Source of the DNA: Candidatus Omnitrophota bacterium
Lineage (GTDB): Bacteria > Hinthialibacterota > Hinthialibacteria > Hinthialibacterales > Hinthialibacteraceae
Length of the DNA: 64,000 bases
Direction: 5' to 3'
Assembly (NCBI GenBank): GCA_040755155.1
Contig: JBFMBP010000153.1
Coordinates: 106,010-170,009 of the forward strand
The position numbers and the translations under genes were made by a program. This document shows, one piece after another, positions 1 to 64,000 of this stretch. Positions within the stretch are counted from its first letter, which is position 1. The number at the start of each line of letters is the position of its first letter. The notes under the pieces are model-generated. The model had not been told where the DNA came from. It ran no database searches and saw nothing but the letters and a program-made list of their open reading frames with translations.

Positions 1-1043
1 CGCTGCCGATCGGCATTTCCTTCTTCATTTTCCAGAGCATCAGTTACACCATCGACGTATACCGCCAAGAATCGCCGCCGGTGCGTTCCTTCTCCGATTT
101 CGCTTGTTTCGTGGCTTTGTTCCCCCAACTCATCGCCGGTCCTATCGTGCGCTACAACACCATCGCCGAGCAACTCGTCGAACGGACGCATTCGCGGGAA
201 AAATTCGCTTCTGGAATTGCGCTGTTTATTTTGGGCTTCGCCAAGAAACTCTTTTTAGCCAATATTATCGGGCAATCGGCGGATGCTGTCTTCAACGCGG
301 AAGCGCCGGGAATGTTGGACGCCTGGTTCGGCGTTACGGCTTACGCCTTTCAGATTTATTTCGATTTTTCCGCCTATTCCGACATGGCCATCGGCCTGGG
401 GCGCATGTTCGGCTTCGAATTTCTGCGCAATTTCAACGCGCCCTATCACGCCGACAGCATCACCGAATTCTGGCGGCGATGGCACATTTCGCTCTCCACA
501 TTTCTGCGGGATTATCTCTATATTCCCCTCGGCGGAAATCGCTATGGCCCCCGCCGCACGTACATTAACCTGACGATTACCATGCTGCTCGGCGGCCTCT
601 GGCACGGCGCCAGCTGGGTTTTCGTGATTTGGGGAGCTTATCATGGCGCGCTGCTGGCCTTCGAGCGCTGGCGAGGCAAGAAGAGCGTCTACGAGAAGCT
701 GCCCCGTCCAGTGCGCGTCGGCGTAACGTTCGTGCTGGTATTGTTTTCCTGGGTGTTGTTCCGCTGCCCCACATTGGAAGGCGCGTCGCGATTCTTCCAG
801 GCGATGTTCGGCATGGCTGGCGCCAGCGGCGGTTCCATCCTGTTGGGAGCGGAAATCTATACCCAAGGCCAATTTCTTATGATGACTCTCTGCGCTCTGT
901 TGGCGTTTCAGAAAAAGCAGGCGTTCGATTGGGCCGTCAACATTACCTGGACGAAGGCGATTGTATTAATCGTTCTTTTTATATTCTCGTTAATGGCGAT
1001 GTTCGCCCAATCGTTCAATCCATTCTTGTATTATCAATTTTAG
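1..1043 (+). CDS. MBOAT-family membrane-bound O-acyltransferase (AlgI/DltB/PatA-like); 5' end truncated by the window edge
   Basis: ORF 81-1043 stays open in frame back to position 1 (upstream peptide ..LPIGISFFIFQSISYTIDVYRQ.. is typical of AlgI). Contains the MBOAT signature WRRWHISLSTFLRDYLYIPLGGNR with the conserved His, and is hydrophobic throughout. Confidence 0.85.
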   Translation, partial: LPIGISFFIFQSISYTIDVYRQESPPVRSFSDFACFVALFPQLIAGPIVRYNTIAEQLVERTHSREKFASGIALFILGFAKKLFLANIIGQSADAVFNAEAPGMLDAWFGVTAYAFQIYFDFSAYSDMAIGLGRMFGFEFLRNFNAPYHADSITEFWRRWHISLSTFLRDYLYIPLGGNRYGPRRTYINLTITMLLGGLWHGASWVFVIWGAYHGALLAFERWRGKKSVYEKLPRPVRVGVTFVLVLFSWVLFRCPTLEGASRFFQAMFGMAGASGGSILLGAEIYTQGQFLMMTLCALLAFQKKQAFDWAVNITWTKAIVLIVLFIFSLMAMFAQSFNPFLYYQF

Positions 1044-1053
1044 GAGAATTTCC

Positions 1054-2217
1054 ATGACGCAAGCGCGTGGAAAAGAGATTTTTCTGATAGCGGCTTTTTT
1101 AACGATTATTTTCGGGGCTGGTCTGATTCAAGCGGGCGTCGAGATGAGCCAAAGCGAAAAGCCCCAAGTACTCGAACTATTCCAGCAAAAACCTACATCG
1201 AGCCATCTCCGTTCCTTCGAAAAAAATCTAGAGCGATCTAGTTGGTTTTCCCAAAAATTGCAACCCGTCATGCGTTGGCTTCAATATGAAATTCTCAAAG
1301 ATGCAGGCGACAAAGCGCTTATGGGCCGCGATGGATGGTTCTTTTACAAACCGAGCGTTCAGTTTCTCATTGAGTGGTGGCCCATGCCCAAAACCGCTTT
1401 CACCAACCTGATCGCAAAGACCGCCTTGGCGGAAGCAGAAAATCCCGTTCCCGCTATTCTTCATTTCCGCGATCAACTGGCGGCGCGGGGAATCCAACTG
1501 TTGGTTATGCCCGCTCCCAGCAAAGCCAGCATTTATCCGAATAAACTCGTTTCCCGCGCCGTGGATGAAGAGCGGCCAGTTTATATTCACGCGAAGAAAG
1601 TAATGGAGGAGTTGCAAAAATCCGGCGTGGATGTACTCGATCTTTTTGACGTTTTCGCAAAGACTCCGCCTCCTCCAGGAGAAGAGTATTACCTGGCTCA
1701 AGATACCCACTGGTCGCCGCAAGGCACGAAATTGGCGGCGCATGCGGCCGCCCGCAGAATTCTCGAACGCGGCTGGCTGGACAAAGGAACCACTGCCTAC
1801 GAACTGAAACCGGCGCCAGTGCGGCGGCATGGCGACGTGCTGCGAATGATGGACCTCCCGCAAGCCGCTCGCGATTATGTCCAGGAAGATTTGCATTGCG
1901 AGCAAGTCGTACAGAACGGCGGCGAACTCTTCCACAACGATTCCCAATCGGAAATCCTCGTCATCGGCGACAGTTTTTTGCGCATCTACGAATTGGACGA
2001 GCCGAAATCGGCGGGCTTTATTGCTCACTTGTCCCGCGAACTGCAACGCCCCGTCGCCTCCATCGTCAACGACGGCGGCGCCTCGACGCTCGTAAGGCAG
2101 GAGCTAGCCCGCAAATCCTCCCTGCTCGCCAATAAAAAAGCGCTGCTATGGGAATTCGTCGACCGAGACATCCGCTTCGGAACGGAAGGCTGGCGCAAAA
2201 TACCCTTGCCGCAGTGA
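1054..2217 (+). CDS. AlgJ/AlgX-family periplasmic O-acetyltransferase partner (SGNH-like) of the MBOAT protein
   Basis: Starts 10 nt after the MBOAT stop with a GGAG RBS. Has an N-terminal TM/signal anchor and a D-x-H-W motif (LAQDTHWSPQG) characteristic of AlgX/AlgJ/WssI-type proteins. 387 aa. Confidence 0.65.
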   Translation: MTQARGKEIFLIAAFLTIIFGAGLIQAGVEMSQSEKPQVLELFQQKPTSSHLRSFEKNLERSSWFSQKLQPVMRWLQYEILKDAGDKALMGRDGWFFYKPSVQFLIEWWPMPKTAFTNLIAKTALAEAENPVPAILHFRDQLAARGIQLLVMPAPSKASIYPNKLVSRAVDEERPVYIHAKKVMEELQKSGVDVLDLFDVFAKTPPPPGEEYYLAQDTHWSPQGTKLAAHAAARRILERGWLDKGTTAYELKPAPVRRHGDVLRMMDLPQAARDYVQEDLHCEQVVQNGGELFHNDSQSEILVIGDSFLRIYELDEPKSAGFIAHLSRELQRPVASIVNDGGASTLVRQELARKSSLLANKKALLWEFVDRDIRFGTEGWRKIPLPQ

Positions 2218-2377
2218 GAAGTTCATCCCGCTCCAACCGTCTTCCACCCATTATCCTAAAAACGGCAATTGGCAATGGATTTAAGAATATTAATTCTTGT
2301 TTTTCAATTGTTGCGTAATGGAATTCTTATTACCCAAAAGGAGAGAGGAACATATTTCATAAGCCACTGAATTTCTT

Positions 2378-2423
2378 TTACTAATCACTTGTCACTCGTT
2401 ACTAATCACTATTTTTAGGATTA
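2378..2423. repeat. Intergenic motif TTACTAATCAC..TTTTTAGGAT (copy 1 of 3; others at 50598-50636 and split at 60361-60372 / 60577-60596)
   Basis: Near-identical 40-46-nt strings in three intergenic regions upstream of + strand genes. Related ATCCTAAA(A/G)GACGGC direct repeats lie at 2252-2268 and 2488-2504. Confidence 0.6.
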
Positions 2424-2543
2424 TTCGTCCTCTTCCCAAGAGACAATGGTTCGATTTTAATATCGCAAACCGCTATTTAAATTTCTTATCCTAAAGGACG
2501 GCTTCGATTCCGTTTGCAATTTTCGTTTGTGGAGTAGATATCG

Positions 2544-5500
2544 ATGATTATTCTTCATGCCGGTTGGGTTGAGGAAAGGCTATGGATTTGGGGCGAAACG
2601 CCAAACGAACTAACAACATCTTCTTCCAGTCTGCGTTCTTTGCGAAACAACTCTTCTATTCCATTTTATTCTTATGACGCCGGTTTCGCTTTATTATCCG
2701 AAACGCTTTTCGCCGCCAGTTTAGCGCCTAGCTTTCCCCAAAAAGATTCCCGCGAGTTGTTCGCCTGGATTCCTGCAAAAGGAGAGCGCCCCTTTGCTTC
2801 CAGCCCCTTGATCGGCGAACCTCCCGTCTTGCGCCGGAAAACCGCGCTCGTTCCCTGGCGGATAACAGCCTTGCCTCTCGCCGCCGGTTCGCTGATTTCC
2901 TTTCTTTGTTCATGCGTCAATAAAGAGATGTTTTCGCCGGGCGTCTTGTTGGGCGCCGATCTGAAATACTGGGCGGGGGGTTTTCGATTCGCCGGAAGCC
3001 TCGCGGCGCGTCAGCAATTTCTTCCCGCTATCGTCGAAGACAAAAACGTTTTCCGGGCGCGATGGAAACCTGTCCTCGGCGGGGAAGACGTAAAACGAAA
3101 AACCTTGTTGGCTAAGGCTATGCCCGCCGCCTGCCGCGCTCTTTCCTTGGAGGAAAACAGCGTGCCTGACGCCGCGCCGGAAACAATAGCAATCCAATTT
3201 ATCGAGGCGATCGTCGACGGTCTGGCGCGTTCGCAGAAACCGAAGATGGCATCCTTCCCTTCCATCAAAAAGAAACCCGAAAAAATAACTTCCTTCGACA
3301 GTCTGCACGACCAATGGCTTCATGCTTTACATTCCGCAGACGGCGAATTGGATGGCGGTTTAGACGAACTCCGGAAGTTAGCGGAAGATATCCGCGTTTG
3401 GCGGCGCCCAATGGATATCTCCGCATCGACGCCATTGCGTTTGTGCTTCCGCCTGGAAGAACCGGAAGAGGAATCCGAGTTGGAAAGAAAAAAGCGCGCC
3501 AAACGAAAAGACTGGTTTGTGCGTTATTTGCTGCAAGACGCCGCCGATCCCAGTCTGCTTATCCCCGTCATGGACGCATGGACTCCAAAAAAACGAACCG
3601 CCAAACTCTTGGAGCGTCCCCATTTTTCGCCTACGGAATATCTTTTGTTCTCTCTTGGCCAAGCGTCGAATGTTTGCGTTCCCATCGAGGCCAGTTTGAA
3701 ATCGGCCGCTCCGGCGGGATATGAAGCCAGCGCCGAGGGCGCATTGGAATTCCTCAACGAAAGCGCGCTCTTGCTCGAACAGATGGGATTCGGCGTATTG
3801 CTGCCTTCCTGGTGGACGGGAAAAGGGACCAAACAGCGCCTATCGCTGAAAGCGAAAGTAAAAAGCCCGGCGATGCAAGGCGGCGGGGGATTGTCGCTCG
3901 ACGAGATAATTCAATTCCAATGGCAGGCGGCGCTGGGAGACGAGGAAATTTCTCTCAATGAACTCCTGGAACTCGCGGAGATGAAATCCTCTTTGGTAAA
4001 AATGCGCGGCCAATGGGTGCATATTCATCCGGACGAAATTCAACAGGCGATCGAATTCTGGAAGAAAAAGACGAACGAACAGACGACGCTCCGCGACGTT
4101 ATCCAAATGGCCTTGGGAAAAGCGAATGCGCCAAGAGGTTTCGATTTCGCGGGCGTAGCGGCGGAGGGCTGGGTCGCCGATTTTCTGGATCGGCTGAACG
4201 GAAACGCTTCCTTCGAAGAGCAATCGCCGCATCCGAATTTTCAAGGTGAATTGCGTCCCTATCAAAGGCGGGGCTATTCGTGGCTCTCTTTTCTCCGAGA
4301 GTGGGGATTGGGCGCATGTCTGGCCGACGATATGGGGTTGGGAAAAACCATCCAGGCGTTGGCCCTATTCCAAAACGAACGGCATAACAATGGCCAAGCC
4401 CCGGTGCTTCTGGTTTGCCCGACTTCTGTCGTGGGGAACTGGCAGAAAGAAGCGGAGCGTTTCACTCCCGACTTGTCCGTCATGATTCATCACGGCCTTA
4501 CGCGCAAGAAGGGGGAGGCGTTCGTTAAGAATGCGTCCCAAAACGCTATTGTGATTACTAGCTATGCGCTGCTGCATCGCGATTTCGAAATTCTCAAAGA
4601 TATCCGTTGGAGCGGCGTCGTTCTGGACGAAGCGCAAAACATTAAAAATCCCGAAACCAAACAGGCCAAAGCGGCGCGATCCCTTCCCGCCGATTACCGC
4701 ATCGCCTTGACCGGTACGCCGGTGGAAAATAACGTCGGCGACTTATGGTCTATCATGGAATTTCTCAATCCCGGCTTTTTGGGAACGCAAAAAGAATTCA
4801 AAGAAACCTTTTTCATCCCCATCCAGGCCCTGCGCGATCAAGAGGCCATCCAGCGGTTGAAACGTTTTACAGGACCGTTCATTCTCCGGCGTTTGAAGAC
4901 GGACAAAACGATCATTTCCGATCTTCCCGAAAAAATGGAAATGAAAGTGTATTGCAACCTGACCAAGGAGCAGGCGTCGCTGTATGCGGCGGTGGTGAAA
5001 GACGCCGAAGAACAATTGGAATCCTCCGAAGGAATCCAGCGCAAAGGCGTCGTCCTGGCCACGCTTTCCAAACTGAAACAAGTCTGCAATCACCCCGCCC
5101 AGTTTTTAGGCGATAATTCCGCCATTCCGCAACGGTCGGGAAAATTGGCGCGTTTGACGGAGATGCTCGAAGAAGTTCTCGCGGTGAAAGACCGGGCGGT
5201 GATCTTTTCGCAATTCTCCGAAATGGGCGGCATCCTCCAACGGCATCTCCAAGAAGTATTCGGACAGGAAATATTCTTCCTGCATGGAGGAACGCCGAAG
5301 AAGCACAGAGACCGCATGGTGGAGCAGTTTCAAAAGGACGGCGGTCCCAATTTCTTCATCCTATCCCTGAAAGCCGGAGGCACGGGATTGAACCTGACGC
5401 AAGCCAATCACGTGTTCCATTTCGATCGATGGTGGAATCCGGCGGTGGAAAACCAGGCGACAGACCGCGCCTTCCGCATCGGACAGACGAAAAACGTCCA

Positions 5501-5675
5501 GGTGCATAAATTCCTCTGCGCCGGGACTCTGGAAGAGCGCATCGATGAAATGATCGAAAGCAAAAAAGAGATCGCCGGCGGCGTCGTGGGAACCGGCGAA
5601 GCCTGGCTCACCGAACTCTCCACGAAGGAACTGAAGAAACTGTTTGCGCTGAGTCAAGACGCGGTTTCCGAATAA
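2544..5675 (+). CDS. SNF2-family DEAD/DEAH-box helicase with a long N-terminal SNF2-associated region
   Basis: Motif I DDMGLGKT and LTGTPVENN. C-terminal helicase motifs LSLKAGGTGLNLT, DRWWNP and QATDRAFRIGQ. 1043 aa. GGAG RBS 10 nt upstream of the ATG. Confidence 0.9.
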   Translation: MIILHAGWVEERLWIWGETPNELTTSSSSLRSLRNNSSIPFYSYDAGFALLSETLFAASLAPSFPQKDSRELFAWIPAKGERPFASSPLIGEPPVLRRKTALVPWRITALPLAAGSLISFLCSCVNKEMFSPGVLLGADLKYWAGGFRFAGSLAARQQFLPAIVEDKNVFRARWKPVLGGEDVKRKTLLAKAMPAACRALSLEENSVPDAAPETIAIQFIEAIVDGLARSQKPKMASFPSIKKKPEKITSFDSLHDQWLHALHSADGELDGGLDELRKLAEDIRVWRRPMDISASTPLRLCFRLEEPEEESELERKKRAKRKDWFVRYLLQDAADPSLLIPVMDAWTPKKRTAKLLERPHFSPTEYLLFSLGQASNVCVPIEASLKSAAPAGYEASAEGALEFLNESALLLEQMGFGVLLPSWWTGKGTKQRLSLKAKVKSPAMQGGGGLSLDEIIQFQWQAALGDEEISLNELLELAEMKSSLVKMRGQWVHIHPDEIQQAIEFWKKKTNEQTTLRDVIQMALGKANAPRGFDFAGVAAEGWVADFLDRLNGNASFEEQSPHPNFQGELRPYQRRGYSWLSFLREWGLGACLADDMGLGKTIQALALFQNERHNNGQAPVLLVCPTSVVGNWQKEAERFTPDLSVMIHHGLTRKKGEAFVKNASQNAIVITSYALLHRDFEILKDIRWSGVVLDEAQNIKNPETKQAKAARSLPADYRIALTGTPVENNVGDLWSIMEFLNPGFLGTQKEFKETFFIPIQALRDQEAIQRLKRFTGPFILRRLKTDKTIISDLPEKMEMKVYCNLTKEQASLYAAVVKDAEEQLESSEGIQRKGVVLATLSKLKQVCNHPAQFLGDNSAIPQRSGKLARLTEMLEEVLAVKDRAVIFSQFSEMGGILQRHLQEVFGQEIFFLHGGTPKKHRDRMVEQFQKDGGPNFFILSLKAGGTGLNLTQANHVFHFDRWWNPAVENQATDRAFRIGQTKNVQVHKFLCAGTLEERIDEMIESKKEIAGGVVGTGEAWLTELSTKELKKLFALSQDAVSE

Positions 5676-5688
5676 ATGAGGTCTAATT

Positions 5689-6573
5689 ATGGTTCGCGGA
5701 CGAAGATACTCCTATTACGATTTCGGATATTATCCCCCTTCCACTCCCCTTGAAGCGAAAGGGGGCATCAAGGCGCAATCTAAGAAAGGAGCATTCGCCC
5801 AGAAATGGTGGGCGAAGCGATGGATCGAGGTCTTGGAGAGTTTCCAAATCGGAGCTCGTTTGGGCCGGGGACGCTCCTACGCCCGCCGAGGACAGGTGCT
5901 CTCCGTCGATATCGAGAAGGGCGCCATCAAAGCCGCCGTGCAAGGCTCGCGGCCCAAGCCTTATTCCGTCTCCATTCAAGTCAAGCAATTGACTGCGGCG
6001 GAGTGGAAAAAAATCGTTGAACAGATTTCCCAACAGCCTCTTTTCGCCGCCAAACTCTTGGCGGGCGAAATGCCGGAAGATATCGAATACGTCTTCCATG
6101 ATTTGGCGCTTTCCCTCTTTCCCTCGAAATTCATCGACTTGAAAACAGAATGCAGCTGCCCGGATTGGTCGAATCCCTGCAAACATATCGCGGCGGTCTT
6201 TTATCTTCTCGGCGAGGAATTCGACCGCGATCCCTTTTTGATCTTCAAAATGCGCGGCCTAACGCGGGATGAATTGCTTTCCCGTCTTACGCCCGTCAAA
6301 CCAACGGCGAATCATTCCCCCCAATCCGAAACAATCAAAGCCTCTCCCGAACCTCTCCCGGCAGACGAACATGCGTTTTGGCAGGGCGGCGACCTGAAAG
6401 AAGAACTTTGGGGGACGGCGAGCATTCCACAAACGCCCGCGGCGCTGCCGAAGCGATTGGGAAATTTCCCCTTTTGGCGAGGAAAAGAATCGTTCCTATC
6501 CGTTATGGAAGAATATTATATCCAGGCTTCCCAGCATGGCCTGAATGCGTTCCTAGGCGAACCGCTGGAATAA
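5689..6573 (+). CDS. SWIM zinc-finger protein, partner of the SNF2 helicase
   Basis: CxCx6CxH motif (CSCPDWSNPCKH). 13-nt gap after the SNF2 gene with a GAGG RBS. The SNF2+SWIM gene pair is a known conserved bacterial arrangement (B. subtilis ywqA/ywqB-like). Confidence 0.8.
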   Translation: MVRGRRYSYYDFGYYPPSTPLEAKGGIKAQSKKGAFAQKWWAKRWIEVLESFQIGARLGRGRSYARRGQVLSVDIEKGAIKAAVQGSRPKPYSVSIQVKQLTAAEWKKIVEQISQQPLFAAKLLAGEMPEDIEYVFHDLALSLFPSKFIDLKTECSCPDWSNPCKHIAAVFYLLGEEFDRDPFLIFKMRGLTRDELLSRLTPVKPTANHSPQSETIKASPEPLPADEHAFWQGGDLKEELWGTASIPQTPAALPKRLGNFPFWRGKESFLSVMEEYYIQASQHGLNAFLGEPLE

Positions 6574-6623
6574 TAGGCGTATTCATATCGAGAATGTATA
6601 CATTAATCATCATCGCATGTTTT

Positions 6624-9287
6624 TCATTCTCCCATCCCCAGGACCGGCTCCCAGACGAGGCGAAGGCCTATTCCATAATCATTTCTAGACGTTGTACTCT
6701 GGAAATAGCGTTTCGCCGACCGGACATCGCAATAATAAGCGCCGCCGCCTCGGCATACATAATTGATACCAGAGCTTGGCCCGGTTGGATCGATTTGTTC
6801 CTTGCTGATATACTGTCCAAACCAATCCTGGCAACGTTCATAAACATTTCCGCTCATATCAAATAAGCCCCAGGCGTTCGGCAGCTTTAAGCCCACAGGG
6901 AAGAAAGTTTTTGTCGACGCGCTTACATAATAACACATACGCTTCATTTTCCCATCGCTCCCTAATTCATCTTCCCCCCAATAGTATCTTGTCGTCGTTC
7001 CTGCGCGGCAGGCGTATTCCCACTCCGCCTCCGTCGGCAAAAGGAATATCCCCAGTCCTAATCCATTTAACTTTAGCAAATAGGACTGGATAGATTGAAA
7101 TGTTATTTTATCGACGGGAATATCGTCTTTATCGCTGCGTCTTCCCATCAGAGCATACCACTGCGCATTAGTCGTTTCATATTTGCTTAAGTAAAATGGT
7201 TTCGTCAATGTGACCGTATGCTGGATTTCCGACGATCCACGACATATTTCGCCTTCTGGACTTCCCATTCGAAACGTTCCAGGCTGAATATAAACGAAAT
7301 CAAGCGGAATATTATTGTCAGGCAATCCAGGAAGTAATATCCTGTGCATTTCCATTTCAGTGTTCAAAGTCCATTCGCTTTCCATAACTCGTTTCACGCC
7401 GTCCGTGGAAAATCCGACAACACGAAAGCGATAGCATTTGCCTTTTTGAGGACCTTCCCGATAGGCAGGAGAAATAAAAAATTGGCTTTTCGGCGACCAT
7501 TCGAAATAGCGAATCTCGCCGCTTCCCGTACTTCCTAAAAAATCATGGCCAATCATCTCGTTCACAGTTACGCGGACATGATAATTCTTTATCAAAGAGG
7601 AATCTTCGCCGAAATTCCAAGCGATTAGAATCGATCTCCCATCGGAAACGCTAGATTCCGGACTCAGCCAATCCATCGGCGGGTGGATATTTCCCGTCAT
7701 CAAGTTCGTATGCGCAATAACTCGTCCGGCGGGGACATCCGGCATAGGAATCGTAGGCATAGGCGCCGGTTCTTCTCCTTCTTGAATCATCCGCACTGGC
7801 GCCGATTGCTCCAATATGATTCGCGGACCGGATGCTATCCCCAAAGGATATACGCGAAATTGGTAAGCATGATTGAATTGCGGGCCATTTTGATATAGCG
7901 GATCAACATTTGGAGCATTTAAATGCCAATCCCAGCTTCTCGCGTCTGTGACGCAACGAGTGAGGAATTGATATCCTAAACCGTCCTGGCGGACATAAAT
8001 ATCCCAACCTTGAACGTCTGAAATATCGCTGTCCCACGCAATCGTAAGATTAACCGCATCGGGAGCGTCGAAGTCGTTTTTCCCTGTAAGATCGTCCGTC
8101 GCGCCTGGCTCATCGTAAACATGAACGGCAGTCATCGACTTTAAAACTATGGGAGAGGCCGTGGGCGAATGAGTAACTGTTGGCGTAAATGTAGGCGTAA
8201 TCGTATATGTAGGCGTAATCGTCGCTGTGGGCGTGAATGTTGGATAAGGCGGCCCCCAATATCTAGCACCCCCCCCTTCAATCGGCCCCCAGCGTTTTCC
8301 TGTATAATCGACATGATATACAAAAAATCCATAAGTATGGCCAAATTCTGGGCCATTGCGAAATTTCAAATTGACCATTGGCGAATCCGGTTCCCAAATA
8401 AAATGAAAAGGCCGTTCGATCGACCATTGGCTTCCAAGATATTCAGGATTATTACGGTCTTTTTTGTCAACCATTACGAAAATTTGAAATTCTTGAAAAT
8501 AAGTGCCATCACCGCTTTTTTCCCACCAAATCGCCAATTCTTTTTCTTCTTCCGTATCATAATCGTCATAATGTAAATACTCTGTGGAGTACCTGTCATC
8601 CGTAACTGCTACTTCGCATTCATGAACGGGGGGATAGGCGATGAATCTTGTCGGCGTCGTCAAGAAGGGCGGCGTTGGAGTAAACGTTGGAAGAGGCGCC
8701 TCGACATCGCCCTTTTCATACGTTACGGGATAATAGGTATAATATCCAATGCCTGCCATTATGCCGCGTTTTGTAACAGGAAATACATGAAAGGAATAAA
8801 GGTTTCCAAACACAGGACCGTAGCGAAAAGACTGAGTCGTAAGTTGCGTACCTGTCTTCCATATAAAAATATAGGGAGGTCTGTTTGTATTCGTATGCCC
8901 TAAATACTGATATTCTTTTTTGGCTAAAGATAAATGCACATGATAATCGACGATATCCGGATTGCTTTTTTCCGATTCGCTGGGATTCCATCGCAAAACC
9001 AATTCTCTGTCGGTAGCGCCGTCATAATCCACCCACCCGCCCAAATCGTCGAAGGTATATTGATTATCTGTAACAATCATCCCATTGGCGGGCATAGCCG
9101 GATTCCAAGTCGGCCAAGGAGTAAGGGGAGTCGGCCATTCGGTTGGCGTAAAAGTTAGCGTCGGCGTAGCGGTAGGCGTCTCTCTCGCCGCTTTCGGCGG
9201 CGGCGTTGGCGTGGGAGAGTAATACTGCGCATTGGCGATAATCGATTGGATTAGAAGAAGAGATATTGCATAATTGATTGTTTTCAT
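6624..9287 (-). CDS. Large secreted protein: signal peptide, Pro/Thr-rich linkers, four FN3-like beta-sandwich modules, C-terminal FGE-sulfatase (SUMF1/DUF323) domain. Paralog 1 of 3.
   Basis: Start trimmed to internal Met (MKTINYAISLLLIQSIIANAQ signal peptide). Module ends recur as [RQ]xGPxFGxxYxFxV. C-terminal block GSPEGE..HTVTLTKPFYLSKYETTNAQW..LPTEAEWEYACRAGTTTRYYWG..NAWGLFDMSGNVYE..RGG matches the FGE-sulfatase fold. Confidence 0.8.
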   Translation of the reverse strand: MKTINYAISLLLIQSIIANAQYYSPTPTPPPKAARETPTATPTLTFTPTEWPTPLTPWPTWNPAMPANGMIVTDNQYTFDDLGGWVDYDGATDRELVLRWNPSESEKSNPDIVDYHVHLSLAKKEYQYLGHTNTNRPPYIFIWKTGTQLTTQSFRYGPVFGNLYSFHVFPVTKRGIMAGIGYYTYYPVTYEKGDVEAPLPTFTPTPPFLTTPTRFIAYPPVHECEVAVTDDRYSTEYLHYDDYDTEEEKELAIWWEKSGDGTYFQEFQIFVMVDKKDRNNPEYLGSQWSIERPFHFIWEPDSPMVNLKFRNGPEFGHTYGFFVYHVDYTGKRWGPIEGGGARYWGPPYPTFTPTATITPTYTITPTFTPTVTHSPTASPIVLKSMTAVHVYDEPGATDDLTGKNDFDAPDAVNLTIAWDSDISDVQGWDIYVRQDGLGYQFLTRCVTDARSWDWHLNAPNVDPLYQNGPQFNHAYQFRVYPLGIASGPRIILEQSAPVRMIQEGEEPAPMPTIPMPDVPAGRVIAHTNLMTGNIHPPMDWLSPESSVSDGRSILIAWNFGEDSSLIKNYHVRVTVNEMIGHDFLGSTGSGEIRYFEWSPKSQFFISPAYREGPQKGKCYRFRVVGFSTDGVKRVMESEWTLNTEMEMHRILLPGLPDNNIPLDFVYIQPGTFRMGSPEGEICRGSSEIQHTVTLTKPFYLSKYETTNAQWYALMGRRSDKDDIPVDKITFQSIQSYLLKLNGLGLGIFLLPTEAEWEYACRAGTTTRYYWGEDELGSDGKMKRMCYYVSASTKTFFPVGLKLPNAWGLFDMSGNVYERCQDWFGQYISKEQIDPTGPSSGINYVCRGGGAYYCDVRSAKRYFQSTTSRNDYGIGLRLVWEPVLGMGE

Positions 9288-9371
9288 TGCGTTTCCCCCA
9301 TCATTCCTTTTAGAACCTGTTTTCTTATTGAAACTATTCCAAATTGAATTCTTCATGTCGCCAATGGCGGT

Positions 9372-12074
9372 TCAATCCCCCATCCCCGCGTCTGGCTCCC
9401 AGACGAGGCGAAGGCCTATTCCATAGTCATTTCTAGACGTTGTTCTTTGATAATAACGCTTCGCTGACCGAACATCGCATTTATTGGAGCCCCCGCCTCG
9501 GCATACATAACTGGTTCCTATGCTAGGTCCATTTGGATCGATTTGTTCTTTTCTTATATATTGTCCATACCAATCCTGGCAACGTTCGTAAACGTTGCCA
9601 CCCATATCGAACAAACCCCAGAGATTTGGCAATTTTAAGCCAACTCGAGAAAATGCGCCATTATTTACGCTAACATAATAAGGCAAGCGTTTCATGCTCC
9701 CATTATTGTCTAATTCATCTTCTCCCCAATAATACATTGTCGTTGTTCCTGCGCGGCAGGCGTATTCCCACTCCGCTTCCGTTGGCAAACGAAACACTCC
9801 CAATCCCAAATTGTTCAGTTTCTGTAAATATCGCTGAATAGATTGCCATGTAACATTATCAACAGGAATATCGTTTATTTCTTTATTTCCAGCCATTAAA
9901 TTAATCCACTGCGCATTGGTGACTTCATATTTTCCTAAGTAAAAATCCTTCGTCAAAGTGACTCGATGCCTGATTTCATCATCAGAACGGCAAAATTCAC
10001 CCTCGGGGCTTCCTATACGAAACGATCCGGGGTAAATCATAATAAAATCTAATGGAATATTGTTTTCTGATAAATTTGGAAGTAAAACTCTATGTACTTC
10101 CAATTCGTTGTTTAATGTCCATTCGCTTTCCATAGATCGGTTCACGCCATCGGAGGAAAGTCCTACAATCTGGAATCGATAGCATTTGCTTTTTTGAGGA
10201 CCTTCCCGATAAACAGAAGAAGTATAGAAGCCGCTTTTAAAAGACCATTCGAAATATTGAATATCGCTGCTTCCCGTAATTCCCAAAAACTCAAACTTAT
10301 CCATTTCATCGACTTTTACCCAAATATGGTAATCTTTCACCAAAGGGGAATCTTCTCCAAAGTTCCAAGCGATCAAGATGGCGCGCCCATCAGGAACACG
10401 GTCTACTTTATTTAGCCAATCCATCGGCGGGGAAATATTTCCTTTCATCAAGTTCGTATGCGTAACAACTCGTCCGGCGGGAACGTTCGGGATAGGGATC
10501 GTCGGCATAGCCGCTGGTTCTGCTCCTTCTTGGCTCAGTAAAACCGGCGCTAATTGTTCCAATATGATTCGCGGACCGGAGGTAACGCCCAAAGGATATA
10601 CACGAAACTGATATGTATGATTGAATTGCGGGCCATTTAAATATAATGGACTAACATCAGGAGCATTAGGACGCCAATCGTAACTTGCCGCGTCTGCGGC
10701 GCAGCGAATCAGGAATTGATAACCCAATCCGTCTTGCCGCACATAAACATCCCAGCCAAGAGCGTTTGCATTCACATGATCCCACGCAATGGTAATGTTA
10801 ACGGCGTCGGGAGCGTCAAAATCGGTTTCTCTTGTCAGGTCGCCGGTTGACCACGGTTCGTCATATACATGGACGGCGTTCTTCGTCTCCAAAACTATAG
10901 GAGTAGCCGTTGGCGTATTAGTAGCCGTCGGCGTAAACGTTGGCGTAATCGTTGCCGTGGGCGTGATTGTTGGCGTAATCGTCGGCGTAGGCAAAGGCAA
11001 CCCTATATATTTTACTTTATAGCTGCCATACCCTCCCCAACGCTTCCCTGTATAATCGATATGAAATACCCCAAATGAATACTCATGGCCGAATTCAGGA
11101 CCGTTACGAAGTTTCAAAGAAACCAAGGGCGAATTCGGTTCCCATACAAAAAAGAAAGGACGTTCAATCCGCCATAGACTACCAAGATATTCGGAATATT
11201 TGGAGTCGATCAATACAAAAATATGAAAAACCTGAAAGTAATCGCTGCCGCCGCTTTTTTCCCACCAAATGGCGAGTTCTCTTGCGTCTTTCTCATCGTA
11301 ATCCTCCTTCCCGCCCAAGTTTTCTGAAGAATACCGATCGTCTGTGACGTACACTTCGCTTTCAGGAACTCGAGGATTGCCATAAAGCTTTTCCGGCGTC
11401 GCAAATGAGGACGGCGTAGGAGCGTATGTAGGAAGAGGCGCGTCAGCATCCCCCTCCTCATACGTTACCGGATAATAAGTATAATATCCAACTCCTATCA
11501 TTCCCTCATTTTTTGTGACGGGGAAAACATGGAAAAAATATAATCCTCCAAGCTCAGGACCATTGCGAAAGGCATCAGCCACTAATGGCGAATTCGCTTT
11601 CCATTCAAAAAGGTATGGAGGTCTATTTGAATTTGCGCGGCCTAAGTGTTGAATTTGGCGACTTCCTATTGATACGTTTAGTACATGCACATAATAATCT
11701 ACAATATCTGGATTGTTTCTCTCCTCTTCGCTAGGATTCCACCGCAAAACCAATTCCCGGTCGTTCTCTCTGTCATAATCCAGCCACCCGCTCAAATCGT
11801 CGAATGTATATTGATTATCCGTTACGATCATTCTGTTGGTTGGCAGGGAAAGATTCCAAGTCGGCCAGGGAGTAAGCGGAGTCGGCCATTCCGTCGGCGT
11901 AGAACCTAGCGTAGGCGTGACTGACGGCGTTTCCGTCATAAAATAGGCGGGCAAGGCGATAGGCGTTTCTCTCGCCGCTCCCGACGGCGGCGTTGGCGTG
12001 GGAGAGTAATCCTGCGAAACAGCTAGAAAGGGTTGAATCAAACATAACGCGGCAAAACAGTAAAATCTTTTCAT
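9372..12074 (-). CDS. Large secreted FN3-like x4 + C-terminal FGE-sulfatase-domain protein. Paralog 2 of 3.
   Basis: Signal peptide MKRFYCFAALCLIQPFLAVSQ. Same architecture as the 6624-9287 gene, with a near-identical C-terminal half. 15-nt gap to the downstream paralog. Confidence 0.8.
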   Translation of the reverse strand: MKRFYCFAALCLIQPFLAVSQDYSPTPTPPSGAARETPIALPAYFMTETPSVTPTLGSTPTEWPTPLTPWPTWNLSLPTNRMIVTDNQYTFDDLSGWLDYDRENDRELVLRWNPSEEERNNPDIVDYYVHVLNVSIGSRQIQHLGRANSNRPPYLFEWKANSPLVADAFRNGPELGGLYFFHVFPVTKNEGMIGVGYYTYYPVTYEEGDADAPLPTYAPTPSSFATPEKLYGNPRVPESEVYVTDDRYSSENLGGKEDYDEKDARELAIWWEKSGGSDYFQVFHIFVLIDSKYSEYLGSLWRIERPFFFVWEPNSPLVSLKLRNGPEFGHEYSFGVFHIDYTGKRWGGYGSYKVKYIGLPLPTPTITPTITPTATITPTFTPTATNTPTATPIVLETKNAVHVYDEPWSTGDLTRETDFDAPDAVNITIAWDHVNANALGWDVYVRQDGLGYQFLIRCAADAASYDWRPNAPDVSPLYLNGPQFNHTYQFRVYPLGVTSGPRIILEQLAPVLLSQEGAEPAAMPTIPIPNVPAGRVVTHTNLMKGNISPPMDWLNKVDRVPDGRAILIAWNFGEDSPLVKDYHIWVKVDEMDKFEFLGITGSSDIQYFEWSFKSGFYTSSVYREGPQKSKCYRFQIVGLSSDGVNRSMESEWTLNNELEVHRVLLPNLSENNIPLDFIMIYPGSFRIGSPEGEFCRSDDEIRHRVTLTKDFYLGKYEVTNAQWINLMAGNKEINDIPVDNVTWQSIQRYLQKLNNLGLGVFRLPTEAEWEYACRAGTTTMYYWGEDELDNNGSMKRLPYYVSVNNGAFSRVGLKLPNLWGLFDMGGNVYERCQDWYGQYIRKEQIDPNGPSIGTSYVCRGGGSNKCDVRSAKRYYQRTTSRNDYGIGLRLVWEPDAGMGD

Positions 12075-12161
12075 CACATGTTTCCCTCGTTTCGAAAGTC
12101 GCCACAATTCCTTTTCAAATCTACCATTAATATATAAACTCTTGTTTTGAAGGTTATTTAT

Positions 12162-15100
12162 TTACTCTTGTGTTCCCGCGTCCGGTTCCCAGACGAGGCG
12201 AAGGCCGTTCGATGCGTATCCATAATCTAAAATTCCATAGGAATAATTCCGCGAATAATAACGATAGGCGGATCGGCAATCATAAATCGTTTTTCCGCCT
12301 CCTCGGCATACATGCAATATGCCTGTCGCAGCTCCAGCAGGATCGATGCAGATATCAACTTCATACGGACCATACCAATCTTGGCACCATTCGTAGACAT
12401 TCCCGCTCATGTCAAACAATCCCCAAGCGTTTGGGTGTCTTAAACCGACAGGATAATTGCAGCAATAGGGAATGCTTACGTAATAATTCATTCGTTTCGA
12501 TTGCTCGTTTGGCATCCATTCGTCATCGCCCCAATACAATCGCGTTGATGTTCCCGCTCGACATGCGTATTCCCATTCCGCTTCCGTCGGCAATCGAAAT
12601 TTACCTAATCCTAGCTGGCTCAACATTTCCGCATACGCTTGCGCCGCATACCACGATACGCTGTCGATGGGATAATTTCCCGAATAAGGATTGTACTGTG
12701 TTATCGAGCGCCATTGTTCTTGCGTCACTTCATATTTTCCAATATAAAAATCTTTTGTGATTGTTACTTCATGCTGCGTTTCATCCTCTCGCCGAAACTG
12801 ATCGATCATCGGACTTCCCATAAGAAACGTCCCGGCTTTTATGAGAATAAAATCAAGCGGCTTCGAATGCTCCGGCATATTCGGCAGCGGAATTCTTTGA
12901 ACGATCATTTCCGAATTCAAAATCCAATCGCTCTCTAAAACTCTTTTCACCCCGTCGGAAGATATTCCTACAATCCGAAAACGATAGCATTTGCCTTTTT
13001 GAGGACCTTCCCGATAAGCTGGAGAAGTATAAAATTCACTTTTTGGCGACCATTCAAAATATGAAATTTCGCCGCTTCCCGTACTTCCCAAAAATTCGTT
13101 GCCGTCCATCTCGCCGACTTTTATTCGAATATGATAGTCTTTAATCAAAGCAGAGTCTTCGCCGAAATTCCAAGCGATAAGAATGGCGCGCCCATCAGGA
13201 ACGCTGTCTTCTTTATTAAGCCAATCCATCGGCGGGGGAATATTTCCTTTCATCAAGTTCGTATGCGTAACAACCCGTCCGGCGGGAACGTCAGGAATAG
13301 GGATCGTCGGCATAGGCGCCGGTTCCTCTCCTTCTTGGAGCAATAGTACTGGCGCCGATTGCTCCAATATCATTTGCGGACCGGACGCAACGCCCAAAGG
13401 ATATACGCGAAATTGATAAGTATGATTGAATTGCGGGCCTTTTCGATATGCGGGATTAACATTTGGAGCATTAGAGCGCCAATCCCAACTTGTTTCGTCG
13501 GCGGAACAATGAGCCAAGAATTGATACCCCAATCCATCTTGGCGAACATAGACATCCCATCCTTGAACGCCAGTTATAACCGTCTCCCAAGAAATAGTGA
13601 GATTAATATCGTCAGGAAAATCAAAATCGCATTTACCCGATAAATCCTCACTAGCGCCAGGTTCGTCAAAAACATAAATCTCATATATTTTTCCCGTTTT
13701 TGTAGGCGTCGGCGTAGGAGGCAGTAGCGTAGGAGTTGGCATTGGCGTTGTTTTCTTCTCAATGTTATGAGGAGTTGAGTTGGGATAACCTGTATATAGA
13801 ACATCAGTGGTCGAAATCGATCCCCATTTCATGCCGATTTTATCAACATAATACATTACAAACGAATAAAGATGTCCAAATTCAGGACCATGGCGAAATT
13901 TCAAATCCACCCAAGGCGCATTGGGTTTCCATACAAAATGATAGGGCTTTTCGATTTGCCAAGTACTTCCTAGGTACTCTCTGTTCCGTAAATCTTTTGT
14001 ATTAACAAAAATCTGAAATTCTCGTAAATAATCTTTTTCTTCCGCCATATTCCACCACAATACCAATTCTCTTTCATCGGCGTAATCATAATCAGTCTTA
14101 TTACATAGATTTTCCTTCGAAAACTCGTCATCTGTAATAATCATTTCATAAAATGGAATTGCGAAATTTGGTATTGGAGTTGTTGGTTTTGTTGACGGGA
14201 GTGGAGTTTTAGTCGATGTTGGACGCGGGTAATCGTTTGTTCCCGACATAAATCGAATCGTATTGTAGTTATAATATCCGTATCCAGCAATGATATTGCT
14301 TTTTGTGACTGGAAAAACATGAAAATTATACATATTACCAAATGCAGGACCATTGCGATAAATTTTTGATACTAATTCAGATCCTGCTTTCCATGCAAAT
14401 ATATATGGCGGTTTGCTTGAGTTTGTATGGCCTAGATGTTCAAAACCGGATTTGTTTATTGATAGTTGTACATAATAATCTACAATATCCAGATTGGTTT
14501 TTTCTGATTCGTTGGGATTCCATCGTAAAACCAATTCTCGGTCATTTTCTGTATCGTAATCTAACCAACCGTCTAAATTTTCGTATGTATATTGATTATC
14601 CGTTACGATCATTCTATCGGAAGGCATAGATGAATTCCACGTTGGTGATGGAATAGGAAAATTTGGCGTCTCTAACGGCGTAGGCAATGACGTCGCGTCA
14701 AGCCATTTCAAATAATAAATAGGATGATTTCCTGAATATGTGTTTAATATTTTATTTGAGATCCTTGTTGCAATCACTCTTACATTAAAATAATATTTAA
14801 CGCCAAATTGCGGACCGTCTCTATATTTTTCATCGATTAAAGACGATCCAGGCGCCCAAATAATTTCAAACGGTTTTTCTCCACTGCCTGTATGACCTAG
14901 ATATTCTTCTTTTTGATTTTCGCTTGTTGATACATACGCCCGAAAATCCTTGCAGCCGTAATCTTCCGAATCCATTTCAAGATCCCATCGAATGACCAAC
15001 TCGCGTTCATCTTCTGAGTCGTAATCCACACGAATAAATTGCGTTAAATCCTCAAAAGAATAACGATCGTCCGTCACGATAATATTATTTACAGGAACGG

Positions 15101-15659
15101 TAGGAATAGGTGTAATCGGCGAGGGCGTTGGAGTAAGAGTTAACGCATTTACATATTGTACTTTATGGTTCATATCAAAAAACATAAAGTCACTTCCATC
15201 TTTGTCAATTAAAGCAGCTCGAAATTTATATTCATGGCCAAATTGCGGGCCATTCCGAAATTTCGGTTCAACGATTGGATTATCAGGAATCCATGAAAAT
15301 AAAAAAGGACAGTCGATTAGCTGAACGCTGCACAATAATTCAAATTTAGTACTACTCTGGTAATCGCGTACATAGATATGAAAATTTATTTTACAGGGTT
15401 CGGTCCCCACCCCTGGGAACTTCCACCATAACGCCAATTCCCTCTCGTTTTCAAGATCGTAATCCCCCAATCCACATAAATTTTCGGCGGAATATTTATC
15501 GTCAGTGACAATAACGCAATTATAATTAAAAACAGGTTTGGCGATAGGCGTCTCCGTATTCGCATCTGGCGTTCTTGTTGGAGTCGGAGTGAAGTCCTGC
15601 GCGTTGGCGATAATCGATTGGACAAATAATAACCCTGTCAAAAGATGGATTTTTTTCAT
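12162..15659 (-). CDS. Large secreted FN3-like x6 + C-terminal FGE-sulfatase-domain protein. Paralog 3 of 3.
   Basis: Signal peptide MKKIHLLTGLLFVQSIIANAQ. Six modules ending in the xGPxFGxxYxFxV signature. C-terminal FGE-sulfatase block (RLPTEAEWEYACRAGTSTRLYWG..NAWGLFDMSGNVYEWCQDW). The N-terminal half is markedly AT-rich. Confidence 0.8.
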   Translation of the reverse strand: MKKIHLLTGLLFVQSIIANAQDFTPTPTRTPDANTETPIAKPVFNYNCVIVTDDKYSAENLCGLGDYDLENERELALWWKFPGVGTEPCKINFHIYVRDYQSSTKFELLCSVQLIDCPFLFSWIPDNPIVEPKFRNGPQFGHEYKFRAALIDKDGSDFMFFDMNHKVQYVNALTLTPTPSPITPIPTVPVNNIIVTDDRYSFEDLTQFIRVDYDSEDERELVIRWDLEMDSEDYGCKDFRAYVSTSENQKEEYLGHTGSGEKPFEIIWAPGSSLIDEKYRDGPQFGVKYYFNVRVIATRISNKILNTYSGNHPIYYLKWLDATSLPTPLETPNFPIPSPTWNSSMPSDRMIVTDNQYTYENLDGWLDYDTENDRELVLRWNPNESEKTNLDIVDYYVQLSINKSGFEHLGHTNSSKPPYIFAWKAGSELVSKIYRNGPAFGNMYNFHVFPVTKSNIIAGYGYYNYNTIRFMSGTNDYPRPTSTKTPLPSTKPTTPIPNFAIPFYEMIITDDEFSKENLCNKTDYDYADERELVLWWNMAEEKDYLREFQIFVNTKDLRNREYLGSTWQIEKPYHFVWKPNAPWVDLKFRHGPEFGHLYSFVMYYVDKIGMKWGSISTTDVLYTGYPNSTPHNIEKKTTPMPTPTLLPPTPTPTKTGKIYEIYVFDEPGASEDLSGKCDFDFPDDINLTISWETVITGVQGWDVYVRQDGLGYQFLAHCSADETSWDWRSNAPNVNPAYRKGPQFNHTYQFRVYPLGVASGPQMILEQSAPVLLLQEGEEPAPMPTIPIPDVPAGRVVTHTNLMKGNIPPPMDWLNKEDSVPDGRAILIAWNFGEDSALIKDYHIRIKVGEMDGNEFLGSTGSGEISYFEWSPKSEFYTSPAYREGPQKGKCYRFRIVGISSDGVKRVLESDWILNSEMIVQRIPLPNMPEHSKPLDFILIKAGTFLMGSPMIDQFRREDETQHEVTITKDFYIGKYEVTQEQWRSITQYNPYSGNYPIDSVSWYAAQAYAEMLSQLGLGKFRLPTEAEWEYACRAGTSTRLYWGDDEWMPNEQSKRMNYYVSIPYCCNYPVGLRHPNAWGLFDMSGNVYEWCQDWYGPYEVDICIDPAGAATGILHVCRGGGKTIYDCRSAYRYYSRNYSYGILDYGYASNGLRLVWEPDAGTQE

Positions 15660-15939
15660 CGCAAGTTTCCCTCGCATCGGTCCTTAAGCCGATTCTCTTT
15701 TGGAGAAAACCTTCGTTCATACGTTCCCGGCGAGATGGAGCGCCCCCCGCCCGCCGCCTTGGGTAGAATGTCTTTTGGGGAATGGATGACGAATGGATCG
15801 CGGGACTTTTCGCCTATTCCCCCTTTGCTTTATATTATCACAAAAATAGATAACGTACATAATAACAATCTAAAATATAACATAAAAATACTAAAATCAG
15901 CCGAAACCAGCCGGGCGGGAATTTCCTTCACTCTCATAT

Positions 15940-15968
15940 TGAACATTTGTTTAGTACGCGCTATAATT
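15940..15968 (+). promoter_or_regulatory. Candidate sigma-70 promoter (TTGAAC-17-TATAAT) overlapped by a LexA-box-like GAAC-N4-GTTT dyad upstream of umuD
   Basis: TTGAAC at 15940-15945 and TATAAT at 15963-15968 with a 17-nt spacer. GAACATTTGTTT at 15941-15952 resembles the CGAAC-N4-GTTCG SOS box used by many non-gammaproteobacterial LexA proteins, with one mismatch. Sits 38 nt upstream of the umuD ATG. Confidence 0.4.
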
Positions 15969-16005
15969 CTTACTGCAGGAAGGATGCGCGCGAGGTGGAG
16001 TCATC

Positions 16006-16437
16006 ATGAAAAACGAATTTTGGACGCTGGATAACGATTCTTTATTCGAGCCGAGGGCGGCGCCGTTGGCGGGGCCGAGCGCGGCGGCGGGATTTCCCTC
16101 GCCCGCCGACGATTACGTGGAAAAGCAACTGGACTTGAACGAATACCTGATTCACAACCCGGCGGCGACCTTTTTCGTGCGGGTGTCGGGAGATTCCATG
16201 ACCGGCGCGGGCATCCACCACGGCGACATCCTGGTGGTGGACCGCTCGCTGGAGGCGGCGGCGGGGATGGTGGTGGTGGCGGCGGTGGAGGGAGAGATGG
16301 TGGTGAAGCGGCTGCGGCGTCTGGAAGGCAAACTGGCGCTGACGCCGGACAACGACGCCTATCCCCCCATCGAGATCGGCGAGGAGACGGAATGCGCCGT
16401 GTGGGGAGTAGTTACCCATGCCATCCATGCGGTCTGA
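16006..16437 (+). CDS. umuD: UmuD-like S24 peptidase (LexA C-terminal-domain family), error-prone polymerase accessory subunit
   Basis: Ser/Lys dyad context [23 protein letters not shown] and VVKRL. AAG cleavage-site region. 143 aa. Overlaps the downstream Y-family polymerase gene. Confidence 0.85.
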
Positions 16438-17779
16438 AGCGAAGCGGCCTCCGGCCATCGCGCTGGCGGACTGCAATAACTTTTACGCCTCCTGCGAGCG
16501 GGTGTTCCGGCCCCATCTGGAGGGAAAGCCGGTAGCGGTGCTTTCCAACAACGACGGCTGCGTGGTAGCGCGTTCCAACGAGGCGAAGGCGTTGGGAATC
16601 GCGATGGGCGAGCCGTTCTTCAAAGCGCGGGCGCTCTTGGAACGGGCGGGAGGACAATTCTTTTCCTCCAACTATGCGCTGTACGGCGATATGTCGCAGC
16701 GGGTGATGAGCGCGCTGGCTCAGTTCACGCCGGATTTGGAAATCTACTCCATCGACGAGGCCTTTCTCAACTTGACGGGAATCCCCGCCGGGGACGCGGC
16801 GGACTATGCGCGGCGCATCCGGCGGGTGGTGAAGCAATGGACGGGCATCCCCGTCTCCATCGGCGTCGCCGAGACGAAGACGCTGGCCAAGATCGCCAAC
16901 CGCATCGCCAAAAAACAGCGCCCGGACGGCGTATTCGACCTGCGAGCGGCGCCCTCCCGCGAGGAGACGCTGGCGTCGGTCGCCGTGGAAGACGTGTGGG
17001 GCATCGGACATCGCTACGCTTTCCGGCTGCGCCAGCGCGGCGTGGAAACGGCGTTGGCGCTGCGCGACGCCGACGAGCGCTGGATTCAAAAGGAAATGGC
17101 GATGGGCATTGTCGGCGTGCGGCTGGTGTACGAACTGCGGGGGATTCCCTGCCTGCCGTTGGATCTCTGCCCCTCGCCGAAGAAAGAGATCGTCTGCTCG
17201 CGCTCGTTCGGGAGGCCGGTGGAGTCGCTGGCGGAACTGAAGGAAGCCACGGCGGAGTACGTCAGCCGCGCGGCGGAAAAGCTGCGGCGGCAAGGATCGC
17301 TGGCGGGCGGCGTGGGGGTGTACCTGATGACCAATCCCTTTAAAAACGAACCGCAGTACTACAACTCGGCCTATATCCCCTTCCCCGCGCCGAGCAACAT
17401 CACGCCGGAGATGATTGCGTACGCGCTGGCGGCGCTGGAGAGGATGTACCGCCCCGGCTACCGTTACAAAAAAACGGCGGTTTTGCTCAGCGGGCTGGTT
17501 CCGGACAACGTGATTCAGACCAGTTTCTTCGACGAGGACGACGAAAGCCGCATGAGGGGAATGCGGCTGATGCGGACCGTGGATAAAATCAACGCCCGGC
17601 TGGGAGGAGGAGCGGTGAAATTCGGAGCGGCGGGCATCGCCCAAGAATGGCAAATGCGGCGGCGGCATCGCTCGCCCGCCTACACGACGCGCTGGGACGA
17701 ACTGGCCGTGGTGAAATCGGGCGACGGATGCTTCCGGCGGGCGGCGCGGAAACGGAAAAACAAACGGGAAAAACGATGA
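16418..17779 (+). CDS. umuC: Y-family DNA polymerase (UmuC / Pol V catalytic subunit)
   Basis: N-terminal [53 protein letters not shown] is a classic UmuC/DinB palm motif. 453 aa. Coupled to umuD by a 20-nt overlap. The start may be the second ATG at 16427. Confidence 0.85.
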
Positions 17780-17924
17780 ATAAAGCGAAAAATTCGGCGA
17801 ATCAATATCGTCGGGATTCGCTTCGTTCGACCAATCCTAATTCTAAAATCCTACGAAGCAAAAGAAAAACAATCCTCTCCCCCCACTTCCTGAATCGCGA
17901 TATAATGCTTCCAGGAGATGAACC

Positions 17925-18149
17925 ATGCTGAAAACATTCCATGCCAGTCTTTACCGCGATCGGAACGGCTATTCTGCTCAATGCTTGGAAGTGGACATCG
18001 TCAGCCAAGGCGCAACGAAAGAAGCCGCGCTCGCCAACCTTAAAGAAGCAGTCGAACTCTACTTCGAACCGCCTCAAGCTCATCCCATGCCGGAAATCCA
18101 CGCCTTCGAGGTTGACCTTGCCGCCGCTGAAACCGCTTCCGTTTCGTGA
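17925..18149 (+). CDS. hicB: HicB-family antitoxin (UPF0150 N-terminal domain only)
   Basis: MLKTFHASLYRDRNGYSAQCLEVDIVSQGATKEAALANLKEAVELYFE matches the HicB/UPF0150 fold. 74 aa. Directly precedes and overlaps a HicA-like ORF. Confidence 0.65.
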   Translation: MLKTFHASLYRDRNGYSAQCLEVDIVSQGATKEAALANLKEAVELYFEPPQAHPMPEIHAFEVDLAAAETASVS

Positions 18150-18342
18150 CGTTAAACGTAAACTCCCGTCCCTCGGCTTCCACCAAGCGTCTCAACGCGG
18201 CAGCCATGTCAAATTCATCAAAGAAACGCCTGACGGCGTTCGTGTTGTGATTGTTCCCATGCACAGAGAAATCGAGGTTGGAACTCTTAAAAACATCCTT
18301 CGTCTGGCGGGAATATCGACTGAAGAATTTATTGATCTCTAA
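18118..18342 (+). CDS. hicA: HicA-family mRNA-interferase toxin; TTG start inferred
   Basis: C-terminal 66 aa ..PFRDVKRKLPSLGFHQASQRGSHVKFIKETPDGVRVVIVPMHREIEVGTLKNILRLAGISTEEFIDL fits HicA (YcfA) including the conserved GSH. No ATG or GTG in frame near the domain start. TTG at 18118 sits 6 nt after GAGG. The long ORF from 17941 would overlap hicB completely and is rejected. Confidence 0.55.
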   Translation: MPPLKPLPFRDVKRKLPSLGFHQASQRGSHVKFIKETPDGVRVVIVPMHREIEVGTLKNILRLAGISTEEFIDL

Positions 18343-18409
18343 GTAATCCTGAATAATATTTAGCGCCGTTGACTAACTGAAAATACCTCCTCCGGTGTTG
18401 ACCCACCCA

Positions 18410-18988
18410 TTACTTCGCGAAGTTGAGAACTCCATCCACTTTGGAAACATCGCATATGTGCAAACTGCGTTTGCGGTTTTTTTCTCCCGCCGGACCTTCC
18501 CCTAAAGAGCAGGTGGGAATGACGATCTTGCCGTCCTGTCCCAGAATCAGACTGTATTTATAGTCGCCCACATCGATGCAATCCGGTTCCGCGCCCAGTT
18601 TGAAATAGGGGGGATTGGATTTATCGAGGCGAATCACGGCGCCGCCTTGAGACTTCTCCATGATCTCGTTCAATTCGAATAACTCGCAGATTTTCTCGCC
18701 CGGCTTGGTATGATTTTTATTCGCCAGGTAGGTCAGGCAATTGGCGGCGAGCGTCAAGCGCGCCGAACACTCAACGCCGCGCCACATAAATAAAGCGTCA
18801 AAATAATTGGGGATGGCGATCAAGGCGATGAGCAGCGCCGAAATCGCGAGGCAAACGATTTCCCATAGCTGCAATCCGAGAATCGTGCGCTTCTCTTCTC
18901 TCTCCCCACTCCGTTCGGGTATCGCCCGGACAGGGGCGTCGCTCGTCCGATCCTTTTGCGCTTCCACTGAGGCGTTCATTTCGTTCAT
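18410..18988 (-). CDS. Divergent type IV pilin/pseudopilin-like protein with a long leader, translationally coupled to the upstream TPR gene
   Basis: Segment G-LQLWE-IVCLAISALLIALIAIPNY parallels the prepilin consensus G-FTLIE...IAIPNF (Glu at +5, IAIPNY). Start ATG at 18988 overlaps the TPR stop (ATGA). GGAG RBS. The ORF-track N-terminal extension is rejected. Confidence 0.5.
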   Translation of the reverse strand: MNEMNASVEAQKDRTSDAPVRAIPERSGEREEKRTILGLQLWEIVCLAISALLIALIAIPNYFDALFMWRGVECSARLTLAANCLTYLANKNHTKPGEKICELFELNEIMEKSQGGAVIRLDKSNPPYFKLGAEPDCIDVGDYKYSLILGQDGKIVIPTCSLGEGPAGEKNRKRSLHICDVSKVDGVLNFAK

Positions 18989-21486
18989 GGTTTCTCCGCT
19001 GTATTTATTCTTTGCATTTCCAATCGGGCAAGATCGGAAAAAATCGTGTCGGGTAAATCCAACAAAAGTTGCCGGTATTTTGTCGCATCTTCCATGCGCA
19101 AGCCAGAGGGACTGGACATTTGCAATAATTCCAATTGCGTCATTCCCCGAATTGCCGGATTGTCTACGTCGAGAAGAAGGCGCCGCCATTCTTCGCTGGC
19201 TCCGGCGCGATCACCGGCGTCCCGCTTCAATCGGCCGATGTCGTACCTCGCCCATTCTTCGATATCTTCTCCGTATCCCTTGACGGCCAATTCTCTCATG
19301 ACGGGAACGGCGTCGGCGAAACGGCCTTGGAGCCGATACATGGCCGAGAGGCTATAGAGATCGAGTGATTCGCCCGTCAACGGCTCGATAGCCGCCAGGA
19401 TTTTCAGCGCATCGTTCGCCCAGCGCCAATCGTCGCTATTGTCCACAATATCCTGGAGCAGCAAGCGGGCGGCTTCCACATCTTTCAAAGCCAAATGGAT
19501 TTGCGCCAGGAGAAAACGAGCTTCGGAGCGCTGCGGTTGAAATTGGATATTTTCCAATAATTGCATCGCCGGTTCCAGGGACGAGAATTCCACCAACGCC
19601 TTGGCGCGCAAAAACAATAACCGATCCAGCGCCTCCGGGGACAAGGGCGGATTCACTGTGGAGGAAGATTGTTCCACTTTGCGAATCGCCGATAAAGCTT
19701 CGCCGGGCTGGAAAGCGTTCAATTGAACCGCCGCATAACGCAATAGCCGGTCCGCAATCAAAGAATCGAGAGGGAGGACGGATGTCGCTTCCAGAACCGG
19801 CGCTAAGGACGGCTTCATGAGTTGCGCCGCTTCGCGTTGATGGTCCAGGCCGGATTCGCCGCTGAGAATTTCCGCCAATTCCCGGTCGGCGGCGTTTCGA
19901 TAGAGGCTTTCTGAAGCCACCGCCTGCAGAAGAACAACCGCTCCATCGCGATCCCCCTGTTTCAGGGCGGATTGGGCTAACTGAATGCGGCATAAACCGG
20001 TATCGTCCGCCTGAGCGATGTCCTCCATATCCTTGCGGAATGGCGGTCGCGCGCCGAGTTCCAGCAATGGCCGCCGCACCCATTCTTTCACTTCCGCATA
20101 GGGACGCCCTGTGGCCAATTGCACTAAGGCGGCGACTAGCGGCTTGAGATCGGCGCAAGTTTCGGCGAATTGCAGAATAGCATAGGAGAGAGACTCCGGA
20201 TTGAATCCATTCGCTTGCGACGCTTTGTCGAAGACGGCGAAGGCGCGATCGTACATCCCCAACCGCAGAGCGGTTTCTCCCTCTTGGGAGACCAAAGGAG
20301 GAGGCGTCGAGTCTTTCCGTTCGTTCAATATTCCAGCCGCTGTTTGTTGATCCCCCAAAGCGAAGATTTTTTCCGCCGCTTTGAAAGCCGCCAAGGGATT
20401 GGCTGGCTGGAGATTCATCCAATCTTTCCAAAGTTGGACGGCTTCCTCTCTTTTCCCCGCATTGAATAACAGATGGCTCAGCTTTTCGCGGCGAGTGAAA
20501 TCGAGCGGCAGGAATTTTACGATTCGAGCCAGAATGGCGATCGCCTCTTCGGAGCTGCGTTGAAGATGGACGAGATCCACCCATTGATCCAAAAGTTCTA
20601 TCGGCGCATGGCCAATGTACTCGGCGGCAACCGTTGGGGGATCTTTCGCTTCTCCATTCATCAGGGTGGATTCGATCGCTTCCAAGGCTTCCTTCCCGCG
20701 ATTGGCCTTGAGCAAGAGGTCGGTCAGCAATAAGAGAAACGGATAAGGATCGCCGCCCGTTTTGGATAATCCGCTCAAACGCCGCAATAAATCGTCCAAT
20801 TTGTTCTGGGCGGAATAAACCTCCACCATCGGCGCAGCCTGCGCCCGGGCTTGTGCCGGAAAAACCGGCCAAAGGGTTTCATACAAGCCGCAGCTGCGAG
20901 AAAGGTCGCCTTGCAAGCGCAACAAATCGGCCAAATTCCACCCCAAAGCGTCGCGGTATTTGGGAATGGCGATGGCATAGAGATTATCGATCTCTTCCCG
21001 GCTCAAGGTCAGAAAAGCGTCGTTTTCGATAATCCGCATCAGGAGATGAACCTGGTAGGCTTCATCCGCCTTGGGAAACAGTTTCCAGCATTCCTTAACG
21101 GCGCGCCGATAAAAGCCCGCCCGCTCCAGGCAGCCAATATAGCGTTGCGAATAGTAATTCACCTTCAGGAACGCCGGATTCTGGGGATCGGGAGGAACGC
21201 CTTCCAACGTTTTGGCGTAATACTCCGCCGCCTGTTCGAAACGGCCTTGCGACTCCTCGATGATTCCCAGCTGGCTTAAAACGCCCGTTTTATCGGCGTA
21301 GCTTTTCCACTCTTGGGAATCGAGCATCCGCCGATAAAAATAAGAAGCGGTTACATAATCGGAGGAGACGAGGGCGGCATCGCCTTGAGATCGAAGATCG
21401 TCCAATTCGCCCCCCCATGCGAAAGAGCGGCTCCAAACGAGGACAAGCAGCAAGAATAGTCGCCCAAAGGCGTATTTTCGATTCAT
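18985..21486 (-). CDS. Secreted TPR-repeat protein
   Basis: Signal peptide MNRKYAFGRLFLLLVLVWSRSFAWG. Numerous TPR-like 34-residue helical repeats (A..Y...A....A..L patterns) across about 830 aa. Confidence 0.7.
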   Translation of the reverse strand: MNRKYAFGRLFLLLVLVWSRSFAWGGELDDLRSQGDAALVSSDYVTASYFYRRMLDSQEWKSYADKTGVLSQLGIIEESQGRFEQAAEYYAKTLEGVPPDPQNPAFLKVNYYSQRYIGCLERAGFYRRAVKECWKLFPKADEAYQVHLLMRIIENDAFLTLSREEIDNLYAIAIPKYRDALGWNLADLLRLQGDLSRSCGLYETLWPVFPAQARAQAAPMVEVYSAQNKLDDLLRRLSGLSKTGGDPYPFLLLLTDLLLKANRGKEALEAIESTLMNGEAKDPPTVAAEYIGHAPIELLDQWVDLVHLQRSSEEAIAILARIVKFLPLDFTRREKLSHLLFNAGKREEAVQLWKDWMNLQPANPLAAFKAAEKIFALGDQQTAAGILNERKDSTPPPLVSQEGETALRLGMYDRAFAVFDKASQANGFNPESLSYAILQFAETCADLKPLVAALVQLATGRPYAEVKEWVRRPLLELGARPPFRKDMEDIAQADDTGLCRIQLAQSALKQGDRDGAVVLLQAVASESLYRNAADRELAEILSGESGLDHQREAAQLMKPSLAPVLEATSVLPLDSLIADRLLRYAAVQLNAFQPGEALSAIRKVEQSSSTVNPPLSPEALDRLLFLRAKALVEFSSLEPAMQLLENIQFQPQRSEARFLLAQIHLALKDVEAARLLLQDIVDNSDDWRWANDALKILAAIEPLTGESLDLYSLSAMYRLQGRFADAVPVMRELAVKGYGEDIEEWARYDIGRLKRDAGDRAGASEEWRRLLLDVDNPAIRGMTQLELLQMSSPSGLRMEDATKYRQLLLDLPDTIFSDLARLEMQRINTAEKP

Positions 21487-21698
21487 AAAAACATCTATTT
21501 CCAATCCGGCGACAGGTTTCGGCTATCAGCTAGGAAGGCGGATTGATATTCGCGATCAATCATAAAATAAAAACGAATCAAGCTGCCCAAAGTCATGGGC
21601 GCCGATTCGAAAAATTTTTCCGTTAAAACAGATATAAATAGCGGCTTTAGGGACAGTTTACAAGCCGGATAACGAATAACGGCGAAAACGAATAAGGA

Positions 21699-22565
21699 TT
21701 AATGCTGCAAGAGGACGGCGCGGTTGATGTTGCGCAAGACGCATTCCGTGGTGCTGCCCAACACGAGTTCGCGGACGCGGGCATGACCGTAAGCGCCCAT
21801 CGCTACTAAATCGACATCATCCTCCTTGGCGGCGGCGACAATCTGTTCCGCCGGATCGCCTTGGCGGATTTCCAGAATATCGCGCAGCTGATAGGCGTCC
21901 AGATATTTCAAGGCCTTGTCCGCCACCTGGCGCGCTTCGATTTCGTCTTCATGCACAACCAGCAGTTTCATCTTGATGCTGTTATGGGGGCAACAAGCGT
22001 AGAGATGGGCCGCCGAACGCAGCGTCTTCACGGAATATTCGCCGCCGTCGAAGCAAACCAATATCCGTTGCAGCGTGCGGTAGGAATGCGGCGTTACGAT
22101 AACGGGGATATCCGAGCGGCGAATCACGCTTTCCAGATTCGATCCCAAAAGGCCGGTGCTGAAATCCGCTCCCGCGCCGCGTTGGCCGAGAAAGAGAAGG
22201 TCGCAGCACTTGGCTTCTTCCAGAATCATGTCCGTTACGATCCCTTCCCGGATTTCGCAACGGGCGGTTAGACCCGCCTTGCGGCATTCTTCCTGAATGC
22301 GATTCAATAGGTTTTCCGCGCGCTCCCATTGTTTGGAAAGCAATTCGTTCTTTTCGAAAACCGATTCGTCGAACACGGGCGGAAAATCGGCCGTCGGATA
22401 ATAATACGGGTAGACGATCGCAAATTCCTTGCGATCCACCACGCTGAGAATCGTAATCTGCGCTCCCAGCCATTTCGAATATTCCAGGGCGTATCTCATG
22501 CAAACTTCGCTGTAACGAGATGCATCAACCGCTAATAGAACGGATTTATACATGACTCCCTCCAC
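21699..22565 (-). CDS. Tandem-domain universal stress protein (UspA family)
   Basis: Two Usp domains: N-terminal MYKSVLLAVDASRYSEVCMRYALEYSKWLGAQITILSV and a second ..RILVCFDGGEYSVKTLRSAAHL.. with the ATP-binding-like G-x2-G-x9-G(S/T) region. 288 aa. Confidence 0.8.
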   Translation of the reverse strand: MEGVMYKSVLLAVDASRYSEVCMRYALEYSKWLGAQITILSVVDRKEFAIVYPYYYPTADFPPVFDESVFEKNELLSKQWERAENLLNRIQEECRKAGLTARCEIREGIVTDMILEEAKCCDLLFLGQRGAGADFSTGLLGSNLESVIRRSDIPVIVTPHSYRTLQRILVCFDGGEYSVKTLRSAAHLYACCPHNSIKMKLLVVHEDEIEARQVADKALKYLDAYQLRDILEIRQGDPAEQIVAAAKEDDVDLVAMGAYGHARVRELVLGSTTECVLRNINRAVLLQH

Positions 22566-22779
22566 CTCCCTTCCAAAGTGCGCCGCCGTCTTCTATAGAA
22601 TATTGTAACTGATTTTTCCCATTTTTCCTTCCGTAAAACTCAATTAGCCACTATAAAAAAATAGCTGGAAAAGGGCGAATACTCATCCTATTGCGATTTC
22701 TTAAAAATGAAATTATCCTTACCAAGGGGAAAACCGGCATCCAATCATTCAATCGCGCCGATTTTTAAAGGAATATCCC

Positions 22780-23991
22780 GTGCTAAAACCGCTGGTGAGA
22801 GAAGAACGCGCTAAAATCAACGAACCATGCCTATGGCGCCATGCGGACCAAGAAGAGGTTTTCCACGGATTTATCATCAATGAAAGCGCTACGGGAGTTT
22901 TAGTCGAAACGGACCAGATCCACGAAATCGGTCAAATCATTTGCATTTTGGTTGCTTTCGAGGGGGAAGCCCTGCCTAATCCGTCGAAAATGAATGCCGA
23001 GGCGATCTTCCAACATCCGCTCGCGAGAAAAGGGAAGATCGTCCGGCTGGAAGAACCGCACCGCATCGGAGTTCAATTCGACAAGGAAGAAAACGCCGGC
23101 GCCGAATATCGGCGCTGGATCCGAGGCGATTCCTGCATTACGACGTTCTTCTTCCCAGATAAAGGAGCTATCTCCCTTTCCGGCAAGATCAACCTGGAAA
23201 CAAGCGCCTTGCTGCAAAAAATCGTCAATCTGGAAGCCAAAAAACGCAAGGAAATAATTCTCTCCTGCCGCGATGTGCGGGAGGCGTTTACGGCGGCCAT
23301 CACCGTTTTCCGCACGGCGGTTCTGACCATCGCGAAATCGGGCGCCGATTTGACGTTCATCAACAGCGGCCATGCGGAAACCGCGGAAAAAATCGGCAAA
23401 ACCATCGAATTCGAGGCCGGACGATGCCTGAATCCCCAAGAACGTTACGCCATCGCGCCTCGCGATCCGATCGAAATCCTCAAATCCAAGCAATCCTTAC
23501 AACCTTCTGGCGAAAAAAGCCAATCCGCCAAGCCAACGCCTTCTTCCTCGAAAGAGACTCCCTGCAAGGAAGCCGCTCCTTGCGCCTTAATCGTTGGGAA
23601 AATCCCATCGGCGGCGCGCCGCTTGGCGGCGCCATTGGAACGCATGAACGTTCCCCTAAGAATCGTTCATAGAGAAGAGGAAATCGTCAACGCTATTCTT
23701 CAGACGAATCCTGTCTTTATTATTCTTGATATCGACATCGAGACCAATCATTACGTCTATTTGCTCAACCAAATCGTCAAGCATGAAATCCCTTCTTTGC
23801 CTCCGGTGTGCATCGTCGGCCCCGCCATCTTGGAAAAATTGGTAAAGGAGGCGATCAAACTGCCGTTGAAATTTTATATGAACAAGCCTTTCAGCGAACG
23901 GGATTATACGCTTTCTCTGAAATGCGCCTCCCTGGAAGGCATTCTGTCGAATTTCGATTTGGAGAACGAGTGGGATATTCGAAAATTATGA
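22780..23991 (+). CDS. Multidomain signalling protein: PilZ-like N-terminal domain (NxSxxG present, RxxxR degenerate), central STAS-like domain, C-terminal receiver-like (pseudo-REC) domain
   Basis: GTG start with AAGGA RBS. INESATG matches the PilZ (D/N)xSxxG motif 25 aa after REERAK. Middle region resembles SpoIIAA/STAS. C-terminus ..PVFIILDIDIE...YMNKPF resembles CheY-like REC but lacks the N-terminal acidic pair. Confidence 0.5.
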   Translation: MLKPLVREERAKINEPCLWRHADQEEVFHGFIINESATGVLVETDQIHEIGQIICILVAFEGEALPNPSKMNAEAIFQHPLARKGKIVRLEEPHRIGVQFDKEENAGAEYRRWIRGDSCITTFFFPDKGAISLSGKINLETSALLQKIVNLEAKKRKEIILSCRDVREAFTAAITVFRTAVLTIAKSGADLTFINSGHAETAEKIGKTIEFEAGRCLNPQERYAIAPRDPIEILKSKQSLQPSGEKSQSAKPTPSSSKETPCKEAAPCALIVGKIPSAARRLAAPLERMNVPLRIVHREEEIVNAILQTNPVFIILDIDIETNHYVYLLNQIVKHEIPSLPPVCIVGPAILEKLVKEAIKLPLKFYMNKPFSERDYTLSLKCASLEGILSNFDLENEWDIRKL

Positions 23992-24362
23992 TTTTTCCAA
24001 AAGAATACCGTCATGGAGATTATTACGTTGTCGAGTTCGAAGGGAAATGCGGCGCTATCGACGCTCCCTTTTTAGACGAGTTGTTCTCCGGCATCGCCAG
24101 CCAAAACGCCTACTTTATGGCATTGGATTTCACCCGCATTTCCGGCTTCCACTTTTCGCTCTTCGGTCCTCTCGTCAAATTGCGGAATACTCTGATCTCC
24201 GCTGGCGGCGCGTTGATCCTGGCGGGATTCCCGCCGGATGCGCGGTATACTTTGCAGGCGATCAAAATGGGCGAAGGGTTTGACTTTCGAGAATCTTTGG
24301 CTTCTATTCTTCAAGAATACCCTTCCGAAGAGGAACCGGATCGAGAATCGTCCGAAGATTAA
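23988..24362 (+). CDS. STAS-domain protein (anti-sigma-factor antagonist-like)
   Basis: ATG at 23988 overlaps the upstream stop (ATGA), implying coupling. YYVVEFEGKCGAIDAPFLDELFSGIASQNAYFMALDFTRISGFHFSLFGPLVKLRNTLISAGGALILAG is a typical SpoIIAA/STAS pattern. 124 aa. Confidence 0.7.
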   Translation: MIFPKEYRHGDYYVVEFEGKCGAIDAPFLDELFSGIASQNAYFMALDFTRISGFHFSLFGPLVKLRNTLISAGGALILAGFPPDARYTLQAIKMGEGFDFRESLASILQEYPSEEEPDRESSED

Positions 24363-24381
24363 ATTCGAAAGCGCATTCGGC

Positions 24382-25110
24382 GTGAAGAATCTTTCTTTAA
24401 ATCCCATCTTTTCCCTTCCCGCGCCTGGCGGCGCTAGGGAAGCTCTGGATTTCAGGCGCATCGCCGAATGGCGGAAATCGCTCTTCCCGGAAACGGCGGA
24501 AACCTTGCTGGAACTGACGGCGAACCGGGCGGGACTTTCCGGATTTTTGCCGGACAATCCTCCCATCGATCTGCTGGACGAGTTGATGGAAAAAGCGGAA
24601 AAAAATCGCTGCCGCTTCGTCTCTCTTTTTATTCCCATCACTCTGAATCAAACCGGCGAAAAGTTAGAAGAGGAAATTTCCATTGTTAATGGATGGACCG
24701 ATCTGGCGGCGTATATGGGCATACCGTTAGCCAGATTGAGGCTGGCGGAAATGTCCAGCGATTCTTTTCCATCGGCGCAAAACGCCTTGTCTCAAATCGT
24801 CAATTACCTAAGCGATGCGGATATCGTCGCGTCCCTTTCCATCCCGGATTTGCCTATCGCTCAGCTTCTGGATTTCGTCGAAAAGCATCGCGACAAAGAG
24901 CATCCCCTCCTTGGCTGCGATTGGGAATTGGAGACGGAGCCGCAACAGCCGCTGGCGGAATGCGGCATTCCGTCGGCGATGACAGCGTCCATCCACATTT
25001 GTTTCGCCCAGCGTCCCAACCGCGAAGACTTGGAGCAACGCCTTCGTGAAATCGAATCCCATTTCGCAGAAGCTCCTCCGCCGGTCATCCTATCCTTCAA
25101 TGTTGAATGA
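24382..25110 (+). CDS. Hypothetical protein (start uncertain; GTG at 24382 or upstream ATG at 24238)
   Basis: Long ORF in frame 1 downstream of the STAS gene. No recognisable domain. The 24238 start would overlap the STAS gene by 125 nt. Confidence 0.35.
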   Translation: MKNLSLNPIFSLPAPGGAREALDFRRIAEWRKSLFPETAETLLELTANRAGLSGFLPDNPPIDLLDELMEKAEKNRCRFVSLFIPITLNQTGEKLEEEISIVNGWTDLAAYMGIPLARLRLAEMSSDSFPSAQNALSQIVNYLSDADIVASLSIPDLPIAQLLDFVEKHRDKEHPLLGCDWELETEPQQPLAECGIPSAMTASIHICFAQRPNREDLEQRLREIESHFAEAPPPVILSFNVE

Positions 25111-25387
25111 AGAGAAAGTAGGATGGGTCGCGTTTTTTGACCCATCATTATTTATTCGAAGGGGGGTGGCAAAGGCAAGGTTGTTTCTGCCCTTGAAACA
25201 TCTCTAATTTTCCATCATTCATCATTAAGCATTAAAAAAGCGAAGAGACAATATCAAATGAAATATACTAATGGTCTCAAAAAACTTTGCGTAGTTGGAA
25301 TCGCCCGGTATCATATTTATTATTATTGCCCGCCCAGCGCATTGCGTTCGGCGGAAGACTGTCCTAAATAACAGGAAAATATTCAGC

Positions 25388-27154
25388 ATGAAAAATAATA
25401 TTCTCGCTCTTACCTTATTCTTCATCTCAATAATTCCATTCAGCGCTTACGCCCAAAACGCCGAACAAGACAAGCTATTCGCGTGGAACGCTTCTCTTTC
25501 CCAAGCGCAAGCGGCCCAAGGCTCCTCCATAACGATCAATCTGGATGCCGTTATAGCTCCCGATCACATTATTTACCACGATTCGTTGAAAATCGCCGCC
25601 GAGACGCCCGTAGGCTCGGCGGCTTTTGCTCCCGTCTATCCGCAACCGGAAACGAAAATCGATCCTATCGACGGAGCGATGAAAGCCGTTTATCATGGAA
25701 CCGTTCGTTTTCAAGTCCCCATCCAGCTCGCCGCCAACGCGCCTTTGGGAGAGATGAAGTTCAACGTCTCGGCGCATTTTCAAGGGTGTTCGCCCACGAT
25801 CTGCTACTTTCCGCGAACGAAAAAAATCGAATTGACGCTCGCCGTGGTCAAAGGAACGGATTCCGCTATTCCTGCGGCGGCGCAAGTTCAAACGCCCGCC
25901 CCGCCTCCCGCTTCGGGAAATAACATCATCGAGAATCAACTCTCCCAAGGTTTCTTCTGGGCCTTGCTCAGCCTTTTTTTCGCAGGATTTTTAACCAGTT
26001 TGACGCCGTGCGTCTTTCCGCTCATTCCGATTACGGTGAGCATCTTCGGCGCCAAGGACGCCGAAAGCCGTTGGAAAGCCTTTTCCCTCTCGTCGGTTTA
26101 CGTTCTCGGCATCGTAACGATGTACTCGTCGCTGGGCTTCGCCGCCGCGCGCACCGGGGCTTTGTTCGGCCAATTCATGAGCAATCCCTGGGCCGTCGTT
26201 CCCATCGCGCTGTTCTTCATGGCGATGGGCGCCTCCATGCTGGGAGCCTTCGAATTGCAGCTGCCGTCCGCGCTGCAAAACCGGCTTAGCCGGGCGGGAG
26301 GCCGGGGTTATCCCAGCGCCTTTCTCATGGGACTGGCGGCGGGAGTCATCGCCGCGCCCTGCACGGGGCCAGTGTTGTTTCCCCTGCTGTTATTCGCCGC
26401 CAAGCAAGGAAACGCCGCGCTGGGATTTTCTCTGCTCTTCGTCTATGCGCTGGGCCTAGGTTCTCTGTTTTTGATCGTAGGGACTTTCTCCGGATTGATT
26501 TCCAAACTGCCCAAATCGGGGCGATGGATGGAAGGCGTCAAGAGTTTCTTCGGAATCGTGCTCTTCGCATTCGCGCTCTATTTTCTAAAAGACGCTTTTC
26601 CTTTCCTGCGTCCGCCTTGGGAGGCCACGGCCATGGCTTATATCGCCGTTGGAGCGTTATTTGTTGTTGGGACGGTTTTAGGCGCATTCCATCTTTCCTT
26701 CCATTCGCCGAATAAGATAACGCGGCTTAAAAAGAGCGCGGGAGTTTTGCTTTGCGTTCTGACGATTTATTTCGCCGCCGCCGCCCCTCGCTCCGCCTTG
26801 AAGAGCCAAGTGCCATGGATTACGAATTTGAATCAAGGCCTGGCGGACGCCAAAGCGCAAGGCAAACCGGTTATGATCGACTTCTTCGCCGAGTGGTGTA
26901 CAGCCTGCAAAGAGATCGATGCCTATACCTATACTAATCCCCAAGTAGGCGAAGCCTTGCGCCGTTTCGTCAATATCAAAGCCGATATGACCTATGAAAA
27001 TGAAGACGATGTTCTTCTGAAACAAAAATACGAAATCGCTGGATTGCCCCTGATCGTTTTTTACGATTCGAAGGGCAATCTGATGGCGAACAAGCGCATA
27101 ACCGGATTCGTCGATGCAGAGAATTTCTTAAAACTTATTGCGGATATTCCATAA
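25388..27154 (+). CDS. dsbD: Thiol:disulfide interchange protein DsbD
   Basis: Signal peptide MKNNILALTLFFISIIPFSAYAQ. N-terminal alpha domain with GCSPTIC. Central TM core with LTPCVFPLIPI and APCTGP. C-terminal thioredoxin domain FFAEWCTACKEID. AGGAAAA RBS. Confidence 0.9.
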   Translation: MKNNILALTLFFISIIPFSAYAQNAEQDKLFAWNASLSQAQAAQGSSITINLDAVIAPDHIIYHDSLKIAAETPVGSAAFAPVYPQPETKIDPIDGAMKAVYHGTVRFQVPIQLAANAPLGEMKFNVSAHFQGCSPTICYFPRTKKIELTLAVVKGTDSAIPAAAQVQTPAPPPASGNNIIENQLSQGFFWALLSLFFAGFLTSLTPCVFPLIPITVSIFGAKDAESRWKAFSLSSVYVLGIVTMYSSLGFAAARTGALFGQFMSNPWAVVPIALFFMAMGASMLGAFELQLPSALQNRLSRAGGRGYPSAFLMGLAAGVIAAPCTGPVLFPLLLFAAKQGNAALGFSLLFVYALGLGSLFLIVGTFSGLISKLPKSGRWMEGVKSFFGIVLFAFALYFLKDAFPFLRPPWEATAMAYIAVGALFVVGTVLGAFHLSFHSPNKITRLKKSAGVLLCVLTIYFAAAAPRSALKSQVPWITNLNQGLADAKAQGKPVMIDFFAEWCTACKEIDAYTYTNPQVGEALRRFVNIKADMTYENEDDVLLKQKYEIAGLPLIVFYDSKGNLMANKRITGFVDAENFLKLIADIP

Positions 27155-27202
27155 AAAAATCGGAGGAAAGATTCCCTCTTTCCCCCGATCGCAACTTCCG
27201 TA

Positions 27203-27240
27203 GGGTGGGCTCAAAGCGAAGCGTAGCCCACCCTTTTTTA
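27203..27240 (+). terminator. Rho-independent terminator after dsbD
   Basis: GGGTGGGCT-caaagcgaagcgt-AGCCCACCC followed by TTTTTTA, 49 nt downstream of the dsbD stop. Confidence 0.8.
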
Positions 27241-27269
27241 TTCAATTGAGAATTTCATCATTCATCATT

Positions 27270-28799
27270 TCAATACGTCACGATAGAAACGGCGTCTTGA
27301 ATCTCCTCCATGCCTTCCGCATCTTCGGGAATACAGCTGAAACAAATCCGAATAATCATCGCCGTACTCTGGCCATTATCCGGTGCGCCGGGAGTCAAAT
27401 CGTATTGGAAAGAGTAAAGATCTTTCATAGCATTAACCGCATCCTGCGATTTCTTAATCCTGTTTTCAATGACAACCTTATTTTCGCCCGGTATAGGTTC
27501 GACAATGACATCTACTCGTTTTTGTTGAATTCCTTTTTCCGTCATTTCCTTGATTTTAGATAATTCTTTTTCGGATTTGTCTACTTCGATTTTTTTCAAT
27601 TCGATTTCTATATTATTCTGTTGTTTTTCCAGTTCTTTCCTTTTTGCGGTGGATTCTTCATCAGTACGGTCTTTCAATTCATCCATGGAACTTCGAATTT
27701 TCGCCAATTCCAATTGCAGAGTATCGATTAGTAATCTTCTTCCCGCTTCCTCTTGCTTTTTTATGACATCTTCCGGTTGCCGATCTTCCTCCGATTTCGC
27801 TTTCTTGGATTCCGAATCGGCTTTGAGCAGCGATTTCAAATCTTCCAATTCTTTTTTCAATTGTTCTACTTCGTCATTGTCTTTTGCGCCGGAACTCTGG
27901 AACCTAGCGCCATATCCCCCGCCTGTGGAAAATCCACCATACGCTCCACTACCATAAACGCCGCCCTGTCTCCGAGGAGTTATATTTCTATACATGCGCG
28001 TTAGATCGAACGGCCCGTTCAGGCTTGCGCCTTCGATGACGACGGTAATGGTTTCGTTGGGATTGAAGCCTTCGAAGCGTTTGCCGTATTTGGCCAGAAC
28101 GTTCAATATCCTGGTTTTCAACCGTTCGACTTTGTTTTCGTCGTAACGGTCGCTCGATTGAGGCGAGGCTTCTTTTACTTCGATCTTATCGAGAATTTCA
28201 TCCCATTCGTCCTTTTCATGGCTTTCTTCCGCCTCTTCCTTCTTTTCGCCGTTTTCGCGGTGGAGAGGAAAATCGACGCCCAGCGTGAACAACACGCCCA
28301 GACCGGGAATCCAATACCCCTGGCAACCCTTGGAGAAGAAGCCTTTGGACTTATAACTTTCGCCCAACGCCTCTTGGAGACGGGAATCGATTATCCGGCT
28401 CATCACTTCGATAGCGATTTTGGTTTTTTTGAGAAATTCGGGATCCGGTTGAAAATCAGGGCCGGGAATGCCGCCGCTAAAACCAACCATTCCACCGCCT
28501 GGCAGCCCCATGCCCATACCGCCCATCATACCTCCCATGCCTTTCCCCATTCCTCCAGCTGGAGCGCCTATCATTCCGCCCATGCCATACCCCATGCCAT
28601 TCATAACTCCGCCGCGTTGCTGCTTCGGCTGGGGAGCGGGCTGAGGCGCGGCCGCATACCCAGGCGAAGGCGGAACTACCGGCGCGGCTTCCTGAGCGGA
28701 CGCGGCGACTGCCGGCTCCTCCGGAGCCACTTGAGCCAAACCATAGAAACCTAATCCCGCCAACAATGAGAGAGACAATACCAATAGCATTCTTTTCAT
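27270..28799 (-). CDS. Secreted hypothetical protein with a Met/Gly-rich low-complexity tract, coiled-coil Lys/Glu-rich region and Cys-containing C-terminal domain; last gene of the ECF sigma operon
   Basis: Signal peptide MKRMLLVLSLSLLAGLGFYGLAQVA. Tract GMGYGMGGMIGAPAGGMGKGMGGMMGGMGMGLPGGGMVGF. Long charged coiled-coil segment. 509 aa. 31-nt gap after the anti-sigma gene. Confidence 0.6.
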   Translation of the reverse strand: MKRMLLVLSLSLLAGLGFYGLAQVAPEEPAVAASAQEAAPVVPPSPGYAAAPQPAPQPKQQRGGVMNGMGYGMGGMIGAPAGGMGKGMGGMMGGMGMGLPGGGMVGFSGGIPGPDFQPDPEFLKKTKIAIEVMSRIIDSRLQEALGESYKSKGFFSKGCQGYWIPGLGVLFTLGVDFPLHRENGEKKEEAEESHEKDEWDEILDKIEVKEASPQSSDRYDENKVERLKTRILNVLAKYGKRFEGFNPNETITVVIEGASLNGPFDLTRMYRNITPRRQGGVYGSGAYGGFSTGGGYGARFQSSGAKDNDEVEQLKKELEDLKSLLKADSESKKAKSEEDRQPEDVIKKQEEAGRRLLIDTLQLELAKIRSSMDELKDRTDEESTAKRKELEKQQNNIEIELKKIEVDKSEKELSKIKEMTEKGIQQKRVDVIVEPIPGENKVVIENRIKKSQDAVNAMKDLYSFQYDLTPGAPDNGQSTAMIIRICFSCIPEDAEGMEEIQDAVSIVTY

Positions 28800-28830
28800 C
28801 GTTTTTTACCTCGCTTTTTAAGGTTGAATT

Positions 28831-29496
28831 TCAATTGTTCTTTTTGCTTTCGAAACCCGGGCTTGCGTCATTCGCGGAATAGGGGATCGGATTGTATGCG
28901 AGCGCGTAGATATTGTTGAGGCGGTCGTCGATCGCCCGCATCAGATCGACGGAGAAATCCTTCATCTTCCGCTGCGTTAATTCCTGATCCACTTTGCGGA
29001 AAGAAGCCAACAGCATCATCGAACGCTCCATAGCGTCCTGGCGGTCGGCGACCGTCTGGCCTTGGGAAACCATCTGCTCCGCCGTTTTCACAAGTTGATC
29101 GACGGCGGGTTGGTAATTTCGTTGAAATTCGGCGCGAATTTCCTCGCGCACCGCCGAGGCGTCCGCCGCCGGTCCCAGCGCCAACCGCACATCGCCCACT
29201 TGCAAAACCACGCCTTGGGAAACGCAGAATATCGCCGCCAGGCAGGCCGCCGCCGCAAGCCATCGCCCCCATCGCCGAGGCGGCGTGGAGGCTTTCAAAC
29301 TGGCGCGCAAAGGCAAAACGGAAGCGGGCGCCTCATCCAAGCAATTCAGCAAGCGATGAGTTCTCTCGATTTCGCCATACTCCGCCTTCGCTTCGGGATT
29401 CTGATCCAGCCACGCTTCGAAACGGCGGCGATCCTCGCCGGAAATTTCTCCATAGAGCATCTCCACCATGCGTTGTTCCAATTCCTCGCGAGTCAT
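28831..29496 (-). CDS. Anti-sigma factor (single-pass membrane; N-terminal anti-sigma domain)
   Basis: N-terminal MTREELEQRMVEMLYGEISGEDRRRFEAWLDQNPEAKAEY is typical of ECF anti-sigma N-domains. TM helix WLAAAACLAAIFCV. Sits 24 nt downstream of the ECF sigma gene. Confidence 0.7.
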   Translation of the reverse strand: MTREELEQRMVEMLYGEISGEDRRRFEAWLDQNPEAKAEYGEIERTHRLLNCLDEAPASVLPLRASLKASTPPRRWGRWLAAAACLAAIFCVSQGVVLQVGDVRLALGPAADASAVREEIRAEFQRNYQPAVDQLVKTAEQMVSQGQTVADRQDAMERSMMLLASFRKVDQELTQRKMKDFSVDLMRAIDDRLNNIYALAYNPIPYSANDASPGFESKKNN

Positions 29497-29520
29497 CCTT
29501 TTTCCTCCTGACGGCGATGA

Positions 29521-30150
29521 TTACGCCGTCTGAAAACAATCCGCTTCCAGAACGCCAAGCCGCTTCAATTCCCTCCTCATGGCGTCCAATCCGCGATAGA
29601 CGCGGGTTTTAATCGTACTTTCCGGCAAATGAAGAACTTCCGCTATATCCTTGAAACTCAGGTTTTCGAAATGGCGCATCACCAGGGCGATGCGCATCTC
29701 GCCGGGAAGGAGGTCGAGAGCCTCCTCGATGCGGCGTCCGATTTCGCGGCGGGAAGCTTCGTCGCGCGAAAGGCCGTCCGCCGCCGCCAGCGATCGCTCG
29801 CAATTTTCCTCATCGTTCGAATCGATAGGCCGCATGACGGGACTCCGTTTTCTGGCAAATTTATCGATGACTAAATTCGTAGCGATGCGGTAAAGCCAGG
29901 CTTGAAACGAACCGCCCGGCGCAAAGGAACGGCGATGATTGTAAATGCGAAGAAACAACTCCTGGCGCAGGTCTTCCGCTTCGTCCCTATTGCCGACGCA
30001 GCGGAGAAAATAGTTGAGCATCCGCTTGTCCCAACGTTGAACTAAAAGTTCAAACGCCAATAGAGAGCCATTTCCGCTTTCAACGATCAATTGTTCGTCT
30101 GAGAGCAACATCCCGTTCATCCATCGTGAAATTGGGTCTTCAATGAACAT
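29521..30150 (-). CDS. ECF-subfamily RNA polymerase sigma-70 factor
   Basis: Region 2 (EDLRQELFLRIYNHRRSFAPGGSFQAWLYRIATNLVIDKFAR) and region 4 HTH (LSFKDIAEVLHLPESTIKTRVYRGLDAMRREL). Start could also be the internal Met of MNGM. Confidence 0.85.
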   Translation of the reverse strand: MFIEDPISRWMNGMLLSDEQLIVESGNGSLLAFELLVQRWDKRMLNYFLRCVGNRDEAEDLRQELFLRIYNHRRSFAPGGSFQAWLYRIATNLVIDKFARKRSPVMRPIDSNDEENCERSLAAADGLSRDEASRREIGRRIEEALDLLPGEMRIALVMRHFENLSFKDIAEVLHLPESTIKTRVYRGLDAMRRELKRLGVLEADCFQTA

Positions 30151-30474
30151 AAACGAAGGGATAGATGGAAAAGACGCAATTATTTTATCAAAATCCTAAT
30201 TGAGGCTTGCTGAAAAAAACTGGTTGGCAGAGAGAAGTGGGAAAACAAGCGTCTCGCCTATCCGACCGATATAGCGCGCCTACCGCCCGACACTCGGCCA
30301 TCCCAGCCTTGAAAGGCGGGACTATTTTTAAATGCCCCTTTAAAGGGACAAACGACAATAGCCCGTTTCATCGGCGGGAAGGTAAAAGCAAGATTTTTTC
30401 TACCCTTGAATAATCCATAGGATTAGCGAGAACATATGAAAAACAAAATGGGACATGTTTTTTTTCATCATTCA

Positions 30475-32067
30475 TCATTCATCATTTATCTTCATCACTC
30501 CGCTGGGCGAGACGATTTCATTGAGAATGGCGTTTAAAAACTGGCGGCATTGGCTCTTGGCGGTTTTATCGTCGCCATGAACGTCAACATCCCCGCGCCG
30601 CGAGCAGTCAATTCGCTTATACGTCAGATAATCCCCCATATCGAACTGAGCGTGTTCTTGCAGCGTAAATTCATCGACGGGAACCTCGACGATCCACCCC
30701 ATCTTTTCGGCGGCGTAGGGATCGAGGTTCTTTTCGAAAACGATCAGCTTTTTATGATAATCGAGCAGCTGCGGCATGTGTCCCCGGTTATTGTAGAAGA
30801 CGTCTCCTTCCTCCTCCGCCTCTCCTTTTCTTTTTCGGGTCTTCGGTTCCGCTTCTTCTCCCTGTGGGGCTTCTCCGCTGCGCGCCCGTGCGACATCGCT
30901 ATCCAGAATGCGCAGGAAAATGGGAATGCGGGGTTTTTGGTTATATAGGCCGGCAATGAATTTCAATATACTGAAGAGATGCTGAAGATATTGTTGCGCC
31001 GCGAAGGAACGAGTGCTCGAATCTTTGCCATAAAAAATAACATGGCGGGGAAACCGATTCGCCAACGCAGGAAGAGAATCGTACAATGGAGTAATGGATT
31101 GAATAAGAATCTCGCGGAAACGGGGAATCAGATCCGTCTGGGAGAAAAGTTCGCGGATTTTCTTATGATCGCGCATAGTAAACGTAATATCATCGGCGAA
31201 CTGCCATTGATAAAACAGCATCTCCCGATACTTGATGTCCTGGACGTTTAACGACATGACGTCTTGAACAATCTGCCGTCCCATCAAGTATACGTACTGC
31301 TGCGACTCTGCGCTGTCGTCCAGAAACTTCTGGATGATGTTGTCCAGAATTTGGGTTTTGAGATAAAGGACTGCTTCCTTCCCGCCTGAGAAAGTACGCA
31401 AGCGGATAAATTGTTCTACGGCGCCTTTACAGGCTTTCAACCAATGCTCCCATCCTTCGAATCCACGCAAGCGCATGATCGTCTCGCCGGTTTTAGCCTT
31501 GATTTCAAAACCGGGCGTATTGGGAAATAGAATAATTTTGCCGATCGAGTTCAACTGCTCCGAGAATTGATAAACCGCGTAACGCATGACGGCGTTCTTG
31601 GGGACGGATTGAATCGCAATCCGGTCCAAAATCGCCTTGGCCGCTTGCGGGGGAGTATTGAACGCTTCGGTCAGAAGCGGATGAACGTAGGCGACTGCGA
31701 CGTTGGAGACGGATTCGCTTCGTTCCAGGATCCTATCGATCCGGTTCAGAATATTCGTCTTCTCGACGGTTTTTCCAGCGGCGTGCTGATCGCAAGCCTG
31801 CTTTAATAGTTCTAGGTCGTCGGGATTCAATCCAACATTGGCTTTTTCGAACGCTTCCCGTACAATCCGCTCCCCCCACACGCGGCTGTCGCTTTCCTTT
31901 TTCCAACCCCATTTGTAGAAAGGGGATTTCTTGTACTGCAAAACGCCGCGAATCAATCCCAATTCGGTCAATAGAAGATACTTTTTATTTTTTTTTATCG
32001 ACGACAATAAATAAAGGCCGCCAACGGCTAGCAGAAGAAAGGATAAACCGGCTGTTTCTACAATCAT
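30475..32067 (-). CDS. Hypothetical membrane-anchored protein (single N-terminal TM), no recognisable domain
   Basis: N-terminal MIVETAGLSFLLLAVGGLYLLS followed by KKNKKY. 530 aa with an acidic/basic stretch EEAEPKTRKRKGEAEEEGD. The C-terminal codons lie inside the repeated TCATCATTCATCATT motif. Confidence 0.5.
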   Translation of the reverse strand: MIVETAGLSFLLLAVGGLYLLSSIKKNKKYLLLTELGLIRGVLQYKKSPFYKWGWKKESDSRVWGERIVREAFEKANVGLNPDDLELLKQACDQHAAGKTVEKTNILNRIDRILERSESVSNVAVAYVHPLLTEAFNTPPQAAKAILDRIAIQSVPKNAVMRYAVYQFSEQLNSIGKIILFPNTPGFEIKAKTGETIMRLRGFEGWEHWLKACKGAVEQFIRLRTFSGGKEAVLYLKTQILDNIIQKFLDDSAESQQYVYLMGRQIVQDVMSLNVQDIKYREMLFYQWQFADDITFTMRDHKKIRELFSQTDLIPRFREILIQSITPLYDSLPALANRFPRHVIFYGKDSSTRSFAAQQYLQHLFSILKFIAGLYNQKPRIPIFLRILDSDVARARSGEAPQGEEAEPKTRKRKGEAEEEGDVFYNNRGHMPQLLDYHKKLIVFEKNLDPYAAEKMGWIVEVPVDEFTLQEHAQFDMGDYLTYKRIDCSRRGDVDVHGDDKTAKSQCRQFLNAILNEIVSPSGVMKINDE

Positions 32068-32214
32068 GGAGATTTTTATCCTTCATCAAGAACAATAAAC
32101 AAAGTACGATATCAAAGACTAATCTGTCGCCGTTTTGCGTCCACCCGCATTATAGTTTTTTCCCAAGCGAAATAAAGTATTTTTTTGTTAACCTTTCATT
32201 AGCGAATGAAGTAT

Positions 32215-33501
32215 TCACGCCGATCGTCCGGCGCAGCGTAGTCCTTCCGCTTCATCCACCTTGGCCAAGAGACAAGCGCCAATGATAAAGAATACAATGA
32301 TGGCGGCGACGCCTGCGCGTTGCGAAGCGAACGTCTGCGTCAATACGCCGAATAAAAAGGGGCCTAAAAAAGCGGTGGCTTTGCCGGAAAAAGCGAAAAA
32401 ACCGAAAAATTCGTTCTCTTTATCCGTCGGAACGAAACGGCCCATCAAAGAACGGCTCGCCGATTGGTTGGGGCCGGAAAAGATGCCCGCCAACAGGCCG
32501 CCGATCCATAGCATGGCTTTCCCTTGAGCGGCGACGGCGAAGATGACGGCCAGCGTCAATCCCGCCAGGCTGATGAGGACCGTCCTTTTCCCTCCCAAAC
32601 GGTCATCCCAAAATCCCATGGCATACGCTCCCAATCCGGCGGCGATATTCAAACAAATCGCCAAAATCAACAACTCCGAATCGGCGAAATGAAACGTTCC
32701 TTTGGCGTAGATGCCGCTGAAGGCGAAGATGGTAATCAGCCCATCGTTATAAAAAAGGCGCGCCGCCAACAGCCTTACGATTTGCCGGTATCGCCGGATT
32801 TCATGAAACGTCTCGATCAACTGCTTGACGCTCGACGCCAGGATTTTTTCTCCCCCCGAACATGCCCGCGATCGATCTTCTTTCACCCAAAGAAAAATGG
32901 GAATGCAGAAAAGGGCGTACCACACAGCCACCAACAGGTTCGTCGCCCGGATGTTCTCGCCCAATTCTTTGGAAAAGCCAAACCAAGGAACGCTGGGTTG
33001 AACGAAACCGGCGAAGGCGATAAGCAGCGCCATTAATCCTCCCATATACCCCATCGCCCAGCCATATCCCGATATGCGCCCGATTTTTTCCGGAGGAGCG
33101 ATGTCAGGCAAAAAGGCGTTATAAAAAACTTCTCCCATCTCAAAAGCGATGTTGGCCGTTACGAACCAAAACAAAGCCGCGCTTGTCCGGCCTGGCATAA
33201 TCGTATATAACATCGCCGATCCTCCCGCCGCGACGGCGGTGAAAAAGAAGAGAAACGCCTTGCGAAAACCCCCTCGGTCCGCAATGGCGCCCAGAAACGG
33301 CGAAAGCATGGCGGAGGCGAGAGCCGTAATCGTTACGCCTCTCGACCATAGAACCGTTCCCATATTCTCGTCCGCTGCGAAAGCCTTAATGAAATATGTG
33401 GCATAGATAAAAGTTACGACCAGCGTCGTAAAGGGGGAATTGGCGAAATCGTATAAGCACCAGGAGAAAACCGCCCGCCGATCGCAGGAAGAAGATCGCA
33501 T
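32215..33501 (-). CDS. MFS transporter (UMF1-like family)
   Basis: Start trimmed to MRSSSCDRRAVFSWCLYDFANSPFTTLVV, the typical UMF1 N-terminus. AAGGA RBS. 12 predicted TM segments. The ORF-track N-terminal extension reads through a MITE-like repeat and is rejected. Confidence 0.75.
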   Translation of the reverse strand: MRSSSCDRRAVFSWCLYDFANSPFTTLVVTFIYATYFIKAFAADENMGTVLWSRGVTITALASAMLSPFLGAIADRGGFRKAFLFFFTAVAAGGSAMLYTIMPGRTSAALFWFVTANIAFEMGEVFYNAFLPDIAPPEKIGRISGYGWAMGYMGGLMALLIAFAGFVQPSVPWFGFSKELGENIRATNLLVAVWYALFCIPIFLWVKEDRSRACSGGEKILASSVKQLIETFHEIRRYRQIVRLLAARLFYNDGLITIFAFSGIYAKGTFHFADSELLILAICLNIAAGLGAYAMGFWDDRLGGKRTVLISLAGLTLAVIFAVAAQGKAMLWIGGLLAGIFSGPNQSASRSLMGRFVPTDKENEFFGFFAFSGKATAFLGPFLFGVLTQTFASQRAGVAAIIVFFIIGACLLAKVDEAEGLRCAGRSA

Positions 33502-33538
33502 CGATAGTATCCTTATCTCTTGGAATGGAACCAATAAT

Positions 33539-33669
33539 GACGCTCTGGCAAAAAGTATTGATGTTGCTGTCGAGTGACTACCTATTGGGGTGCAGGCATC
33601 TTGCCTGCAGTATATCTTGTGCAGGTTGGAAGCCCGCACCACATGAAATTGATTTTTTGCCGTTCCGTC
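33539..33669. mobile_element. MITE-like ~130-bp structured repeat, copy 1 of 3
   Basis: Near-identical copies at 50035-50166 and 50714-50844. Imperfect ~16-bp terminal inverted repeats GACGaTCCGGCAAAAA / TTTTTGCCGtTCCGTC. Internal palindrome TGCAGGCATCTTGCCTGCA. ATTGAT direct repeats just inside each end. Confidence 0.7.
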
Positions 33670-33710
33670 AATAATAAAAACATATCTTAGACGAATTCAA
33701 AAATTTTGCG

Positions 33711-33756
33711 GGAAAAAAACAGCCCAGGAAATCGTTTCCTGGGCCGCGTTTTTCAA
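33711..33756 (-). terminator. Rho-independent terminator for secG (hairpin is flanked by U-runs on both strands)
   Basis: GCCCAGGAAA-tcg-TTTCCTGGGC at 33722-33744. On the minus strand it is followed by TTTTTTT (plus-strand A-run 33713-33719). On the plus strand it is followed by CGCGTTTTTC. Confidence 0.7.
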
Positions 33757-33773
33757 AAAGCTTAATTCGATCT

Positions 33774-34271
33774 TTACGGCTGTCCTCCCTGCTGGGCCGG
33801 TTGTCCTTGAGCAGCGGGAATCTGAGAATTATTGGAAGCAGGCGCTTGCGGTTGAGGATCTGAAGTTTGGGGGCTGGAACCTGCGTCCGCTTTTTCCGAG
33901 GCGGTTCCCGCCGCGCCTGCGCCGGGAGCTGGAACGGCGGCGTTCTCTTTGGTAGCCTGGCTTTGTTTCACCAAATCCTGCACGGATTGCCCTGTCTGTT
34001 GTTCGTCTTGAGTCGCCATGATGCTATGCGCTCCGGAAGGAGGCAAGACGATAGTCAACAGAATGCTCGTCAGAGCGAAAGTAACCGCCAAGCCGATAGT
34101 GATCTTCACCAGAATATTCATGGAGCCTGAAGTACTGAAGACGCTGTCGCTGCCGCCGAACGAACCAAAAGCGCCGGAAAGCCCCAGTCCTTTATTCGCT
34201 TGCAGCAGAATGAAGAAAACCAAAGCAATGCAAATAGAAAAATGAATAAGACAGAGTAAATAGTAGAGCAT
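33774..34271 (-). CDS. secG: Preprotein translocase subunit SecG with a Gln/Pro/Ala-rich C-terminal extension
   Basis: MLYYLLCLIHFSICIALVFFILLQANKGLGLSGAFGSFGGSDSVFSTSG is the canonical SecG N-terminus. AAGGAGAG RBS. 11-nt gap after pgk. Confidence 0.85.
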   Translation of the reverse strand: MLYYLLCLIHFSICIALVFFILLQANKGLGLSGAFGSFGGSDSVFSTSGSMNILVKITIGLAVTFALTSILLTIVLPPSGAHSIMATQDEQQTGQSVQDLVKQSQATKENAAVPAPGAGAAGTASEKADAGSSPQTSDPQPQAPASNNSQIPAAQGQPAQQGGQP

Positions 34272-34282
34272 TCCACTCTCCT

Positions 34283-35470
34283 TTATTTATCCGAGAGAGC
34301 CGCCACGCCGGGAAGAAGCTTCCCTTCGAGCAGTTCCAACGAGGCGCCTCCTCCCGTGCTGATATGAGAAATTTTATCGCTTACGCCGGCTTTGTGAACC
34401 GCCGAGACCGAATCGCCGCCGCCGACGATGGACACGGCGTTGGACGAAGCCACCGCATTGGCGATGCTCATCGTCCCTTCGGCGAAAGCGGGAATTTCAA
34501 AAACGCCCATAGGTCCGTTCCAGACGATAGTCTTGGCCTTGGCGATCTCTTCTTTGTATTTCGCAATCGTAGCAGGGCCGATATCGACGCCTTTAAGGCC
34601 GCTAGGAATCGAGGAAGCGTTAATAACTTGCGGTTCCACGCCCTCTTTCACTTCGGCGGCCGCTTTATGATCTACCGGCAGCAGAAACTTGACGCCTTTT
34701 TTCTCCACCGCTTCCAACACCTGCTTTGCGACGTCCAGTTTCTCTTCTTCAACGATGGAACCGCCCACTTCGACGCCCTTGACCTTCAACAAAGTATACG
34801 CCATGGCGCCGCCGATGAGAATGCCGTCCACTTTATCGAGCAAGTTGGTGATAACGTCGATTTTGCCGGAAATTTTTAATCCGCCGAGAATAGCGAGGAA
34901 AGGACGTTGGGGCGCCTCCAACGCGCCGATGAGATACTCCAGTTCTTTCTGCATTAAATACCCGGCGGCGTTTTCCTTGAAGAAGCGAGTAACGCCTTCC
35001 GTGGAAGCGTGGGCGCGGTGAGCCGTGCCGAAAGCGTCGTTGACGTAAAGGTCGCCTAATGATGCTAGTTGTTTGCAAAATTCGGGATCGTTCTTCTCCT
35101 CTTCGGGATGGAAGCGAAGATTCTCCAGCATGACAACGTCGCCGTCTTTCATGGCGGATACGGCCTGGGCGACATCGCTCCCGACGCAATCCTTGAGGGC
35201 GGCGACCGGTTTGCCCAATAATTCACCCAACCGTTTGGCGGCGGGCGCCAAGCGGAATTCCTCTTTGACCTGGCCTTTGGGACGTCCCAGATGGGACATC
35301 AGGATCACGCGGCCGCCCCGATCCATTAGGGATTGAATCGTAGGGATGGCGGCGCGGATGCGGGTATCGTCCGTAACGTTCGCTGCCGCGTCCAAGGGGA
35401 CGTTAAAATCCACGCGTACGAGAACGCGCTTTCCTTGAGGATTGATATCGTCGATCGTTTTCTTGTTCAT
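34283..35470 (-). CDS. pgk: Phosphoglycerate kinase
   Basis: [27 protein letters not shown] and the later ..[16 protein letters not shown].. are canonical PGK motifs. 395 aa. Confidence 0.95.
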
Positions 35471-35572
35471 GGCTCGAACTCTCCGTCTCCAGTATTAAAG
35501 CGGCAAGGAGACGGGGAGACATGGCGGACGCCACTCTCCCCATCTCAAAGTCTCAGAATCTCAAAGTCTCTC

Positions 35573-36568
35573 TTACGCGATCATCTTAATCAGATCGACG
35601 ACGCGGTTGGAGAAGCCCCATTCGTTGTCGTACCAAGAAAGAATCTTGATAAACGTCTTGTCGATCACTCTGGTGTATAGCGAATCGAAGATGGAAGAGT
35701 GCGGATTGCCGTTGAAGTCGCCGGATACCAGCGGCTCGTCGCAATACATCAGAATGCCTTTCATGGAACCTTCCGCCGCCGCTTTCACGGCCGCGTTGAT
35801 TTCATCGACAGTCACCGCTTGACCCAACTCGGCGGTCAAATCGACCACGGAAACGTTAGGAGTGGGGACGCGCATGGAGAAGCCGTCCAGCTTGCCGTTC
35901 AATTCCGGCATAACCAGGCCAATAGCGGCGGCGGCGCCAGTTTTGGTGGGAATCATATTCAAAGCGGCGGCGCGGGCGCGGCGCAAATCTTTATGAGGTT
36001 GATCCAAAATTTTCTGATCGTTGGTGTAGGAGTGGATGGTGGTCATGAGGCCGCGCTTGATGCCGAATTTTTCGTGTAAAACTTTGACGACCGGCGCCAG
36101 GCAGTTAGTGGTGCAGGAAGCGTTGGATAACACGTCATGCTTGGAACCGTCATAGATGCCGTCGTTCACGCCCATAACAATGGTAACGTCGCAGTCCTTG
36201 GAAGGAGCGCTGATGATGACCTTTTTGGCGCCCGCTTTCATATGGGCGGCCGCTTTGGCGCGATCGGTAAACAAGCCGGTGGATTCGACTACGATTTGCG
36301 CCCCCAATTTGGCCCAGGGCAAATTGGCGGGATCCTTTTCCGCGCAAACGGGAATAGCGGCGCCATCGATCACCAGGTCTTCTCCTTTAGCGGCGACGGA
36401 TCCGCCGTAAATTCCATGGATGGAATCGTATTTGTAAAGGTAGGCCAGCGTCTTAGCGTCGGTAATATCGTTGATGCCGACGATCTCGATGCCGCCCGCT
36501 TTCATAGCCGCCCGCGCTACCAGTCTTCCGATTCGTCCAAATCCATTGATTCCTACTTTAATCGCCAT
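35573..36568 (-). CDS. gap: Glyceraldehyde-3-phosphate dehydrogenase (type I)
   Basis: [20 protein letters not shown] Rossmann N-terminus. Active site [19 protein letters not shown] 7 nt upstream. Confidence 0.95.
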
Positions 36569-37070
36569 TGTTGTCCTCCTATGCGTTTAACCGCATTTTA
36601 TGGGTTTTTATATGGTGAATGAATACATTCGGCGTGTCGAAAAGAAGAGCGTTCCCACGGCTTCAAGGTTAGAAAAAAACCGTCGTCCAAACAGCCCGGC
36701 CCCTCTTTGTATAATCTATAAATAATAACCCGCTACGAAAGAATCGAAAAGGAGCATCCGCCTTTCCGAACAAATTTTCATAAATGGTTTTCTTTCGCCC
36801 AACTCAATCCTAACAAACAACGGAAAATAAGCTATATTTCAGGATCAACGAATGAATTTTAGGATGGGGTTCAGAATTTTTAGCGGCGCAATGTCAAGAA
36901 ACGATTTGACATTCGGATTTTCTTCGATCATAATATCGAGTAGATTACATTTGATGTAATATTATTTTTTGCCGTTGAGAGGATAAAGAGCGCCATTCGT
37001 TTCCATGCAGCGAGAAATTCCTTGTTGTTTGGAATAAAGCCATACCATCCGATGAAATGAGGGAGCAGTC

Positions 37071-37331
37071 ATGAGCGAAGAGACCATTGTATCCATCCAA
37101 CTGCGGCATATCGATCCCAGCCTGGTCGCCAAGTTGCAGAACCTATCCAAAACTTACGGCGTATCCGAAAAGATGTTGGTGGACATCGCCATCAAAAAAT
37201 TCCTCAATCTAGCGCTCGACGAACACTGCGAACTCATCGCCGAATATCAAACCTGTCAAAAACTGGGCCAGCGCTTTGGAGATATCGACCTTTTGGGCGC
37301 GCTGAATCGGAAAAGATTTAAAACCGCATAA
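37071..37331 (+). CDS. Small hypothetical protein (86 aa), possibly ribbon-helix-helix-like
   Basis: ORF with GAGGGAG RBS (..aaatgagggagcagtcATG). No confident domain. ..SEKMLVDIAIKKFL.. is reminiscent of RHH/antitoxin-like folds. Confidence 0.4.
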   Translation: MSEETIVSIQLRHIDPSLVAKLQNLSKTYGVSEKMLVDIAIKKFLNLALDEHCELIAEYQTCQKLGQRFGDIDLLGALNRKRFKTA

Positions 37332-37374
37332 ATTCTTCCAGCGGCGATTTGCGAGTTTCCTCCAGTCCGCGATC

Positions 37375-39024
37375 TTATGGCCATTGGAGAGCGGAAGGGG
37401 GAGGATTTTTCTCCGTCTCCGAAGCTGGCGATGAAAAGCGGAAGCGCCGCCAATCGATGCGCAACTTTCGCATTCGCGCCCGCAACGTATGTGGATTGAT
37501 GCGCAAAAGGGCCGCTGCGCCGTTCCGGCCTTCGATGCGCCCATTCGTTCTCACGAGAGCGGCTTCGATATGGCGTCGAACCGCCTCGTCAAGGGGAAGA
37601 AAAGCAAAATCCGAAGTGGGCGGCGTCTCCCCTTCGAAAAACGCCTTCGACGGTTTGCCCGCTGTCAGGTTCATCACTCCTAACGCCTTGGCCACATCCA
37701 AACGCCGTCCGTTGCCGATCAAAGCCGCCCTGTCCATGATGGCGCCCAACTCGCGGATGTTTCCCGGCCAGGAATAGGAAGTCAGCAATTCGATATCTTC
37801 TTGCGTGGGCAATAGCGCCGGCAGACCGAAACGAATAGCGGAACGTTCGGCGAAATAGTTCGCCATAACCGGCATATCTTCGAACCGGTCGCGCAAGGGG
37901 GGCAGGAAAATGGGAAAGACGGCGATGCGATACCACAAATCTTCCCGGAATCGTCCTTCGCCGACCATGGAAGCCAAATCCCGATGCGTAGCGGCGACGA
38001 GACGAACATCGACCTTGATAGGTTGGCGTCCCCCGACGCGCTCCAGCCAGCCGTCCTGCAGGATGCGCAACAGCCGAACCTGGACATTCAGAGGCAATTC
38101 CCCGATTTCATCCAGGAAAAGCGTGCCTTCATCGGCTCGCTCGAACCATCCTCGATAAGTCTCCACCGCCCCGGTGAAAGCGCCGCGCTCATGTCCGAAA
38201 AGTTGCGAGTCGATCAGTTCCGGCGGAATGGCGCCGCAATTCACGCGCATGATAGGACCGGAAGCGCGAGGAGAGCGTTTGTGAATGGCGCGGGCGACTA
38301 GTTCCTTGCCTGTGCCCGTTTCGCCGAAGATCAACACGGGAACATTGGAAGCGGCGACGCGGTCGACGCGCTCCATGACGGAACGCAACGTCGTATCCGC
38401 GCCGATGATGGTATCGCCCAGATCGCGGCGGCCAAGGCGGTTGAGCAACGAACGCTTGTCCGCTTCCGCCGCCTCGCGCAAAGCGGCCATTTCCCGCAGC
38501 CGATGATCGTTGTCCAAAGCGATGGCGAACGGCTCGAGGAGAATCTCCATCATAAGCGCATGGCGTTCCTGGAAATCTCGGCCCGGCGCGGCGATTAGAA
38601 GTAGAATTCCCAATGCGCCGCTGGGACAGCGCAAAGGTCCGGCCAAAAAATCGGCTTCCCTATTCATTGGCAAGAGAAAGTTCAAATCCGGAGCAAACGG
38701 CCTATCCCCTAGCCGATGCCTTACTCCGCCGTTAATGCGCCAATTTTGCAGCGCTTTCATTTGAGCCGAAGAACATTCCCGCCCCGTTTCGCCCAGAAGA
38801 GGCGGAGGCGCCGATAAGCCGAAGGCCGCCGCGTCCAGACGCGAACGTTCGGGATTGACGCGCATTACAATAACCTGAGAGAGAGGAAGATGGCGCACCA
38901 GCATTTGGGCGATGGTAACGGTAGATTCGCTAATCTCAATATGACGGCAGGCCTCGCGCCATACATCGAGAAGGATTTCATTAAACTTATCCATCATTTT
39001 TTGATTTTGTCCTATGACCAGCAT
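37375..39024 (-). CDS. Sigma-54-dependent transcriptional activator with N-terminal GAF domain (no receiver domain)
   Basis: AAA+ sigma-54 interaction domain with Walker A GETGTGKE and the GAFTGA loop (ERGAFTGAV). C-terminal Fis-type HTH (..AALLRINPHTLRARMRKL). N-terminal ~170 aa is GAF-like. Confidence 0.85.
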   Translation of the reverse strand: MLVIGQNQKMMDKFNEILLDVWREACRHIEISESTVTIAQMLVRHLPLSQVIVMRVNPERSRLDAAAFGLSAPPPLLGETGRECSSAQMKALQNWRINGGVRHRLGDRPFAPDLNFLLPMNREADFLAGPLRCPSGALGILLLIAAPGRDFQERHALMMEILLEPFAIALDNDHRLREMAALREAAEADKRSLLNRLGRRDLGDTIIGADTTLRSVMERVDRVAASNVPVLIFGETGTGKELVARAIHKRSPRASGPIMRVNCGAIPPELIDSQLFGHERGAFTGAVETYRGWFERADEGTLFLDEIGELPLNVQVRLLRILQDGWLERVGGRQPIKVDVRLVAATHRDLASMVGEGRFREDLWYRIAVFPIFLPPLRDRFEDMPVMANYFAERSAIRFGLPALLPTQEDIELLTSYSWPGNIRELGAIMDRAALIGNGRRLDVAKALGVMNLTAGKPSKAFFEGETPPTSDFAFLPLDEAVRRHIEAALVRTNGRIEGRNGAAALLRINPHTLRARMRKLRIDWRRFRFSSPASETEKNPPPSALQWP

Positions 39025-39150
39025 ATTTGACAGTTTATACTAGCATATTATATGGGATTATCCATCTTATTTAACGGATATTATGCGCTTCTTTTTATTT
39101 TTTATATCCTATATTTTTATAAATCAATACGTTATCTAATTATAAATATT

Positions 39151-39166
39151 TGGTTCATCCTTTGCT
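39151..39166 (+). promoter_or_regulatory. Candidate sigma-54 (-24/-12) promoter TGGTTCATCCTTTGCT upstream of sbp
   Basis: GG at 39152-39153 and GC at 39164-39165 with the canonical 10-nt spacing. TTGC -12 element. About 57 nt upstream of the sbp ATG, in an AT-rich divergent region shared with the sigma-54 activator gene. Confidence 0.5.
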
Positions 39167-39221
39167 TTATTAAGCTTATGAATACTCTGATTCAATTCAC
39201 GCTTGATTAGGAGACCAAAGC

Positions 39222-40241
39222 ATGTCGGCAAAATGTCATTTTAAAAGATGGTTAATTGCAGTGGTAGTATCATTCATTGGGAGCTGGGCGCCGGATTCGG
39301 CGAAAGCGGAGACAGAATTGCTTAACGTCTCCTACGATCCGACGCGGGAGTTTTATCACGAGTACAACCAAATCTTTCAAGCCTATTGGAAAGAAAAGGC
39401 GGGACAGGAGATCGTTATTCGCCAATCGCATGGGGGATCGGGAAAACAAGCGCGGGCGGTCATCGATGGCCTGGAAGCGGACGTAGTAACGTTAGCCCTA
39501 GCCTACGACATCGACGCCATCCATAAAAACGCCGATCTCCTGCCGGAAAACTGGCAATCGCGGCTGCCGAACAACAGCTGCCCCTATACGTCAACTATTA
39601 TTTTCCTCGTCCGCAAAGGCAATCCCAAAGGAATCCGCGATTGGGACGATTTGGCGAAGCCCGGCGTTTCCATCATTACTCCCAATCCGAAGACATCCGG
39701 CGGTGCGCGATGGAATTATCTGGCCACGTGGGGCTACGCCATGAAAAAGTGGAACAACGACGAAGTAAAAGCCAAAGAATTCGTTGGCAAAATTTTCCAG
39801 AACGTCCCGGTGCTTGATACGGGAGCGCGAGGGTCTACGAACACCTTCCTGCGGGGCATGGGCGATGTCATGCTCGCTTGGGAAAACGAAGCCCTGCTTG
39901 TCGTCAACCGCATCGGCAAGCACAATTATGAAATCGTCATCCCCTCCCTCAGCATCGTAGCTGAACCGCCCGTGGCTCTCATCGACAAAAACGTCGATAA
40001 ACATAAAACCCGCGAGGCGGCGGAAGCCTATTTGAACAATCTTTATGGCGAAAAAGGGCAAAATCTATGCGCGAAACATTATTACCGTCCCTCGGACGCC
40101 AAAATTCTGGATAAAAATAAGAAGATTTTTCCCGAAGTAAAAACCTTCACCATCGAGGAGATGTTCGGCGGTTGGGCGAAAGCGCAGGAAACGCATTTTT
40201 CCGACGGCGGCGTATTCGATCAACTCTATCAGACAAAATGA
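39222..40241 (+). CDS. sbp: Sulfate/thiosulfate ABC transporter periplasmic binding protein
   Basis: Signal peptide then [69 protein letters not shown], a canonical Sbp/CysP sequence. GGAG RBS. Confidence 0.9.
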
Positions 40242-40273
40242 CGATCTCGTTCACGCAGAAAGGATGATTCTTC

Positions 40274-41653
40274 ATGAAAGCAACGATCCATCATTTTTTA
40301 CTCTCGGCCATCGCATTATTTTTTATTGTCCCGATAAGCGCGAATGCTCAATCCAATCTCTCGGATGAAGTAAAGGAATTGAAGCAGATGGTGAAGCAGC
40401 TGCAGCAAAGGATCGAAGAGTTAGAAACCGCGCAAAAGAAGGAAAGCGCGCCTTTGCCTTCCTCGAAACCCGCCGCCGCTTCCCCCGAAACGAAAAAAAG
40501 CGGCGCCTCTATTCAGGCAACATGGAATAAGGGATTGGAATTTCAAACTCAAGACGGCTCCACAAGAATCAAACTCGGAGGCCGCGTGCAAAGCGATTGG
40601 TATACGGGAAATATAGAGGATAACGATTTCCCCGATGGAACCCGTTTCCGCCGCGTATGGCTGCGGCTGAACGGAAAAATCTACGACGATACGATCTTCG
40701 ATTGGCAATACGATTTTTCCGATAATGGACAAGCGAAGTTGAAGGACTTGTATATCGGATATACCGGCCTGGATTGGGCGACCATTCGCGTCGGCCAGTT
40801 TCGAGAACCTTTCGGTTTGGAACAATTGACGAACTCCAGCCACATCACCCTCATGGAGCGGGCGCCGCTCGATCTTCTCACGCCCAGCCGTCAAACCGGC
40901 GTAATGTTGGATGATGAAATTCTCGGCAAACGGATGACTTGGGCTTTAGGAGCCTTTAAAAATTCGAATGCCTTCGGCAACGGCTTCGAAAACGACGACG
41001 TCAATGGAGATTGGGCGGTAACCGGACGTTTAACCGGCTTGCCTTGGTTTGAGGACGGCGGTAAGCGCCTGCTGCATTTGGGGGCGAGTTACAGCCACCG
41101 CGATTGGGGCGGCGATCCCTTCCGCATCCAAGCGCGGGGATCGTTTTGCAGAGGGAACATTCTCGTCGATACGGGAACGGACAACGCCGCATACAATGTG
41201 GATCAATTCGAACTTTTTGGAGCAGAAGCGGCGCTCGTTCTCGGCCCTCTTTCCTTGCAAAGCGAGTACGTCCTCAACGATCTGCAATCGTCCGGTTTCG
41301 GGGATCAGACCTACGACGGCGCCTACGCTCAAATCAGCTACTTTCTTACCGGCGAATATCGCCCCTATCAGGCGGGAAGATTCGTCACTCCTTCGCCAAA
41401 GCGCAATTTCGGCAAGGATGGAGGCTGGGGCGCGTGGGAATTGGCGTTCCGCTACGGCTGGCTCGATCTCGATGATACTCCCGTAACCGCAGCGAAAGGC
41501 GGCGAATTGAACGATTACGCATTCGGCGTGAATTGGTACATGAATCCCAATTTCAGGATGATATGGAACTACGTTCATTCCGAATCCAGCGGAGCGAATC
41601 CGGACGACCTCGCGGCGGATATATTCCAAATGCGCTTCGATCTTTGTTTTTAA
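40274..41653 (+). CDS. Outer-membrane beta-barrel porin (phosphate-selective porin O/P-like family) with N-terminal coiled coil, embedded in the sulfate uptake operon
   Basis: Signal peptide MKATIHHFLLSAIALFFIVPISANAQ. Coiled-coil LSDEVKELKQMVKQLQQRIEELETAQKK. Alternating beta-strand pattern. C-terminal aromatic (..FDLCF) typical of OMP barrels. Confidence 0.65.
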   Translation: MKATIHHFLLSAIALFFIVPISANAQSNLSDEVKELKQMVKQLQQRIEELETAQKKESAPLPSSKPAAASPETKKSGASIQATWNKGLEFQTQDGSTRIKLGGRVQSDWYTGNIEDNDFPDGTRFRRVWLRLNGKIYDDTIFDWQYDFSDNGQAKLKDLYIGYTGLDWATIRVGQFREPFGLEQLTNSSHITLMERAPLDLLTPSRQTGVMLDDEILGKRMTWALGAFKNSNAFGNGFENDDVNGDWAVTGRLTGLPWFEDGGKRLLHLGASYSHRDWGGDPFRIQARGSFCRGNILVDTGTDNAAYNVDQFELFGAEAALVLGPLSLQSEYVLNDLQSSGFGDQTYDGAYAQISYFLTGEYRPYQAGRFVTPSPKRNFGKDGGWGAWELAFRYGWLDLDDTPVTAAKGGELNDYAFGVNWYMNPNFRMIWNYVHSESSGANPDDLAADIFQMRFDLCF

Positions 41654-41805
41654 GGAAATGGTGAGATATCCGAAGAAAGTTTAGTAACAACGACAAGTTG
41701 CATTGCATTTTAATATGACTTTACGAAAGCGGCTTAAATGAGCAAAGGCAGGCAGCGGCATGCCTTTGCCGCTCTACTCGTAGAATTTTCATAAGGAAAC
41801 CGTCT

Positions 41806-42645
41806 ATGCCATCACTCTCCAAACGTCGCGCCATCATTCCCGGATTCGGCCTTACGATGGGGCTGACGCTTACTTATTTGGGAACGATCGTACTGATTCC
41901 ATTATCCACTCTTTATTTAAAAACGCTGGGACTCTCCTGGCAGGAATTATGGAGCGCCATCGCGTCGCCGCGAGCTATCGCCTCTTATAAGTTGAGTTTC
42001 GGAGCTTCCCTGGCGGCGGCGGGCGTCAATACCGTATTCGGATTGCTTACGGCGTGGGTCTTAGTACGCTGCCGCTTTCCTGGCCGCAGCTTGATCGATG
42101 CGATGGTGGACCTTCCCTTCGCACTGCCTACGGCGGTAGCGGGCATCTCGCTCGCCGCCATCTATTCCGAAAACGGCCTCATTGGCCGCTATCTCTCCCA
42201 GGTTGGAATCCAAGGCGCCTACAGCCGTCTGGGCGTGGGGATTGCGTTGACGTTCATCGGCCTGCCCTTCGTCGTGCGCACCATCCAGCCCGTCCTGCGC
42301 GACATCGATCCCGAATTGGAAGAAGCCGCCGCCAGCCTGGGGGCTTCCCGTTGGCAGACGTTTTCCAAAATCTTGGCCCCCTTGCTGCTGCCCGCCTGCT
42401 TGACAGGCTTCGCGCTCGCTTTCGCGCGCGCGTTGGGAGAGTACGGCTCTGTCGTCTTCATTTCAGGCAATATGCCCATGCGCACGGAAATCGCGCCGCT
42501 GTTAATCATGACGAAACTAGAAGAATACGACTACGCCGGGGCCGCCGCCCTGGCCGTCTTCATGCTCAGCGTCTCTTTTCTGATTCTGCTGGGCGTCAAT
42601 CTGCTGCAACATTGGAGCCGCCGCCGCTTGGAACCAGTACGCTGA
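41806..42645 (+). CDS. cysT: Sulfate ABC transporter permease CysT
   Basis: ABC permease signature (..IDPELEEAAASLGASRWQTFSKILAPLL..). 279 aa. First of two permease genes. Confidence 0.85.
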   Translation: MPSLSKRRAIIPGFGLTMGLTLTYLGTIVLIPLSTLYLKTLGLSWQELWSAIASPRAIASYKLSFGASLAAAGVNTVFGLLTAWVLVRCRFPGRSLIDAMVDLPFALPTAVAGISLAAIYSENGLIGRYLSQVGIQGAYSRLGVGIALTFIGLPFVVRTIQPVLRDIDPELEEAAASLGASRWQTFSKILAPLLLPACLTGFALAFARALGEYGSVVFISGNMPMRTEIAPLLIMTKLEEYDYAGAAALAVFMLSVSFLILLGVNLLQHWSRRRLEPVR

Positions 42646-42651
42646 AAGAAA

Positions 42652-43539
42652 ATGACCATGACATCGAAAAAGATTCATCCCGTCATGAGCCGCAAGCAAG
42701 AATCGCGGATTGTTCGCGGTTTGCTTATATTCACATCGCTTTCATTTCTCGCTCTCTTTCTATTCGTTCCCTTGCTCGCGGTTTTTTATAATGCGCTGCG
42801 CGAGGGATGGGCGATGTATTGGACGGCGGTCAGCGAACCCGACGCCTTGGCGGCGATCCGGCTGACGCTGCTTATTACGGCCATCGCCGCGCCCGCGAAT
42901 CTGCTTTTCGGAATCTGCGCCGCCTGGGCGATCGCCAAATTCGAGTTCAAAGGGAAAAACCTGCTCGTCACCCTCATTGACTTGCCATTCACAGTCTCGC
43001 CGGTGATTTCCGGCGTCATTTTCATCATGATCTTCGGCGCGCATGGCTGGTTCGGCGCCTGGCTCGCGGCGCATGGCGTTCAAATCATTTTCGCTGCGCC
43101 TGGCATTGCGCTGGCCACCCTCTTCGTAACCTTTCCCTTCGTGGCGCGCGAATTGATTCCTTTGATGCAATCGCAAGGCGTCGACGACGAGGAAGCGGCG
43201 TTATCATTGGGCGCCAATGGCTGGCAGACGTTTTTCCGCGTTACGCTGCCCAACATCCGCTGGGGATTGTTATACGGCGTCATTCTGTGCACAGCGCGGG
43301 CCGTGGGGGAGTTTGGCGCCGTATCGGTAGTATCCGGACACATTCGCGGCAAAACCGTAACTATGCCTTTGCAAGTGGAGATTCTTTACAACGAATACAA
43401 CTTCACAGCGGCTTTCGCCGTGGCGTCGCTTCTGACTCTGGTAAGCCTGCTTACTTTGGGACTGAAGAAATTGGCGGAATGGAAAAGCCGGGAAATCATG
43501 TTGGAACGAGGAGTCAACGCGGCGACTCTGGAAGGATAG
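42652..43539 (+). CDS. cysW: Sulfate ABC transporter permease CysW
   Basis: Second permease (..[32 protein letters not shown]..). 295 aa. 6-nt gap after cysT. Confidence 0.85.
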
Positions 43540-43546
43540 ATCGGCG

Positions 43547-44647
43547 ATGAGCATTGAAGTTCAAGGAGTAACGAAATATTTCGGCGATTTCGCCGCACTG
43601 AGCAACATCAGCCTCGACGTGCAAACCGGCGAACTCGTGGCGCTGCTTGGGCCGTCGGGTTCCGGAAAAACGACGCTGTTGCGCATCATCGCCGGATTGG
43701 AAGCGCCGGATGAAGGCTCTGTATTTCTGCTGGGCGAAGACGCCGCCTACAAGAATCCCAAAGACCGTCGCGTGGGCTTCGTATTTCAACATTATGCCCT
43801 TTTCCGCCACATGACCGTCTTTGAAAACGTCGCTTTCGGGCTGCGAGTGCGCCCGCGCCGCTTGCGTCCCTCGAAGCAAGAAATTCGGGAAAAAGCGATG
43901 AGCCTGCTGAGCCTGGTGCAATTGGAACGCTACGCCAACCGGCTGCCCTCGCAACTCTCCGGCGGCCAACGGCAGCGCGTGGCTTTGGCGCGGGCGCTGG
44001 CCGTAGAGCCGAAAGTGTTGCTGCTGGACGAACCTTTCGGCGCTCTGGACGCCAAAGTGCGCAAGGAACTGCGCCGCTGGCTGCGCCGCCTCCACGACGA
44101 CATCCACGTTACCAGCGTCTTCGTCACCCATGACCAGGAAGAAGCGCTGGAAGTGGCCGATCGCGTCGTCATCATGAACCAAGGCCGCGTGGAACAAATC
44201 GGCGAACCGGAAGAAGTATACCATCGCCCGGCGACGCCTTTCACTTATAACTTTCTCGGCGACGTCAATATCTTTCACGGGCGCATGGACAACGGGCAAG
44301 TTCAGATTCTCAACCACGCGGAGGGCGACGCTTCCCTTCCCTCGCCCGGCGACGAGAAAACCGCTCAAATTTTCATCCGCCCCCATCTGCTCGATATCGG
44401 CTTCGAACCTTCGGGAAGCCACTGCTTCCGAGGCAAGGTTACGCATATCAATCCCGCCGGGCCGATCGTCAAAGTGGAATTAACCAGCGAGTGGGGCGCG
44501 CCGCTGCAAGCAAACCTTACTCAGGAGCGATATCGCGATCTCCACTTGCGAAAAAATATGGACGTATACGTCATCCCCAAAGAAATATGCGCCTTTTTCG
44601 ACAGCACAAGCGTAACAGAGAGACAGGGAGACAAGGAGACTTGGTGA
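43547..44647 (+). CDS. cysA: Sulfate/thiosulfate import ATP-binding protein CysA (with C-terminal TOBE domain)
   Basis: Walker [10 protein letters not shown], signature [15 protein letters not shown], Walker [13 protein letters not shown]-terminal about 120 aa is TOBE-like. 366 aa. Confidence 0.9.
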
Positions 44648-45033
44648 CAGGGGGACTTGGAGATTGGGAGATAAGGTTATAAGTTGAATATTATGGGATG
44701 TGCTTTGCTTTGATCTCACTCTGCTTCTCGGATCACTAAACCGAAGTTCCCCCACTCAAAAGTCATAAGTATATAATACTCTGGGAGATAAACCCAAACG
44801 GGAGGTTGATTACTGGGTACAAAAGCGCTATAGTGGAAAGCGAAGCAAATCCAGCGCGCGTTGTTGCATCGGATCCAGGGAATGGCGCTGGATCAAAAAA
44901 GAAAGAAACCGGGTAACGAATGTGGTTTCAGAAGAGCCGCATAGATGCAATGGTTCGCCAGGAGGCTCACCCTCTCAACCTTTCCACGGCCTGTGCATCA
45001 AACCAAAGGGCTTTTCGCATAAGTTGTTTATTC

Positions 45034-46905
45034 TTACGAATAGGAAGGCATATCGAAGGTTTCTAGAAAGATTCCGAAGGTTAGGATAATCATGAGGAAA
45101 TCGGTTTCGAAGGTGGTGTTGACCGATGCCCCTTCCGCCGAATATCTCGCTTTGAGCCGTTCTACGGCGGCGGGATTGAAGTATCCTTGACGTTTAATCG
45201 TTTCAGTGGAAAGAAGATCATTAACCCAATCGATATTTCTTTGTAACAAATAAGGGCTGCCCGGAGCCACGAAGCCGAATTTTTCCCGGTTCAGAATCGG
45301 CGTAGGCAAATAATTCTTCGCCATCGCCCGCAGAATATATTTTTCCGTCGCATCCTTAATCATCATGGAAGGGGGAATCGTCTTGACGAATTCCACTAGG
45401 TCTACGTCGAGAAAAGGATACCGCGCTTCTACGGAGTTGGCGTAAGCCGGGCGGTCGCCATGATCGGCGACGAGGTGATCGGCGATCCTCAGTTTGAAAT
45501 CGAGATACGAACGCTTGTGCATAGGATGGCGGTTGCGCAGTTTTTCTTTATCGACTAGCGGATGATGAATCGATTCGAAATCCTCCATCCGCGCCGCCAA
45601 CGCTTCGGAATAGATAGCGCTCTTGGTTTCGCGGAAAGCGAGAAAATCTCGTTCGTAGAAGAAATGGGAATCGCCCCATAATTCCTCCCGCCGTTCGTTT
45701 TCCAGCATCGTCTCCACGTCGAAGGGATCGTCCATATCCGACGAGCGCGTCTGGTCGAGACGATAGCCGACGTATCCCGCAAAGAGTTCGTCCGAACCTT
45801 CGCCTGTGAGCACTACTTTCAATCCCGCCCGGCGAACTAGTTCCGAAAGCGCCAGAGAACAGGCGTCGTAGGATTCCTTTAACGGACATTCCGCATGATA
45901 AATAGCGCTGCGCAGCCGTTCTCCGATTTGCGGCCAATCGAATTCGGTTTCGTGATGAATGGAACCGACGTATTCCGACATTAGGCGTTGATAACGCCGT
46001 TCGTCGATCTCGGCTTGAGAAAAGAGGACGGAAAAGGAATGGCGCCGCTCGTTGGGACGCGCCGCATGAATGACGGAGGCGACAAGGCTGGAATCCAATC
46101 CTCCGCTCAGATAGAAGCCGACCGGCACATCAGCGTTCAGCCGGTAGAGCACGGCTTGATTGAATAACTCGTCCAACCGCCGAATGTAATAGGATTCCTC
46201 CCGCGGCGGTTCGATATCCTGTTCTTCGGGATAAACCAAATCCCAATATTCCCGCGTCTCGATTCCGCTTTCTTTTACGCGTAAATAATGTCCCGATTTT
46301 AGGGAATATATGCCATTGAACATAGTGGCGGGACTGACGAGGCCGGGAAAGGTGAAAATCTGATCCAACGCCGTCGGATTCACTTTATGCTTTATAGAAG
46401 AATGCGTAAGCAGCGCTTTAATCTCGGAAGCGAAGAGAAGCATGCCATCCGCTTGCGCATAAAACAGCGGGGCGACGCCGAAATGATCCCGCGCCAAAAG
46501 CAACTCGCGCCGCTTGCGGTCGAAGATGGCGAAAGCGAATTGCCCGTTGAGGCGGCGCAAAAAATCCGTCCCCTCCTCTTCGTAGAGATGAGGCAGCGCT
46601 TCTACATCGCACCGTGTGCGAAAGACATGCCCTTTGCTTTCTAACTGGCTCCTCAATTCCTTATAATTGTATATCTCTCCGTTGCAGATGGAGACGATGG
46701 ATTGGTCTTCGTTGAAGTGCGGTTGATTGCCGCTGGAAAGATCGATGATCGAAAGGCGCGAGAATCCCAATCCCGCGCCGTCAGCGGCAAAATACCCCGT
46801 ATCGTCGGGACCGCGATGAGCCAGCATCTTCACCATCGCCGCCAGAGTATCATGGTCAATGTCGCATTCTCGATTCGAAGCGAAGATGCCAGCTATTCCG
46901 CACAT
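45034..46905 (-). CDS. asnB: Asparagine synthetase (glutamine-hydrolysing), class II amidotransferase
   Basis: Start trimmed so Cys follows the initiator Met (MCGIAGIF, the N-terminal nucleophile). Synthetase domain with SGGLDSS PP-loop. Confidence 0.85.
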   Translation of the reverse strand: MCGIAGIFASNRECDIDHDTLAAMVKMLAHRGPDDTGYFAADGAGLGFSRLSIIDLSSGNQPHFNEDQSIVSICNGEIYNYKELRSQLESKGHVFRTRCDVEALPHLYEEEGTDFLRRLNGQFAFAIFDRKRRELLLARDHFGVAPLFYAQADGMLLFASEIKALLTHSSIKHKVNPTALDQIFTFPGLVSPATMFNGIYSLKSGHYLRVKESGIETREYWDLVYPEEQDIEPPREESYYIRRLDELFNQAVLYRLNADVPVGFYLSGGLDSSLVASVIHAARPNERRHSFSVLFSQAEIDERRYQRLMSEYVGSIHHETEFDWPQIGERLRSAIYHAECPLKESYDACSLALSELVRRAGLKVVLTGEGSDELFAGYVGYRLDQTRSSDMDDPFDVETMLENERREELWGDSHFFYERDFLAFRETKSAIYSEALAARMEDFESIHHPLVDKEKLRNRHPMHKRSYLDFKLRIADHLVADHGDRPAYANSVEARYPFLDVDLVEFVKTIPPSMMIKDATEKYILRAMAKNYLPTPILNREKFGFVAPGSPYLLQRNIDWVNDLLSTETIKRQGYFNPAAVERLKARYSAEGASVNTTFETDFLMIILTFGIFLETFDMPSYS

Positions 46906-46948
46906 AAATAAACCCGGTTCATCCGGCAAGTAAGTACTTGAGATTATT

Positions 46949-47108
46949 AACTTGAGCCTCTTGCAATACTCAATTATTCCTCCCCCAAGCCTGGGGGAGG
47001 TTAGGAGGGGGTTGTTTTAAGTCTAATAAAATCAACCCCCCTAACTCCCCCCAAACTTGGGGGGAGAATTAAAAGCGGATTTTATTAATTTTGCAAGAGC
47101 CTCAACTT
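46949..47108. repeat. ~160-bp nested palindromic intergenic element (MITE/REP-like), with a partial second copy at 49954-49995
   Basis: Outer arms AACTTGAGCCTCTTGCAA (46949-46966) and TTGCAAGAGCCTCAACTT (47091-47108) are 16/18 complementary. Inner palindromes CCTCCCCCAAGCCTGGGGGAGG and CCCCCCAAACTTGGGGGG. 49954-49995 repeats about 42 nt of the left half. Confidence 0.65.
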
Positions 47109-47598
47109 ATTTTGCGCATTTTCATTCCTTCGCCCTTTGGATAAAGGCAAAGGGATTAATCTTCATTGTTTTGGCATATACTCAATCCAAAACGTTTTAG
47201 CCTTTTTTCGTGTTTTCTTTTTTTCTTCGCGTTTTCGCGATTCAATCCAAGAAGCGTTATCGCCCCATCCTGGTTATCCTTTATTCCTGAATATCATGAT
47301 TCAGACTAACAATAACTTCAGAAACTTCTGGGTAAAGATCAGCGCCCTCTGGGTCAGGGAACAATTTCACTTGAAATAAAGTCCTAGCTAGCCAAATCCC
47401 CTCTTCTGAAACGCTTCGAAAATCTTAGGGTGAATCGAGCGAAGCGAATCCCGCCAAAGTTTCTAGATAATGGATGCTGGCGGGACGCCCGCGCTCCCTG
47501 GCAAGTAATATTAGATACTCATATAGACTTACTTTTCTCCATAAGGTAAACTAAAATATATCGTTCTTATATAAATTTCCAATAAGGATTATGTAGCC

Positions 47599-48237
47599 AT
47601 GAAAAAGGGTTTCACGCTGATTGAATTGCTCATCGTCGTAGCCATCATCGGCATCCTCGCCGCCATCGCCGTACCCAATTTTCTCAACGCGCAATTGCGG
47701 GCGAAAATAGCCCGCACCCATGCGGATATGCGCAATACCGCCACGGCTATCTCCATGTTTCGTATGGATACAAATACTTTCCTCCTCGATTATTGGGATG
47801 ACGACGCAGATTTCGCCGTAACCAGATGGGAAAACGAATTTCATAAAGTCGGACCTCGGCCTCCCTATACGAAATTCAGCGATCCCTACTATCCATTGAC
47901 CTCTCCCGTCTCTTATCTTTCCTCCATTCCCCAAGACCCGTTTAGTCCGATGGAAAAAAGCGTTGGCTTCGGCGCCGACGAACGAGGGACCAGTTATATT
48001 TATTTCGATAACGAACCGGGAAGAGGCGACGATTTCGGAATCAATATTTATCAAGAAGGAAACGCCTACGGCAAAGCGTGCGGCGTCGATCCTCTTAAGG
48101 AAGGCGAATTCGCCATGATCAGCATCGGCCCGGACGGCGCGATCGGCGCGCCAGGGAATAACAACGTCCGCGGTCTTCCCTACGAATCCAGCAACGGCCT
48201 GGTTAGCGATGGCGACATTGTGCACCGGGGAATTTAA
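47599..48237 (+). CDS. Prepilin-type N-terminal cleavage/methylation domain protein (type II secretion pseudopilin / type IV pilin-like)
   Basis: MKKGFTLIELLIVVAIIGILAAIAVPNF is the canonical class III signal peptide with Gly, Phe at +1 and Glu at +5. 212 aa. Confidence 0.85.
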   Translation: MKKGFTLIELLIVVAIIGILAAIAVPNFLNAQLRAKIARTHADMRNTATAISMFRMDTNTFLLDYWDDDADFAVTRWENEFHKVGPRPPYTKFSDPYYPLTSPVSYLSSIPQDPFSPMEKSVGFGADERGTSYIYFDNEPGRGDDFGINIYQEGNAYGKACGVDPLKEGEFAMISIGPDGAIGAPGNNNVRGLPYESSNGLVSDGDIVHRGI

Positions 48238-48376
48238 TCGAATATCATTTCGATTTTCGTTCAATGAAAAATTCTGCGAAGAGCGTTTACGAGCATTGGA
48301 GGATTTATTCTCATTTCGCTATTCACTTATCGGTTTTTTAATGAAATAATGGATTCGCTATCGACATCCTATTAAT

Positions 48377-49918
48377 ATGATGCGACCCAGGCGTTCTATG
48401 CGATTGATTTACATTGCCTTAGTTATATCCGTCTCCCTTAGCGCCCACGGCGGCCAGATTCATACCAATCTGTCCAATCTAGGGGCTGTTCATATCACTC
48501 ATTCCTCTTCCTACCGTCTGCAACTTGGATACGCCGTATCCGGCGCGGGAGATTTCGATGGGGATGGCTATCTCGACATCGCCATAGGAGCGCCTTATTT
48601 CCATTCCGGCGAATTGGGAGACGTCTTCGACAGCGGGGCGATTTTTATCGTTTCCGGCCAAGATATTGACAACGTCCATAACGAGATCGATCTCGCCGCG
48701 CCCAGTCTCCAAATCGCCGCTATCATTGGCCAATCGGAATCCCGCATCGGGAAAGTCTTCGCCAAATTGGGAGACGTCAACGCCGATGGAGTCGACGATT
48801 TGGCTATTGGCTCCGAAGATCATCGGGCGGGTTATATTCTTTATGGAAAAAGAGAATTCGTTTCCAAGATTTTTCTGGATAATTTGAACGATGGAGGAGT
48901 GGAAATTCTCAATACCGGCGTTACCGTCTCCTCGGCGGGCGATATCAATCGCGATGGATTCCACGATGTAGCGTTCGGCAATCCTTATTCCGAAAAAGTA
49001 TCCCTAAACGGCAAAGACTATCATGTGGGAAGAGTAACCGTAATTTTAGGCGCTCCCCTTCTACCCGATTTATTGAACGCCTTGATTCCCGGCTCCAGCC
49101 ATTTTTCTTTGCGCGGCGAAGCCGATGCGTTGACGGGAAGCAGTTTGGCGGGAAACATCGACATGAATAACGACGGCGCCTCCGACTTGTTCATCGTGGC
49201 GGCGCGCGGCGGCAAGGATTTCAAGGGCGAAGGATTTCTTATTTTGGGAAAAGATGACATCGCCGGTGATAATGCGCCATCCTATTCGTTCCTGATTCGT
49301 CAAGCTTGCCGCGAAGTCCGTTCCGCCCAAGACGTGAACAACGACGGATATTCCGACATCCTCATCGAAGACGAGAATTCTTCCTGGTTTTTGCTTTTAG
49401 GCGGAGAGTATAAGGGCGAAACCACTTTATCCAATCTATCAGGTCAGGAAGGAACGAGATTCTATGGCGCCGAAGCGGTTTTTGGCGTCGGCGATTTGAA
49501 TGGGGACGGCTTCGACGATATCGCCGCCGCCCAACCCAACGCCTCCATCGACGGCAAGGTTCTGGCGGGGCGGGCCGTCTTTCTTTTCGGATGTCCGGAA
49601 TGGCCGCAGATCGTCGATATCGATAAAATCTGCAATGGTGAATTCACCCCGCTGGATTACGTTATTGTCGATGGGGACGAGGCTTTTGGATTGTTTGGTT
49701 CCTCCATAGCCGCAATTGGCGATATTCAGGGAGATGGATTCGACGACGTCGTCATTGGCGCTCCATCGGAAAAGCTGTCGTTCGAATCCCTGCCGGAACG
49801 GCCTGGAGACGCTTATATCCTTCAAGGTGATAAATTCTTCATGTGCCTGCAAACCAATCGCAGCGTCTTTCGCAACCGCAAGAACGTTTTTAGCCAAGTC
49901 AAGAACCTTCATCCCTAA
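48377..49918 (+). CDS. Secreted FG-GAP repeat (integrin-alpha-like beta-propeller) protein
   Basis: Signal peptide. At least seven repeats of the D-x-(D/N)-x-D-G-x-x-D calcium-binding FG-GAP motif (DFDGDGYLDIAIGAPY, DVNADGVDDLAIGS, DINRDGFHDVAFGNPY, DMNNDGASDLFIV, DVNNDGYSDILIE, DLNGDGFDDIAAAQP, DIQGDGFDDVVIGAP). Confidence 0.85.
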   Translation: MMRPRRSMRLIYIALVISVSLSAHGGQIHTNLSNLGAVHITHSSSYRLQLGYAVSGAGDFDGDGYLDIAIGAPYFHSGELGDVFDSGAIFIVSGQDIDNVHNEIDLAAPSLQIAAIIGQSESRIGKVFAKLGDVNADGVDDLAIGSEDHRAGYILYGKREFVSKIFLDNLNDGGVEILNTGVTVSSAGDINRDGFHDVAFGNPYSEKVSLNGKDYHVGRVTVILGAPLLPDLLNALIPGSSHFSLRGEADALTGSSLAGNIDMNNDGASDLFIVAARGGKDFKGEGFLILGKDDIAGDNAPSYSFLIRQACREVRSAQDVNNDGYSDILIEDENSSWFLLLGGEYKGETTLSNLSGQEGTRFYGAEAVFGVGDLNGDGFDDIAAAQPNASIDGKVLAGRAVFLFGCPEWPQIVDIDKICNGEFTPLDYVIVDGDEAFGLFGSSIAAIGDIQGDGFDDVVIGAPSEKLSFESLPERPGDAYILQGDKFFMCLQTNRSVFRNRKNVFSQVKNLHP

Positions 49919-50034
49919 TCCATTCCAATATTTATCCTAATTTTTATCTATATGAGCCTCATGCAAAATTCCATTATTCCTCCTCCAAGCCTGGGCTGAT
50001 CTTTACCCCTAAGCAGGAGAGATTAATCAAGAAT

Positions 50035-50166
50035 GACGATCCGGCAAAAAGTATTGATGATGATATCGGGCGACAACCTATTGGGGGTGCAGGCATCTTG
50101 CCTGCGGGATATCTTGTGCAGGCAAGATGCCTGCACCCCCAAAAATTGACTTTTTGCCGCTTCAAC
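50035..50166. mobile_element. MITE-like structured repeat, copy 2 (variant with a long perfect central hairpin)
   Basis: Shares both ends with copy 1 (GACGATCCGGCAAAAAGTATTGATG ... ATTGACTTTTTGCCG). The centre forms GGGGGTGCAGGCATCTTGCCTGC / GCAGGCAAGATGCCTGCACCCCC. Confidence 0.7.
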
Positions 50167-50713
50167 AAGAATGGTAACCAGTTTACCCGATTGAAGAGAA
50201 ATCCTTGTTTTTAAGCCCTGAAAGGGCGAAATAAAATAGCCCAGGCCAACGGCCTGGGAACAGGATCGGCAAAGACCTAAGCTCTGAAAGGGCGAAATAA
50301 TAAATTCGTATTTCTTCTCTTCCTACGGCTAAATAGTTACCAAGAATCGAAGAGAATATTCTTTTCTTGCTGCGCGATCGAATTGCGAAACCACGAAAAG
50401 GCTCGAATTCCTCGAAATTATTGAATCACGGATATCGCGGATTCTTTTAAATTTCACGGAAAAAAGCAACTCACGGCGCGTTCCCATACGCCAAATTTTT
50501 TCTTTTTTCGTGTTTTTCTTTTTCGTTTCGTGTTTTCGTGATTCGAAACGGCAATTCTAATCGACTACTTAAACTTCTTAATCCCGCATTACATAAGTTA
50601 CTAGTCACTTGTCACTAATCACTGTTTTTAGGATAAACAACCCTGGATTCAAGACTATTTGACAAAAAAAATGTAATATTTCCTTCTCCGCAAGATAGTA
50701 AGATAGTAGAAAG

Positions 50714-50844
50714 GACGATCCGGCAAAAAGTATTGATGTTGCTGTCGAGTGACTACCTATTGGGGTGCAGGCATCTTGCCTGCAGTATATCTCGTGCAGG
50801 CTGGAAACCCGCACCACAAAAAATTGATTTTTTGCCGTTCCGTC
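50714..50844. mobile_element. MITE-like structured repeat, copy 3 (nearly identical to copy 1)
   Basis: Only a few mismatches relative to 33539-33669 over about 125 nt, including the terminal GACGATCCGGCAAAAA / TTTTTGCCGTTCCGTC. Confidence 0.7.
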
Positions 50845-51037
50845 AGAAAGGGAACCAGAAATCGTTGCGGTCGAATTCCCTTGTTTCCGCCTAACGGAGT
50901 GGGATAGTGAAAGAATGACAAAACCGTTCATGTTCAATAGACTTCGCCTCGGCGCTGCCGGAAAACCATGGTTATTCCGGCCTATCAACCGTCTATGACG
51001 AAGGAAACATAAAAACGGCGGCGAATGGAAGCAACAG

Positions 51038-51628
51038 GTGGATTCGATCGGCAAGCAGCAGCAACAGGAAATCGGATTAGGTTTTCAACGGGGAGAGCGC
51101 TGGGCGTTCGAGGCCGCTGCGCGTCTCTTTTTTTCCCCGGTGGTCCATTTCGTCAGTCATCTTCTGCGCGACCAGGAAAAAGCCGTCGATCTGACGCAGG
51201 AAGCATTCTTTCTGGCGTGCCGGGCGCATAGAAAATTCGACGCTAGCCGGTCGTTCTTGCCCTGGCTTTATCAGATCGCGCGCAATTTGGCCTATAAAGA
51301 ATACAATCGCCGCAAAAAAGAACCCGAAGTTTCCTGGGAAGACGCCGAAGAATTCGCTGCGGCGGCGTTGGAGGCGGACGGCGGCGATCCCAGAGCGGCG
51401 GCGATGGAAGAAGAAACAATGGAACGGATTCAACGGGCGGCCAGCCGCTTAAAACCGAAATACCGGGACGTCTTGATCCTAAGAATGATGCAAGGTTTGC
51501 CGGGCGAACAAGTCGCCGAGATGCTGAACATTCCCGTCGCTACCGTCAATACGAGATTGTTCCGGGCTTTGGAGCATTTGCGGCGCTTTTCCCAACAAGA
51601 AGGTCTCTCGGAAAACGAATTGTTTTAA
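51038..51628 (+). CDS. ECF-subfamily RNA polymerase sigma factor (second ECF module in window); GTG start
   Basis: Region 2 ..VDLTQEAFFLACRAHRKFDASRSFLPWLYQIARNLAYKEY and region 4 ..RDVLILRMMQGLPGEQVAEMLNIPVATVNTRLFRALEHLRR. 196 aa. Confidence 0.8.
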   Translation: MDSIGKQQQQEIGLGFQRGERWAFEAAARLFFSPVVHFVSHLLRDQEKAVDLTQEAFFLACRAHRKFDASRSFLPWLYQIARNLAYKEYNRRKKEPEVSWEDAEEFAAAALEADGGDPRAAAMEEETMERIQRAASRLKPKYRDVLILRMMQGLPGEQVAEMLNIPVATVNTRLFRALEHLRRFSQQEGLSENELF

Positions 51629-51652
51629 TAAACTTAATCTTCAGCAAGATAA

Positions 51653-52624
51653 GTGAGAATCGGCATGAAATGCGCCACCGTAAAAAAAGAATTGCTGGCT
51701 TGGGCGGTGGATCGTCCGGGCGAATCCCCCCCGGCCGTTTGCCGGGATCATATCGCCCAGTGCGGCAATTGCGCGAAAGAATGGACGCGGCTGCAGAAGT
51801 GGGCCATTCTGCTGCGATCGAAAGAGGAATGGACGCCGGAAGAAGGATTTTTCGAACGGCTGACCGCCAACGCCATGCGCGAGAAGAACCGGGCCGCCCT
51901 CACCGAATCCACCCGCCGCGACCTGTCGTTGGATTCTAGCGGCGGTTTATTCGCTTTTCTGCGAACTCCACTCCAGCGCCGATGGATTTTCGCTGGGGCG
52001 GTTTTCGCCATACTGCTTCCTCTTGCCTTCATCGCTTACGGCTCCTACGACGCGATCGGTCAGATCGATTACGCGGGCGGCTTGGTCTTCAATCAAACCG
52101 CCTTTTCGAAAGAAATCCGCAAAGAAGACGTCGTATCGCGCGGAACCGCCATCCAAACAGCGGCGGATGCGGAAAGCATCGTCCGTCTCAAGGGCGGTTC
52201 GGAAGTATTCGTCGATTCCCGCAGCCGGGTGGCTTTCGTCGATAACCGCACGGTTCGGCTGGAATTGGGTCGAGCTTATTTCGACGTTGCGCCCAACCGC
52301 AAACCGTTCGAGATAACGACTCCCAACGGCGCCATTGCCGTTCTAGGCACCGCATTCGCCGTGGATGTGAACGGGGATGAGACGGTGGTCACCGTAACGC
52401 GAGGAACCGTGCAGTTATCGAACAGCGCCGGTCTCGTCCGCATCGCGAAAGGCGGCGAAGGGATTGCGAATCAAAATAAGCAGCCCATCCTGCGGGAAGC
52501 GCAACGAATGAATCAGACCATCAAATGGATATCTTCGCTGCTTGAAAAACGCAACGAGGAAGATTTGCGCACGTATTACCCTTCCCTGGCGCCTCCGAGG
52601 CCGCGAATGAGGCAAGTCAAATGA
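51653..52624 (+). CDS. Anti-sigma factor with N-terminal zinc-finger-type anti-sigma domain, one TM helix and periplasmic FecR domain
   Basis: CRDHIAQCGNC (HxxxCxxC-type). TM WIFAGAVFAILLPLAFIAYG. FecR-like ..GSEVFVDSRSRVAFVDNRTVRLELGRAYFDVAPNRKPFEITTPNGAIAVLGTAFAV. Start is GTG at 51653 or ATG at 51665. Confidence 0.75.
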   Translation: MRIGMKCATVKKELLAWAVDRPGESPPAVCRDHIAQCGNCAKEWTRLQKWAILLRSKEEWTPEEGFFERLTANAMREKNRAALTESTRRDLSLDSSGGLFAFLRTPLQRRWIFAGAVFAILLPLAFIAYGSYDAIGQIDYAGGLVFNQTAFSKEIRKEDVVSRGTAIQTAADAESIVRLKGGSEVFVDSRSRVAFVDNRTVRLELGRAYFDVAPNRKPFEITTPNGAIAVLGTAFAVDVNGDETVVTVTRGTVQLSNSAGLVRIAKGGEGIANQNKQPILREAQRMNQTIKWISSLLEKRNEEDLRTYYPSLAPPRPRMRQVK

Positions 52625-53253
52625 AGAAAGACGGATTTACTCTGTTGGAATTGCTCGTCGTCGTGGGGATTATCGGAATCCTCGCCGCCATCGCCGTTCC
52701 CAATTACCGCGACGCCGTCACTAAGAGCCGCATCGTCCTCGTTCAAATGGATCTGCGAACGCTGGGAACCGCTCTGCACAGTTACCGTCTCGACCATAAT
52801 ATCTATCCCCGCAAGCAAAACAATTTGCTCTTCTTCGTCGAATTCCTCATTTCGGATTTAACAACGCCCGTCTCTTATTTGTCATCCGCCATAAAAAAAG
52901 ATCCTTTCGGGCCGGTAACGGAATTCGAAATAAAAGATACGTTCAATGGAGAAACCGTGGAATATGTGCGCGCCCCCACACTCGTCAAAAATTCGTATAC
53001 GTATACGCCCTATATGAGTTTCTCCGTCATCCTTAGCAATTCCGGTTTGCGCCGTGAAGGATTCGCCCTCACTAGCGTGGGGCCGGACCGGATGGATTCT
53101 TATATCGTGGATTATCCTTTTCCAGAATACTATCGTTATCCCGGCGACACGGTGCGCGATTCGGTCTACAATCCCAGCAATGGGATTATCAGCAGTGGAG
53201 ATATCGGCTTTTTCGGCGGCGATATTCCCGTCTCCGGCCTCATTGGCGGTTGA
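52621..53253 (+). CDS. Prepilin-type N-terminal cleavage/methylation domain protein, translationally coupled (ATGA) to the anti-sigma gene
   Basis: MKKDGFTLLELLVVVGIIGILAAIAVPNY. Start ATG at 52621 overlaps the anti-sigma stop at 52622-52624. Confidence 0.8.
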   Translation: MKKDGFTLLELLVVVGIIGILAAIAVPNYRDAVTKSRIVLVQMDLRTLGTALHSYRLDHNIYPRKQNNLLFFVEFLISDLTTPVSYLSSAIKKDPFGPVTEFEIKDTFNGETVEYVRAPTLVKNSYTYTPYMSFSVILSNSGLRREGFALTSVGPDRMDSYIVDYPFPEYYRYPGDTVRDSVYNPSNGIISSGDIGFFGGDIPVSGLIGG

Positions 53254-53398
53254 ACATCCCGCCATTAATACAGTACTAAATCCCTATCCTTCCTCGAATC
53301 TCTTTTTCCGTCCTCATCGTATAGACTCTTCCGCTTTTATCGCAGATAATCGTTCAATGATGCGGAGGAAATCTCTTAGTTCCCAATGAGGATCGATT

Positions 53399-56077
53399 AT
53401 GCTTTTCCCATTTCATTTCGTTTCATTCCTATGGTTCGCGATTCTATGGTTCGCTAATGCGGCATTCGCCGAATCCACTCCTCCGGTCAATCCGGCGCCG
53501 TCGCAAAACGGCGTTAAACTTTCGATTCCCGAGAACAACGAAAGCGCTGCAACCATCGGCGTATTCGATCGAACCGCCGATTGGGGAACGCCCGAATTTC
53601 CGCCGAAATTGGGGAAGAACAAGGTTTCGGGAAAAATCAACTTGGCAACATCCACCGATGGCCTCCTTTATGATATATACGGTAACGGAGACCACATTTA
53701 CGATAATTCCGATGAAGGTTTTTTCGCCTATGCGGAAAAAACCGGATCCTGGCGATTGGAAAGCCGGATCGAACTCATGGAGATGGGAGGCGGCAACAAT
53801 TACGCTCACTCCGGACTCATGATCCGGGAAAAAGGAGGAAGCGCCCAATCGAAGTTATATTCTCTATTTCTAGTCTGGAATTATATCAATAAAAATTTTA
53901 TGCTTTTGGCCGCCTGGCGAAGCAAAGAAGGCGCCGCCATTCAAGCCGCCGCCGTTCAGGAATTCGATCCCCAAGAGAAAAGTTTTTATCTTCGCGTCTC
54001 GCGCTGCGCCTCGAAAAACATATTCTATTCCGAGTGGTCGTCCGGCAACGCCATTTGGAATGCGGCACATTTTTTTTCGATGGAAATGGCGGAGAACGCC
54101 GCCTACGGCGCGGCTGTTTGCAATCAAATCGATAACGAATTGCTGGCTCGCGCCCGCCTTTCCCGCGTATCTCTGGAATACGCCGAGCCTTTTGCTGTTC
54201 GTTTCTTATCCACGAATGGCTACGCTTCCGATATTACCGTCTTTCTGGAAATCTCGAATCCCCGCGACGCCACGGCTGTGGTAAACGTCAATGAGTATCT
54301 TCCCATCGATTGGACGGTGGATTCCATCAGCGGCGGGGGAATTGAATTCGATGGATTCATCCGTTGGATTTTCCCGGCGCCGCCAGGGTCCACATATTTA
54401 ACCTATTTGGCCCATCCTTCCGCCAACGACAATGGGCAAACCGAATTTCGCGGAGAGATCGGCTCCAGACCGATATTCGGCCAGAACCGGACGATCTTTC
54501 GCAAAATCCGCATGGACGCTTTGCGTCTGGCGATCTTTTCGGGTACTCCTCTGCTTTTATTTCTCATTCATATCTGTCTCTTTTGGTTTTATCCCAAGTC
54601 GATCGAAAACCTCTTTTACTCTTTGTTTCTTGTTTTCGCGGCGCTTACCCACTACGAACTTTATTGCACGGCTCATTTGCCGGGAGGCTTGGCCTATTCG
54701 GACAAATTTTACCTCTTTCTCTACACGCAATTCGGCATGTTGATCCTCTTTTTTCACAAAACGATTTACGTGAAGTTAACCAAGTATTTTTGGTGCATCT
54801 TTACTCCCTTTGTTTTGGCGTTTCTTTACATGACGTTGGTTAGCAACGTTACGCAATCCAATTATTTTTTCTTTCGCGGACTATCCTATCTGTATTACTT
54901 CGAAATCCTGCGCATCGTTTTCGCCGCTCATAAAAGACGCGCCGATGGAGCCGCGCTCCTTTCCTTCGGCATTATCGCTTACGCTTCGCTCAATCTCTGG
55001 CTCTCCCTCGTCAATTATTGGGGACGCCCCAATTTCACGCTTCCCCACCAGGGCAGCATCGCCAACCTGCTTTTTCTCCTCTCTATGTCCGTCTATCTCG
55101 CCTACCGATACGCGAAAACCAGCAAGGACCTTGCCGCTCTGACCGCTGAATTGGAAAATCGCGTGGAACAACGCACGGCGGAACTCAAAGCCGCTCAAAA
55201 TCATTTGATTCAATCGGAAAAAATGGCGTCGCTAGGCCATTTGGTCGCCGGCATCGCTCATGAAATCAACAATCCCATTAATTTCATCAAAAGCAATATC
55301 TTTCCCCTCAAAAATTATCTAACCGGTTATAAACAAACCATCGGCGTCGTCTCCAACATCAAAGACCAATTGCCGGACGATGTCCGAACGCAATTCGAAA
55401 CCGCCGTCAAAACCAACGACCTGGAATTTGTGGAAGAAGACATCGAGAATCTGCTGCACTCCTTCGAAGAAGGCTCGAACCGCATCGTGAAAATCGTCGC
55501 CGATCTTCGTCAATACATCCGAACGGATAAACGCTTCCATTCGGTATACGATCTCCGAAGCGCCCTAGAGACCTCTTTGAGTTTGTTGCAAAACCAATAT
55601 AAAGGCCGCATCGCCATTCATTCGGATTTCGGCGGCGACGTCAAACTCTTCTGCTCGCCCGGCCAGATCGACCAGGTTATGATGAATGTTTTGAAAAACG
55701 CTATCGAAGCCATTCCGGGCGAAGGAAACATTTGGATCGACGTCAGCCAAGACGATCGGAAAGCGATCGTCAAAATCCGGGACGATGGCAGAGGCATTCC
55801 GCCGGAAAACCTGAATCGAATCTTCGATCCGTTTTTCACGACCAAACCGATCGGCTCAGGCACGGGTCTTGGCCTCTCCCTCGCTTATAACCTGATAGAA
55901 CAACATGGAGGAGAAATCTTTGTGGAAAGCGAACCAGGTCGTGGCGCAACCTTCACGATCATGCTTCCTATTCAACAAGAAATTGAGGAGGATGCCTCCC
56001 CGCCGAGCGAAATAAATGATATGATAATCCACGATTCCGACGTGAAAAGAGGGGAGAAATTCAATGAATTCCAATGA
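53399..56077 (+). CDS. Sensor histidine kinase with large periplasmic N-terminal domain and 7-TM region (7TMR-DISM-like), HisKA and HATPase_c domains
   Basis: Signal peptide, about 330-aa extracytoplasmic domain, seven hydrophobic helices. H-box [20 protein letters not shown]1/G2 boxes ..[46 protein letters not shown]. No adjacent response regulator. Confidence 0.85.
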
Positions 56078-56474
56078 TATCCGATCCCAAGCCATGAGCG
56101 TATTGAAAGCGAAATCCATTTTTTATATGGCTACAGTGGACAACGGTTCTCCCAGAGTCCGGCCCATGACCCTTCTTTGCGCCGATGGATTCAGGATTTG
56201 GACTGCCTCCCATAAAGAAACCGCCAAAATGAAAGAGATCGCCCAACACAACGAGACGGAAGCCTGTTTTCTCGACGAAAAAAACCGCCAAGTGCGCATT
56301 CTGGGAACGGTGAAGGTCTACGAAGACGAGAAAACATGGGCCAACCTGCCCTGCCCCCCAGAAGGAATACCCCAAATCGAAGATCCCAATTACGTCCTGC
56401 TCTTGATCGAACCCAAACTCGTCCGTTTCGTCAACGACTGGAGCATGGATTATAAAATCATCCCGATCGAATAA
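56064..56474 (+). CDS. Pyridoxamine 5'-phosphate oxidase-like FMN-binding split-barrel protein (general stress protein 26-like)
   Basis: ..AMSVLKAKSIFYMATVDNGSPRVRPMTLLCADGFRIWTASHKETAKMKEIAQHNETEACFLDEKNRQVRILG matches the PNPOx-like fold. 136 aa. The start may be an internal Met. Confidence 0.7.
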   Translation: MNSNDIRSQAMSVLKAKSIFYMATVDNGSPRVRPMTLLCADGFRIWTASHKETAKMKEIAQHNETEACFLDEKNRQVRILGTVKVYEDEKTWANLPCPPEGIPQIEDPNYVLLLIEPKLVRFVNDWSMDYKIIPIE

Positions 56475-56569
56475 CCGGCGGCCGTCCCAGTCAGAAAAAA
56501 CGCGCCGATTAGAAGCCTCCCATCCCCAGACGAATGGAGGACTGCGCTTCGTTTCGATCCAACGCAGCA

Positions 56570-56673
56570 GACATTCCGAATATCCATCGATGTGAAATAA
56601 TTCGGAACTTGATATTCCGATAGATGAAATATCGGAAATATATATTCCGTTTTCTCTTTCATCGAATATCCCC
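56570..56673 (+). promoter_or_regulatory. Array of 5-6 ATATTCCGA / TCGGAATAT half-sites (candidate transcription-factor operator cluster)
   Basis: ATTCCGAATATCC (56572-), ATATTCCGATAG (56613-), ATATCGGAAATATATATTCCG (56629-56650) and CATCGAATATCC (56660-) lie within 105 bp, upstream of the small-ORF/kamA operon. Confidence 0.4.
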
Positions 56674-56966
56674 ATATCGTCCATTCATAAAAAGACCTAT
56701 TTTTACGGGGATTTTTTTGCAACCGCGATTCAGCGTAAACCACTCCACCCCAAAATTATCCATACTGTAACTTCAATCGATGTAATTGCGATCTCATTTC
56801 GCTAAAAAAATCGGCGCCTTGAGTTCCGATTAAAATAGATTGGTAATTCATTACCCCTAAAAAATCAAATAGATATGAAATTGGAATAATTATTGTAATA
56901 TGAATGACGTTAATTAAAGATTCAAGTGAATGGCGTTCGACAAGGGTATGAGAATCGAGCAATTCT

Positions 56967-57227
56967 ATGCCAAAAACGGAATCGAAAAAACAAGCCGTTC
57001 TCACCGGAGTCGTAACGGCGGCGGAGTGGGATGAAAACGGCAACGTTGTAGGAGTGATTTTAGCCACGGAAGACGAATCCGAGTATAGAATTGCCAACAG
57101 TCCCCAAGGTAAGAAACTTTTCAACCTATTACAGCATCAAATCAGAGCCACAGGCATTGTCGGCGAAGACAAATCGGGAAAGAAAACCTTATTGGTCTCG
57201 CAATTTCAAGTACTTCAACAATGGTAA
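56967..57227 (+). CDS. Small hypothetical protein (86 aa), first ORF of the kamA-containing gene string
   Basis: ORF with AT-rich upstream region. No recognisable domain (..TGVVTAAEWDENGNVVGVILATEDESEYRIANSPQGKKLF..). Confidence 0.4.
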   Translation: MPKTESKKQAVLTGVVTAAEWDENGNVVGVILATEDESEYRIANSPQGKKLFNLLQHQIRATGIVGEDKSGKKTLLVSQFQVLQQW

Positions 57228-57342
57228 ATGCAAGAAATATTTGTTCCCAAGCGTTATCGATCAAATCTTTATTCGTAAGTTGTTTCTTATAGAAGGAATA
57301 AAAAAACCAATCAAAATTTCAAAGGAGGAACAGATAAGACTG

Positions 57343-58686
57343 ATGAGCCATCTCACAATTCTGACCGAGCAGGAAGACAAACCTCCCAGCGAGGATCCTT
57401 ACCCTAATGATCGGATTCGTCCAGCGACGAATGAAAATCTTCCCAGCCGTTTGGCCGCTTCTCGCGCCCTATTTATCTCCCCAACCAACGGAACTGCCAA
57501 GGAAATCCTCAAAAAACCCTCTCTTCCTTCCCAGAGAAAAAGAGAAAGCCGGAAATTCCGCCTCTCTCCCCAAACGCGCGCTTTCCGCTTGAGGCAATTC
57601 CCCAACGCCAGCGACGACGAATGGAACGATTGGCATTGGCAGTTGCGCAGCCGCATCCGCGACATCGTAACGCTATCGCGCATTATCGAACTGACCGATG
57701 ACGAGCGTAACGCCATTGAAAGACATCGAGGATCGCTGCCGGTGGGCATAACGCCTTATTACGCCAGCCTGTTGGACCCCTGCGACAGCGCCCAACCGAT
57801 CCGGCGTACGGTCGTTCCCGTTTCGAACGAATATCTTCATGCTCCGGGCGAAGCGGACGATCCTTTAAACGAGGATGATGATACGCCGGTTCCCGGATTG
57901 GTCCACCGCTATCCGGATCGCGTTCTCTTCCTGGTTAGCGGCTTCTGCTCCACCTATTGCCGCTACTGCACCCGGTCCCGCATGGTGGGCAGCCAAGGCG
58001 AATACCGCTTCGACCGGAATCAGTGGGAAAAGGCTCTTCAGTACATCGAATCGACTCCCGCCGTACGCGACGTTTTGTTGTCGGGCGGCGATCCACTGAC
58101 GTTGACCGACGATTCGCTGGAATGGCTGTTGCAGCGGCTGCGCCGTATTCCGCACGTCGAAATGATCCGCATCGGGGCCAAAGTCCCCGCCGTGCTTCCC
58201 CAACGCATCACGCCCGCCTTGACGCGTATGTTGAAGCGCTATCATCCATTGTGGATGAGTCTTCATTTCGCCCATCCGGACGAATTGACGCCCGAAACCG
58301 CCCAGGCTTGCGAACGCCTGGCCGATGCGGGCATCCCCTTGGGCAGCCAGACGGTTCTTATGGCGGGCGTAAACGACAATGTGGAAACGATGATGCGCTT
58401 GATGCAAGGCTTGTTGAAAATCCGCGTCAAGCCCTATTACCTCTATCAATGCGATCCCATTACCGGTTCCGCCCATTTTCGGACGCCGGTGCAAAAGGGA
58501 TTGGAAATCATTCAGGGATTGAGGGGACATACGACGGGCTACGCCGTGCCTCATTACGTCATCGACGCTCCCGGCGGCGGCGGCAAAATCCCCTTGCTGC
58601 CCGAAACCATCGTGGGTCGCGATGGAAACGACTTATTGTTGAAAAATTACGAAGGAAAAATTTTCCGCTATCCGGACCCGGTATGA
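57343..58686 (+). CDS. kamA: Lysine 2,3-aminomutase (KamA/AblA family radical SAM enzyme)
   Basis: Collinear with Clostridium KamA: ..DEWNDWHWQLRSRI.., ..TPYYASLLDP.., radical SAM CSTYCRYCTRS, ..LSGGDPL.., ..YYLYQCDPITGSAHFRTPVQKGLEIIQGLRGHTTGYAVPHYVIDAPGGGGKIP. Both lysine-binding Asp positions are conserved (GVNDN, QCDP). Start trimmed to the ATG at 57343 (AAAGGAGG 14 nt upstream). The upstream 57091 start is rejected. Confidence 0.85.
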   Translation: MSHLTILTEQEDKPPSEDPYPNDRIRPATNENLPSRLAASRALFISPTNGTAKEILKKPSLPSQRKRESRKFRLSPQTRAFRLRQFPNASDDEWNDWHWQLRSRIRDIVTLSRIIELTDDERNAIERHRGSLPVGITPYYASLLDPCDSAQPIRRTVVPVSNEYLHAPGEADDPLNEDDDTPVPGLVHRYPDRVLFLVSGFCSTYCRYCTRSRMVGSQGEYRFDRNQWEKALQYIESTPAVRDVLLSGGDPLTLTDDSLEWLLQRLRRIPHVEMIRIGAKVPAVLPQRITPALTRMLKRYHPLWMSLHFAHPDELTPETAQACERLADAGIPLGSQTVLMAGVNDNVETMMRLMQGLLKIRVKPYYLYQCDPITGSAHFRTPVQKGLEIIQGLRGHTTGYAVPHYVIDAPGGGGKIPLLPETIVGRDGNDLLLKNYEGKIFRYPDPV

Positions 58687-58846
58687 ATCGATGCCAATTA
58701 TAATTGCTCCTAATTAATTCCTTCTCCCTTTGGGAGAAGGCTAGGATGAGGGGAAATCCTCGCCTCACCTCTTCTAATTTTGTAAAGAGAAATTTAAATA
58801 GCGGCAAATTGGCGATTGACGCCGGGAAAACGAAACGAGGCTTTGT

Positions 58847-59356
58847 ATGAGTCTATGCGCTCAATGCGCTCGAGTTCAACGTACTTGTTGTCAATATACG
58901 GATGTTTTGGTTACGGATGGAGATATCCTTCGCATAAGAGAGTATACGGACCAGCCGGATTTCTACGAAAACAGAATTCCAGTCGATCCATCTTATCTCG
59001 ATCAAAACGACGATCCCAACTGGAATGCTTACACTGTTCTTCCAGACAAATCGCGCCGGGTGCTGAAACAACAAGAAAATCGCGATTGTATCTTTTTAAC
59101 CGAACAAGGATGCGTTCTTCCTCTCGAAGCGCGTCCTTTGGTGTGCCGGTTGTATCCAATTTACTTCACGGAATCGGGACTCGACGGCCTCGCCGAGGGG
59201 TGTCCTCCCCAACTTCAGACGCCGGGCAAGCCGTTGCTTGACGCCGTAGGCGTCGATATTGTCAGCGCCGAGCGTTGGCGCCATCTGTTATATCATGAAT
59301 TACGGACAGGGAGCGTTCTCTATGAAAATCGGCATTACTTACGACCTGCGGGATGA
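58847..59356 (+). CDS. YkgJ/UPF0153-family cysteine-cluster (putative Fe/Zn-binding) protein
   Basis: N-terminal CAQCARVQRTCC and later CIFLTEQGC and CRLYPIYF match the YkgJ-type Cys-cluster family. 169 aa. Confidence 0.55.
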   Translation: MSLCAQCARVQRTCCQYTDVLVTDGDILRIREYTDQPDFYENRIPVDPSYLDQNDDPNWNAYTVLPDKSRRVLKQQENRDCIFLTEQGCVLPLEARPLVCRLYPIYFTESGLDGLAEGCPPQLQTPGKPLLDAVGVDIVSAERWRHLLYHELRTGSVLYENRHYLRPAG

Positions 59357-60332
59357 CTACCTCGCGGAAGGTTATAGCGAAGAAGAGACGGCGGAATTCG
59401 ACCGTCCCGAAACGATCGATGCGTTGGAGCGAACCCTTTGCGACTTGGGATTCGCGACGGACCGCATCGGCAATATACGCCGCCTCGCGGAACGGCTGGC
59501 GCGGGGAGACCGTTGGAATCTCGTCTTCAATATCGCGGAAGGAATGCGCGGCGTCGGACGGGAGGCGCAGGTTCCTTGTTTGCTGGAAGCCTACGACATT
59601 CCCTACACTTTTTCCGATCCTCTCGTCCTTTCGCTCACTCTTCACAAGGGAATGTGCAAGCAGGTCGTCCGAAGCCTTGGCATCCCCACTCCCGATTTCT
59701 GCGTCGTGGAGACGGAAGCGGATCTGGCTCGTGTGAATCTTCCCTACCCTCTGTTCGCAAAACCCATCGGCGAGGGTACAGGCAAAGGCATTGACCCGAC
59801 ATCCAAAATACGCTCCCCTCAAGAATTGCTCGCGGCGGGCCGACGCCTTCTCGCTCAATTCAACCAACCCGTCCTCGTAGAAACCTTTCTGCCGGGACGG
59901 GAATTTACCGTCGGCATTCTGGGCGCGGGAGAAGAAGCCCGCGCCGTCGGCGCTATGGAAATCCACCTGAAAGCCGAGGCGGAAAACGACGTCTATTCCT
60001 ATAAAAATAAAGAATACTGCGAAGAACTCGTGGACTACAGTTGGGCGGACGACGAAATGGCGAAGCAATGCCAAGAGATCGCTCTGCAAGCCTGGAGAGG
60101 TCTGGGTTGCCTCGACGGAGGGCGCGTCGATCTTCGCGCCGACGCCAACGGCGTCCCCAATTTTATGGAAGTCAATCCCCTGGCCGGGCTGCATCCCGAA
60201 CATTCCGATCTTCCAATCCTCTGCGCGAAAGCGGGAATAACCTACCAGAAGCTGATCGGGACGATCGTCCAGTCCGCCTGGAAACGAGCCCTTGCCGCCC
60301 GCCCCGCTCATCGCATTGAAATCGCATCGTGA
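59322..60332 (+). CDS. ATP-grasp enzyme, D-alanine--D-alanine ligase-like (paralog 1)
   Basis: Start at MKIGITYDL (GGGAG RBS). Ddl-like N-domain. ATP-grasp central and C-terminal regions (..PLFAKPIGEGTGKGI.., ..VLVETFLPGREFTVGIL.., ..GRVDLRADANGVPNFMEVNPLAG). Overlaps the YkgJ-like gene by 35 nt. Confidence 0.75.
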   Translation: MKIGITYDLRDDYLAEGYSEEETAEFDRPETIDALERTLCDLGFATDRIGNIRRLAERLARGDRWNLVFNIAEGMRGVGREAQVPCLLEAYDIPYTFSDPLVLSLTLHKGMCKQVVRSLGIPTPDFCVVETEADLARVNLPYPLFAKPIGEGTGKGIDPTSKIRSPQELLAAGRRLLAQFNQPVLVETFLPGREFTVGILGAGEEARAVGAMEIHLKAEAENDVYSYKNKEYCEELVDYSWADDEMAKQCQEIALQAWRGLGCLDGGRVDLRADANGVPNFMEVNPLAGLHPEHSDLPILCAKAGITYQKLIGTIVQSAWKRALAARPAHRIEIAS

Positions 60333-60607
60333 ATAGAAAGCGGAAAATGCGTTTAGTTTCTTTTACTAATCACTCGCGGGCGCCAAGGGTAAAATGCTGT
60401 TTATTTTACCCTTAAAAAAAACTTGTGCATTTGAACAAAAAATGCATCCAAAAAAAAGACTGGGCTATTTCCAAATGCCCCTTTAAAGGGGCTAACGATA
60501 CTAGCCCGCCGTTTCAACGGCGGGACGGCTGTAATCGCCGAGAGCCTTTCCGCGGTAGGGAGGCTTGTCGCAAATCGCTGTTTTTAGGATGAATCCTGTC
60601 GCGAACG

Positions 60608-61618
60608 ATGATAAAAAAAATCGCTGTCGTGCATAGCCAAGTTTCCGATAATCCCAGCTTGGACGATTTGGATACGATAGAACAAGCCCGGATTGTTTCG
60701 CAAACATTGCGGGAAATGGGATACGAAGTTTCCATTCTGCCTTTCGTCAATCGTTTCGAAATTCTTTCGGAACAACTGCAAGCCATAGCGCCGGACCTCA
60801 TTTTCAATCTCGTCGAATCCATCGACGGCCAAAGCCGCTCGATTCACGCCGCTCCCGCCATGTTCGAAGCCTTGAAACGTCCCTATACGGGATCGGGCGC
60901 AGAAGCCATCCGCGACACGACGAATAAACTAAAGGCGAAGCAACGTCTGCAATCTCGCGGCGTCCATACTCCCGCTTGGATTCCTTTGAAAGGCTTCCGG
61001 ACGAATATCGCGCGCCCCAGACATACCTATATCATCAAATCCGTCTGGGAACACGCTTCCATCGGTCTGGATGAAGATTCCATCCTCGCGCCGGAAACGC
61101 CCGAACAACTGTTGCGGGAAATGGAGCGCCGGGCGCCGAGCCTGGGAGGCGATTGCTTCGCCGAAGAATTCATCGAAGGACGGGAATTCAACCTCTCTCT
61201 TCTCGCTGCGAAGGACGGAGCGCAAGTATTGCCCCCGGCGGAAATCTCGTTCGACGATTATCCCGAAGGCAAGCGGCGCGTAGTCGGTTACCGCGCCAAG
61301 TGGGAGGCGGATTCGTTCGAATACCACCATACGCCCCGGCGCTTCGATTTTCCCGCCTCGGATCAAGCCTTGCTAAATAAACTTAGTTCCATCGCCATGC
61401 AATGTTGGAAGATTTTTAGCTTGCGCGGCTACGCCCGCGTCGATTTCCGCGTCGATCCCTCCGGAAAACCTTGGGTGTTGGAAATCAACGCCAATCCTTG
61501 TCTTTCGCCCGACGGCGGTTTTGCGGCGGCCATCGAACGCGGCGGATTGTCTTTTCGACATGCCATTCAAAGCATCATCGACGGCGCCGTTTACGATATT
61601 AATCTTACATATATATAG
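60608..61618 (+). CDS. ATP-grasp enzyme, D-alanine--D-alanine ligase-like (paralog 2)
   Basis: MIKKIAVVHSQ.. N-domain. ..YIIKSVWEHASIGL.., ..EEFIEGREFNLSLL.., ..GYARVDFRVDPSGKPWVLEINANPCLSPDG. 336 aa. Confidence 0.75.
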   Translation: MIKKIAVVHSQVSDNPSLDDLDTIEQARIVSQTLREMGYEVSILPFVNRFEILSEQLQAIAPDLIFNLVESIDGQSRSIHAAPAMFEALKRPYTGSGAEAIRDTTNKLKAKQRLQSRGVHTPAWIPLKGFRTNIARPRHTYIIKSVWEHASIGLDEDSILAPETPEQLLREMERRAPSLGGDCFAEEFIEGREFNLSLLAAKDGAQVLPPAEISFDDYPEGKRRVVGYRAKWEADSFEYHHTPRRFDFPASDQALLNKLSSIAMQCWKIFSLRGYARVDFRVDPSGKPWVLEINANPCLSPDGGFAAAIERGGLSFRHAIQSIIDGAVYDINLTYI

Positions 61619-61627
61619 GGAAAAGAA

Positions 61628-62155
61628 ATGAACGAATCCAAACAAAACAACAATACCACCCGTCAAACGATCCTGGCCGCCCTTTCCTACCGGGAAACCG
61701 TAAATCCAGACGATGCGGATAACGTCGGAAACATCGTGAAATCGACGGGCTTCTTTGCCGAGGACGAAATCCTCATCGCCGTCGAACTTGTCCAGGAAAG
61801 GTTGGAGAAGGGATTGCCGAGCGGCTACCATTTTCTCTTCGCCGATCTCAATGGCCGCACAGTGGGCTATACCTGTTTCGGCCCCATCCCCGCCACATCT
61901 TGCAGCTACGATCTGTATTGGATCGCTGTGCATGACGAATTCCGGGGCATGGGAATCGGTAAAGAACTTTTAAAGCGGACGGAACCGCTGATCGCCAAAT
62001 TGGGCGGCCGCCGGATATATATAGAGACATCATCCCGCGATTTATACGAGCCGACTCGCGCGTTTTATTTGAAATGCGGCTATATCCAAGAGGCGTTCCT
62101 GACCGACTTCTATCACCCCGGCGATTCTAAGGTCATCTACGTCAAAACCGTATAA
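61628..62155 (+). CDS. GNAT-family N-acetyltransferase
   Basis: ..YDLYWIAVHDEFRGMGIGKELLKRTEPLIAKLGGRRIYIETSS.. shows the acetyl-CoA-binding R/Q-x-x-G-x-G/A motif. 175 aa. 9-nt gap after ATP-grasp 2. Confidence 0.8.
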   Translation: MNESKQNNNTTRQTILAALSYRETVNPDDADNVGNIVKSTGFFAEDEILIAVELVQERLEKGLPSGYHFLFADLNGRTVGYTCFGPIPATSCSYDLYWIAVHDEFRGMGIGKELLKRTEPLIAKLGGRRIYIETSSRDLYEPTRAFYLKCGYIQEAFLTDFYHPGDSKVIYVKTV

Positions 62156-62230
62156 CATCGCATAGTGGAGGGAGAATTGCGGATTGCGCTTAGCATGGAC
62201 TCCACCCTACGCCAATGTCTCTCGGCGGAG

Positions 62231-63970
62231 TCAACGCCGCTCGACAAGTTTTTTCAATCCTAAATAATCGTGAATAGCGAATCCTGCGAAGGAAGGATAG
62301 GCTCGCAGTTCGGGCAAAGATTCCTCCATCGCTCTCCATAGCGAATCGCATCCCAGCCGATAGAAACTCAATTGATCGCCCGATACGATGACGGCGCTGT
62401 CTATAGGCCAATATTGGAACGTGGCGGATTGCATTCCATCTTCCAAAATACGCCGTTTAAACGCTTCGAACTGGTTCGGCGGCAATAAATAAATCTTCGT
62501 TTTCCCTTCGCGGGACGCCGCGATCAAGAAACGATCCGCCGGCGAGAGAGAAGGCAAACCCGGCCGGCAACGGCTGCGAAAAGAATACACCGTCTCGTCC
62601 GGCAATTTTGCGGTTTCCAAACCTATGACGATGGATTTCCCCCATTTCGCCGCATAGCCGAGCATACCGGCGGCAAGGTGGGTGACGCTGGATAATTTCG
62701 TCCGGTAATTCATTGCTACAACCCCATCCGCGATGTCGATAACATGCTGCGCCGCCGTCTTGCGTTCGCCGCGAAAATCGACGAACAACGGCTCCCCCGT
62801 CCATTCGTCCACGGCGTCATACCAAGAAGGGATATCCACGCCGACATACAAACGATTTCCCTGCGCGCGTTCCGCGCCTTCCGCCAAGGACTCCAAAAAA
62901 TTTCGTAAAAACTCTTCCTGCCGCGCGCTGTTGAATCCGGGGAGCGCATGCGGTTCGACATCGAAGTGAACGCCGTAAAACCGCATCCCCGCTTTCGCCA
63001 TCCGATTGAATCGTATCGCATTATCCACCCGCCGAAGCCAGAGGCTGCGCTGCTCGGGAAGAATAAAATGCGGATCGCCGTCGAGAGCGTGAACGCGAAT
63101 CCCTCTCTCGGAAATTCTTCCAATCCATTCCGCGAGTTTTTGCAGATCGGAATTCCACCCCGCCGCCGTCGCCCAATCGATCAAACAGGGGGGGATTTGC
63201 AAATAAACATGTTGAATATCGCGCTGCGCCAAAAAATCGGCGAATTCGTCCCGCCGCGCTTCGTCCGCCAGCAAATCGCGAGTATTCCACGCCCAGATGG
63301 CCTTTTCGATAGTCCGCGCTTCGCCTGAAGACTTCGATAATGGGGGCAAGGAGGGCAAATTCCGGCGATCCGCGCCGAAAGCCAGCGATTTCAATTCGAT
63401 TCGTCCCGCCCCCGCACCGGCGGCTTCCAAAACAACGACGGCCAATTGATCGCGCCGAATCCGCGCTGGGAATTTTTCTATGGGAACCACGGCTTGTTGC
63501 CAATAGGATTCGATGCGTCCGGAAGGTAAAAATTGGCCGGCCTCTCCTATAGGAAGCGAATCTTCCTTCTTGAGGAACTCGGCGTCGGCGATCCTAAGCA
63601 GAATCTTTTCGCCTCCATTTCCGCCCCTAATCCAAAAGGACATAAAAGCCAACGGTTTGGCGTCGAAAAAAATTCGCTGCGCCTCCGCCGCTTTGGAATC
63701 GAAAAGATGAATCCATAAACCGCAATACGAGTTCTCTTTTTTGTCATACGCCATCGACAAGGCGCGGCGGCCATCGGAAGTCGACTCTAGAGAAGCGGTT
63801 GCGGAAGAAGGATGGCGCTGAAACGCATTGAAGACGCCGCCCAACCGATTCGCCGATACATCATCGAAGAGAGATACAACGAAATGCGATTCCGTACTCG
63901 ATGGAACACGGCGAGCGTTCGCCGGGATCGCACCCTTTACCACCGGTTTACTCAGCCGATACGCATTCAA
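62231..63970 (-). CDS. Hypothetical protein, possibly a TIM-barrel glycoside-hydrolase-like (GHL10/DUF4015-like) enzyme; the 5' end may extend beyond the window
   Basis: 579-aa ORF. Central region with alternating beta/alpha pattern (..HVYLQIPPCLIDW.., ..GIRVHALDGDPHFIL.., ..FYGVHFDVEPH.., ..YVGVDIPSWYD.., ..VVAMNYR). Only 30 nt remain upstream inside the window. Confidence 0.35.
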   Translation of the reverse strand: MNAYRLSKPVVKGAIPANARRVPSSTESHFVVSLFDDVSANRLGGVFNAFQRHPSSATASLESTSDGRRALSMAYDKKENSYCGLWIHLFDSKAAEAQRIFFDAKPLAFMSFWIRGGNGGEKILLRIADAEFLKKEDSLPIGEAGQFLPSGRIESYWQQAVVPIEKFPARIRRDQLAVVVLEAAGAGAGRIELKSLAFGADRRNLPSLPPLSKSSGEARTIEKAIWAWNTRDLLADEARRDEFADFLAQRDIQHVYLQIPPCLIDWATAAGWNSDLQKLAEWIGRISERGIRVHALDGDPHFILPEQRSLWLRRVDNAIRFNRMAKAGMRFYGVHFDVEPHALPGFNSARQEEFLRNFLESLAEGAERAQGNRLYVGVDIPSWYDAVDEWTGEPLFVDFRGERKTAAQHVIDIADGVVAMNYRTKLSSVTHLAAGMLGYAAKWGKSIVIGLETAKLPDETVYSFRSRCRPGLPSLSPADRFLIAASREGKTKIYLLPPNQFEAFKRRILEDGMQSATFQYWPIDSAVIVSGDQLSFYRLGCDSLWRAMEESLPELRAYPSFAGFAIHDYLGLKKLVERR

Positions 63971-64000
63971 AATATCTCCGCCTTCGCCGCGAGCGACTCC

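Follow-up and report, generated by a model that had tools for sequence, protein, structure and literature searches.

The umuDC operon of Escherichia coli comprises two genes, with umuD coming first and overlapping umuC. UmuD, an autoprotease of the S24 family, bears an (Ala/Cys)–Gly cleavage site together with a Ser/Lys pair; UmuC has the IMS, IMS_C, and DUF4113 domains, the catalytic Asp/Asp–Glu residues, and a motif, Qxx(L/F)F, like those that bind the clamp; and a palindromic operator lies over the promoter. Mobile homologues of the operon are mucAB of pKM101, impAB, samAB, and rumAB of the R391/SXT ICEs, and mobile and prophage umuDC belong to this protein family and are laid out alike, often with toxin–antitoxin genes nearby. 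All these features are also seen in the locus considered here (the operator being putative), which lies in a 64-kb window, that is, the whole stretch of DNA analyzed. The host phylum is very distant from E. coli: the lineage is Hinthialibacterota/OLB16-like, with the NCBI label “Candidatus Omnitrophota,” OLB16 having once been placed in the Omnitrophota (PMC9324843).

By their sequence features, the two genes (Table 1) are an intact SOS-type umuDC operon encoding DNA polymerase V; the Pfam and NCBIfam profiles confirm the names umuD and umuC given to them by the sequence-only reading. The Pfam match of UmuD covers residues 25–136 of 143, and the NCBIfam model PRK10276 is matched at 167.1 bits (cut-off 110); the LexA model TIGR00498 reaches only 76 of the 111 bits required, with the match confined to the C-terminal part of the model. 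According to these profiles, UmuD has the S24 LexA-like peptidase domain without the N-terminal DNA-binding domain of LexA. It aligns with E. coli UmuD (8gmt_B, 3.5e-32), and this alignment predicts the self-cleavage site at Ala28–Gly29 (AAAG/FPSPADDY against VQCG/FPSPAADY of E. coli) and the catalytic pair, formed by the conserved serine of SGDSM and the lysine in VVKRL. UmuC contains all three expected domains (PF00817, 4.7e-42; PF11799, 9.9e-22; PF13438, 5.4e-24) and narrowly passes the NCBIfam model PRK03609 (436.8 bits, cut-off 431), with all Pol IV models far under their own cut-offs. Its predicted catalytic carboxylates D18, D113, and E114 (motifs DxxxF and SIDEAF) are invariant in the 20-sequence clade alignment and align with the active-site motifs of Pol IV (7yll_A). 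Differing from E. coli UmuC, the protein carries a short basic C-terminal extension past DUF4113. The genes overlap by 20 nt, and the umuD–umuC layout is common to six of the seven relatives described below, the remaining one (L171) having umuC alone.

Table 1. Features of the umuDC locus and its surroundings (coordinates of the 64-kb window).
Feature	Coordinates	Strand	Description
Three paralogous giant FGE-sulfatase-domain genes	6624..15677	-	Pfam FGE-sulfatase in 3/3; GC 41–46%, GC3 0.37–0.44
Putative LexA (SOS) operator	15937..15956	+	TATTGAACATTTGTTTAGTA; 2 mismatches to the clade palindrome TACTGAACATTTGTTCAGTA
Sigma-70-like umuDC promoter	15939..15967	+	-35 TTGAAC, 17-nt spacer, -10 TATAAT
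umuD	16006..16437	+	143 aa; autoproteolytic S24 subunit of Pol V; Pfam Peptidase_S24 (PF00717), 8e-32
Antisense ORF, spurious	16412..17668	-	418 aa; codon-aligned antisense frame of umuC
umuC	16418..17779	+	453 aa; Y-family polymerase subunit of Pol V; Pfam IMS + IMS_C + DUF4113
HicB-like antitoxin candidate	17925..18149	+	74 aa; GC 54%, GC3 0.56, host-like
hicA toxin	18112..18342	+	About 76 aa; from TTG 18112 (start inferred from sequence); GC 49%, host-like
TPR839–hyp259 gene pair	18410..21504	-	Right-hand synteny boundary of the variable region with hicBA and umuDC

The promoter matches the consensus at 10 of 12 positions, and the putative operator overlaps its -35 element and spacer. The 20-bp clade palindrome has a GAAC-N4-GTTC core within CTG-N10-CAG, and the core is matched at 15940–15953 with one mismatch. 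This palindrome is the only non-coding element upstream of umuD common to the clade loci L001, L003, L005, L170, L172, and L173. The GAAC-N4-GTTC motif is a known LexA box type, found in Bacillus and Staphylococcus (PMC9578287). The clade consensus TACTG-N10-CAGTA has outer arms like those of the SOS box in E. coli, whereas the operator core differs from that of E. coli and is of the Bacillus type, with the window copy degenerate. By these matches, umuDC may be controlled by LexA; the 64-kb window contains no lexA gene. By analogy with the well-known biology of E. coli Pol V, and given the sequence features described above, LexA would sit on the palindromic operator overlapping the promoter and DNA damage would lift this repression; RecA-stimulated self-cleavage of UmuD at Ala28–Gly29 would then yield UmuD', and UmuD'2C would perform error-prone synthesis past DNA lesions.

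The sequence-only reading had put the GC content of the pair at 65–70% by eye, far above both flanks. The excess is real, the figure slightly high: the computed GC content of segment 16006–17779 is 63.6% (63.4% in umuD, 63.6% in umuC, with a peak of 66.5% in 400-bp windows), as compared with 50.4% outside the segment and 50.8% across the whole window. The segment is the maximum among all 1,774-bp windows of the 64 kb (mean 50.7%, sd 4.0%; about +3.2 sd), and hence far from the window average. The left flank has 34–48% GC and the right one, 47–55%; since the left flank consists of 15 kb of low-GC FGE-sulfatase genes, the contrast at this edge is exaggerated. The rise and the fall in GC content lie no more than about 50 nt from the start codon of umuD (ATG, 16006) and the stop codon of umuC (17779), respectively, the GC-rich segment being the two coding sequences only. 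Most of the excess is synonymous: umuD and umuC have GC3 values of 0.80 and 0.81, compared with 0.588 ± 0.073 (maximum 0.704) in 41 other genes of the window, and GC content at fourfold sites is 0.89–0.90, compared with 0.71 ± 0.05 in plus-strand genes and 0.66 ± 0.11 in minus-strand genes.

The long ORF on the opposite strand of umuC, dismissed as spurious by the sequence-only reading, is indeed present and indeed spurious. Its frame is open only because umuC lacks TTA, CTA, and TCA codons, the number of which varies from 0 to 17 in the relatives. The frame is equally open in L003, also with zero such codons, and is broken in the five lower-GC relatives examined (2–17 codons); both umuC genes lacking these codons have GC3 above 0.8, and thus the openness follows GC3 rather than conservation. 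A Pfam scan of the ORF yielded no match. An overlapping antisense gene was considered as the source of the GC bias and rejected, given the broken frame in the lower-GC relatives and the absence of a Pfam match.

The check proposed together with the sequence-only reading, that of tetranucleotide composition, had a mixed outcome: GC content and GC3 are atypical, but no foreign di- or tetranucleotide signature accompanies them. The δ* value of umuDC is 78.5, compared with 67.6 ± 24 in other windows, and is exceeded by 85 out of 295 of these, and the TETRA correlation is 0.612, compared with 0.595 ± 0.071 in other windows, so that the GC-normalized di- and tetranucleotide signatures of umuDC are host-like. 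One more compositional feature sets the pair apart. G prevails over C at fourfold sites (skew +0.47 in umuD and +0.29 in umuC), whereas all 22 other plus-strand genes of the window are C-preferring or neutral (−0.15 ± 0.12, maximum +0.02); the fourfold sites were used here since G3/(G3+C3) across all codons is uninformative between loci. The strong preference for G-ending codons is seen only in the window copy and is absent in the umuDC genes of the relatives. As the skew is unlike that of the local genes, umuDC is here out of equilibrium with the substitution patterns around it, which is what one would expect of an operon that had recently arrived or moved.

Two kinds of import have to be considered in this context. 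The first, that umuDC is ICE, plasmid, or prophage cargo from a GC-rich donor of a different lineage, takes up the sequence-only reading of umuDC as a horizontally acquired module of the kind carried by ICEs, and it agrees with the anomalous GC content and GC3, with the adjoining toxin–antitoxin pair, and with the frequency of UmuC homologues on plasmids (at least 5,000 PLSDB records, 4,007 of them conjugative) and their occurrence in phages. But no gene for an integrase, recombinase, relaxase, transposase, or conjugation or mobilization function was found by Pfam in 46 ORFs across the 64 kb, which include all large non-overlapping ones of the window, and the window contains no tRNA or tmRNA gene. 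Moreover, direct repeats of at least 10 nt flanking umuDC are absent in eight out of eight loci. Integron-cassette or other cassette ends were also considered and rejected, as there is neither a conserved downstream element nor repeats. The restriction of the GC-rich part to two coding sequences and the host-like oligonucleotide signatures also speak against such cargo, as do the closest mobile homologues: the nearest UmuC proteins on plasmids, in phages, and on IMG/VR viral contigs are 55, 46, and 51% identical, respectively, and thus more distant than the UmuC relatives from the host lineage (57–68%). Within the window, this explanation is largely refuted, and we give it very little credence.

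Indeed, the best match of the window UmuC, P0002, with about 67–68% identity, comes from the host lineage (GCA_964419335.1), contrary to what import from elsewhere would imply, and nothing closer was found in 5.8 billion proteins. Of the two observations named with the sequence-only reading as refuting it, a GC content near the window average did not turn up, and best UmuC matches in the host lineage did. P0002 shares a contig with a Pgk protein 81% identical to that of the host; among the Pgk matches, those of 76–84% identity carry the names Hinthialibacter or Omnitrophota, and the next ones stand no higher than 68%. In the neighbor-joining tree, the window UmuC is the sister of P0002 and is nested in a single clade including Omnitrophota-labelled proteins. 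The identities of UmuD (74%) and UmuC (67%) to their counterparts in GCA_964419335.1 lie between those of SecG (61%) and Pgk (81%), with Gap at 76%. The gap–pgk–secG genes are located 16 kb from umuDC, the neighborhood thus being chromosomal.

The second kind of import is a fairly recent transfer, or a recombinational replacement, in which umuDC came from a GC-richer donor that has not been sampled and that belongs to the same lineage or to a close ally of it, with the operon landing in a variable region beside hicBA and its codon usage being not yet host-like. We consider this possible, if rather unlikely. It would account for the outlying GC3 and fourfold-site GC and for the bias toward G-ending codons, which the window copy alone shows, and a donor from the same lineage would fit both the host-like tetranucleotide signature and the phylogeny. 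The lineage is thinly sampled (the best match to the neighboring TPR protein is 51% identical, and the best Pgk, 84%), and hence a missing donor is unsurprising. On the other hand, the lack of any match above 68% in the entire protein set, and of att repeats, an integrase, or conserved cassette ends, does not favor a recent event.

The position of the operon also fits such a transfer. It lies at a synteny breakpoint, adjoining a toxin–antitoxin pair: in distant relatives (L086–L088), the Usp–TPR–small protein order is kept and is followed by a sigma-54 response regulator, instead of which the TPR block of the window is followed by hicBA–umuDC and the three FGE-sulfatase genes. The nearest genomes with the TPR839 neighborhood are only 37–51% identical, and synteny breaks at the same point. 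The umuDC context differs in each genome, often being a variable region rich in toxin–antitoxin or defense genes. As for the hicBA pair that the sequence-only reading placed immediately after umuDC, its toxin, HicA, matches Pfam HicA_toxin (PF07927, 3e-15, 56.5 bits with a cut-off of 27) and the PDB entries 1whz (6.4e-9) and 9svk (HicA family, 1.6e-4); its partner falls just short of the threshold, with 27.3 bits for Pfam DUF7387 (cut-off 27.9) and no match in NCBIfam and PDB searches. The 74-aa ORF is a HicB candidate based on its adjacency to and overlap with hicA. Its host-like composition places it outside the GC-rich segment.

A further comparison is with the orthologous loci. Seven relatives were considered, GCA_964419335.1, GCA_013177805.1, GCA_003598175.1, GCA_964412555.1, GCA_964517495.1, ERZ21862645, and ERZ21878115, one of which was assigned to the lineage by a marker gene and six, by the NCBI label and the UmuC clade; flanking GC3 was sampled from ±10 kb around each umuC. 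In all eight clade loci, GC3 of umuC exceeds that of its neighbors, by 0.107 to 0.249 (mean 0.19 ± 0.054), and umuC is the top-GC3 gene in seven loci and tied for the first place in the eighth. In 96 unrelated loci, the umuC offset is +0.066 ± 0.076, which is probably the usual gap between a conserved gene and its average neighbor, only the offset of +0.19 in the clade being special; the window gap and pgk genes are also elevated in GC3, by 0.06 to 0.09. The matches listed in genome- and metagenome-wide scans, at 59% identity or less, were used as a compositional baseline. Regression of umuC GC3 on flank GC3 in the eight loci gives a slope of 0.85 (r = 0.87, p = 0.005), and the value predicted for the window umuC from the other seven loci is 0.754, the observed one being 0.811.

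A GC excess shared by all eight clade members is not explained by a single recent import, and, with umuDC being the most GC-rich genes locally in nearly every sampled relative, import by a mobile element is probably not involved. The same data weigh against recent transfer within the lineage: each of the eight members would need a GC-richer donor, yet GC3 tracks that of the recipient, and the window value is already predicted by the other loci. The reading that we hold with somewhat better than even confidence is therefore that umuDC is a lineage-resident Pol V operon with a gene-specific GC excess across the lineage, and not recent foreign cargo; the operon would then have been long resident in the lineage.

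Assembly or binning could also have joined the GC-rich umuDC of another population into the contig. The genome is metagenome-assembled, the window UmuC is on record from one contig only, and the compositional edges are abrupt; but these edges fall at the start and stop codons, the AT-rich upstream spacer contains the clade-typical operator and promoter, umuDC lies inside a 177-kb contig and is flanked on either side by genes of the host lineage, and the same pattern recurs in seven independent assemblies from different projects. Such an artefact is scarcely credible.

If umuDC is resident, its GC excess calls for a cause. Avoidance of UV-dimer (TT) sites, conceivable in a gene required once DNA is damaged, was considered and rejected, as TT+AA occur at 1.16–1.6 times the base-composition expectation in all eight genes, and also above the synonymous-shuffle expectation in all eight. 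Throttling by non-optimal codons, or the opposite, found no consistent support across genomes; GC3 of ribosomal and glycolytic genes is below average in the sister genome, that of gap and pgk is above average in the window, and that of umuC is high in both, so that the bias does not keep one direction with respect to highly expressed genes. Candidate causes are GC-biased gene conversion in an often-recombined accessory operon and selection on synonymous sites. We tentatively suggest, with more doubt than confidence, that a persistent gene-confined force keeps the synonymous sites of umuDC about 0.1–0.25 GC3 above the genome in bacteria like the Hinthialibacterota and, to a lesser degree, in the neighboring Planctomycetota UmuC clade; this force could be selection acting on the mRNA or template of a polymerase induced by damage, or GC-biased conversion of unusual strength in the often-recombined accessory operon. 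To our knowledge, no mechanism is known by which a single operon would stay 19 GC3 points richer than its genome, which counts against the residence of umuDC, and we know of no description of a gene-specific compositional rule of this kind that mimics a foreign island. Should the GC3 offset hold genome-wide, it would be a clean natural case for studying what keeps the synonymous sites of an operon off equilibrium, the options being biased gene conversion and selection linked with expression under DNA damage.

Set beside the known systems, the locus appears to encode a whole Pol V system, preceded by a candidate LexA operator, in a candidate phylum that has scarcely been studied. In contrast to E. 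coli umuDC, the operon exceeds its own genome by about 13 points in GC content and by about 0.22 in GC3; in contrast to mobile umuDC, it has no mobile backbone, and no copy from a plasmid, phage, or virus is more than 55% identical to it. The neighboring pair resembles type II hicAB modules in having a HicA_toxin protein (about 76 aa) whose translation is coupled to that of a small partner encoded upstream, but the 74-aa antitoxin candidate lacks a recognizable DNA-binding domain and stays just below the Pfam threshold; the order in E. coli hicAB is the reverse of the antitoxin-first order in the window. As in GC-atypical genomic islands, the shift in GC content and codon usage is sharp and gene-bounded, and an island of this appearance is usually read as horizontal transfer. 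Unlike such islands, the segment is only 1.8 kb long, is devoid of an integrase, tRNA, and direct repeats, and is GC-rich where the usual case is AT-rich; its di- and tetranucleotide signatures are host-like and its phylogeny is congruent with the host lineage. Here, phylogeny, GC-normalized signatures, and orthologous loci all point away from horizontal transfer, which is a methodological caution, and the same offset in the orthologues of eight genomes links the signature with the gene and not with a single event.

The gene pair read from sequence alone as umuD–umuC is confirmed by curated models, domains, and catalytic residues. The umuD product, aligned with Escherichia coli UmuD, contains the Ala–Gly cleavage site and the Ser/Lys catalytic pair; UmuC passes its model narrowly (436.8 bits vs. 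431) and keeps catalytic D18, D113, and E114. The last 20 residues of UmuC, past the DUF4113 domain, form a basic tail (17717–17779). Members of its clade are longer (434–471 aa) than most other UmuC proteins (~422 aa), which makes C-terminal extensions, variable in sequence, a typical trait of this clade.

The operon occupies a GC-rich ~1.8-kb island, as noticed in the sequence-only reading: GC content is 63.6% in 16006–17779 vs. 50.4% in the remainder of the window, the highest among all 1,774-bp windows (mean 50.7%, sd 4.0%). The 65–70% judged by eye was slightly high (the 400-bp peak is 66.5%), and the contrast was exaggerated because the left flank, with GC of 34–48%, is formed by unusually AT-rich FGE-sulfatase genes. 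The GC edges match the coding boundaries, from the umuD start codon to the umuC stop codon, to within ~50 nt, and the excess is largely synonymous: third-position GC (GC3) is 0.80 in umuD and 0.81 in umuC vs. 0.588 ± 0.073 (maximum 0.704) in 41 other genes, and GC at fourfold sites is 0.89–0.90 vs. 0.71 ± 0.05 and 0.66 ± 0.11 in plus- and minus-strand genes, respectively. The FGE-sulfatase giants are themselves GC outliers for this genome, opposite in direction to umuDC; each carries long N-terminal repeats, recurring VTDD.Y..E.L....DYD.E.ERELV..W modules, and a C-terminal FGE-sulfatase (SUMF1-like) domain.

Features of the umuDC locus and other window features discussed in the text
Feature	Position	Strand	Remarks
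DUF3670-SNF2 helicase (1043 aa), then SWIM zinc-finger protein (294 aa)	2544–6573	+	adjacent genes
Three tandem paralogous FGE-sulfatase giants	6624–15677	-	910, 911, 1171 aa; GC 41–46%, GC3 0.37–0.44
Candidate LexA operator TATTGAACATTTGTTTAGTA	15937–15956	+	overlaps umuDC promoter
umuDC promoter TTGAAC-17-TATAAT	15939–15967	+	10/12 consensus matches
umuD	16006–16437	+	PRK10276 passed, 167 bits vs. 110
umuC	16418–17779	+	IMS, IMS_C, DUF4113; 20-nt overlap with umuD
HicB-like ORF, 74 aa	directly before hicA	+	0.6 bits under Pfam threshold
hicA toxin	~18112–18342	+	Pfam 3e-15; PDB 1whz, 9svk
259-aa protein ORF	18410–19189	-	downstream of TPR gene
TPR protein ORF, 839 aa	18985–21504	-	NCBI product 833 aa
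Acido-Lenti-1 small RNA motif, RF01687	50214–50258	-	Rfam 47.7 bits vs. gathering score 37

The island had been taken for foreign cargo of an integrative and conjugative element, a reading that is not supported. In 46 ORFs from across the 64 kb, all large non-overlapping ones among them, Pfam scans revealed neither integrases nor transposases, relaxases, or transfer genes; no tRNA was found within the window and no direct repeats flanking umuDC, and the surrounding chromosomal genes include gap–pgk–secG. Conjugative plasmids often carry UmuC homologs, but the closest plasmid, phage, and IMG/VR copies show only 55, 46, and 51% identity, respectively. With GC factored out, the segment is host-like: its dinucleotide δ* is 78.5 vs. 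67.6 ± 24 in other windows (exceeded by 85 out of 295), and the proposed tetranucleotide check gave no foreign signature (z-score correlation with the remaining window 0.612 vs. 0.595 ± 0.071).

Nor do the relatives of UmuC support a donor lineage different from the host, a possibility raised in the sequence-only reading. The host is labeled “Candidatus Omnitrophota bacterium” at NCBI; the closest relatives of its Pgk form a tight 76–84% group (Omnitrophota, Omnitrophica, Candidatus Hinthialibacter), with a gap below it to 68%, and the OLB16/Hinthialibacterota phylum was once filed under Omnitrophota (PMC9324843). The top UmuC match (P0002, 67%) comes from the sister genome GCA_964419335.1, on a contig that also encodes Pgk 81% identical to that of the host. 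Identities to this genome are 74% for UmuD and 67% for UmuC vs. 76, 81, and 61% for Gap, Pgk, and SecG, placing umuDC divergence in the housekeeping range. In the neighbor-joining tree, the window UmuC is sister to P0002 within one clade (P0002–P0022) including Omnitrophota-labeled proteins, with Planctomycetota and Nitrospirota clades coming next.

The GC3 excess recurs across this clade. Using public gene calls within ±10 kb in the seven relatives L001, L003, L005, and L170–L173 and in the window, and repeating the offsets with an independent ORF caller, we observed that umuC ranks top in GC3 in the window and six out of seven relatives, and joint first in the remaining one (L005). The offsets from flanking genes range from +0.107 to +0.249 (mean 0.19 ± 0.054, eight loci), and umuC GC3 increases with that of the flanks (r 0.87, p 0.005; slope 0.85, intercept 0.267). 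A prediction based on the other seven loci puts the window umuC at 0.754; 0.811 was observed. In 96 unrelated genome or metagenome loci, the offset is only +0.066 ± 0.076, probably no more than what ordinarily separates a conserved gene from its average neighbor, judging by gap and pgk, at +0.06 to +0.09 in the window. Eight independent positive offsets that scale with host GC are not accounted for by a single recent import, and neither is the 32–43% amino acid divergence among the clade copies, a level at which equilibrium at synonymous sites would long have been expected. The excess may extend beyond the host lineage, given large offsets in the neighboring Planctomycetota/Pirellulales clade (+0.17 to +0.21 in L011, L026, L038, and L068); a further locus there, L016, has an overall-GC offset of +0.089.

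The neighbors of umuDC differ in each of the seven relatives and often are toxin–antitoxin or defense genes; in this lineage, the operon tends to sit in variable, defense-island-like regions. Flanking genes encode, e.g., Cas3 and Cas_GSU0053 in L001, BrnT/BrnA, DUF2971, and SocA_Panacea in L170, and a TIR-domain protein with TacA-GNAT in L172. Relocation of umuDC, or its transfer or replacement within the lineage, is a live alternative as a recent arrival in the host, given three features of the window copy. Firstly, G is preferred over C at fourfold sites of umuD and umuC (skew +0.47 and +0.29) vs. -0.15 ± 0.12 in 22 other plus-strand genes (maximum +0.02) and -0.04 ± 0.15 in 18 minus-strand genes (maximum +0.24), whereas in relatives the umuC skew stays within the flanking-gene range. 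Secondly, umuDC lies exactly at the end of synteny with distant relatives, where Usp–TPR–small protein (an order kept in L086–L088) is followed by a sigma-54 regulator, and in the window by hicBA–umuDC and the three FGE genes. Thirdly, its operator is degenerate. We consider such an arrival plausible, though less probable than not.

The hicBA pair had been said to follow umuDC; the HicA toxin stands, and its HicB-like partner just misses the Pfam threshold. Both are host-like in composition and lie outside the GC-rich segment. The TPR and 259-aa ORFs overlap by 205 bp, and hence the listed start of the latter is probably too far upstream.

As to the cause of the excess, two candidates are left: GC-biased gene conversion, acting on an accessory operon that recombines often, and selection at the synonymous sites of a transcript induced by damage. 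Lesion avoidance was rejected, TT/AA dinucleotides not being depleted. Codon optimization in either direction is inconsistent, as the umuC bias has the direction of highly expressed genes in the window and the opposite one in the sister genome. A conserved antisense gene was rejected as well: the 418-aa antisense ORF, rightly called spurious, runs in the reverse frame aligned with the umuC codons and is open only because umuC lacks TTA, CTA, and TCA codons. The frame is just as open in GC-rich L003 but is broken, by 2–17 such codons, in the five relatives of lower GC that were examined; the ORF has no family match in the Pfam scan.

Elsewhere in the window, the Acido-Lenti-1 motif, the sole Rfam match, is intergenic, upstream of an ECF sigma/FecR/N-methyl-domain gene set, and the DUF3670-SNF2 helicase and SWIM protein look like a two-gene pairing.

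Upstream of umuD, relatives carry a perfect palindrome TACTGAACATTTGTTCAGTA or its close variants, the only non-coding element common to their umuDC loci. In L171 (ERZ21878115 contig_27, 9602–10000), umuC has no upstream umuD (no tblastn match, no gene called), and a partial operator-like sequence GCTCATTTGTTCA and TATAAT still precede it; this locus may represent a solo umuC or have lost umuD. As the palindrome is shared and its GAAC-N4-GTTC core belongs to a known class of LexA boxes (PMC9578287), the predicted LexA control of umuDC is likely. The window umuDC is an ordinary intact Pol V operon of an under-studied phylum, probably LexA-controlled, its one unusual point being the lineage-wide, gene-confined GC3 excess.

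Follow-up and report, generated by a model that had tools for sequence, protein, structure and literature searches.

Two adjacent genes in the 64-kb stretch of DNA analysed here (the window) encode a rare three-domain signalling protein and a STAS partner which, judged from their sequences, look like a kinase-free variant of a partner-switching module. The first gene, A (positions 22780..23991, + strand), encodes a 403-residue protein with a PilZ-like, a STAS-like and a pseudo-receiver domain, and the second, B (23988..24362, +), a single-domain STAS protein of 124 residues. They are followed by a third gene, C (24382..25110, +), which encodes a divergent xylose-isomerase-like TIM barrel of 242 residues. 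We propose that A, B and C form the regulatory arm, on the cytoplasmic side, of a gene cluster that is conserved but confined to one lineage, and that their most likely mode of action is a STAS-STAS signalling complex independent of phosphorylation, a reading to which we give a probability of about one in three (0.35).

A and B are real genes, both under purifying selection. Against the copies in the closest relative (L001; 80% and 87% identical), dN/dS was 0.21 for A and 0.09 for B; inside A, the three domains stood at 0.15–0.19 and the inter-domain linker was relaxed at 0.56. A begins with GTG and is identical to an NCBI protein named 'PilZ domain-containing protein', B is the NCBI hypothetical protein AB1656_24245, and C is AB1656_24250, with a GTG start inferred from homologues that is the same as the NCBI call. 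The original prediction of an ATGA coupling between the 403-residue gene and a 124-residue STAS gene was borne out by the coordinates, the ATG of B (23988-23990) lying over the TGA of A (23989-23991), and NCBI calls the same two proteins. Across loci the two reading frames overlap by up to 11 nt or stand up to about 28 nt apart, with B directly 3' of A in all 13 loci having downstream sequence, C next after B in 11 of these 13, and A and B decayed jointly in L012. No strong terminator was found between A, B and C; a terminator-like hairpin with a 9-bp stem and a T-rich tail (25122..25156, +) was seen solely after C, 12 nt past its stop codon. The predicted pairing of A with B held in all 13 loci, but the unit had been drawn too small, as the operon has a third gene and faces a conserved cluster encoding a TPR protein, a pilin-like protein and a sigma-54 activator.

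This divergent cluster is shared by related genomes. The TPR protein, of 839 residues with a signal-peptide-like N-terminus and matches to Pfam TPR families (18985..21504, − strand), has orthologues of 36–42% identity at the same position in L005-L011, L014, L016 and L018. Its stop codon is overlapped by ATGA by the gene of a 192-residue pilin-like membrane protein (18410..18988, −); in an alignment that took in its homologues and a true pseudopilin encoded in the window, this protein shows W-E at +5, IPNY and six conserved Cys, and its HMM matched in 11 loci. The TPR gene, the pilin-like gene and the sigma-54 activator lie divergently upstream of A in nine distinct loci; related genomes carry the activator gene in the divergent operon, and in this window it is not adjacent. 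Identification as a PEP-CTERM system was not supported, the TPR protein scoring 36 bits against NCBIfam PrsT (cutoff 312) and the activator being of the generic NtrC/AtoC type. The cluster, of six to seven genes, holds three protein families without a Pfam model: the pilin-like protein, C and, in effect, A. The reading proposed here would give the first functional handle on this conserved, unannotated cluster of uncultured bacteria labelled "Omnitrophota".

The A family is rare. Among 1.84 billion representatives it made up 18 clusters, all from uncultured "Omnitrophota" or unclassified metagenome-assembled genomes, and its members were recovered solely by exhaustive search and by pattern scans of genomes and metagenomes. 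Word-index homology searches found almost nothing: A matched only itself, B had a single close relative, and a concatenated profile of B and C had two matches. Among the papers searched, none brings PilZ, 'STAS domain' and receiver together. PilZ-REC fusions have already been described, in the PilZ survey of Galperin and Chou (10.1101/814665), the text of which mentions STAS nowhere.

The three-part architecture of A was supported, segment by segment, by Pfam, AlphaFold and Foldseek and by conservation in 13 loci. The AlphaFold (AF2) model had a pLDDT of 82.7, with the three domains mostly above 90, and across the 18 family members Pfam detected REC in 11, STAS in 10 and PilZ in 7 (PilZ at E<0.1). 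Residues 7-105 (22798..23094, +) passed the curated cutoff of Pfam PilZ (PF07238; 22.5 bits) with a score of 23.3 bits and are modelled as a six-stranded beta-barrel (strands 11-21, 28-35, 39-43, 53-58, 82-92 and 95-100, pLDDT about 90) whose Foldseek matches in the PDB included PilZ 4i86 (TM 0.67 on the target) and c-di-GMP-bound 4xrn, at probability 1.0. The predicted N-terminal INESATG was found as N34-E-S-A-T-G39, at the turn between strands 2 and 3; it reads NESA[TS]G in the family, with N34, S36 and G39 invariant. The other motif reads R7-E-E-R10-A11-K12, with R7 and R10 invariant. Across 14 proteins that are 26–34% identical there are 24 invariant columns, nine of them at the two PilZ motif positions (R7 E8 E9 R10; N34 E35 S36 A37 G39), and position 11 lies 23 residues from N34 vs 22 in MapZ. 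Further invariant Arg residues are R83 and R89, in the barrel, and R112 and R115. The invariance of the motifs, their spacing and these four additional Arg suggest a conserved site for an anionic ligand.

The STAS-like domain of A (residues 109-223; 23104..23448, +), predicted as a middle region, was recognised by the topology of the AF2 model and by Foldseek, which matched it to 4hyl, SpoIIAA 1tid and RsbV 6m36 at probability 1.0; the Pfam STAS match, at residues 131-196 with 13.1 bits, was under the cutoff. A profile of the family's STAS domains matched the PDB weakly (SulP STAS 3mgl, E 0.06; RsbV, E 0.08). The domain is followed by a disordered linker rich in Ser, Pro and Lys (229-266; 23464..23577, +), with pLDDT below 50 at 234-262 and a length that varies in the alignment, and then by a receiver-like domain (269-385; 23584..23934, +). 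Pfam Response_reg covered residues 270-375 at 18.8 bits, below its cutoff of 30.2; the family profile aligned residue by residue with PDB receivers (E 1.5e-8), and Foldseek matched PhoP, FrzS, CheY and Spo0F at probability 1.0, with TM scores on the target of 0.75–0.81 for PhoP, CheY and Spo0F. The sequence here reads much as had been predicted for a CheY-like domain lacking the acidic pair: the phospho-acceptor D317 of IILDIDI is kept (Asp or Glu in the family, Glu in two members), as is the Lys-Pro of NKPF (K369-P370), the acidic-pair positions hold G273 and K274 (family consensus A-x), and the Thr position is occupied by G347, within a G-P that is invariant in the family. With neither the acidic pair nor the Thr present anywhere in the family, we class the domain as a pseudo-receiver. 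It resembles the pseudo-receivers of Myxococcus FrzS, which is among both its fold and its profile matches, in having a receiver fold without a full phospho-acceptor pocket, used in FrzS for protein interaction; it differs from them in its partner domains and in keeping Asp/Glu and Lys-Pro while losing the acidic pair and Thr.

By profile, B is a STAS protein of the SpoIIAA type, as originally proposed. The sequence from the window alone scored 18.5 bits against Pfam STAS, below the cutoff of 22.6; six of nine B homologues matched (best E 1.6e-10), and the family profile matched TM1442 (E 1.5e-7) and SpoIIAA (9e-5 and 1.4e-4) in the PDB, with RsbS among its matches only very weakly (9o4r, E 0.9). 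Comparison of the STAS domain of A with the B family by hhalign gave E 5.4e-4 and a probability of 30%, at 12% identity, values on which a recent duplication as the origin of the two domains was rejected. The layout has a parallel in the RsbRST stressosome, which consists of RsbR (a sensor plus STAS), RsbS (STAS only) and the kinase RsbT. A likewise joins an N-terminal sensory domain to STAS and is followed in 13 of 13 loci by a STAS-only gene, a gene order that suggests a STAS-STAS hetero-complex. Unlike in RsbRST, the third gene encodes a TIM barrel and not a kinase, the phospho-site columns of A and B are not conserved, A carries an additional C-terminal pseudo-receiver, and its sensor is PilZ-like and not globin-like.

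Partner switching by A, B and C is what we infer from these features. In the mechanism that we propose, A would be a sensor-scaffold: its PilZ-like barrel would bind a second messenger of the nucleotide kind, in all likelihood c-di-GMP, and its STAS domain would pair with B as RsbR does with RsbS. The pseudo-receiver would offer a surface for protein-protein docking, and one candidate for docking there is the receiver of the sigma-54 activator that related genomes carry in the divergent operon. The binding of ligand, and not Ser phosphorylation, would set which partner is held or released, B, C and the activator being the candidates, and the output would be a tuning of the divergently encoded envelope system of secreted TPR and pilin-like proteins.

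The input to such a complex depends on the barrel, the PilZ assignment of which is marginal by sequence (23.3 bits, with empty profile comparisons). The PilZ family profile had no match among PDB sequences at E<=10, and its hhalign comparison with MapZ found nothing (probability 0.1); the equivalence of the motifs therefore rests on position, spacing and fold and not on sequence alignment. Like the canonical c-di-GMP receptors MapZ/PA4608, YcgR and the BcsA PilZ domain, A has a six-stranded barrel in which an Arg motif near the N-terminus and a turn of the form N-x-S-x-x-G stand at the canonical positions and spacing. Unlike them, the A family has REER[R/K] (REERAK here) in place of RxxxR, and it has an invariant Glu (E35) at the residue 'h' of [D/N]hSxxG, which is highly conserved as hydrophobic in PilZ domains (10.1101/814665). 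The RxxxR motif before strand 1 was predicted to be degenerate, and in the protein of the window it is: position 11, the second Arg of the motif, is Ala here and in the closest relative, and R or K in 12 of 14 members, so that most relatives have RxxxR/K. The C-terminal alpha-helix after the barrel is likewise absent from the model, in which strand 95-100 runs straight into the STAS hairpin (109-124) and the sole helix near the barrel is a short one at 73-77, within an insertion. From motif positions that are invariant, though non-canonical, c-di-GMP binding by A is plausible. The fuller proposal, that c-di-GMP or a related nucleotide, read by a divergent PilZ pocket whose two motifs both carry acidic residues, is the direct input of a STAS-STAS switch that has no kinase or phosphatase, ligand binding replacing Ser phosphorylation and the output going to the sigma-54 activator and the TPR/pilin-like system, is in our view unlikely as a whole.

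The same deviations, and the lack of profile similarity to solved PilZ proteins, could instead mean that the barrel does not bind c-di-GMP at all but serves as an adaptor or takes another ligand, with A, B and C acting constitutively, as a scaffold or as a factor in the assembly of the TPR and pilin-like envelope proteins, and not as a switch run by a second messenger. Non-binding PilZ proteins are documented in the type IV pilus systems of Xanthomonas and Pseudomonas (10.1101/814665), and the linkage to the pilin-like gene is conserved. However, invariance at both motif positions in proteins about 30% identical is not expected of a degenerate site, and the prevalence of R/K at position 11 also speaks against this account. 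A direct contact in assembly is itself unlikely, since the TPR and pilin-like proteins are periplasmic or secreted and A, B and C have neither a signal peptide nor a membrane segment. We consider this account somewhat improbable.

The third gene allows a different target for the STAS-STAS complex. C is predicted to be a degenerate xylose-isomerase-like TIM barrel in which the conserved metal ligands are absent: its AF2 model (pLDDT 85.7, pTM 0.86) has eight strand-helix units, and Foldseek matched it to UlaE (3cqj, E 2e-7, TM 0.66), and also to 3tva, IolI and L-ribulose 3-epimerase. Pfam found no match in eight members at E<=1, including no AP_endonuc_2 signal. At the Glu/Asp/His/Glu metal ligands, which lie on strands 4-7 (116-121, 149-153, 177-183 and 201-208), there is no invariant acidic residue or His; the residues that are invariant (W30, P60, I62, D66, P85, E98, I99, S100, G104, W105, D107, A109, Y111, Y142 and G178) sit in helix 93-112 and a loop. 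C could nevertheless still be active as a sugar-phosphate isomerase or epimerase-like enzyme, or an unlinked transporter ATPase could be under STAS control (cf. MlaB-MlaF and SulP STAS), with A as a ligand-sensing regulator of an enzyme or transporter and not of transcription. The confident assignment of the fold, the place of C in the operon of most loci, and the SulP STAS domain as the best meaningful PDB match of the A-STAS profile would fit such a target, and direct control of enzymes by STAS proteins is documented (PMC8457831; 10.64898/2026.04.08.717354). The missing ligands and Pfam signal argue against it, as do a neighbourhood that has no conserved transporter and the absence of C from the closest relative and from L004/L013; as C is missing in two of 13 loci, it is not obligatory. 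Regulation of an enzyme or transporter is improbable on our reading.

To our knowledge, what drives the partner switches characterised so far is phosphorylation of a STAS protein on Ser. B, in the phosphorylation-independent complex preferred here, would differ at exactly this point. HMMER alignments placed the phospho-Ser position at the N-terminus of helix 2 (SpoIIAA S58, TM1442 S59) on F56 of B, and in nine B homologues this column read F,F,N,A,L,L,L,L,V, with Ser or Thr in none; with no phosphorylatable Ser in this column, B would not be switchable in the classical way. In A the equivalent position (SpoIIAA S58, RsbV S56) is T171, in a column that is not conserved (T/T/G/A/R/S/G/A/G/P/A/P/P); in the column after it, 8 of the 13 members have Thr. 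Pfam detected neither HATPase_c_2 nor SpoIIE domains in about 45 ORFs of at least 150 aa in the window, or in its lists for the called genes around L005, L006, L016 and L018, in agreement with the prediction that no RsbW-type kinase or PP2C phosphatase is adjacent, and there was no anti-sigma factor in the window or among the conserved neighbours. A classical phosphorylation switch, in which an RsbW-type kinase and a PP2C phosphatase encoded elsewhere in the genome act on A (at T171 or the adjacent, mostly Thr column) and not on B, would draw on those two positions, on a kinase search that covered 64 kb, the contig being 177 kb long or more, and on the existence of remote kinases for STAS proteins, such as All4160 in Anabaena (10.64898/2026.04.08.717354), but is very improbable given the B site in nine of nine homologues, the variable T171 column, the absence of kinase and phosphatase genes from the conserved neighbourhoods of the four loci, and the fact that Thr or Ser commonly caps a helix N-terminus where no phosphorylation occurs.

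A phosphorylation-independent complex of A and B would relate to the Bacillus SpoIIAA-SpoIIAB-SpoIIE and RsbV-RsbW-RsbU modules through its components: B consists of one STAS domain, which by profile is of the SpoIIAA/TM1442 type, and the STAS fold of A matches SpoIIAA and RsbV. It would depart from them in having F56 for Ser in B, in lacking a linked kinase, PP2C phosphatase and anti-sigma factor, and in the fusion of one STAS domain, that of A, to sensor and receiver-like domains. STAS proteins have been tied to c-di-GMP signalling, with an output other than a sigma factor, in HsbA-HsbD and SiaC-SiaD of P. aeruginosa and BgrV-BgrR of S. meliloti, switches that lie upstream of c-di-GMP synthesis and control diguanylate cyclases (PMC8457831). 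There, c-di-GMP is what the switch puts out and STAS phosphorylation is essential, whereas A would take c-di-GMP as input through a receptor-type domain on the STAS protein itself, with no linked cyclase, kinase or phosphatase. If true, c-di-GMP as the input of the switch would reverse this known wiring, and the combination of a PilZ-STAS fusion with a non-phosphorylatable STAS protein would represent both a second way to run a partner switch and an output of a new class for PilZ domains. In practice the value is limited: these are uncultured organisms, the family has very few members, and each step of the function is inferred.

Several other findings concern the flanking DNA. First, a sigma-70 scan of the intergenic region upstream of A (22566-22779) found no promoter-like site. 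Second, a sigma-54 promoter for A was considered and rejected: no -24/-12 element with GG/GC scoring 9/12 or more was present in the 700 nt upstream of A in any of 12 loci, and relaxed scans, which covered 14 loci, found no consistently placed site, so the A-B-C operon is not visibly sigma-54 dependent. Third, an Rfam scan of the window found no c-di-GMP riboswitch, and PADLOC defence models had no match to A, B, C, the TPR protein or the pilin-like protein. Lastly, the gene immediately divergent from A encodes a tandem universal stress protein (21699..22565, −; Pfam Usp, E 6e-36), which occupies the same position in seven related loci, with synteny found by tblastn in L003, L009-L012 and L014.

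Both open reading frames of the predicted coupled pair were found in the window. Gene A (22780-23991, + strand, GTG start) encodes a 403-aa protein and gene B (23988-24362, + strand) a 124-aa protein, and the ATG of B overlaps the TGA of A in an ATGA at 23988-23991, as the original prediction had it. At NCBI, a MAG bearing the label Candidatus Omnitrophota has exactly these two proteins, A under the name 'PilZ domain-containing protein' and B as 'hypothetical protein AB1656_24245'. Copies of A and B that are 80% and 87% identical, respectively, and share the 4-nt overlap occur on L001, a JGI metagenome contig. Relative to these copies, A has a dN/dS of 0.21 (0.15-0.19 in its three domains, 0.56 in its linker) and B one of 0.09. 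A and B are genuine genes under purifying selection. The A family occurs in only a few uncultured bacteria; when 1.84 billion cluster representatives were searched exhaustively with HMMER, only 18 relatives scored E<1e-10, 12 of them full-length (360-415 aa, 26-34% identity).

The proposed fusion of PilZ-like, STAS and receiver domains in A was supported by several analyses. Pfam placed PilZ at residues 7-105 (23.3 bits, narrowly over the 22.5 cutoff), with Response_reg (270-375, 18.8 bits) and STAS (131-196, 13.1 bits) under cutoff; scanned singly, 11/18 family members matched REC, 10/18 STAS and 7/18 PilZ. The AlphaFold model built from the family alignment (mean pLDDT 82.7) resolves three domains clearly, with residues 234-262 forming a disordered linker. 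Foldseek against the PDB matched each domain with probability 1.0: the first to BcsA (4i86) and c-di-GMP-bound 4xrn, the second to the anti-sigma antagonists 4hyl, SpoIIAA (1tid) and RsbV (6m36), and the third to PhoP, FrzS, CheY and Spo0F. Since these lines of evidence agree, the three-domain reading is correct. The STAS domain gave a weak sequence signal (SulP STAS, E 0.06; RsbV, E 0.08), and T171, at the position of RsbV Ser56, lies in a column not conserved in the family. The receiver family profile matched solved receivers at E 1.5e-8. As anticipated, the phospho-acceptor Asp (D317, Glu in two family members) and the Lys (K369-P370) are kept and the acidic pair is lost (G273/K274, family consensus Ala-x); the conserved Thr aligns to G347, in an invariant Gly-Pro. 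Judged by these residues, the domain is a pseudo-receiver.

Nine of the 24 invariant columns in a 14-sequence alignment of A fall within the two classical PilZ ligand motifs, R7-E-E-R10 and N34-E-S-A-x-G39, which the model places in the loop before strand 1 and the turn between strands 2 and 3. The NxSxxG motif is thus present as predicted, and the first motif is indeed degenerate at position 11, the slot of its second Arg, which is Arg/Lys in 12/14 proteins and Ala in the window's A. From position 11 to N34 there are 23 residues, compared to 22 in the canonical c-di-GMP receptor MapZ. Four further invariant Arg (R83, R89, R112 and R115) suggest an anionic ligand site, and binding of a putative nucleotide ligand by this domain is plausible. 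The PilZ call nonetheless has weaknesses. In addition to Ala11, the 'h' residue of the second motif, a highly conserved hydrophobic residue according to Galperin & Chou (10.1101/814665), is an invariant Glu in the A family; the modelled domain has no C-terminal helix; the family profile did not match solved PilZ proteins at the sequence level; and hhalign of A's PilZ profile against MapZ was negative. A barrel serving as a non-binding adaptor would fit these departures, and the invariant motif columns and arginines speak for a ligand site; we regard such an adaptor as a doubtful but serious alternative.

B lies directly after A in 13/13 distinct loci with downstream sequence, gathered by looking up exact proteins and by scanning GTDB genomes and metagenomes, with junctions from an 11-nt overlap to a ~28-nt gap. 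A third gene, C (24382-25110, + strand, GTG start, 242 aa; NCBI AB1656_24250, start codon called identically), begins 20 nt after B, is followed by a terminator-like hairpin (25122-25146), and is found after B in 11/13 loci, missing from L001 and L004/L013. C matched no Pfam or NCBIfam model, and its confident structural model (pLDDT 85.7, pTM 0.86) is a xylose-isomerase-like TIM barrel matching UlaE 3cqj (E 2e-7, TM 0.66). Members of this superfamily bind metal on strands 4-7. Strands 4-7 of C contain no invariant acidic residue or His, and its conserved stretches (DNPPIxxxD and EISxxDGWxDLAxY) map to a loop and a helix, so C is unlikely to be a canonical enzyme. That the module controls an enzyme or transporter, C itself included, would suit the enzyme-like fold within the operon, and is improbable given these strands.

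B was confirmed as a SpoIIAA-like STAS protein: its nine-sequence profile gave E 1.5e-7 with TM1442, an antagonist from T. maritima, and ~1e-4 with SpoIIAA, Pfam STAS was detected in 6/9 homologues (best E 1.6e-10), and for one homologue the NCBI name is 'STAS domain-containing protein' and the JGI name 'anti-anti-sigma regulatory factor'. Its kinship with the STAS domain of A is only distant (hhalign E 5.4e-4, probability 30%). The Ser that is phosphorylated in SpoIIAA and TM1442 aligns by HMMER with the F56 column of B, occupied across the nine homologues by F, F, N, A, L, L, L, L and V, so a classical kinase/phosphatase cycle is predicted to be one that cannot regulate B. Consistent with this loss, and with the expected lack of an adjacent kinase or phosphatase, no HATPase_c_2 or SpoIIE domain was found in ~45 window ORFs of at least 150 aa or among annotated neighbours of four related loci. 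A classical switch with its kinase encoded elsewhere would account for these empty neighbourhoods but not for the F56 column, and is very unlikely.

Transcribed away from A are genes for a tandem Usp protein (21699-22565), a TPR protein of 839 aa whose N-terminus resembles a signal peptide (18985-21504), and a pilin-like protein of 192 aa (18410-18988, - strand) whose gene is joined to that of the TPR protein by an ATGA overlap. The TPR and pilin-like genes, then a gene for a sigma-54 activator of NtrC type, occupy the divergent upstream position in every contig that extends far enough, except in the window, where the activator is absent from its place beside the pilin-like gene, and in L012 (9965-12404 of a 1.9-Mb MAG contig), where none of the three lies upstream. 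In L012 the A homologue survives as four ORF fragments, B is cut to a 43-aa remnant and C is intact; barring frameshifts introduced by assembly, the module in that genome seems to be decaying as one unit. A, B and C form a conserved operon of a ligand-sensor-like barrel joined to STAS and pseudo-receiver domains, a non-phosphorylatable STAS protein and a probably non-catalytic TIM barrel, and this operon is linked to an envelope-type TPR/pilin-like pair and a sigma-54 response regulator.

The most parsimonious reading, to which we assign a probability of roughly 35%, is a phosphorylation-independent, nucleotide-switched STAS-STAS complex. A and B would be arranged like RsbR/RsbS, partner binding would change when nucleotide occupies the PilZ-like domain instead of through phosphorylation of a Ser, and the pseudo-receiver or released partner would in turn affect the linked system. 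The STAS partner switches HsbA-HsbD, BgrV-BgrR and SiaC-SiaD act upstream of diguanylate cyclases and rely on STAS phosphorylation (PMC8457831); PilZ-REC fusions are already known, and STAS appears nowhere in the text of the survey describing them (10.1101/814665). As our literature search found no paper joining PilZ, 'STAS domain' and receiver, the architecture of A with a kinase-less STAS partner is, by domain content, a new combination of known parts. A search upstream of A for a sigma-54 promoter was negative, and neither a defence-system signal nor a riboswitch was found.

Several other features were observed. Genes for a Y-family DNA polymerase (IMS/DinB, 16418-17779, +) and for a HicB-like/HicA pair (17925-18342, +) lie in a 61.5% GC patch (16001-18342; surroundings ~50%), in the exact place that the sigma-54 activator holds in nine related loci. 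tblastn found no activator remnant there, and the patch seems to reflect an insertion or a replacement. The window's only sigma-54 activator, a 549-aa NorR/NifA-like GAF-domain protein (37375-39024, -), shares 35% identity in its AAA+ region with the activators linked to the cluster elsewhere. The pilin-like family (alignment A10), without a Pfam or NCBIfam model, retains two N-terminal features of type IV pilins, Trp-Glu (+5) and IPNY/F, and lacks the Gly at -1; it has a ~35-aa N-terminal extension and six conserved Cys, and the protein may be unprocessed and membrane-anchored. An FG-GAP repeat protein followed by ECF sigma, FecR-like anti-sigma and type II pseudopilin (N_methyl + T2SSG) genes (48377-53253, +) recurs near the A-B-C cluster of a distant relative (L018, 1-3459), so conservation also extends in part to the wider neighbourhood. 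The sole Rfam match in the window was an Acido-Lenti-1 RNA motif (50214-50258, -; 47.7 bits, gathering score 37), and no tRNA gene was detected across the 64 kb. At 27270-30150 (-), the gene for an ECF sigma factor (29521-30150) and that for an anti-sigma-like protein with a weak DUF4880 match (28831-29496) are followed by one for a 509-aa protein without Pfam match, its N-terminal half Gly/Met-rich and low-complexity, its C-terminal half Lys/Glu-rich and coiled-coil-like. A SNF2-family helicase (1043 aa, with DUF3670) and a SWIM zinc-finger protein (294 aa) at 2544-6573 (+) form a recurrent, poorly understood gene pair. Lastly, three tandem large paralogues (910, 911 and 1171 aa) in an unusually low-GC region (39-46%) at 6624-15677 (-) each end in an FGE-sulfatase (formylglycine-generating enzyme-like) domain.

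Follow-up and report, generated by a model that had tools for sequence, protein, structure and literature searches.

A MITE-like element with a REPIN-like core and six-nucleotide target-site duplications in a Candidatus Omnitrophota genome

The Locus and its Repeats

The window analyzed here, a stretch of 64,000 nucleotides from a Candidatus Omnitrophota bacterium (GCA_040755155.1), contains three copies of a repeat of about 130 bp, which had originally been predicted to be a MITE-like element with imperfect terminal inverted repeats (TIRs) and a central hairpin. The copies were found exactly where they had been placed (33539-33669, 50035-50166 and 50714-50844, each on the plus strand; Table 1). 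The distance of 38 bp between the end of copy 1 and the ATG of the gene for an Atg22-like MFS transporter also agrees with the prediction. Copies 2 and 3 are separated by 547 bp within one repeat-rich intergenic region, about 16.5 kb away from copy 1. With respect to the neighboring genes the orientation is mixed, copy 1 being antisense and copies 2 and 3 sense. The Rfam sRNA Acido-Lenti-1 sits between copies 2 and 3.

Four further copies were found in metagenome contigs, in unrelated flanks. The boundaries are sharp and common to all seven copies, similarity among them ending exactly at the TIR ends, and the length of the element is 130-132 bp in every case. A diverged relative is present in a MAG (L106, positions 1939-2103). 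Within the window, 7 of 131 positions (about 5%) distinguish copy 1 from copy 3; copy 2, with a diverged right end (...GCCGCTTCAAC), shows an identity of about 80%. These values do not sustain the original description of copies 1 and 3 as differing by only a few bases, nor the recent mobilization deduced from it: the two are not nearly identical, the copies lie 5-20% apart and, given the 7 differences in 131 positions, mobilization was not very recent.

The element is non-coding. The ORFs that run across it are artefacts only and share an element-encoded peptide, namely a false extension of the MFS gene by 47 N-terminal codons and two spurious ORFs at 49974-50168 and 50605-51054. This artefact had already been suspected, and the shared peptide IYCRQDACTPIGSHSTATSILFA is indeed the element translated on the minus strand. 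The proposal that copy 1 provides the promoter of the MFS gene fared differently, as the promoter search, a consensus scan, gave a single sigma-70-like site, just outside copy 1, and none inside any copy, whether outward-facing or not. The -10 hexamer of this site lies over one of the direct repeats that flank copy 1; if the site is real, copy 1 would be transcribed within the 5′ leader of the MFS gene.

Table 1. Positions of the element copies, their parts and the adjoining features in the 64-kb window.
Feature	Position	Strand	Remarks
Atg22-like MFS gene start	ATG at 33501	-	
TSD left, copy 1	33533..33538	.	AATAAT
MITE-like copy 1, 131 bp	33539..33669	+	between secG terminator and Atg22-like MFS gene start
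Left TIR, copy 1	33539..33556	+	GACGCTCTGGCAAAAAGT
REP doublet, copy 1 (REPIN-like core)	33585..33644	+	
Right TIR, copy 1	33652..33669	-	GACGGAACGGCAAAAAAT on minus strand
TSD right, copy 1	33670..33675	.	AATAAT; overlaps -10-like hexamer of minus-strand promoter-like site
Sigma-70-like site, TTGAAT-18-TATTAT	33671..33700	-	just outside copy 1, towards MFS gene; consensus match only
Intrinsic-terminator-like hairpin and T-run	33719..33747	-	secG transcript end; upstream of copy 1 on minus strand
TSD left, copy 2	50029..50034	.	AAGAAT
MITE-like copy 2, 132 bp	50035..50166	+	116 bp downstream of FG-GAP repeat gene
REP doublet, copy 2	50081..50142	+	3′ REP is exact inverted 5′ REP; loops ATCTT / AAGAT
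TSD right, copy 2	50167..50172	.	AAGAAT
TSD left, copy 3	50708..50713	.	AGAAAG
MITE-like copy 3, 131 bp	50714..50844	+	193 bp upstream of ECF sigma factor gene (51038-51628)
REP doublet, copy 3	50760..50819	+	5′ loop ATCTT, 3′ loop TGGAA, tail CACCACAA
TSD right, copy 3	50845..50850	.	AGAAAG

Terminal Inverted Repeats and Target-Site Duplications

All three copies of the window carry 18-nt imperfect TIRs, with the ends GACGATCCGGCAAAAAGT and GACGGAACGGCAAAAAAT (the latter being the right end reverse-complemented). Between 13/16 and 14/18 of the positions match, in accordance with the value of about 13/16 first given, while the left end of copy 1, spelled at that time as GACGATCCGGC, actually reads GACGCTCTGGC. 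The TIRs (consensus GAYRRWMCGGCAAAAART) form the best-conserved block of the seven-copy alignment, and a scan of the 64 kb with the TIR pattern retrieved six matches, all of them element ends, against a chance expectation of 0.22. The ATTGAT direct repeats reported just inside the ends are absent as a conserved feature from the four metagenome copies and carry no weight.

A perfect 6-bp direct repeat, different in sequence for each copy, flanks every copy of the window and had been overlooked in the original prediction. Among the seven copies this target-site duplication (TSD) is perfect in five (AATAAT, AAGAAT, AGAAAG, TTGAAT, and AGTTAA), matches at 5/6 positions in one and at 3/6 in one; of these seven copies, the one in L128 lacks a TSD. 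As controls, none of the 42 cross-copy pairs was perfect, and shifted pairs reached 4/6 at most. At the L106 relative the 6-bp TSD is likewise perfect (AGATAA), so that six of the eight elements have a perfect duplication and one a duplication matching at 5/6; no TSD was seen at the diverged relative L048. The flanking 6-bp duplications support the MITE reading because they are the signature of a target-site-duplicating transposon and, since each 6-mer is copy-specific and exactly duplicated, target preference alone cannot account for them. The MITE-like, non-autonomous character of the element is thus borne out by the TIRs, the copy-specific 6-bp TSDs and the metagenome copies in unrelated flanks.

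Two families of mobilizing elements had been suggested. The target duplication of IS630/Tc1 elements is TA; those of the IS200/IS605 type have neither target duplications nor TIRs. The former would be expected to leave a TA duplication and the TSDs are 6 bp long, while the presence of TIRs and TSDs is contrary to a PATE derived from the latter, which would have subterminal hairpins only. No autonomous element with these TIRs was detected in the window, in the retrieved loci (by the TIR pattern) or among the ORFs of the contigs bearing the element; no partner transposase appeared among the matches of a metagenome scan with the exact core 20-mer, and a BLAST search of PLSDB plasmids with the element gave no match. 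Relatives identified through PGK share 72-76% nucleotide identity in gap-pgk-secG and carry a different gene after secG; no empty site was seen, synteny with the closest relatives, which are distant, breaking at this point.

The Central Hairpin is a REP Doublet

The central hairpin consists of two inverted REPs, TTGTGG-TGCAGGC-ATCTT-GCCTGCA ... TGCAGGC-TGGAA-GCCYGCA-CCACAA, placed at an identical position in all copies and separated in every one by a spacer of 11-13 nt. The palindrome first described, TGCAGGCATCTTGCCTGCA, occurs as such in copies 1 and 3 and fails in copy 2 at the last base (...CTGCG). On the other hand, the extended hairpin attributed to copy 2 does exist, with perfect 23-bp arms (GGGGGTGCAGGCATCTTGCCTGC / GCAGGCAAGATGCCTGCACCCCC), and the fold z-scores, which range from -4.4 to -10.5, are -10.5 for copy 2 and about -4.5 for copies 1 and 3.

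The heads of the REPs vary among the copies. In copy 1, the 5′ REP is TTGGGG-TGCAGGC-ATCTT-GCCTGCA, its head mutated from GTGG, and the 3′ REP is TGCAGGT-TGGAA-GCCCGCA-CCACA. GTGG is kept in the 3′ REPs of copies 1 and 3, the 5′ heads of both being GGGG. Both heads of copy 2 are of the GGGG type, and their change to GGGGG / CCCCC results in the perfect 23-bp stem. A head of the GT[AG]G form is present in the four metagenome copies (GTGG-TGCAGGC-ATCTT-GCCTGCA). Within the window the core 20-mer has four matches (0.00 expected by chance), the fourth being the inverted arm of copy 2; motifs of this REP family lie inside the three copies only, and no free-standing member was found in the 64 kb. 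A weak hairpin with three mismatches is located at 47471-47497.

The REP Type in Other Genomes and its RAYT Genes

The core 20-mer is found in more than 120 genome stretches of many phyla, among others Planctomycetota, Verrucomicrobiota, Omnitrophota, Acidobacteriota, and Cyanobacteria, where chance would give about one match (the two strands of 596 Gb, over 4^20). The GTGG head is present in 107 of the 118 instances with full flanks, and a CCACAA tail lies within 110 nt in 41 of these 118, compared with 25 of 600 control windows. MAGs labelled as Omnitrophota, and others from Phycisphaerales, Verrucomicrobiia and delta-proteobacteria, also contain the asymmetric doublet. A larger conserved unit encloses the 20-mer in Nostocales loci. 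In viral contigs, the 20-mer gave two matches and an 18-nt arm probe 14 unrelated chance matches. A literature search with the exact REP strings gave no match.

All five loci examined for RAYT (REP-associated tyrosine transposase) genes (L111, L121-L124) carry doublets of the form TTGTGGTGCRGGC-N5-GCCTGCA directly upstream of the gene, and a REP or doublet downstream as well. Three of the five RAYTs reach the curated cut-off of 80 bits of the NCBIfam model REP_Tyr_transpos; the others score 79.9 and 77.4, the latter being the N-terminally truncated L111 fragment. The L111 doublets have the asymmetric loops ATCTT and TGGAA, as in the core of the element, and in the genome that holds this RAYT the REP doublets are free-standing, without any shell (L020, L108). 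BLAST comparison of the core with free doublets (L020, L027, L048) gave 87-89% identity over 62-66 nt. The central hairpin does not belong to this MITE alone. As a REP doublet it is of a type found across phyla and tied to RAYT genes, which encode an IS200-like enzyme, and this identity had been missed in the original prediction. No RAYT was detected in the 64-kb window with an approximate E. coli RayT sequence or the L111 RAYT as query, and across the window and the REP-bearing loci both queries matched L111 only, the outcome to be expected if RAYT genes are much less common than their REPs. When ORFs of at least 90 aa from 120 REP-bearing loci and from the window were clustered, no family recurred beside the motif.

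Origin of the Element and Alternative Explanations

The element is a chimera, in which a TIR/TSD shell surrounds a REPIN-like core. The explanation that we consider best, with a probability of roughly 0.7, is that of a non-autonomous DNA transposon (MITE), 131 bp long, with the REPIN core as a passenger. A transposase encoded elsewhere would recognize the TIRs, of roughly 18 nt, and the element would be cut out or copied and then inserted at 6-bp-staggered cuts in A/T-rich intergenic DNA, the repair of which would generate the 6-bp duplication at each copy; this mode of insertion points to a mobilizing enzyme of the DDE type. The passenger, the middle 60 bp, would be a REPIN of the GT[AG]G-headed REP superfamily, of a type that elsewhere flanks RAYT (IS200-like Y1) genes and that is dispersed independently as well. 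As its position is identical in all copies, the doublet must already have been present in the ancestral MITE and has spread with it since, its likeliest origin being that a REPIN inserted itself into the MITE hairpin, at the single-stranded tip. The decay of the 5′ REP head from GTGG to GGGG suggests that the REP part is out of use in the copies of the window. Effects on neighboring genes are incidental: the element would add strong hairpins to intergenic DNA and to the transcripts that cross it, and would create spurious ORF extensions. Since no REP-free shell was seen among the elements found, a passenger and an integral part of the unit look alike at the sequence level.

A more far-reaching possibility is a functional chimera, in which a REPIN was captured by, or colonized, a TIR/TSD transposon and is now copied by a second, unrelated transposase. 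It is doubtful, and dual mobilization and a role in horizontal spread are speculation.

It is unlikely that a RAYT moves the entire 131 bp as an extended REPIN, in which case the outer repeats would only lengthen the hairpin and the flanking 6-mers would stem from a target preference or another process and not from the repair of staggered cuts. In favor of this, the core is a genuine REP doublet whose family is linked to RAYTs, the elements found include no shell devoid of REPs, and in Anabaena variabilis and Halothiobacillus neapolitanus REP dimers are always inside longer palindromes (PMC3733652). The Nostocales 20-mer likewise lies within a larger unit. However, the flanking 6-mers vary from copy to copy and yet are duplicated exactly, the doublets of the genome with the L111 RAYT (L020, L108) do without the shell, and the mutated REP heads of the window contrast with TIRs that are conserved better than any other part. 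The Y1/HUH transposases to which the IS200/IS605-RAYT type belongs, moreover, insert single-stranded DNA and leave no target duplication. A REPIN would be inserted without TIRs or TSDs, both of which are present here, and only the core qualifies as one.

It is improbable that the MITE is correctly recognized and its central hairpin an unrelated palindrome that became REP-like by convergence. Short GC-rich palindromes are common, but here the exact 20-mer, the GTGG head (in the metagenome copies), the inverted partner with the TGGAA loop and the CACCACAA tail all match; the same asymmetric doublet recurs in MAGs of several phyla and beside the L111 RAYT, and the BLAST identity to free doublets extends over 62-66 nt.

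Very improbable is that the repeats are copies of a gene for a structured small RNA or a cis-regulatory RNA, as could be imagined from the strong predicted folds, the intergenic position of all the copies and the neighboring Acido-Lenti-1. Both strands fold equally well, as inverted repeats would, the orientation to the neighboring genes is mixed, and the TSDs indicate arrival by insertion. This candidate was rejected when RNAalifold revealed no covariation across the seven copies (covariation term +0.66; compensatory pairs 1/43). None of the copies was matched when the whole window was searched against Rfam at the gathering threshold; with E values of up to 10 allowed (49900-51000), only miRNA-precursor models and one weak SmY appeared over copy 2, far below the gathering score. 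Finally, local segmental duplication or gene conversion without transposition, which the proximity of copies 2 and 3 in their repeat-rich region might evoke, is effectively refuted by the TSD that each copy has of its own and by the sharp boundaries at the TIR ends, copy 1 being moreover distant and further copies lying in unrelated contigs.

Relation to Known Elements

The element adds a new sequence family to a well-known kind and is not itself a new kind. MITEs are defined as non-coding elements of about 100-400 bp with TIRs and fixed-length TSDs, mobilized by a transposase in trans (Bertels and Rainey, 2011; PMC3116915). With bacterial MITEs such as NEMIS/Correia of Neisseria, ERIC of enterobacteria and MITEAba12 of Acinetobacter it shares the size, the lack of coding capacity, TIRs, TSDs, intergenic dispersal, hairpin formation, and a presumed dependence on a transposase in trans. 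It differs from them in its host, an Omnitrophota/Hinthialibacter-like lineage according to the best named PGK matches, in its 6-bp TSD, in that the parent IS was not found, and in its interior, formed by a REP doublet instead of a remnant of IS ends.

The central 60 bp have the anatomy of the REPIN/RAYT system (Nunvar et al., 2010, PMC2817692; Bertels and Rainey, 2011, PMC3116915), that is, two inverted REPs of a RAYT-flanking type, each with a GTGG head and a short imperfect palindrome, separated by a short spacer; the GI REP of Pseudomonas fluorescens also starts with GTGG (PMC3116915). Unlike REPINs, which lack TIRs and TSDs, the mobile unit is larger and has both, its REP heads have decayed in the window, and the 64 kb contain no free REPIN of this family.

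Architectural parallels are the embedded REP dimers GTAG-15 of A. variabilis and CGTC-1 of H. neapolitanus, for which no REP-free host palindromes were reported (Di Nocera et al., 2013; PMC3733652). In these too the doublet is central in a longer inverted-repeat unit, and an outer unit free of REPs is lacking. That study reports no TSDs, which leaves the mobility of its outer unit open, whereas here the TSDs show that the whole outer unit transposes; host lineage and sequences also differ. CGTC-tagged REPs have a terminal CGTC beside a stem of 8-9 bp with a loop of 4-5 nt (Di Nocera et al., 2013; PMC3733652). The element also ends in CGTC, but its arms are about 95 nt apart and no short stem-loop adjoins the tag, and this assignment of the ends was discarded. 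REPs of the GTAG superfamily are known in the PVC group, in Opitutus terrae (GTAG-17 to -20, the head mostly GTGG) and Rhodopirellula baltica (PMC3733652); these resemble the type described here in the GTGG head, the GC-rich stem of 6-7 bp and the frequent dimers, TGCAGGC-N5-GCCTGCA having been compared with them by description.

Significance

Nothing in these data points to a new mechanism or host function. For annotation, similar spurious ORFs are to be expected wherever the element occurs in related MAGs. From the point of view of mobile elements, it represents a clean, TSD-backed case in which a transposon of another class carries a REP doublet along; where nested REP dimers had been reported before, evidence for movement of the outer unit was lacking. 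REPINs have been described as strictly RAYT-dependent and vertically inherited. The presence of one GTGG-headed, RAYT-associated REP type, nearly verbatim, across distant phyla bears on the question of whether REPIN-RAYT systems are inherited only vertically. If the functional chimera were true, REPINs would gain an additional route of spread within and between genomes, which could help to explain why one REP 20-mer and one asymmetric ATCTT/TGGAA doublet are found in such distant phyla.

Copies of the Element and Their Ends

The three copies named in the original prediction are all present, in one common orientation (Table). Across the 64 kb, the 17-nt arm probe GGCAAAAAGTATTGATG has a single match in each copy and no others (chance 0.24), and the core 20-mer GGTGCAGGCATCTTGCCTGC is found once per copy and otherwise only in the inverted arm of copy 2 (chance 0.00). 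The peptide common to the "extension" of the MFS protein and ORF 50605-51054 is a minus-strand translation of the element. Recent mobilisation, which had been proposed from the likeness of copies 1 and 3, is not supported, since 7 of 131 positions distinguish these two and copy 2 shares ~80% identity with both.

At its two ends the element carries an imperfect inverted repeat (GACGATCCGGCAAAAAGT vs. GACGGAACGGCAAAAAAT); a consensus of this terminal inverted repeat (TIR) is GAYRRWMCGGCAAAAART. A degenerate TIR pattern has six matches in the window (0.22 expected), which are the six ends of the copies only. At the junctions, an exact 6-bp direct repeat flanks every copy, its sequence differing from copy to copy. 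Scanning metagenomes with a 20-nt arm probe yielded four further full copies (L126-L129), 85-90% identical to those of the window and with unrelated flanks. In the alignment of all seven, similarity begins and ends at identical columns, and the flanking hexamers are identical in five copies (TTGAAT and AGTTAA besides the three of the window), agreeing at 5/6 positions in L126 and 3/6 in L128. Among the controls, 0 of 42 cross-copy pairs were perfect and shifted same-copy pairs reached at most 4/6. Two diverged relatives with a central REP-like doublet occur in the MAG SRP141376_co3_307: the one at L106 1939-2103 (-) resembles the element at its ends and is flanked by a perfect 6-bp target-site duplication (TSD), AGATAA, and the one at L048 ~1691-1821 shows no TSD. 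The combination of TIRs with TSDs of fixed length and variable sequence is the hallmark of DNA transposons that move by cut-and-paste or copy-and-paste. Because of these features, its 131 bp and its non-coding nature, the element is a MITE, as originally proposed, and the TSDs strengthen that assignment.

The best named matches of the PGK protein (82-84% identity) come from MAGs labelled Omnitrophota/Omnitrophica, and 82% identity is likewise reached by a partial "Candidatus Hinthialibacter" PGK. Both the MITE and an orthologous secG-MFS junction are absent from the gap-pgk-secG loci of these relatives, so they provide no empty-site comparison. A 170-nt stretch on the upstream side of copy 3 (50378-50544) is 75% identical to L129 2286-2456, whose spacing from the L129 MITE downstream of it is comparable, although the two MITEs have different TSDs. 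This stretch may represent a further dispersed repeat or a region favoured for insertion.

Coordinates of the repeats and other features in the window
Feature	Position	Strand	Description
MITE copy 1	33539-33669	+	intergenic, between secG terminator and Atg22-like MFS gene; AATAAT/GACG...CGTC/AATAAT
MITE copy 2	50035-50166	+	intergenic, after FG-GAP repeat gene; AAGAAT/GACG...CAAC/AAGAAT
MITE copy 3	50714-50844	+	intergenic, before ECF sigma factor gene; AGAAAG/GACG...CGTC/AGAAAG
Promoter-like site	33700-33671	-	TTGAAT-18-TATTAT, just outside copy 1; consensus match only
Acido-Lenti-1 RNA (RF01687)	50214-50258	-	47.7 bits vs. gathering score 37
Second REP family	27200-27236		GTAGGGTGGGCT-N13-AGCCCACCC, then T-run; GTAG head
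Weak REP-like hairpin	47471-47497		GCTGGCGGGACGCCCGC; 3 mismatches to REP pattern
54-nt direct repeat	30312-30365 and 60455-60508		AAAGGCGGGACTATTTTTAAATGCCCCTTTAAAGGG...; 83% identical, 30 kb apart
41-nt inverted repeat	47325-47365 and 49973-50013		71% complementary; 14-nt exact core GGGTAAAGATCAGC
Three tandem units, ~2.75 kb	~6620-15620		66-87% identical; internal short periodic repeats

Promoter and RNA Readings

Copy 1 had been suggested to contribute the promoter of the MFS gene, a role that is not supported, as a consensus scan found no promoter inside any copy. The -10 hexamer of the promoter-like site beside copy 1 overlies the TSD; if this site is real, the MITE was inserted between promoter and MFS gene and would be transcribed as a leader. 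A structured-RNA gene is unlikely, because both strands of the copies fold equally well, covariation gives no support (the RNAalifold term is positive, with one compensatory pair among 43), Rfam returned no RNA family on the copies, and their orientation relative to the adjoining genes is mixed.

The Central REP Doublet and Its Link to RAYT Genes

REPs and REPINs are characterised by a GT[AG]G head, a short palindrome behind it, and an arrangement in inverted doublets (PMC3116915; PMC3733652). The core 20-mer occurs in at least 120 genome stretches of the scanned collection, where about one would be expected by chance, and its instances read, in register, TTGTGG-TGCAGGC-ATCTT-GCCTGCA. Among the matches listed, 118 instances have full flanks, with the GTGG head in 107 and TTGT preceding GG in 87. 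An inverted partner ending in CCACAA lies within 110 nt in about one third of the listed instances, vs. 4% of control windows, and is often TGCAGGC-TGGAA-GCCYGCA-CCACAA. The central hairpin of the MITE is a REP doublet of the type associated with RAYTs (REP-associated tyrosine transposases). In copy 2, the 3′ REP is an exact inverted copy of the 5′ REP and the heads have changed in step (GGGGG/CCCCC), hence its perfect 23-bp stem; templated repair within the hairpin would explain this.

An ORF on contig L111 matches both Pfam Y1_Tnp and the NCBIfam model of REP-associated tyrosine transposases, NF047646, and lies between doublets whose loops, ATCTT/TGGAA, are those of the MITE core. Its protein has 1312 homologues (E ≤ 1e-10), many of them called RayT by their sources. 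In each of the four further RAYT contexts fetched, the gene is immediately preceded by a TTGTGGTGCRGGC-N5-GCCTGCA doublet and immediately followed by a REP or doublet, the loop sequences differing among these REPs; of the four proteins, three clear the NCBIfam equivalog cut-off (80) and the fourth scores 79.9. The entire L111 contig (1-1505, minus strand, 1505 nt) is a single stop-free frame that takes in a RAYT truncated at its N terminus, three REP doublets, and a putative DNA methylase-like gene. The doublets thus seem to be in-frame insertions, which recalls the intragenic REPs reported for Opitutus terrae.

A Probable Chimera of MITE Shell and REPIN Interior

Neither kind of mobile unit accounts for the whole element. 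Since Y1 transposases are not known to make TSDs, the outer shell with its TIRs and TSDs is not a REPIN; a TIR transposon, for its part, does not explain the REP core. The element is best read as a chimera in which a TIR/TSD MITE has a REPIN interior. The doublet occupies the same alignment columns in every copy and was therefore already present before the family amplified. The shell is probably mobilised by a DDE-type transposase, and the IS630 or IS200/IS605 families named in the original prediction are not supported for this outer unit; a partner transposase was found neither in the window nor in the fetched loci or metagenome matches. REPs of the core family are absent from the window outside the MITE copies. 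The 5′ REP heads are GGGG in the window vs. GTGG in the metagenome copies, which suggests that the REP part is decaying in the former.

GTAG-type REPs have been catalogued in PVC bacteria and cyanobacteria, with GTGG heads in Opitutus terrae, and REP dimers within longer palindromes, without a REP-free version, have also been noted (Di Nocera et al., 2013; PMC3733652). The element described here has the same architecture, and its TSDs show the outer unit to be mobile; it forms a new family within a known kind.

Other Repeats and RNAs

The Acido-Lenti-1 match sits between copies 2 and 3, in a host for which the nearest named relatives carry Omnitrophota/Hinthialibacter labels rather than those of Acidobacteria or Lentisphaerae. 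A half-copy at 50278-50300 repeats the 3′ half of the match at a distance of 66 nt, and the 5′ hairpin and T-run of the match also score as an intrinsic terminator. The second REP family is represented once in the window; over stretches of 30-34 nt, metagenome contigs L127 and L128 match it at 100% identity, and matches at ~94% lie in L034 and L047, both contigs of MAG SBS.BIN.52. Just upstream of the weak REP-like hairpin, TTAGGGTGAATCGAGCGAAGCGAATCCCGCC resembles this second REP, and the area may be a decayed REP cluster. The 41-nt inverted repeat encloses a pair of genes, pseudopilin and FG-GAP, and stops 22 bp short of copy 2. The tandem units are probably paralogous repeat-protein genes.

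The REP Type across Phyla

Among the matches listed, the hosts of the 20-mer include Planctomycetota, Verrucomicrobiota, Omnitrophota, Hydrogenedentota, Sumerlaeota, and Terriglobia, as well as Nostocales and other cyanobacteria, Desulfobacterota, and others. At four loci of MAGs labelled "Enterobacteriaceae" and Binatia (L046, L085, L103, L120), it is paired with another partner, GCGGCCAAGATGGCCGCGCCACCA, in near-identical contexts although the labels denote different phyla, a pattern that points to wrongly labelled bins or to a mobile region common to them. In Nostocales and Pseudanabaena (L010, L016, L083, L094, L105, L109), it forms part of a larger conserved unit whose ends are TIR-like (TTAGAGACTTCCAA...TTGTGGAGTTCTCTTA) and in which the 3′ partner REP is different (GGGCAAGATGCCC-ATCCCACAAG). 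The near-identity of this REP type across phyla is the more intriguing by-product of the analysis and merits a phylogenetic study.
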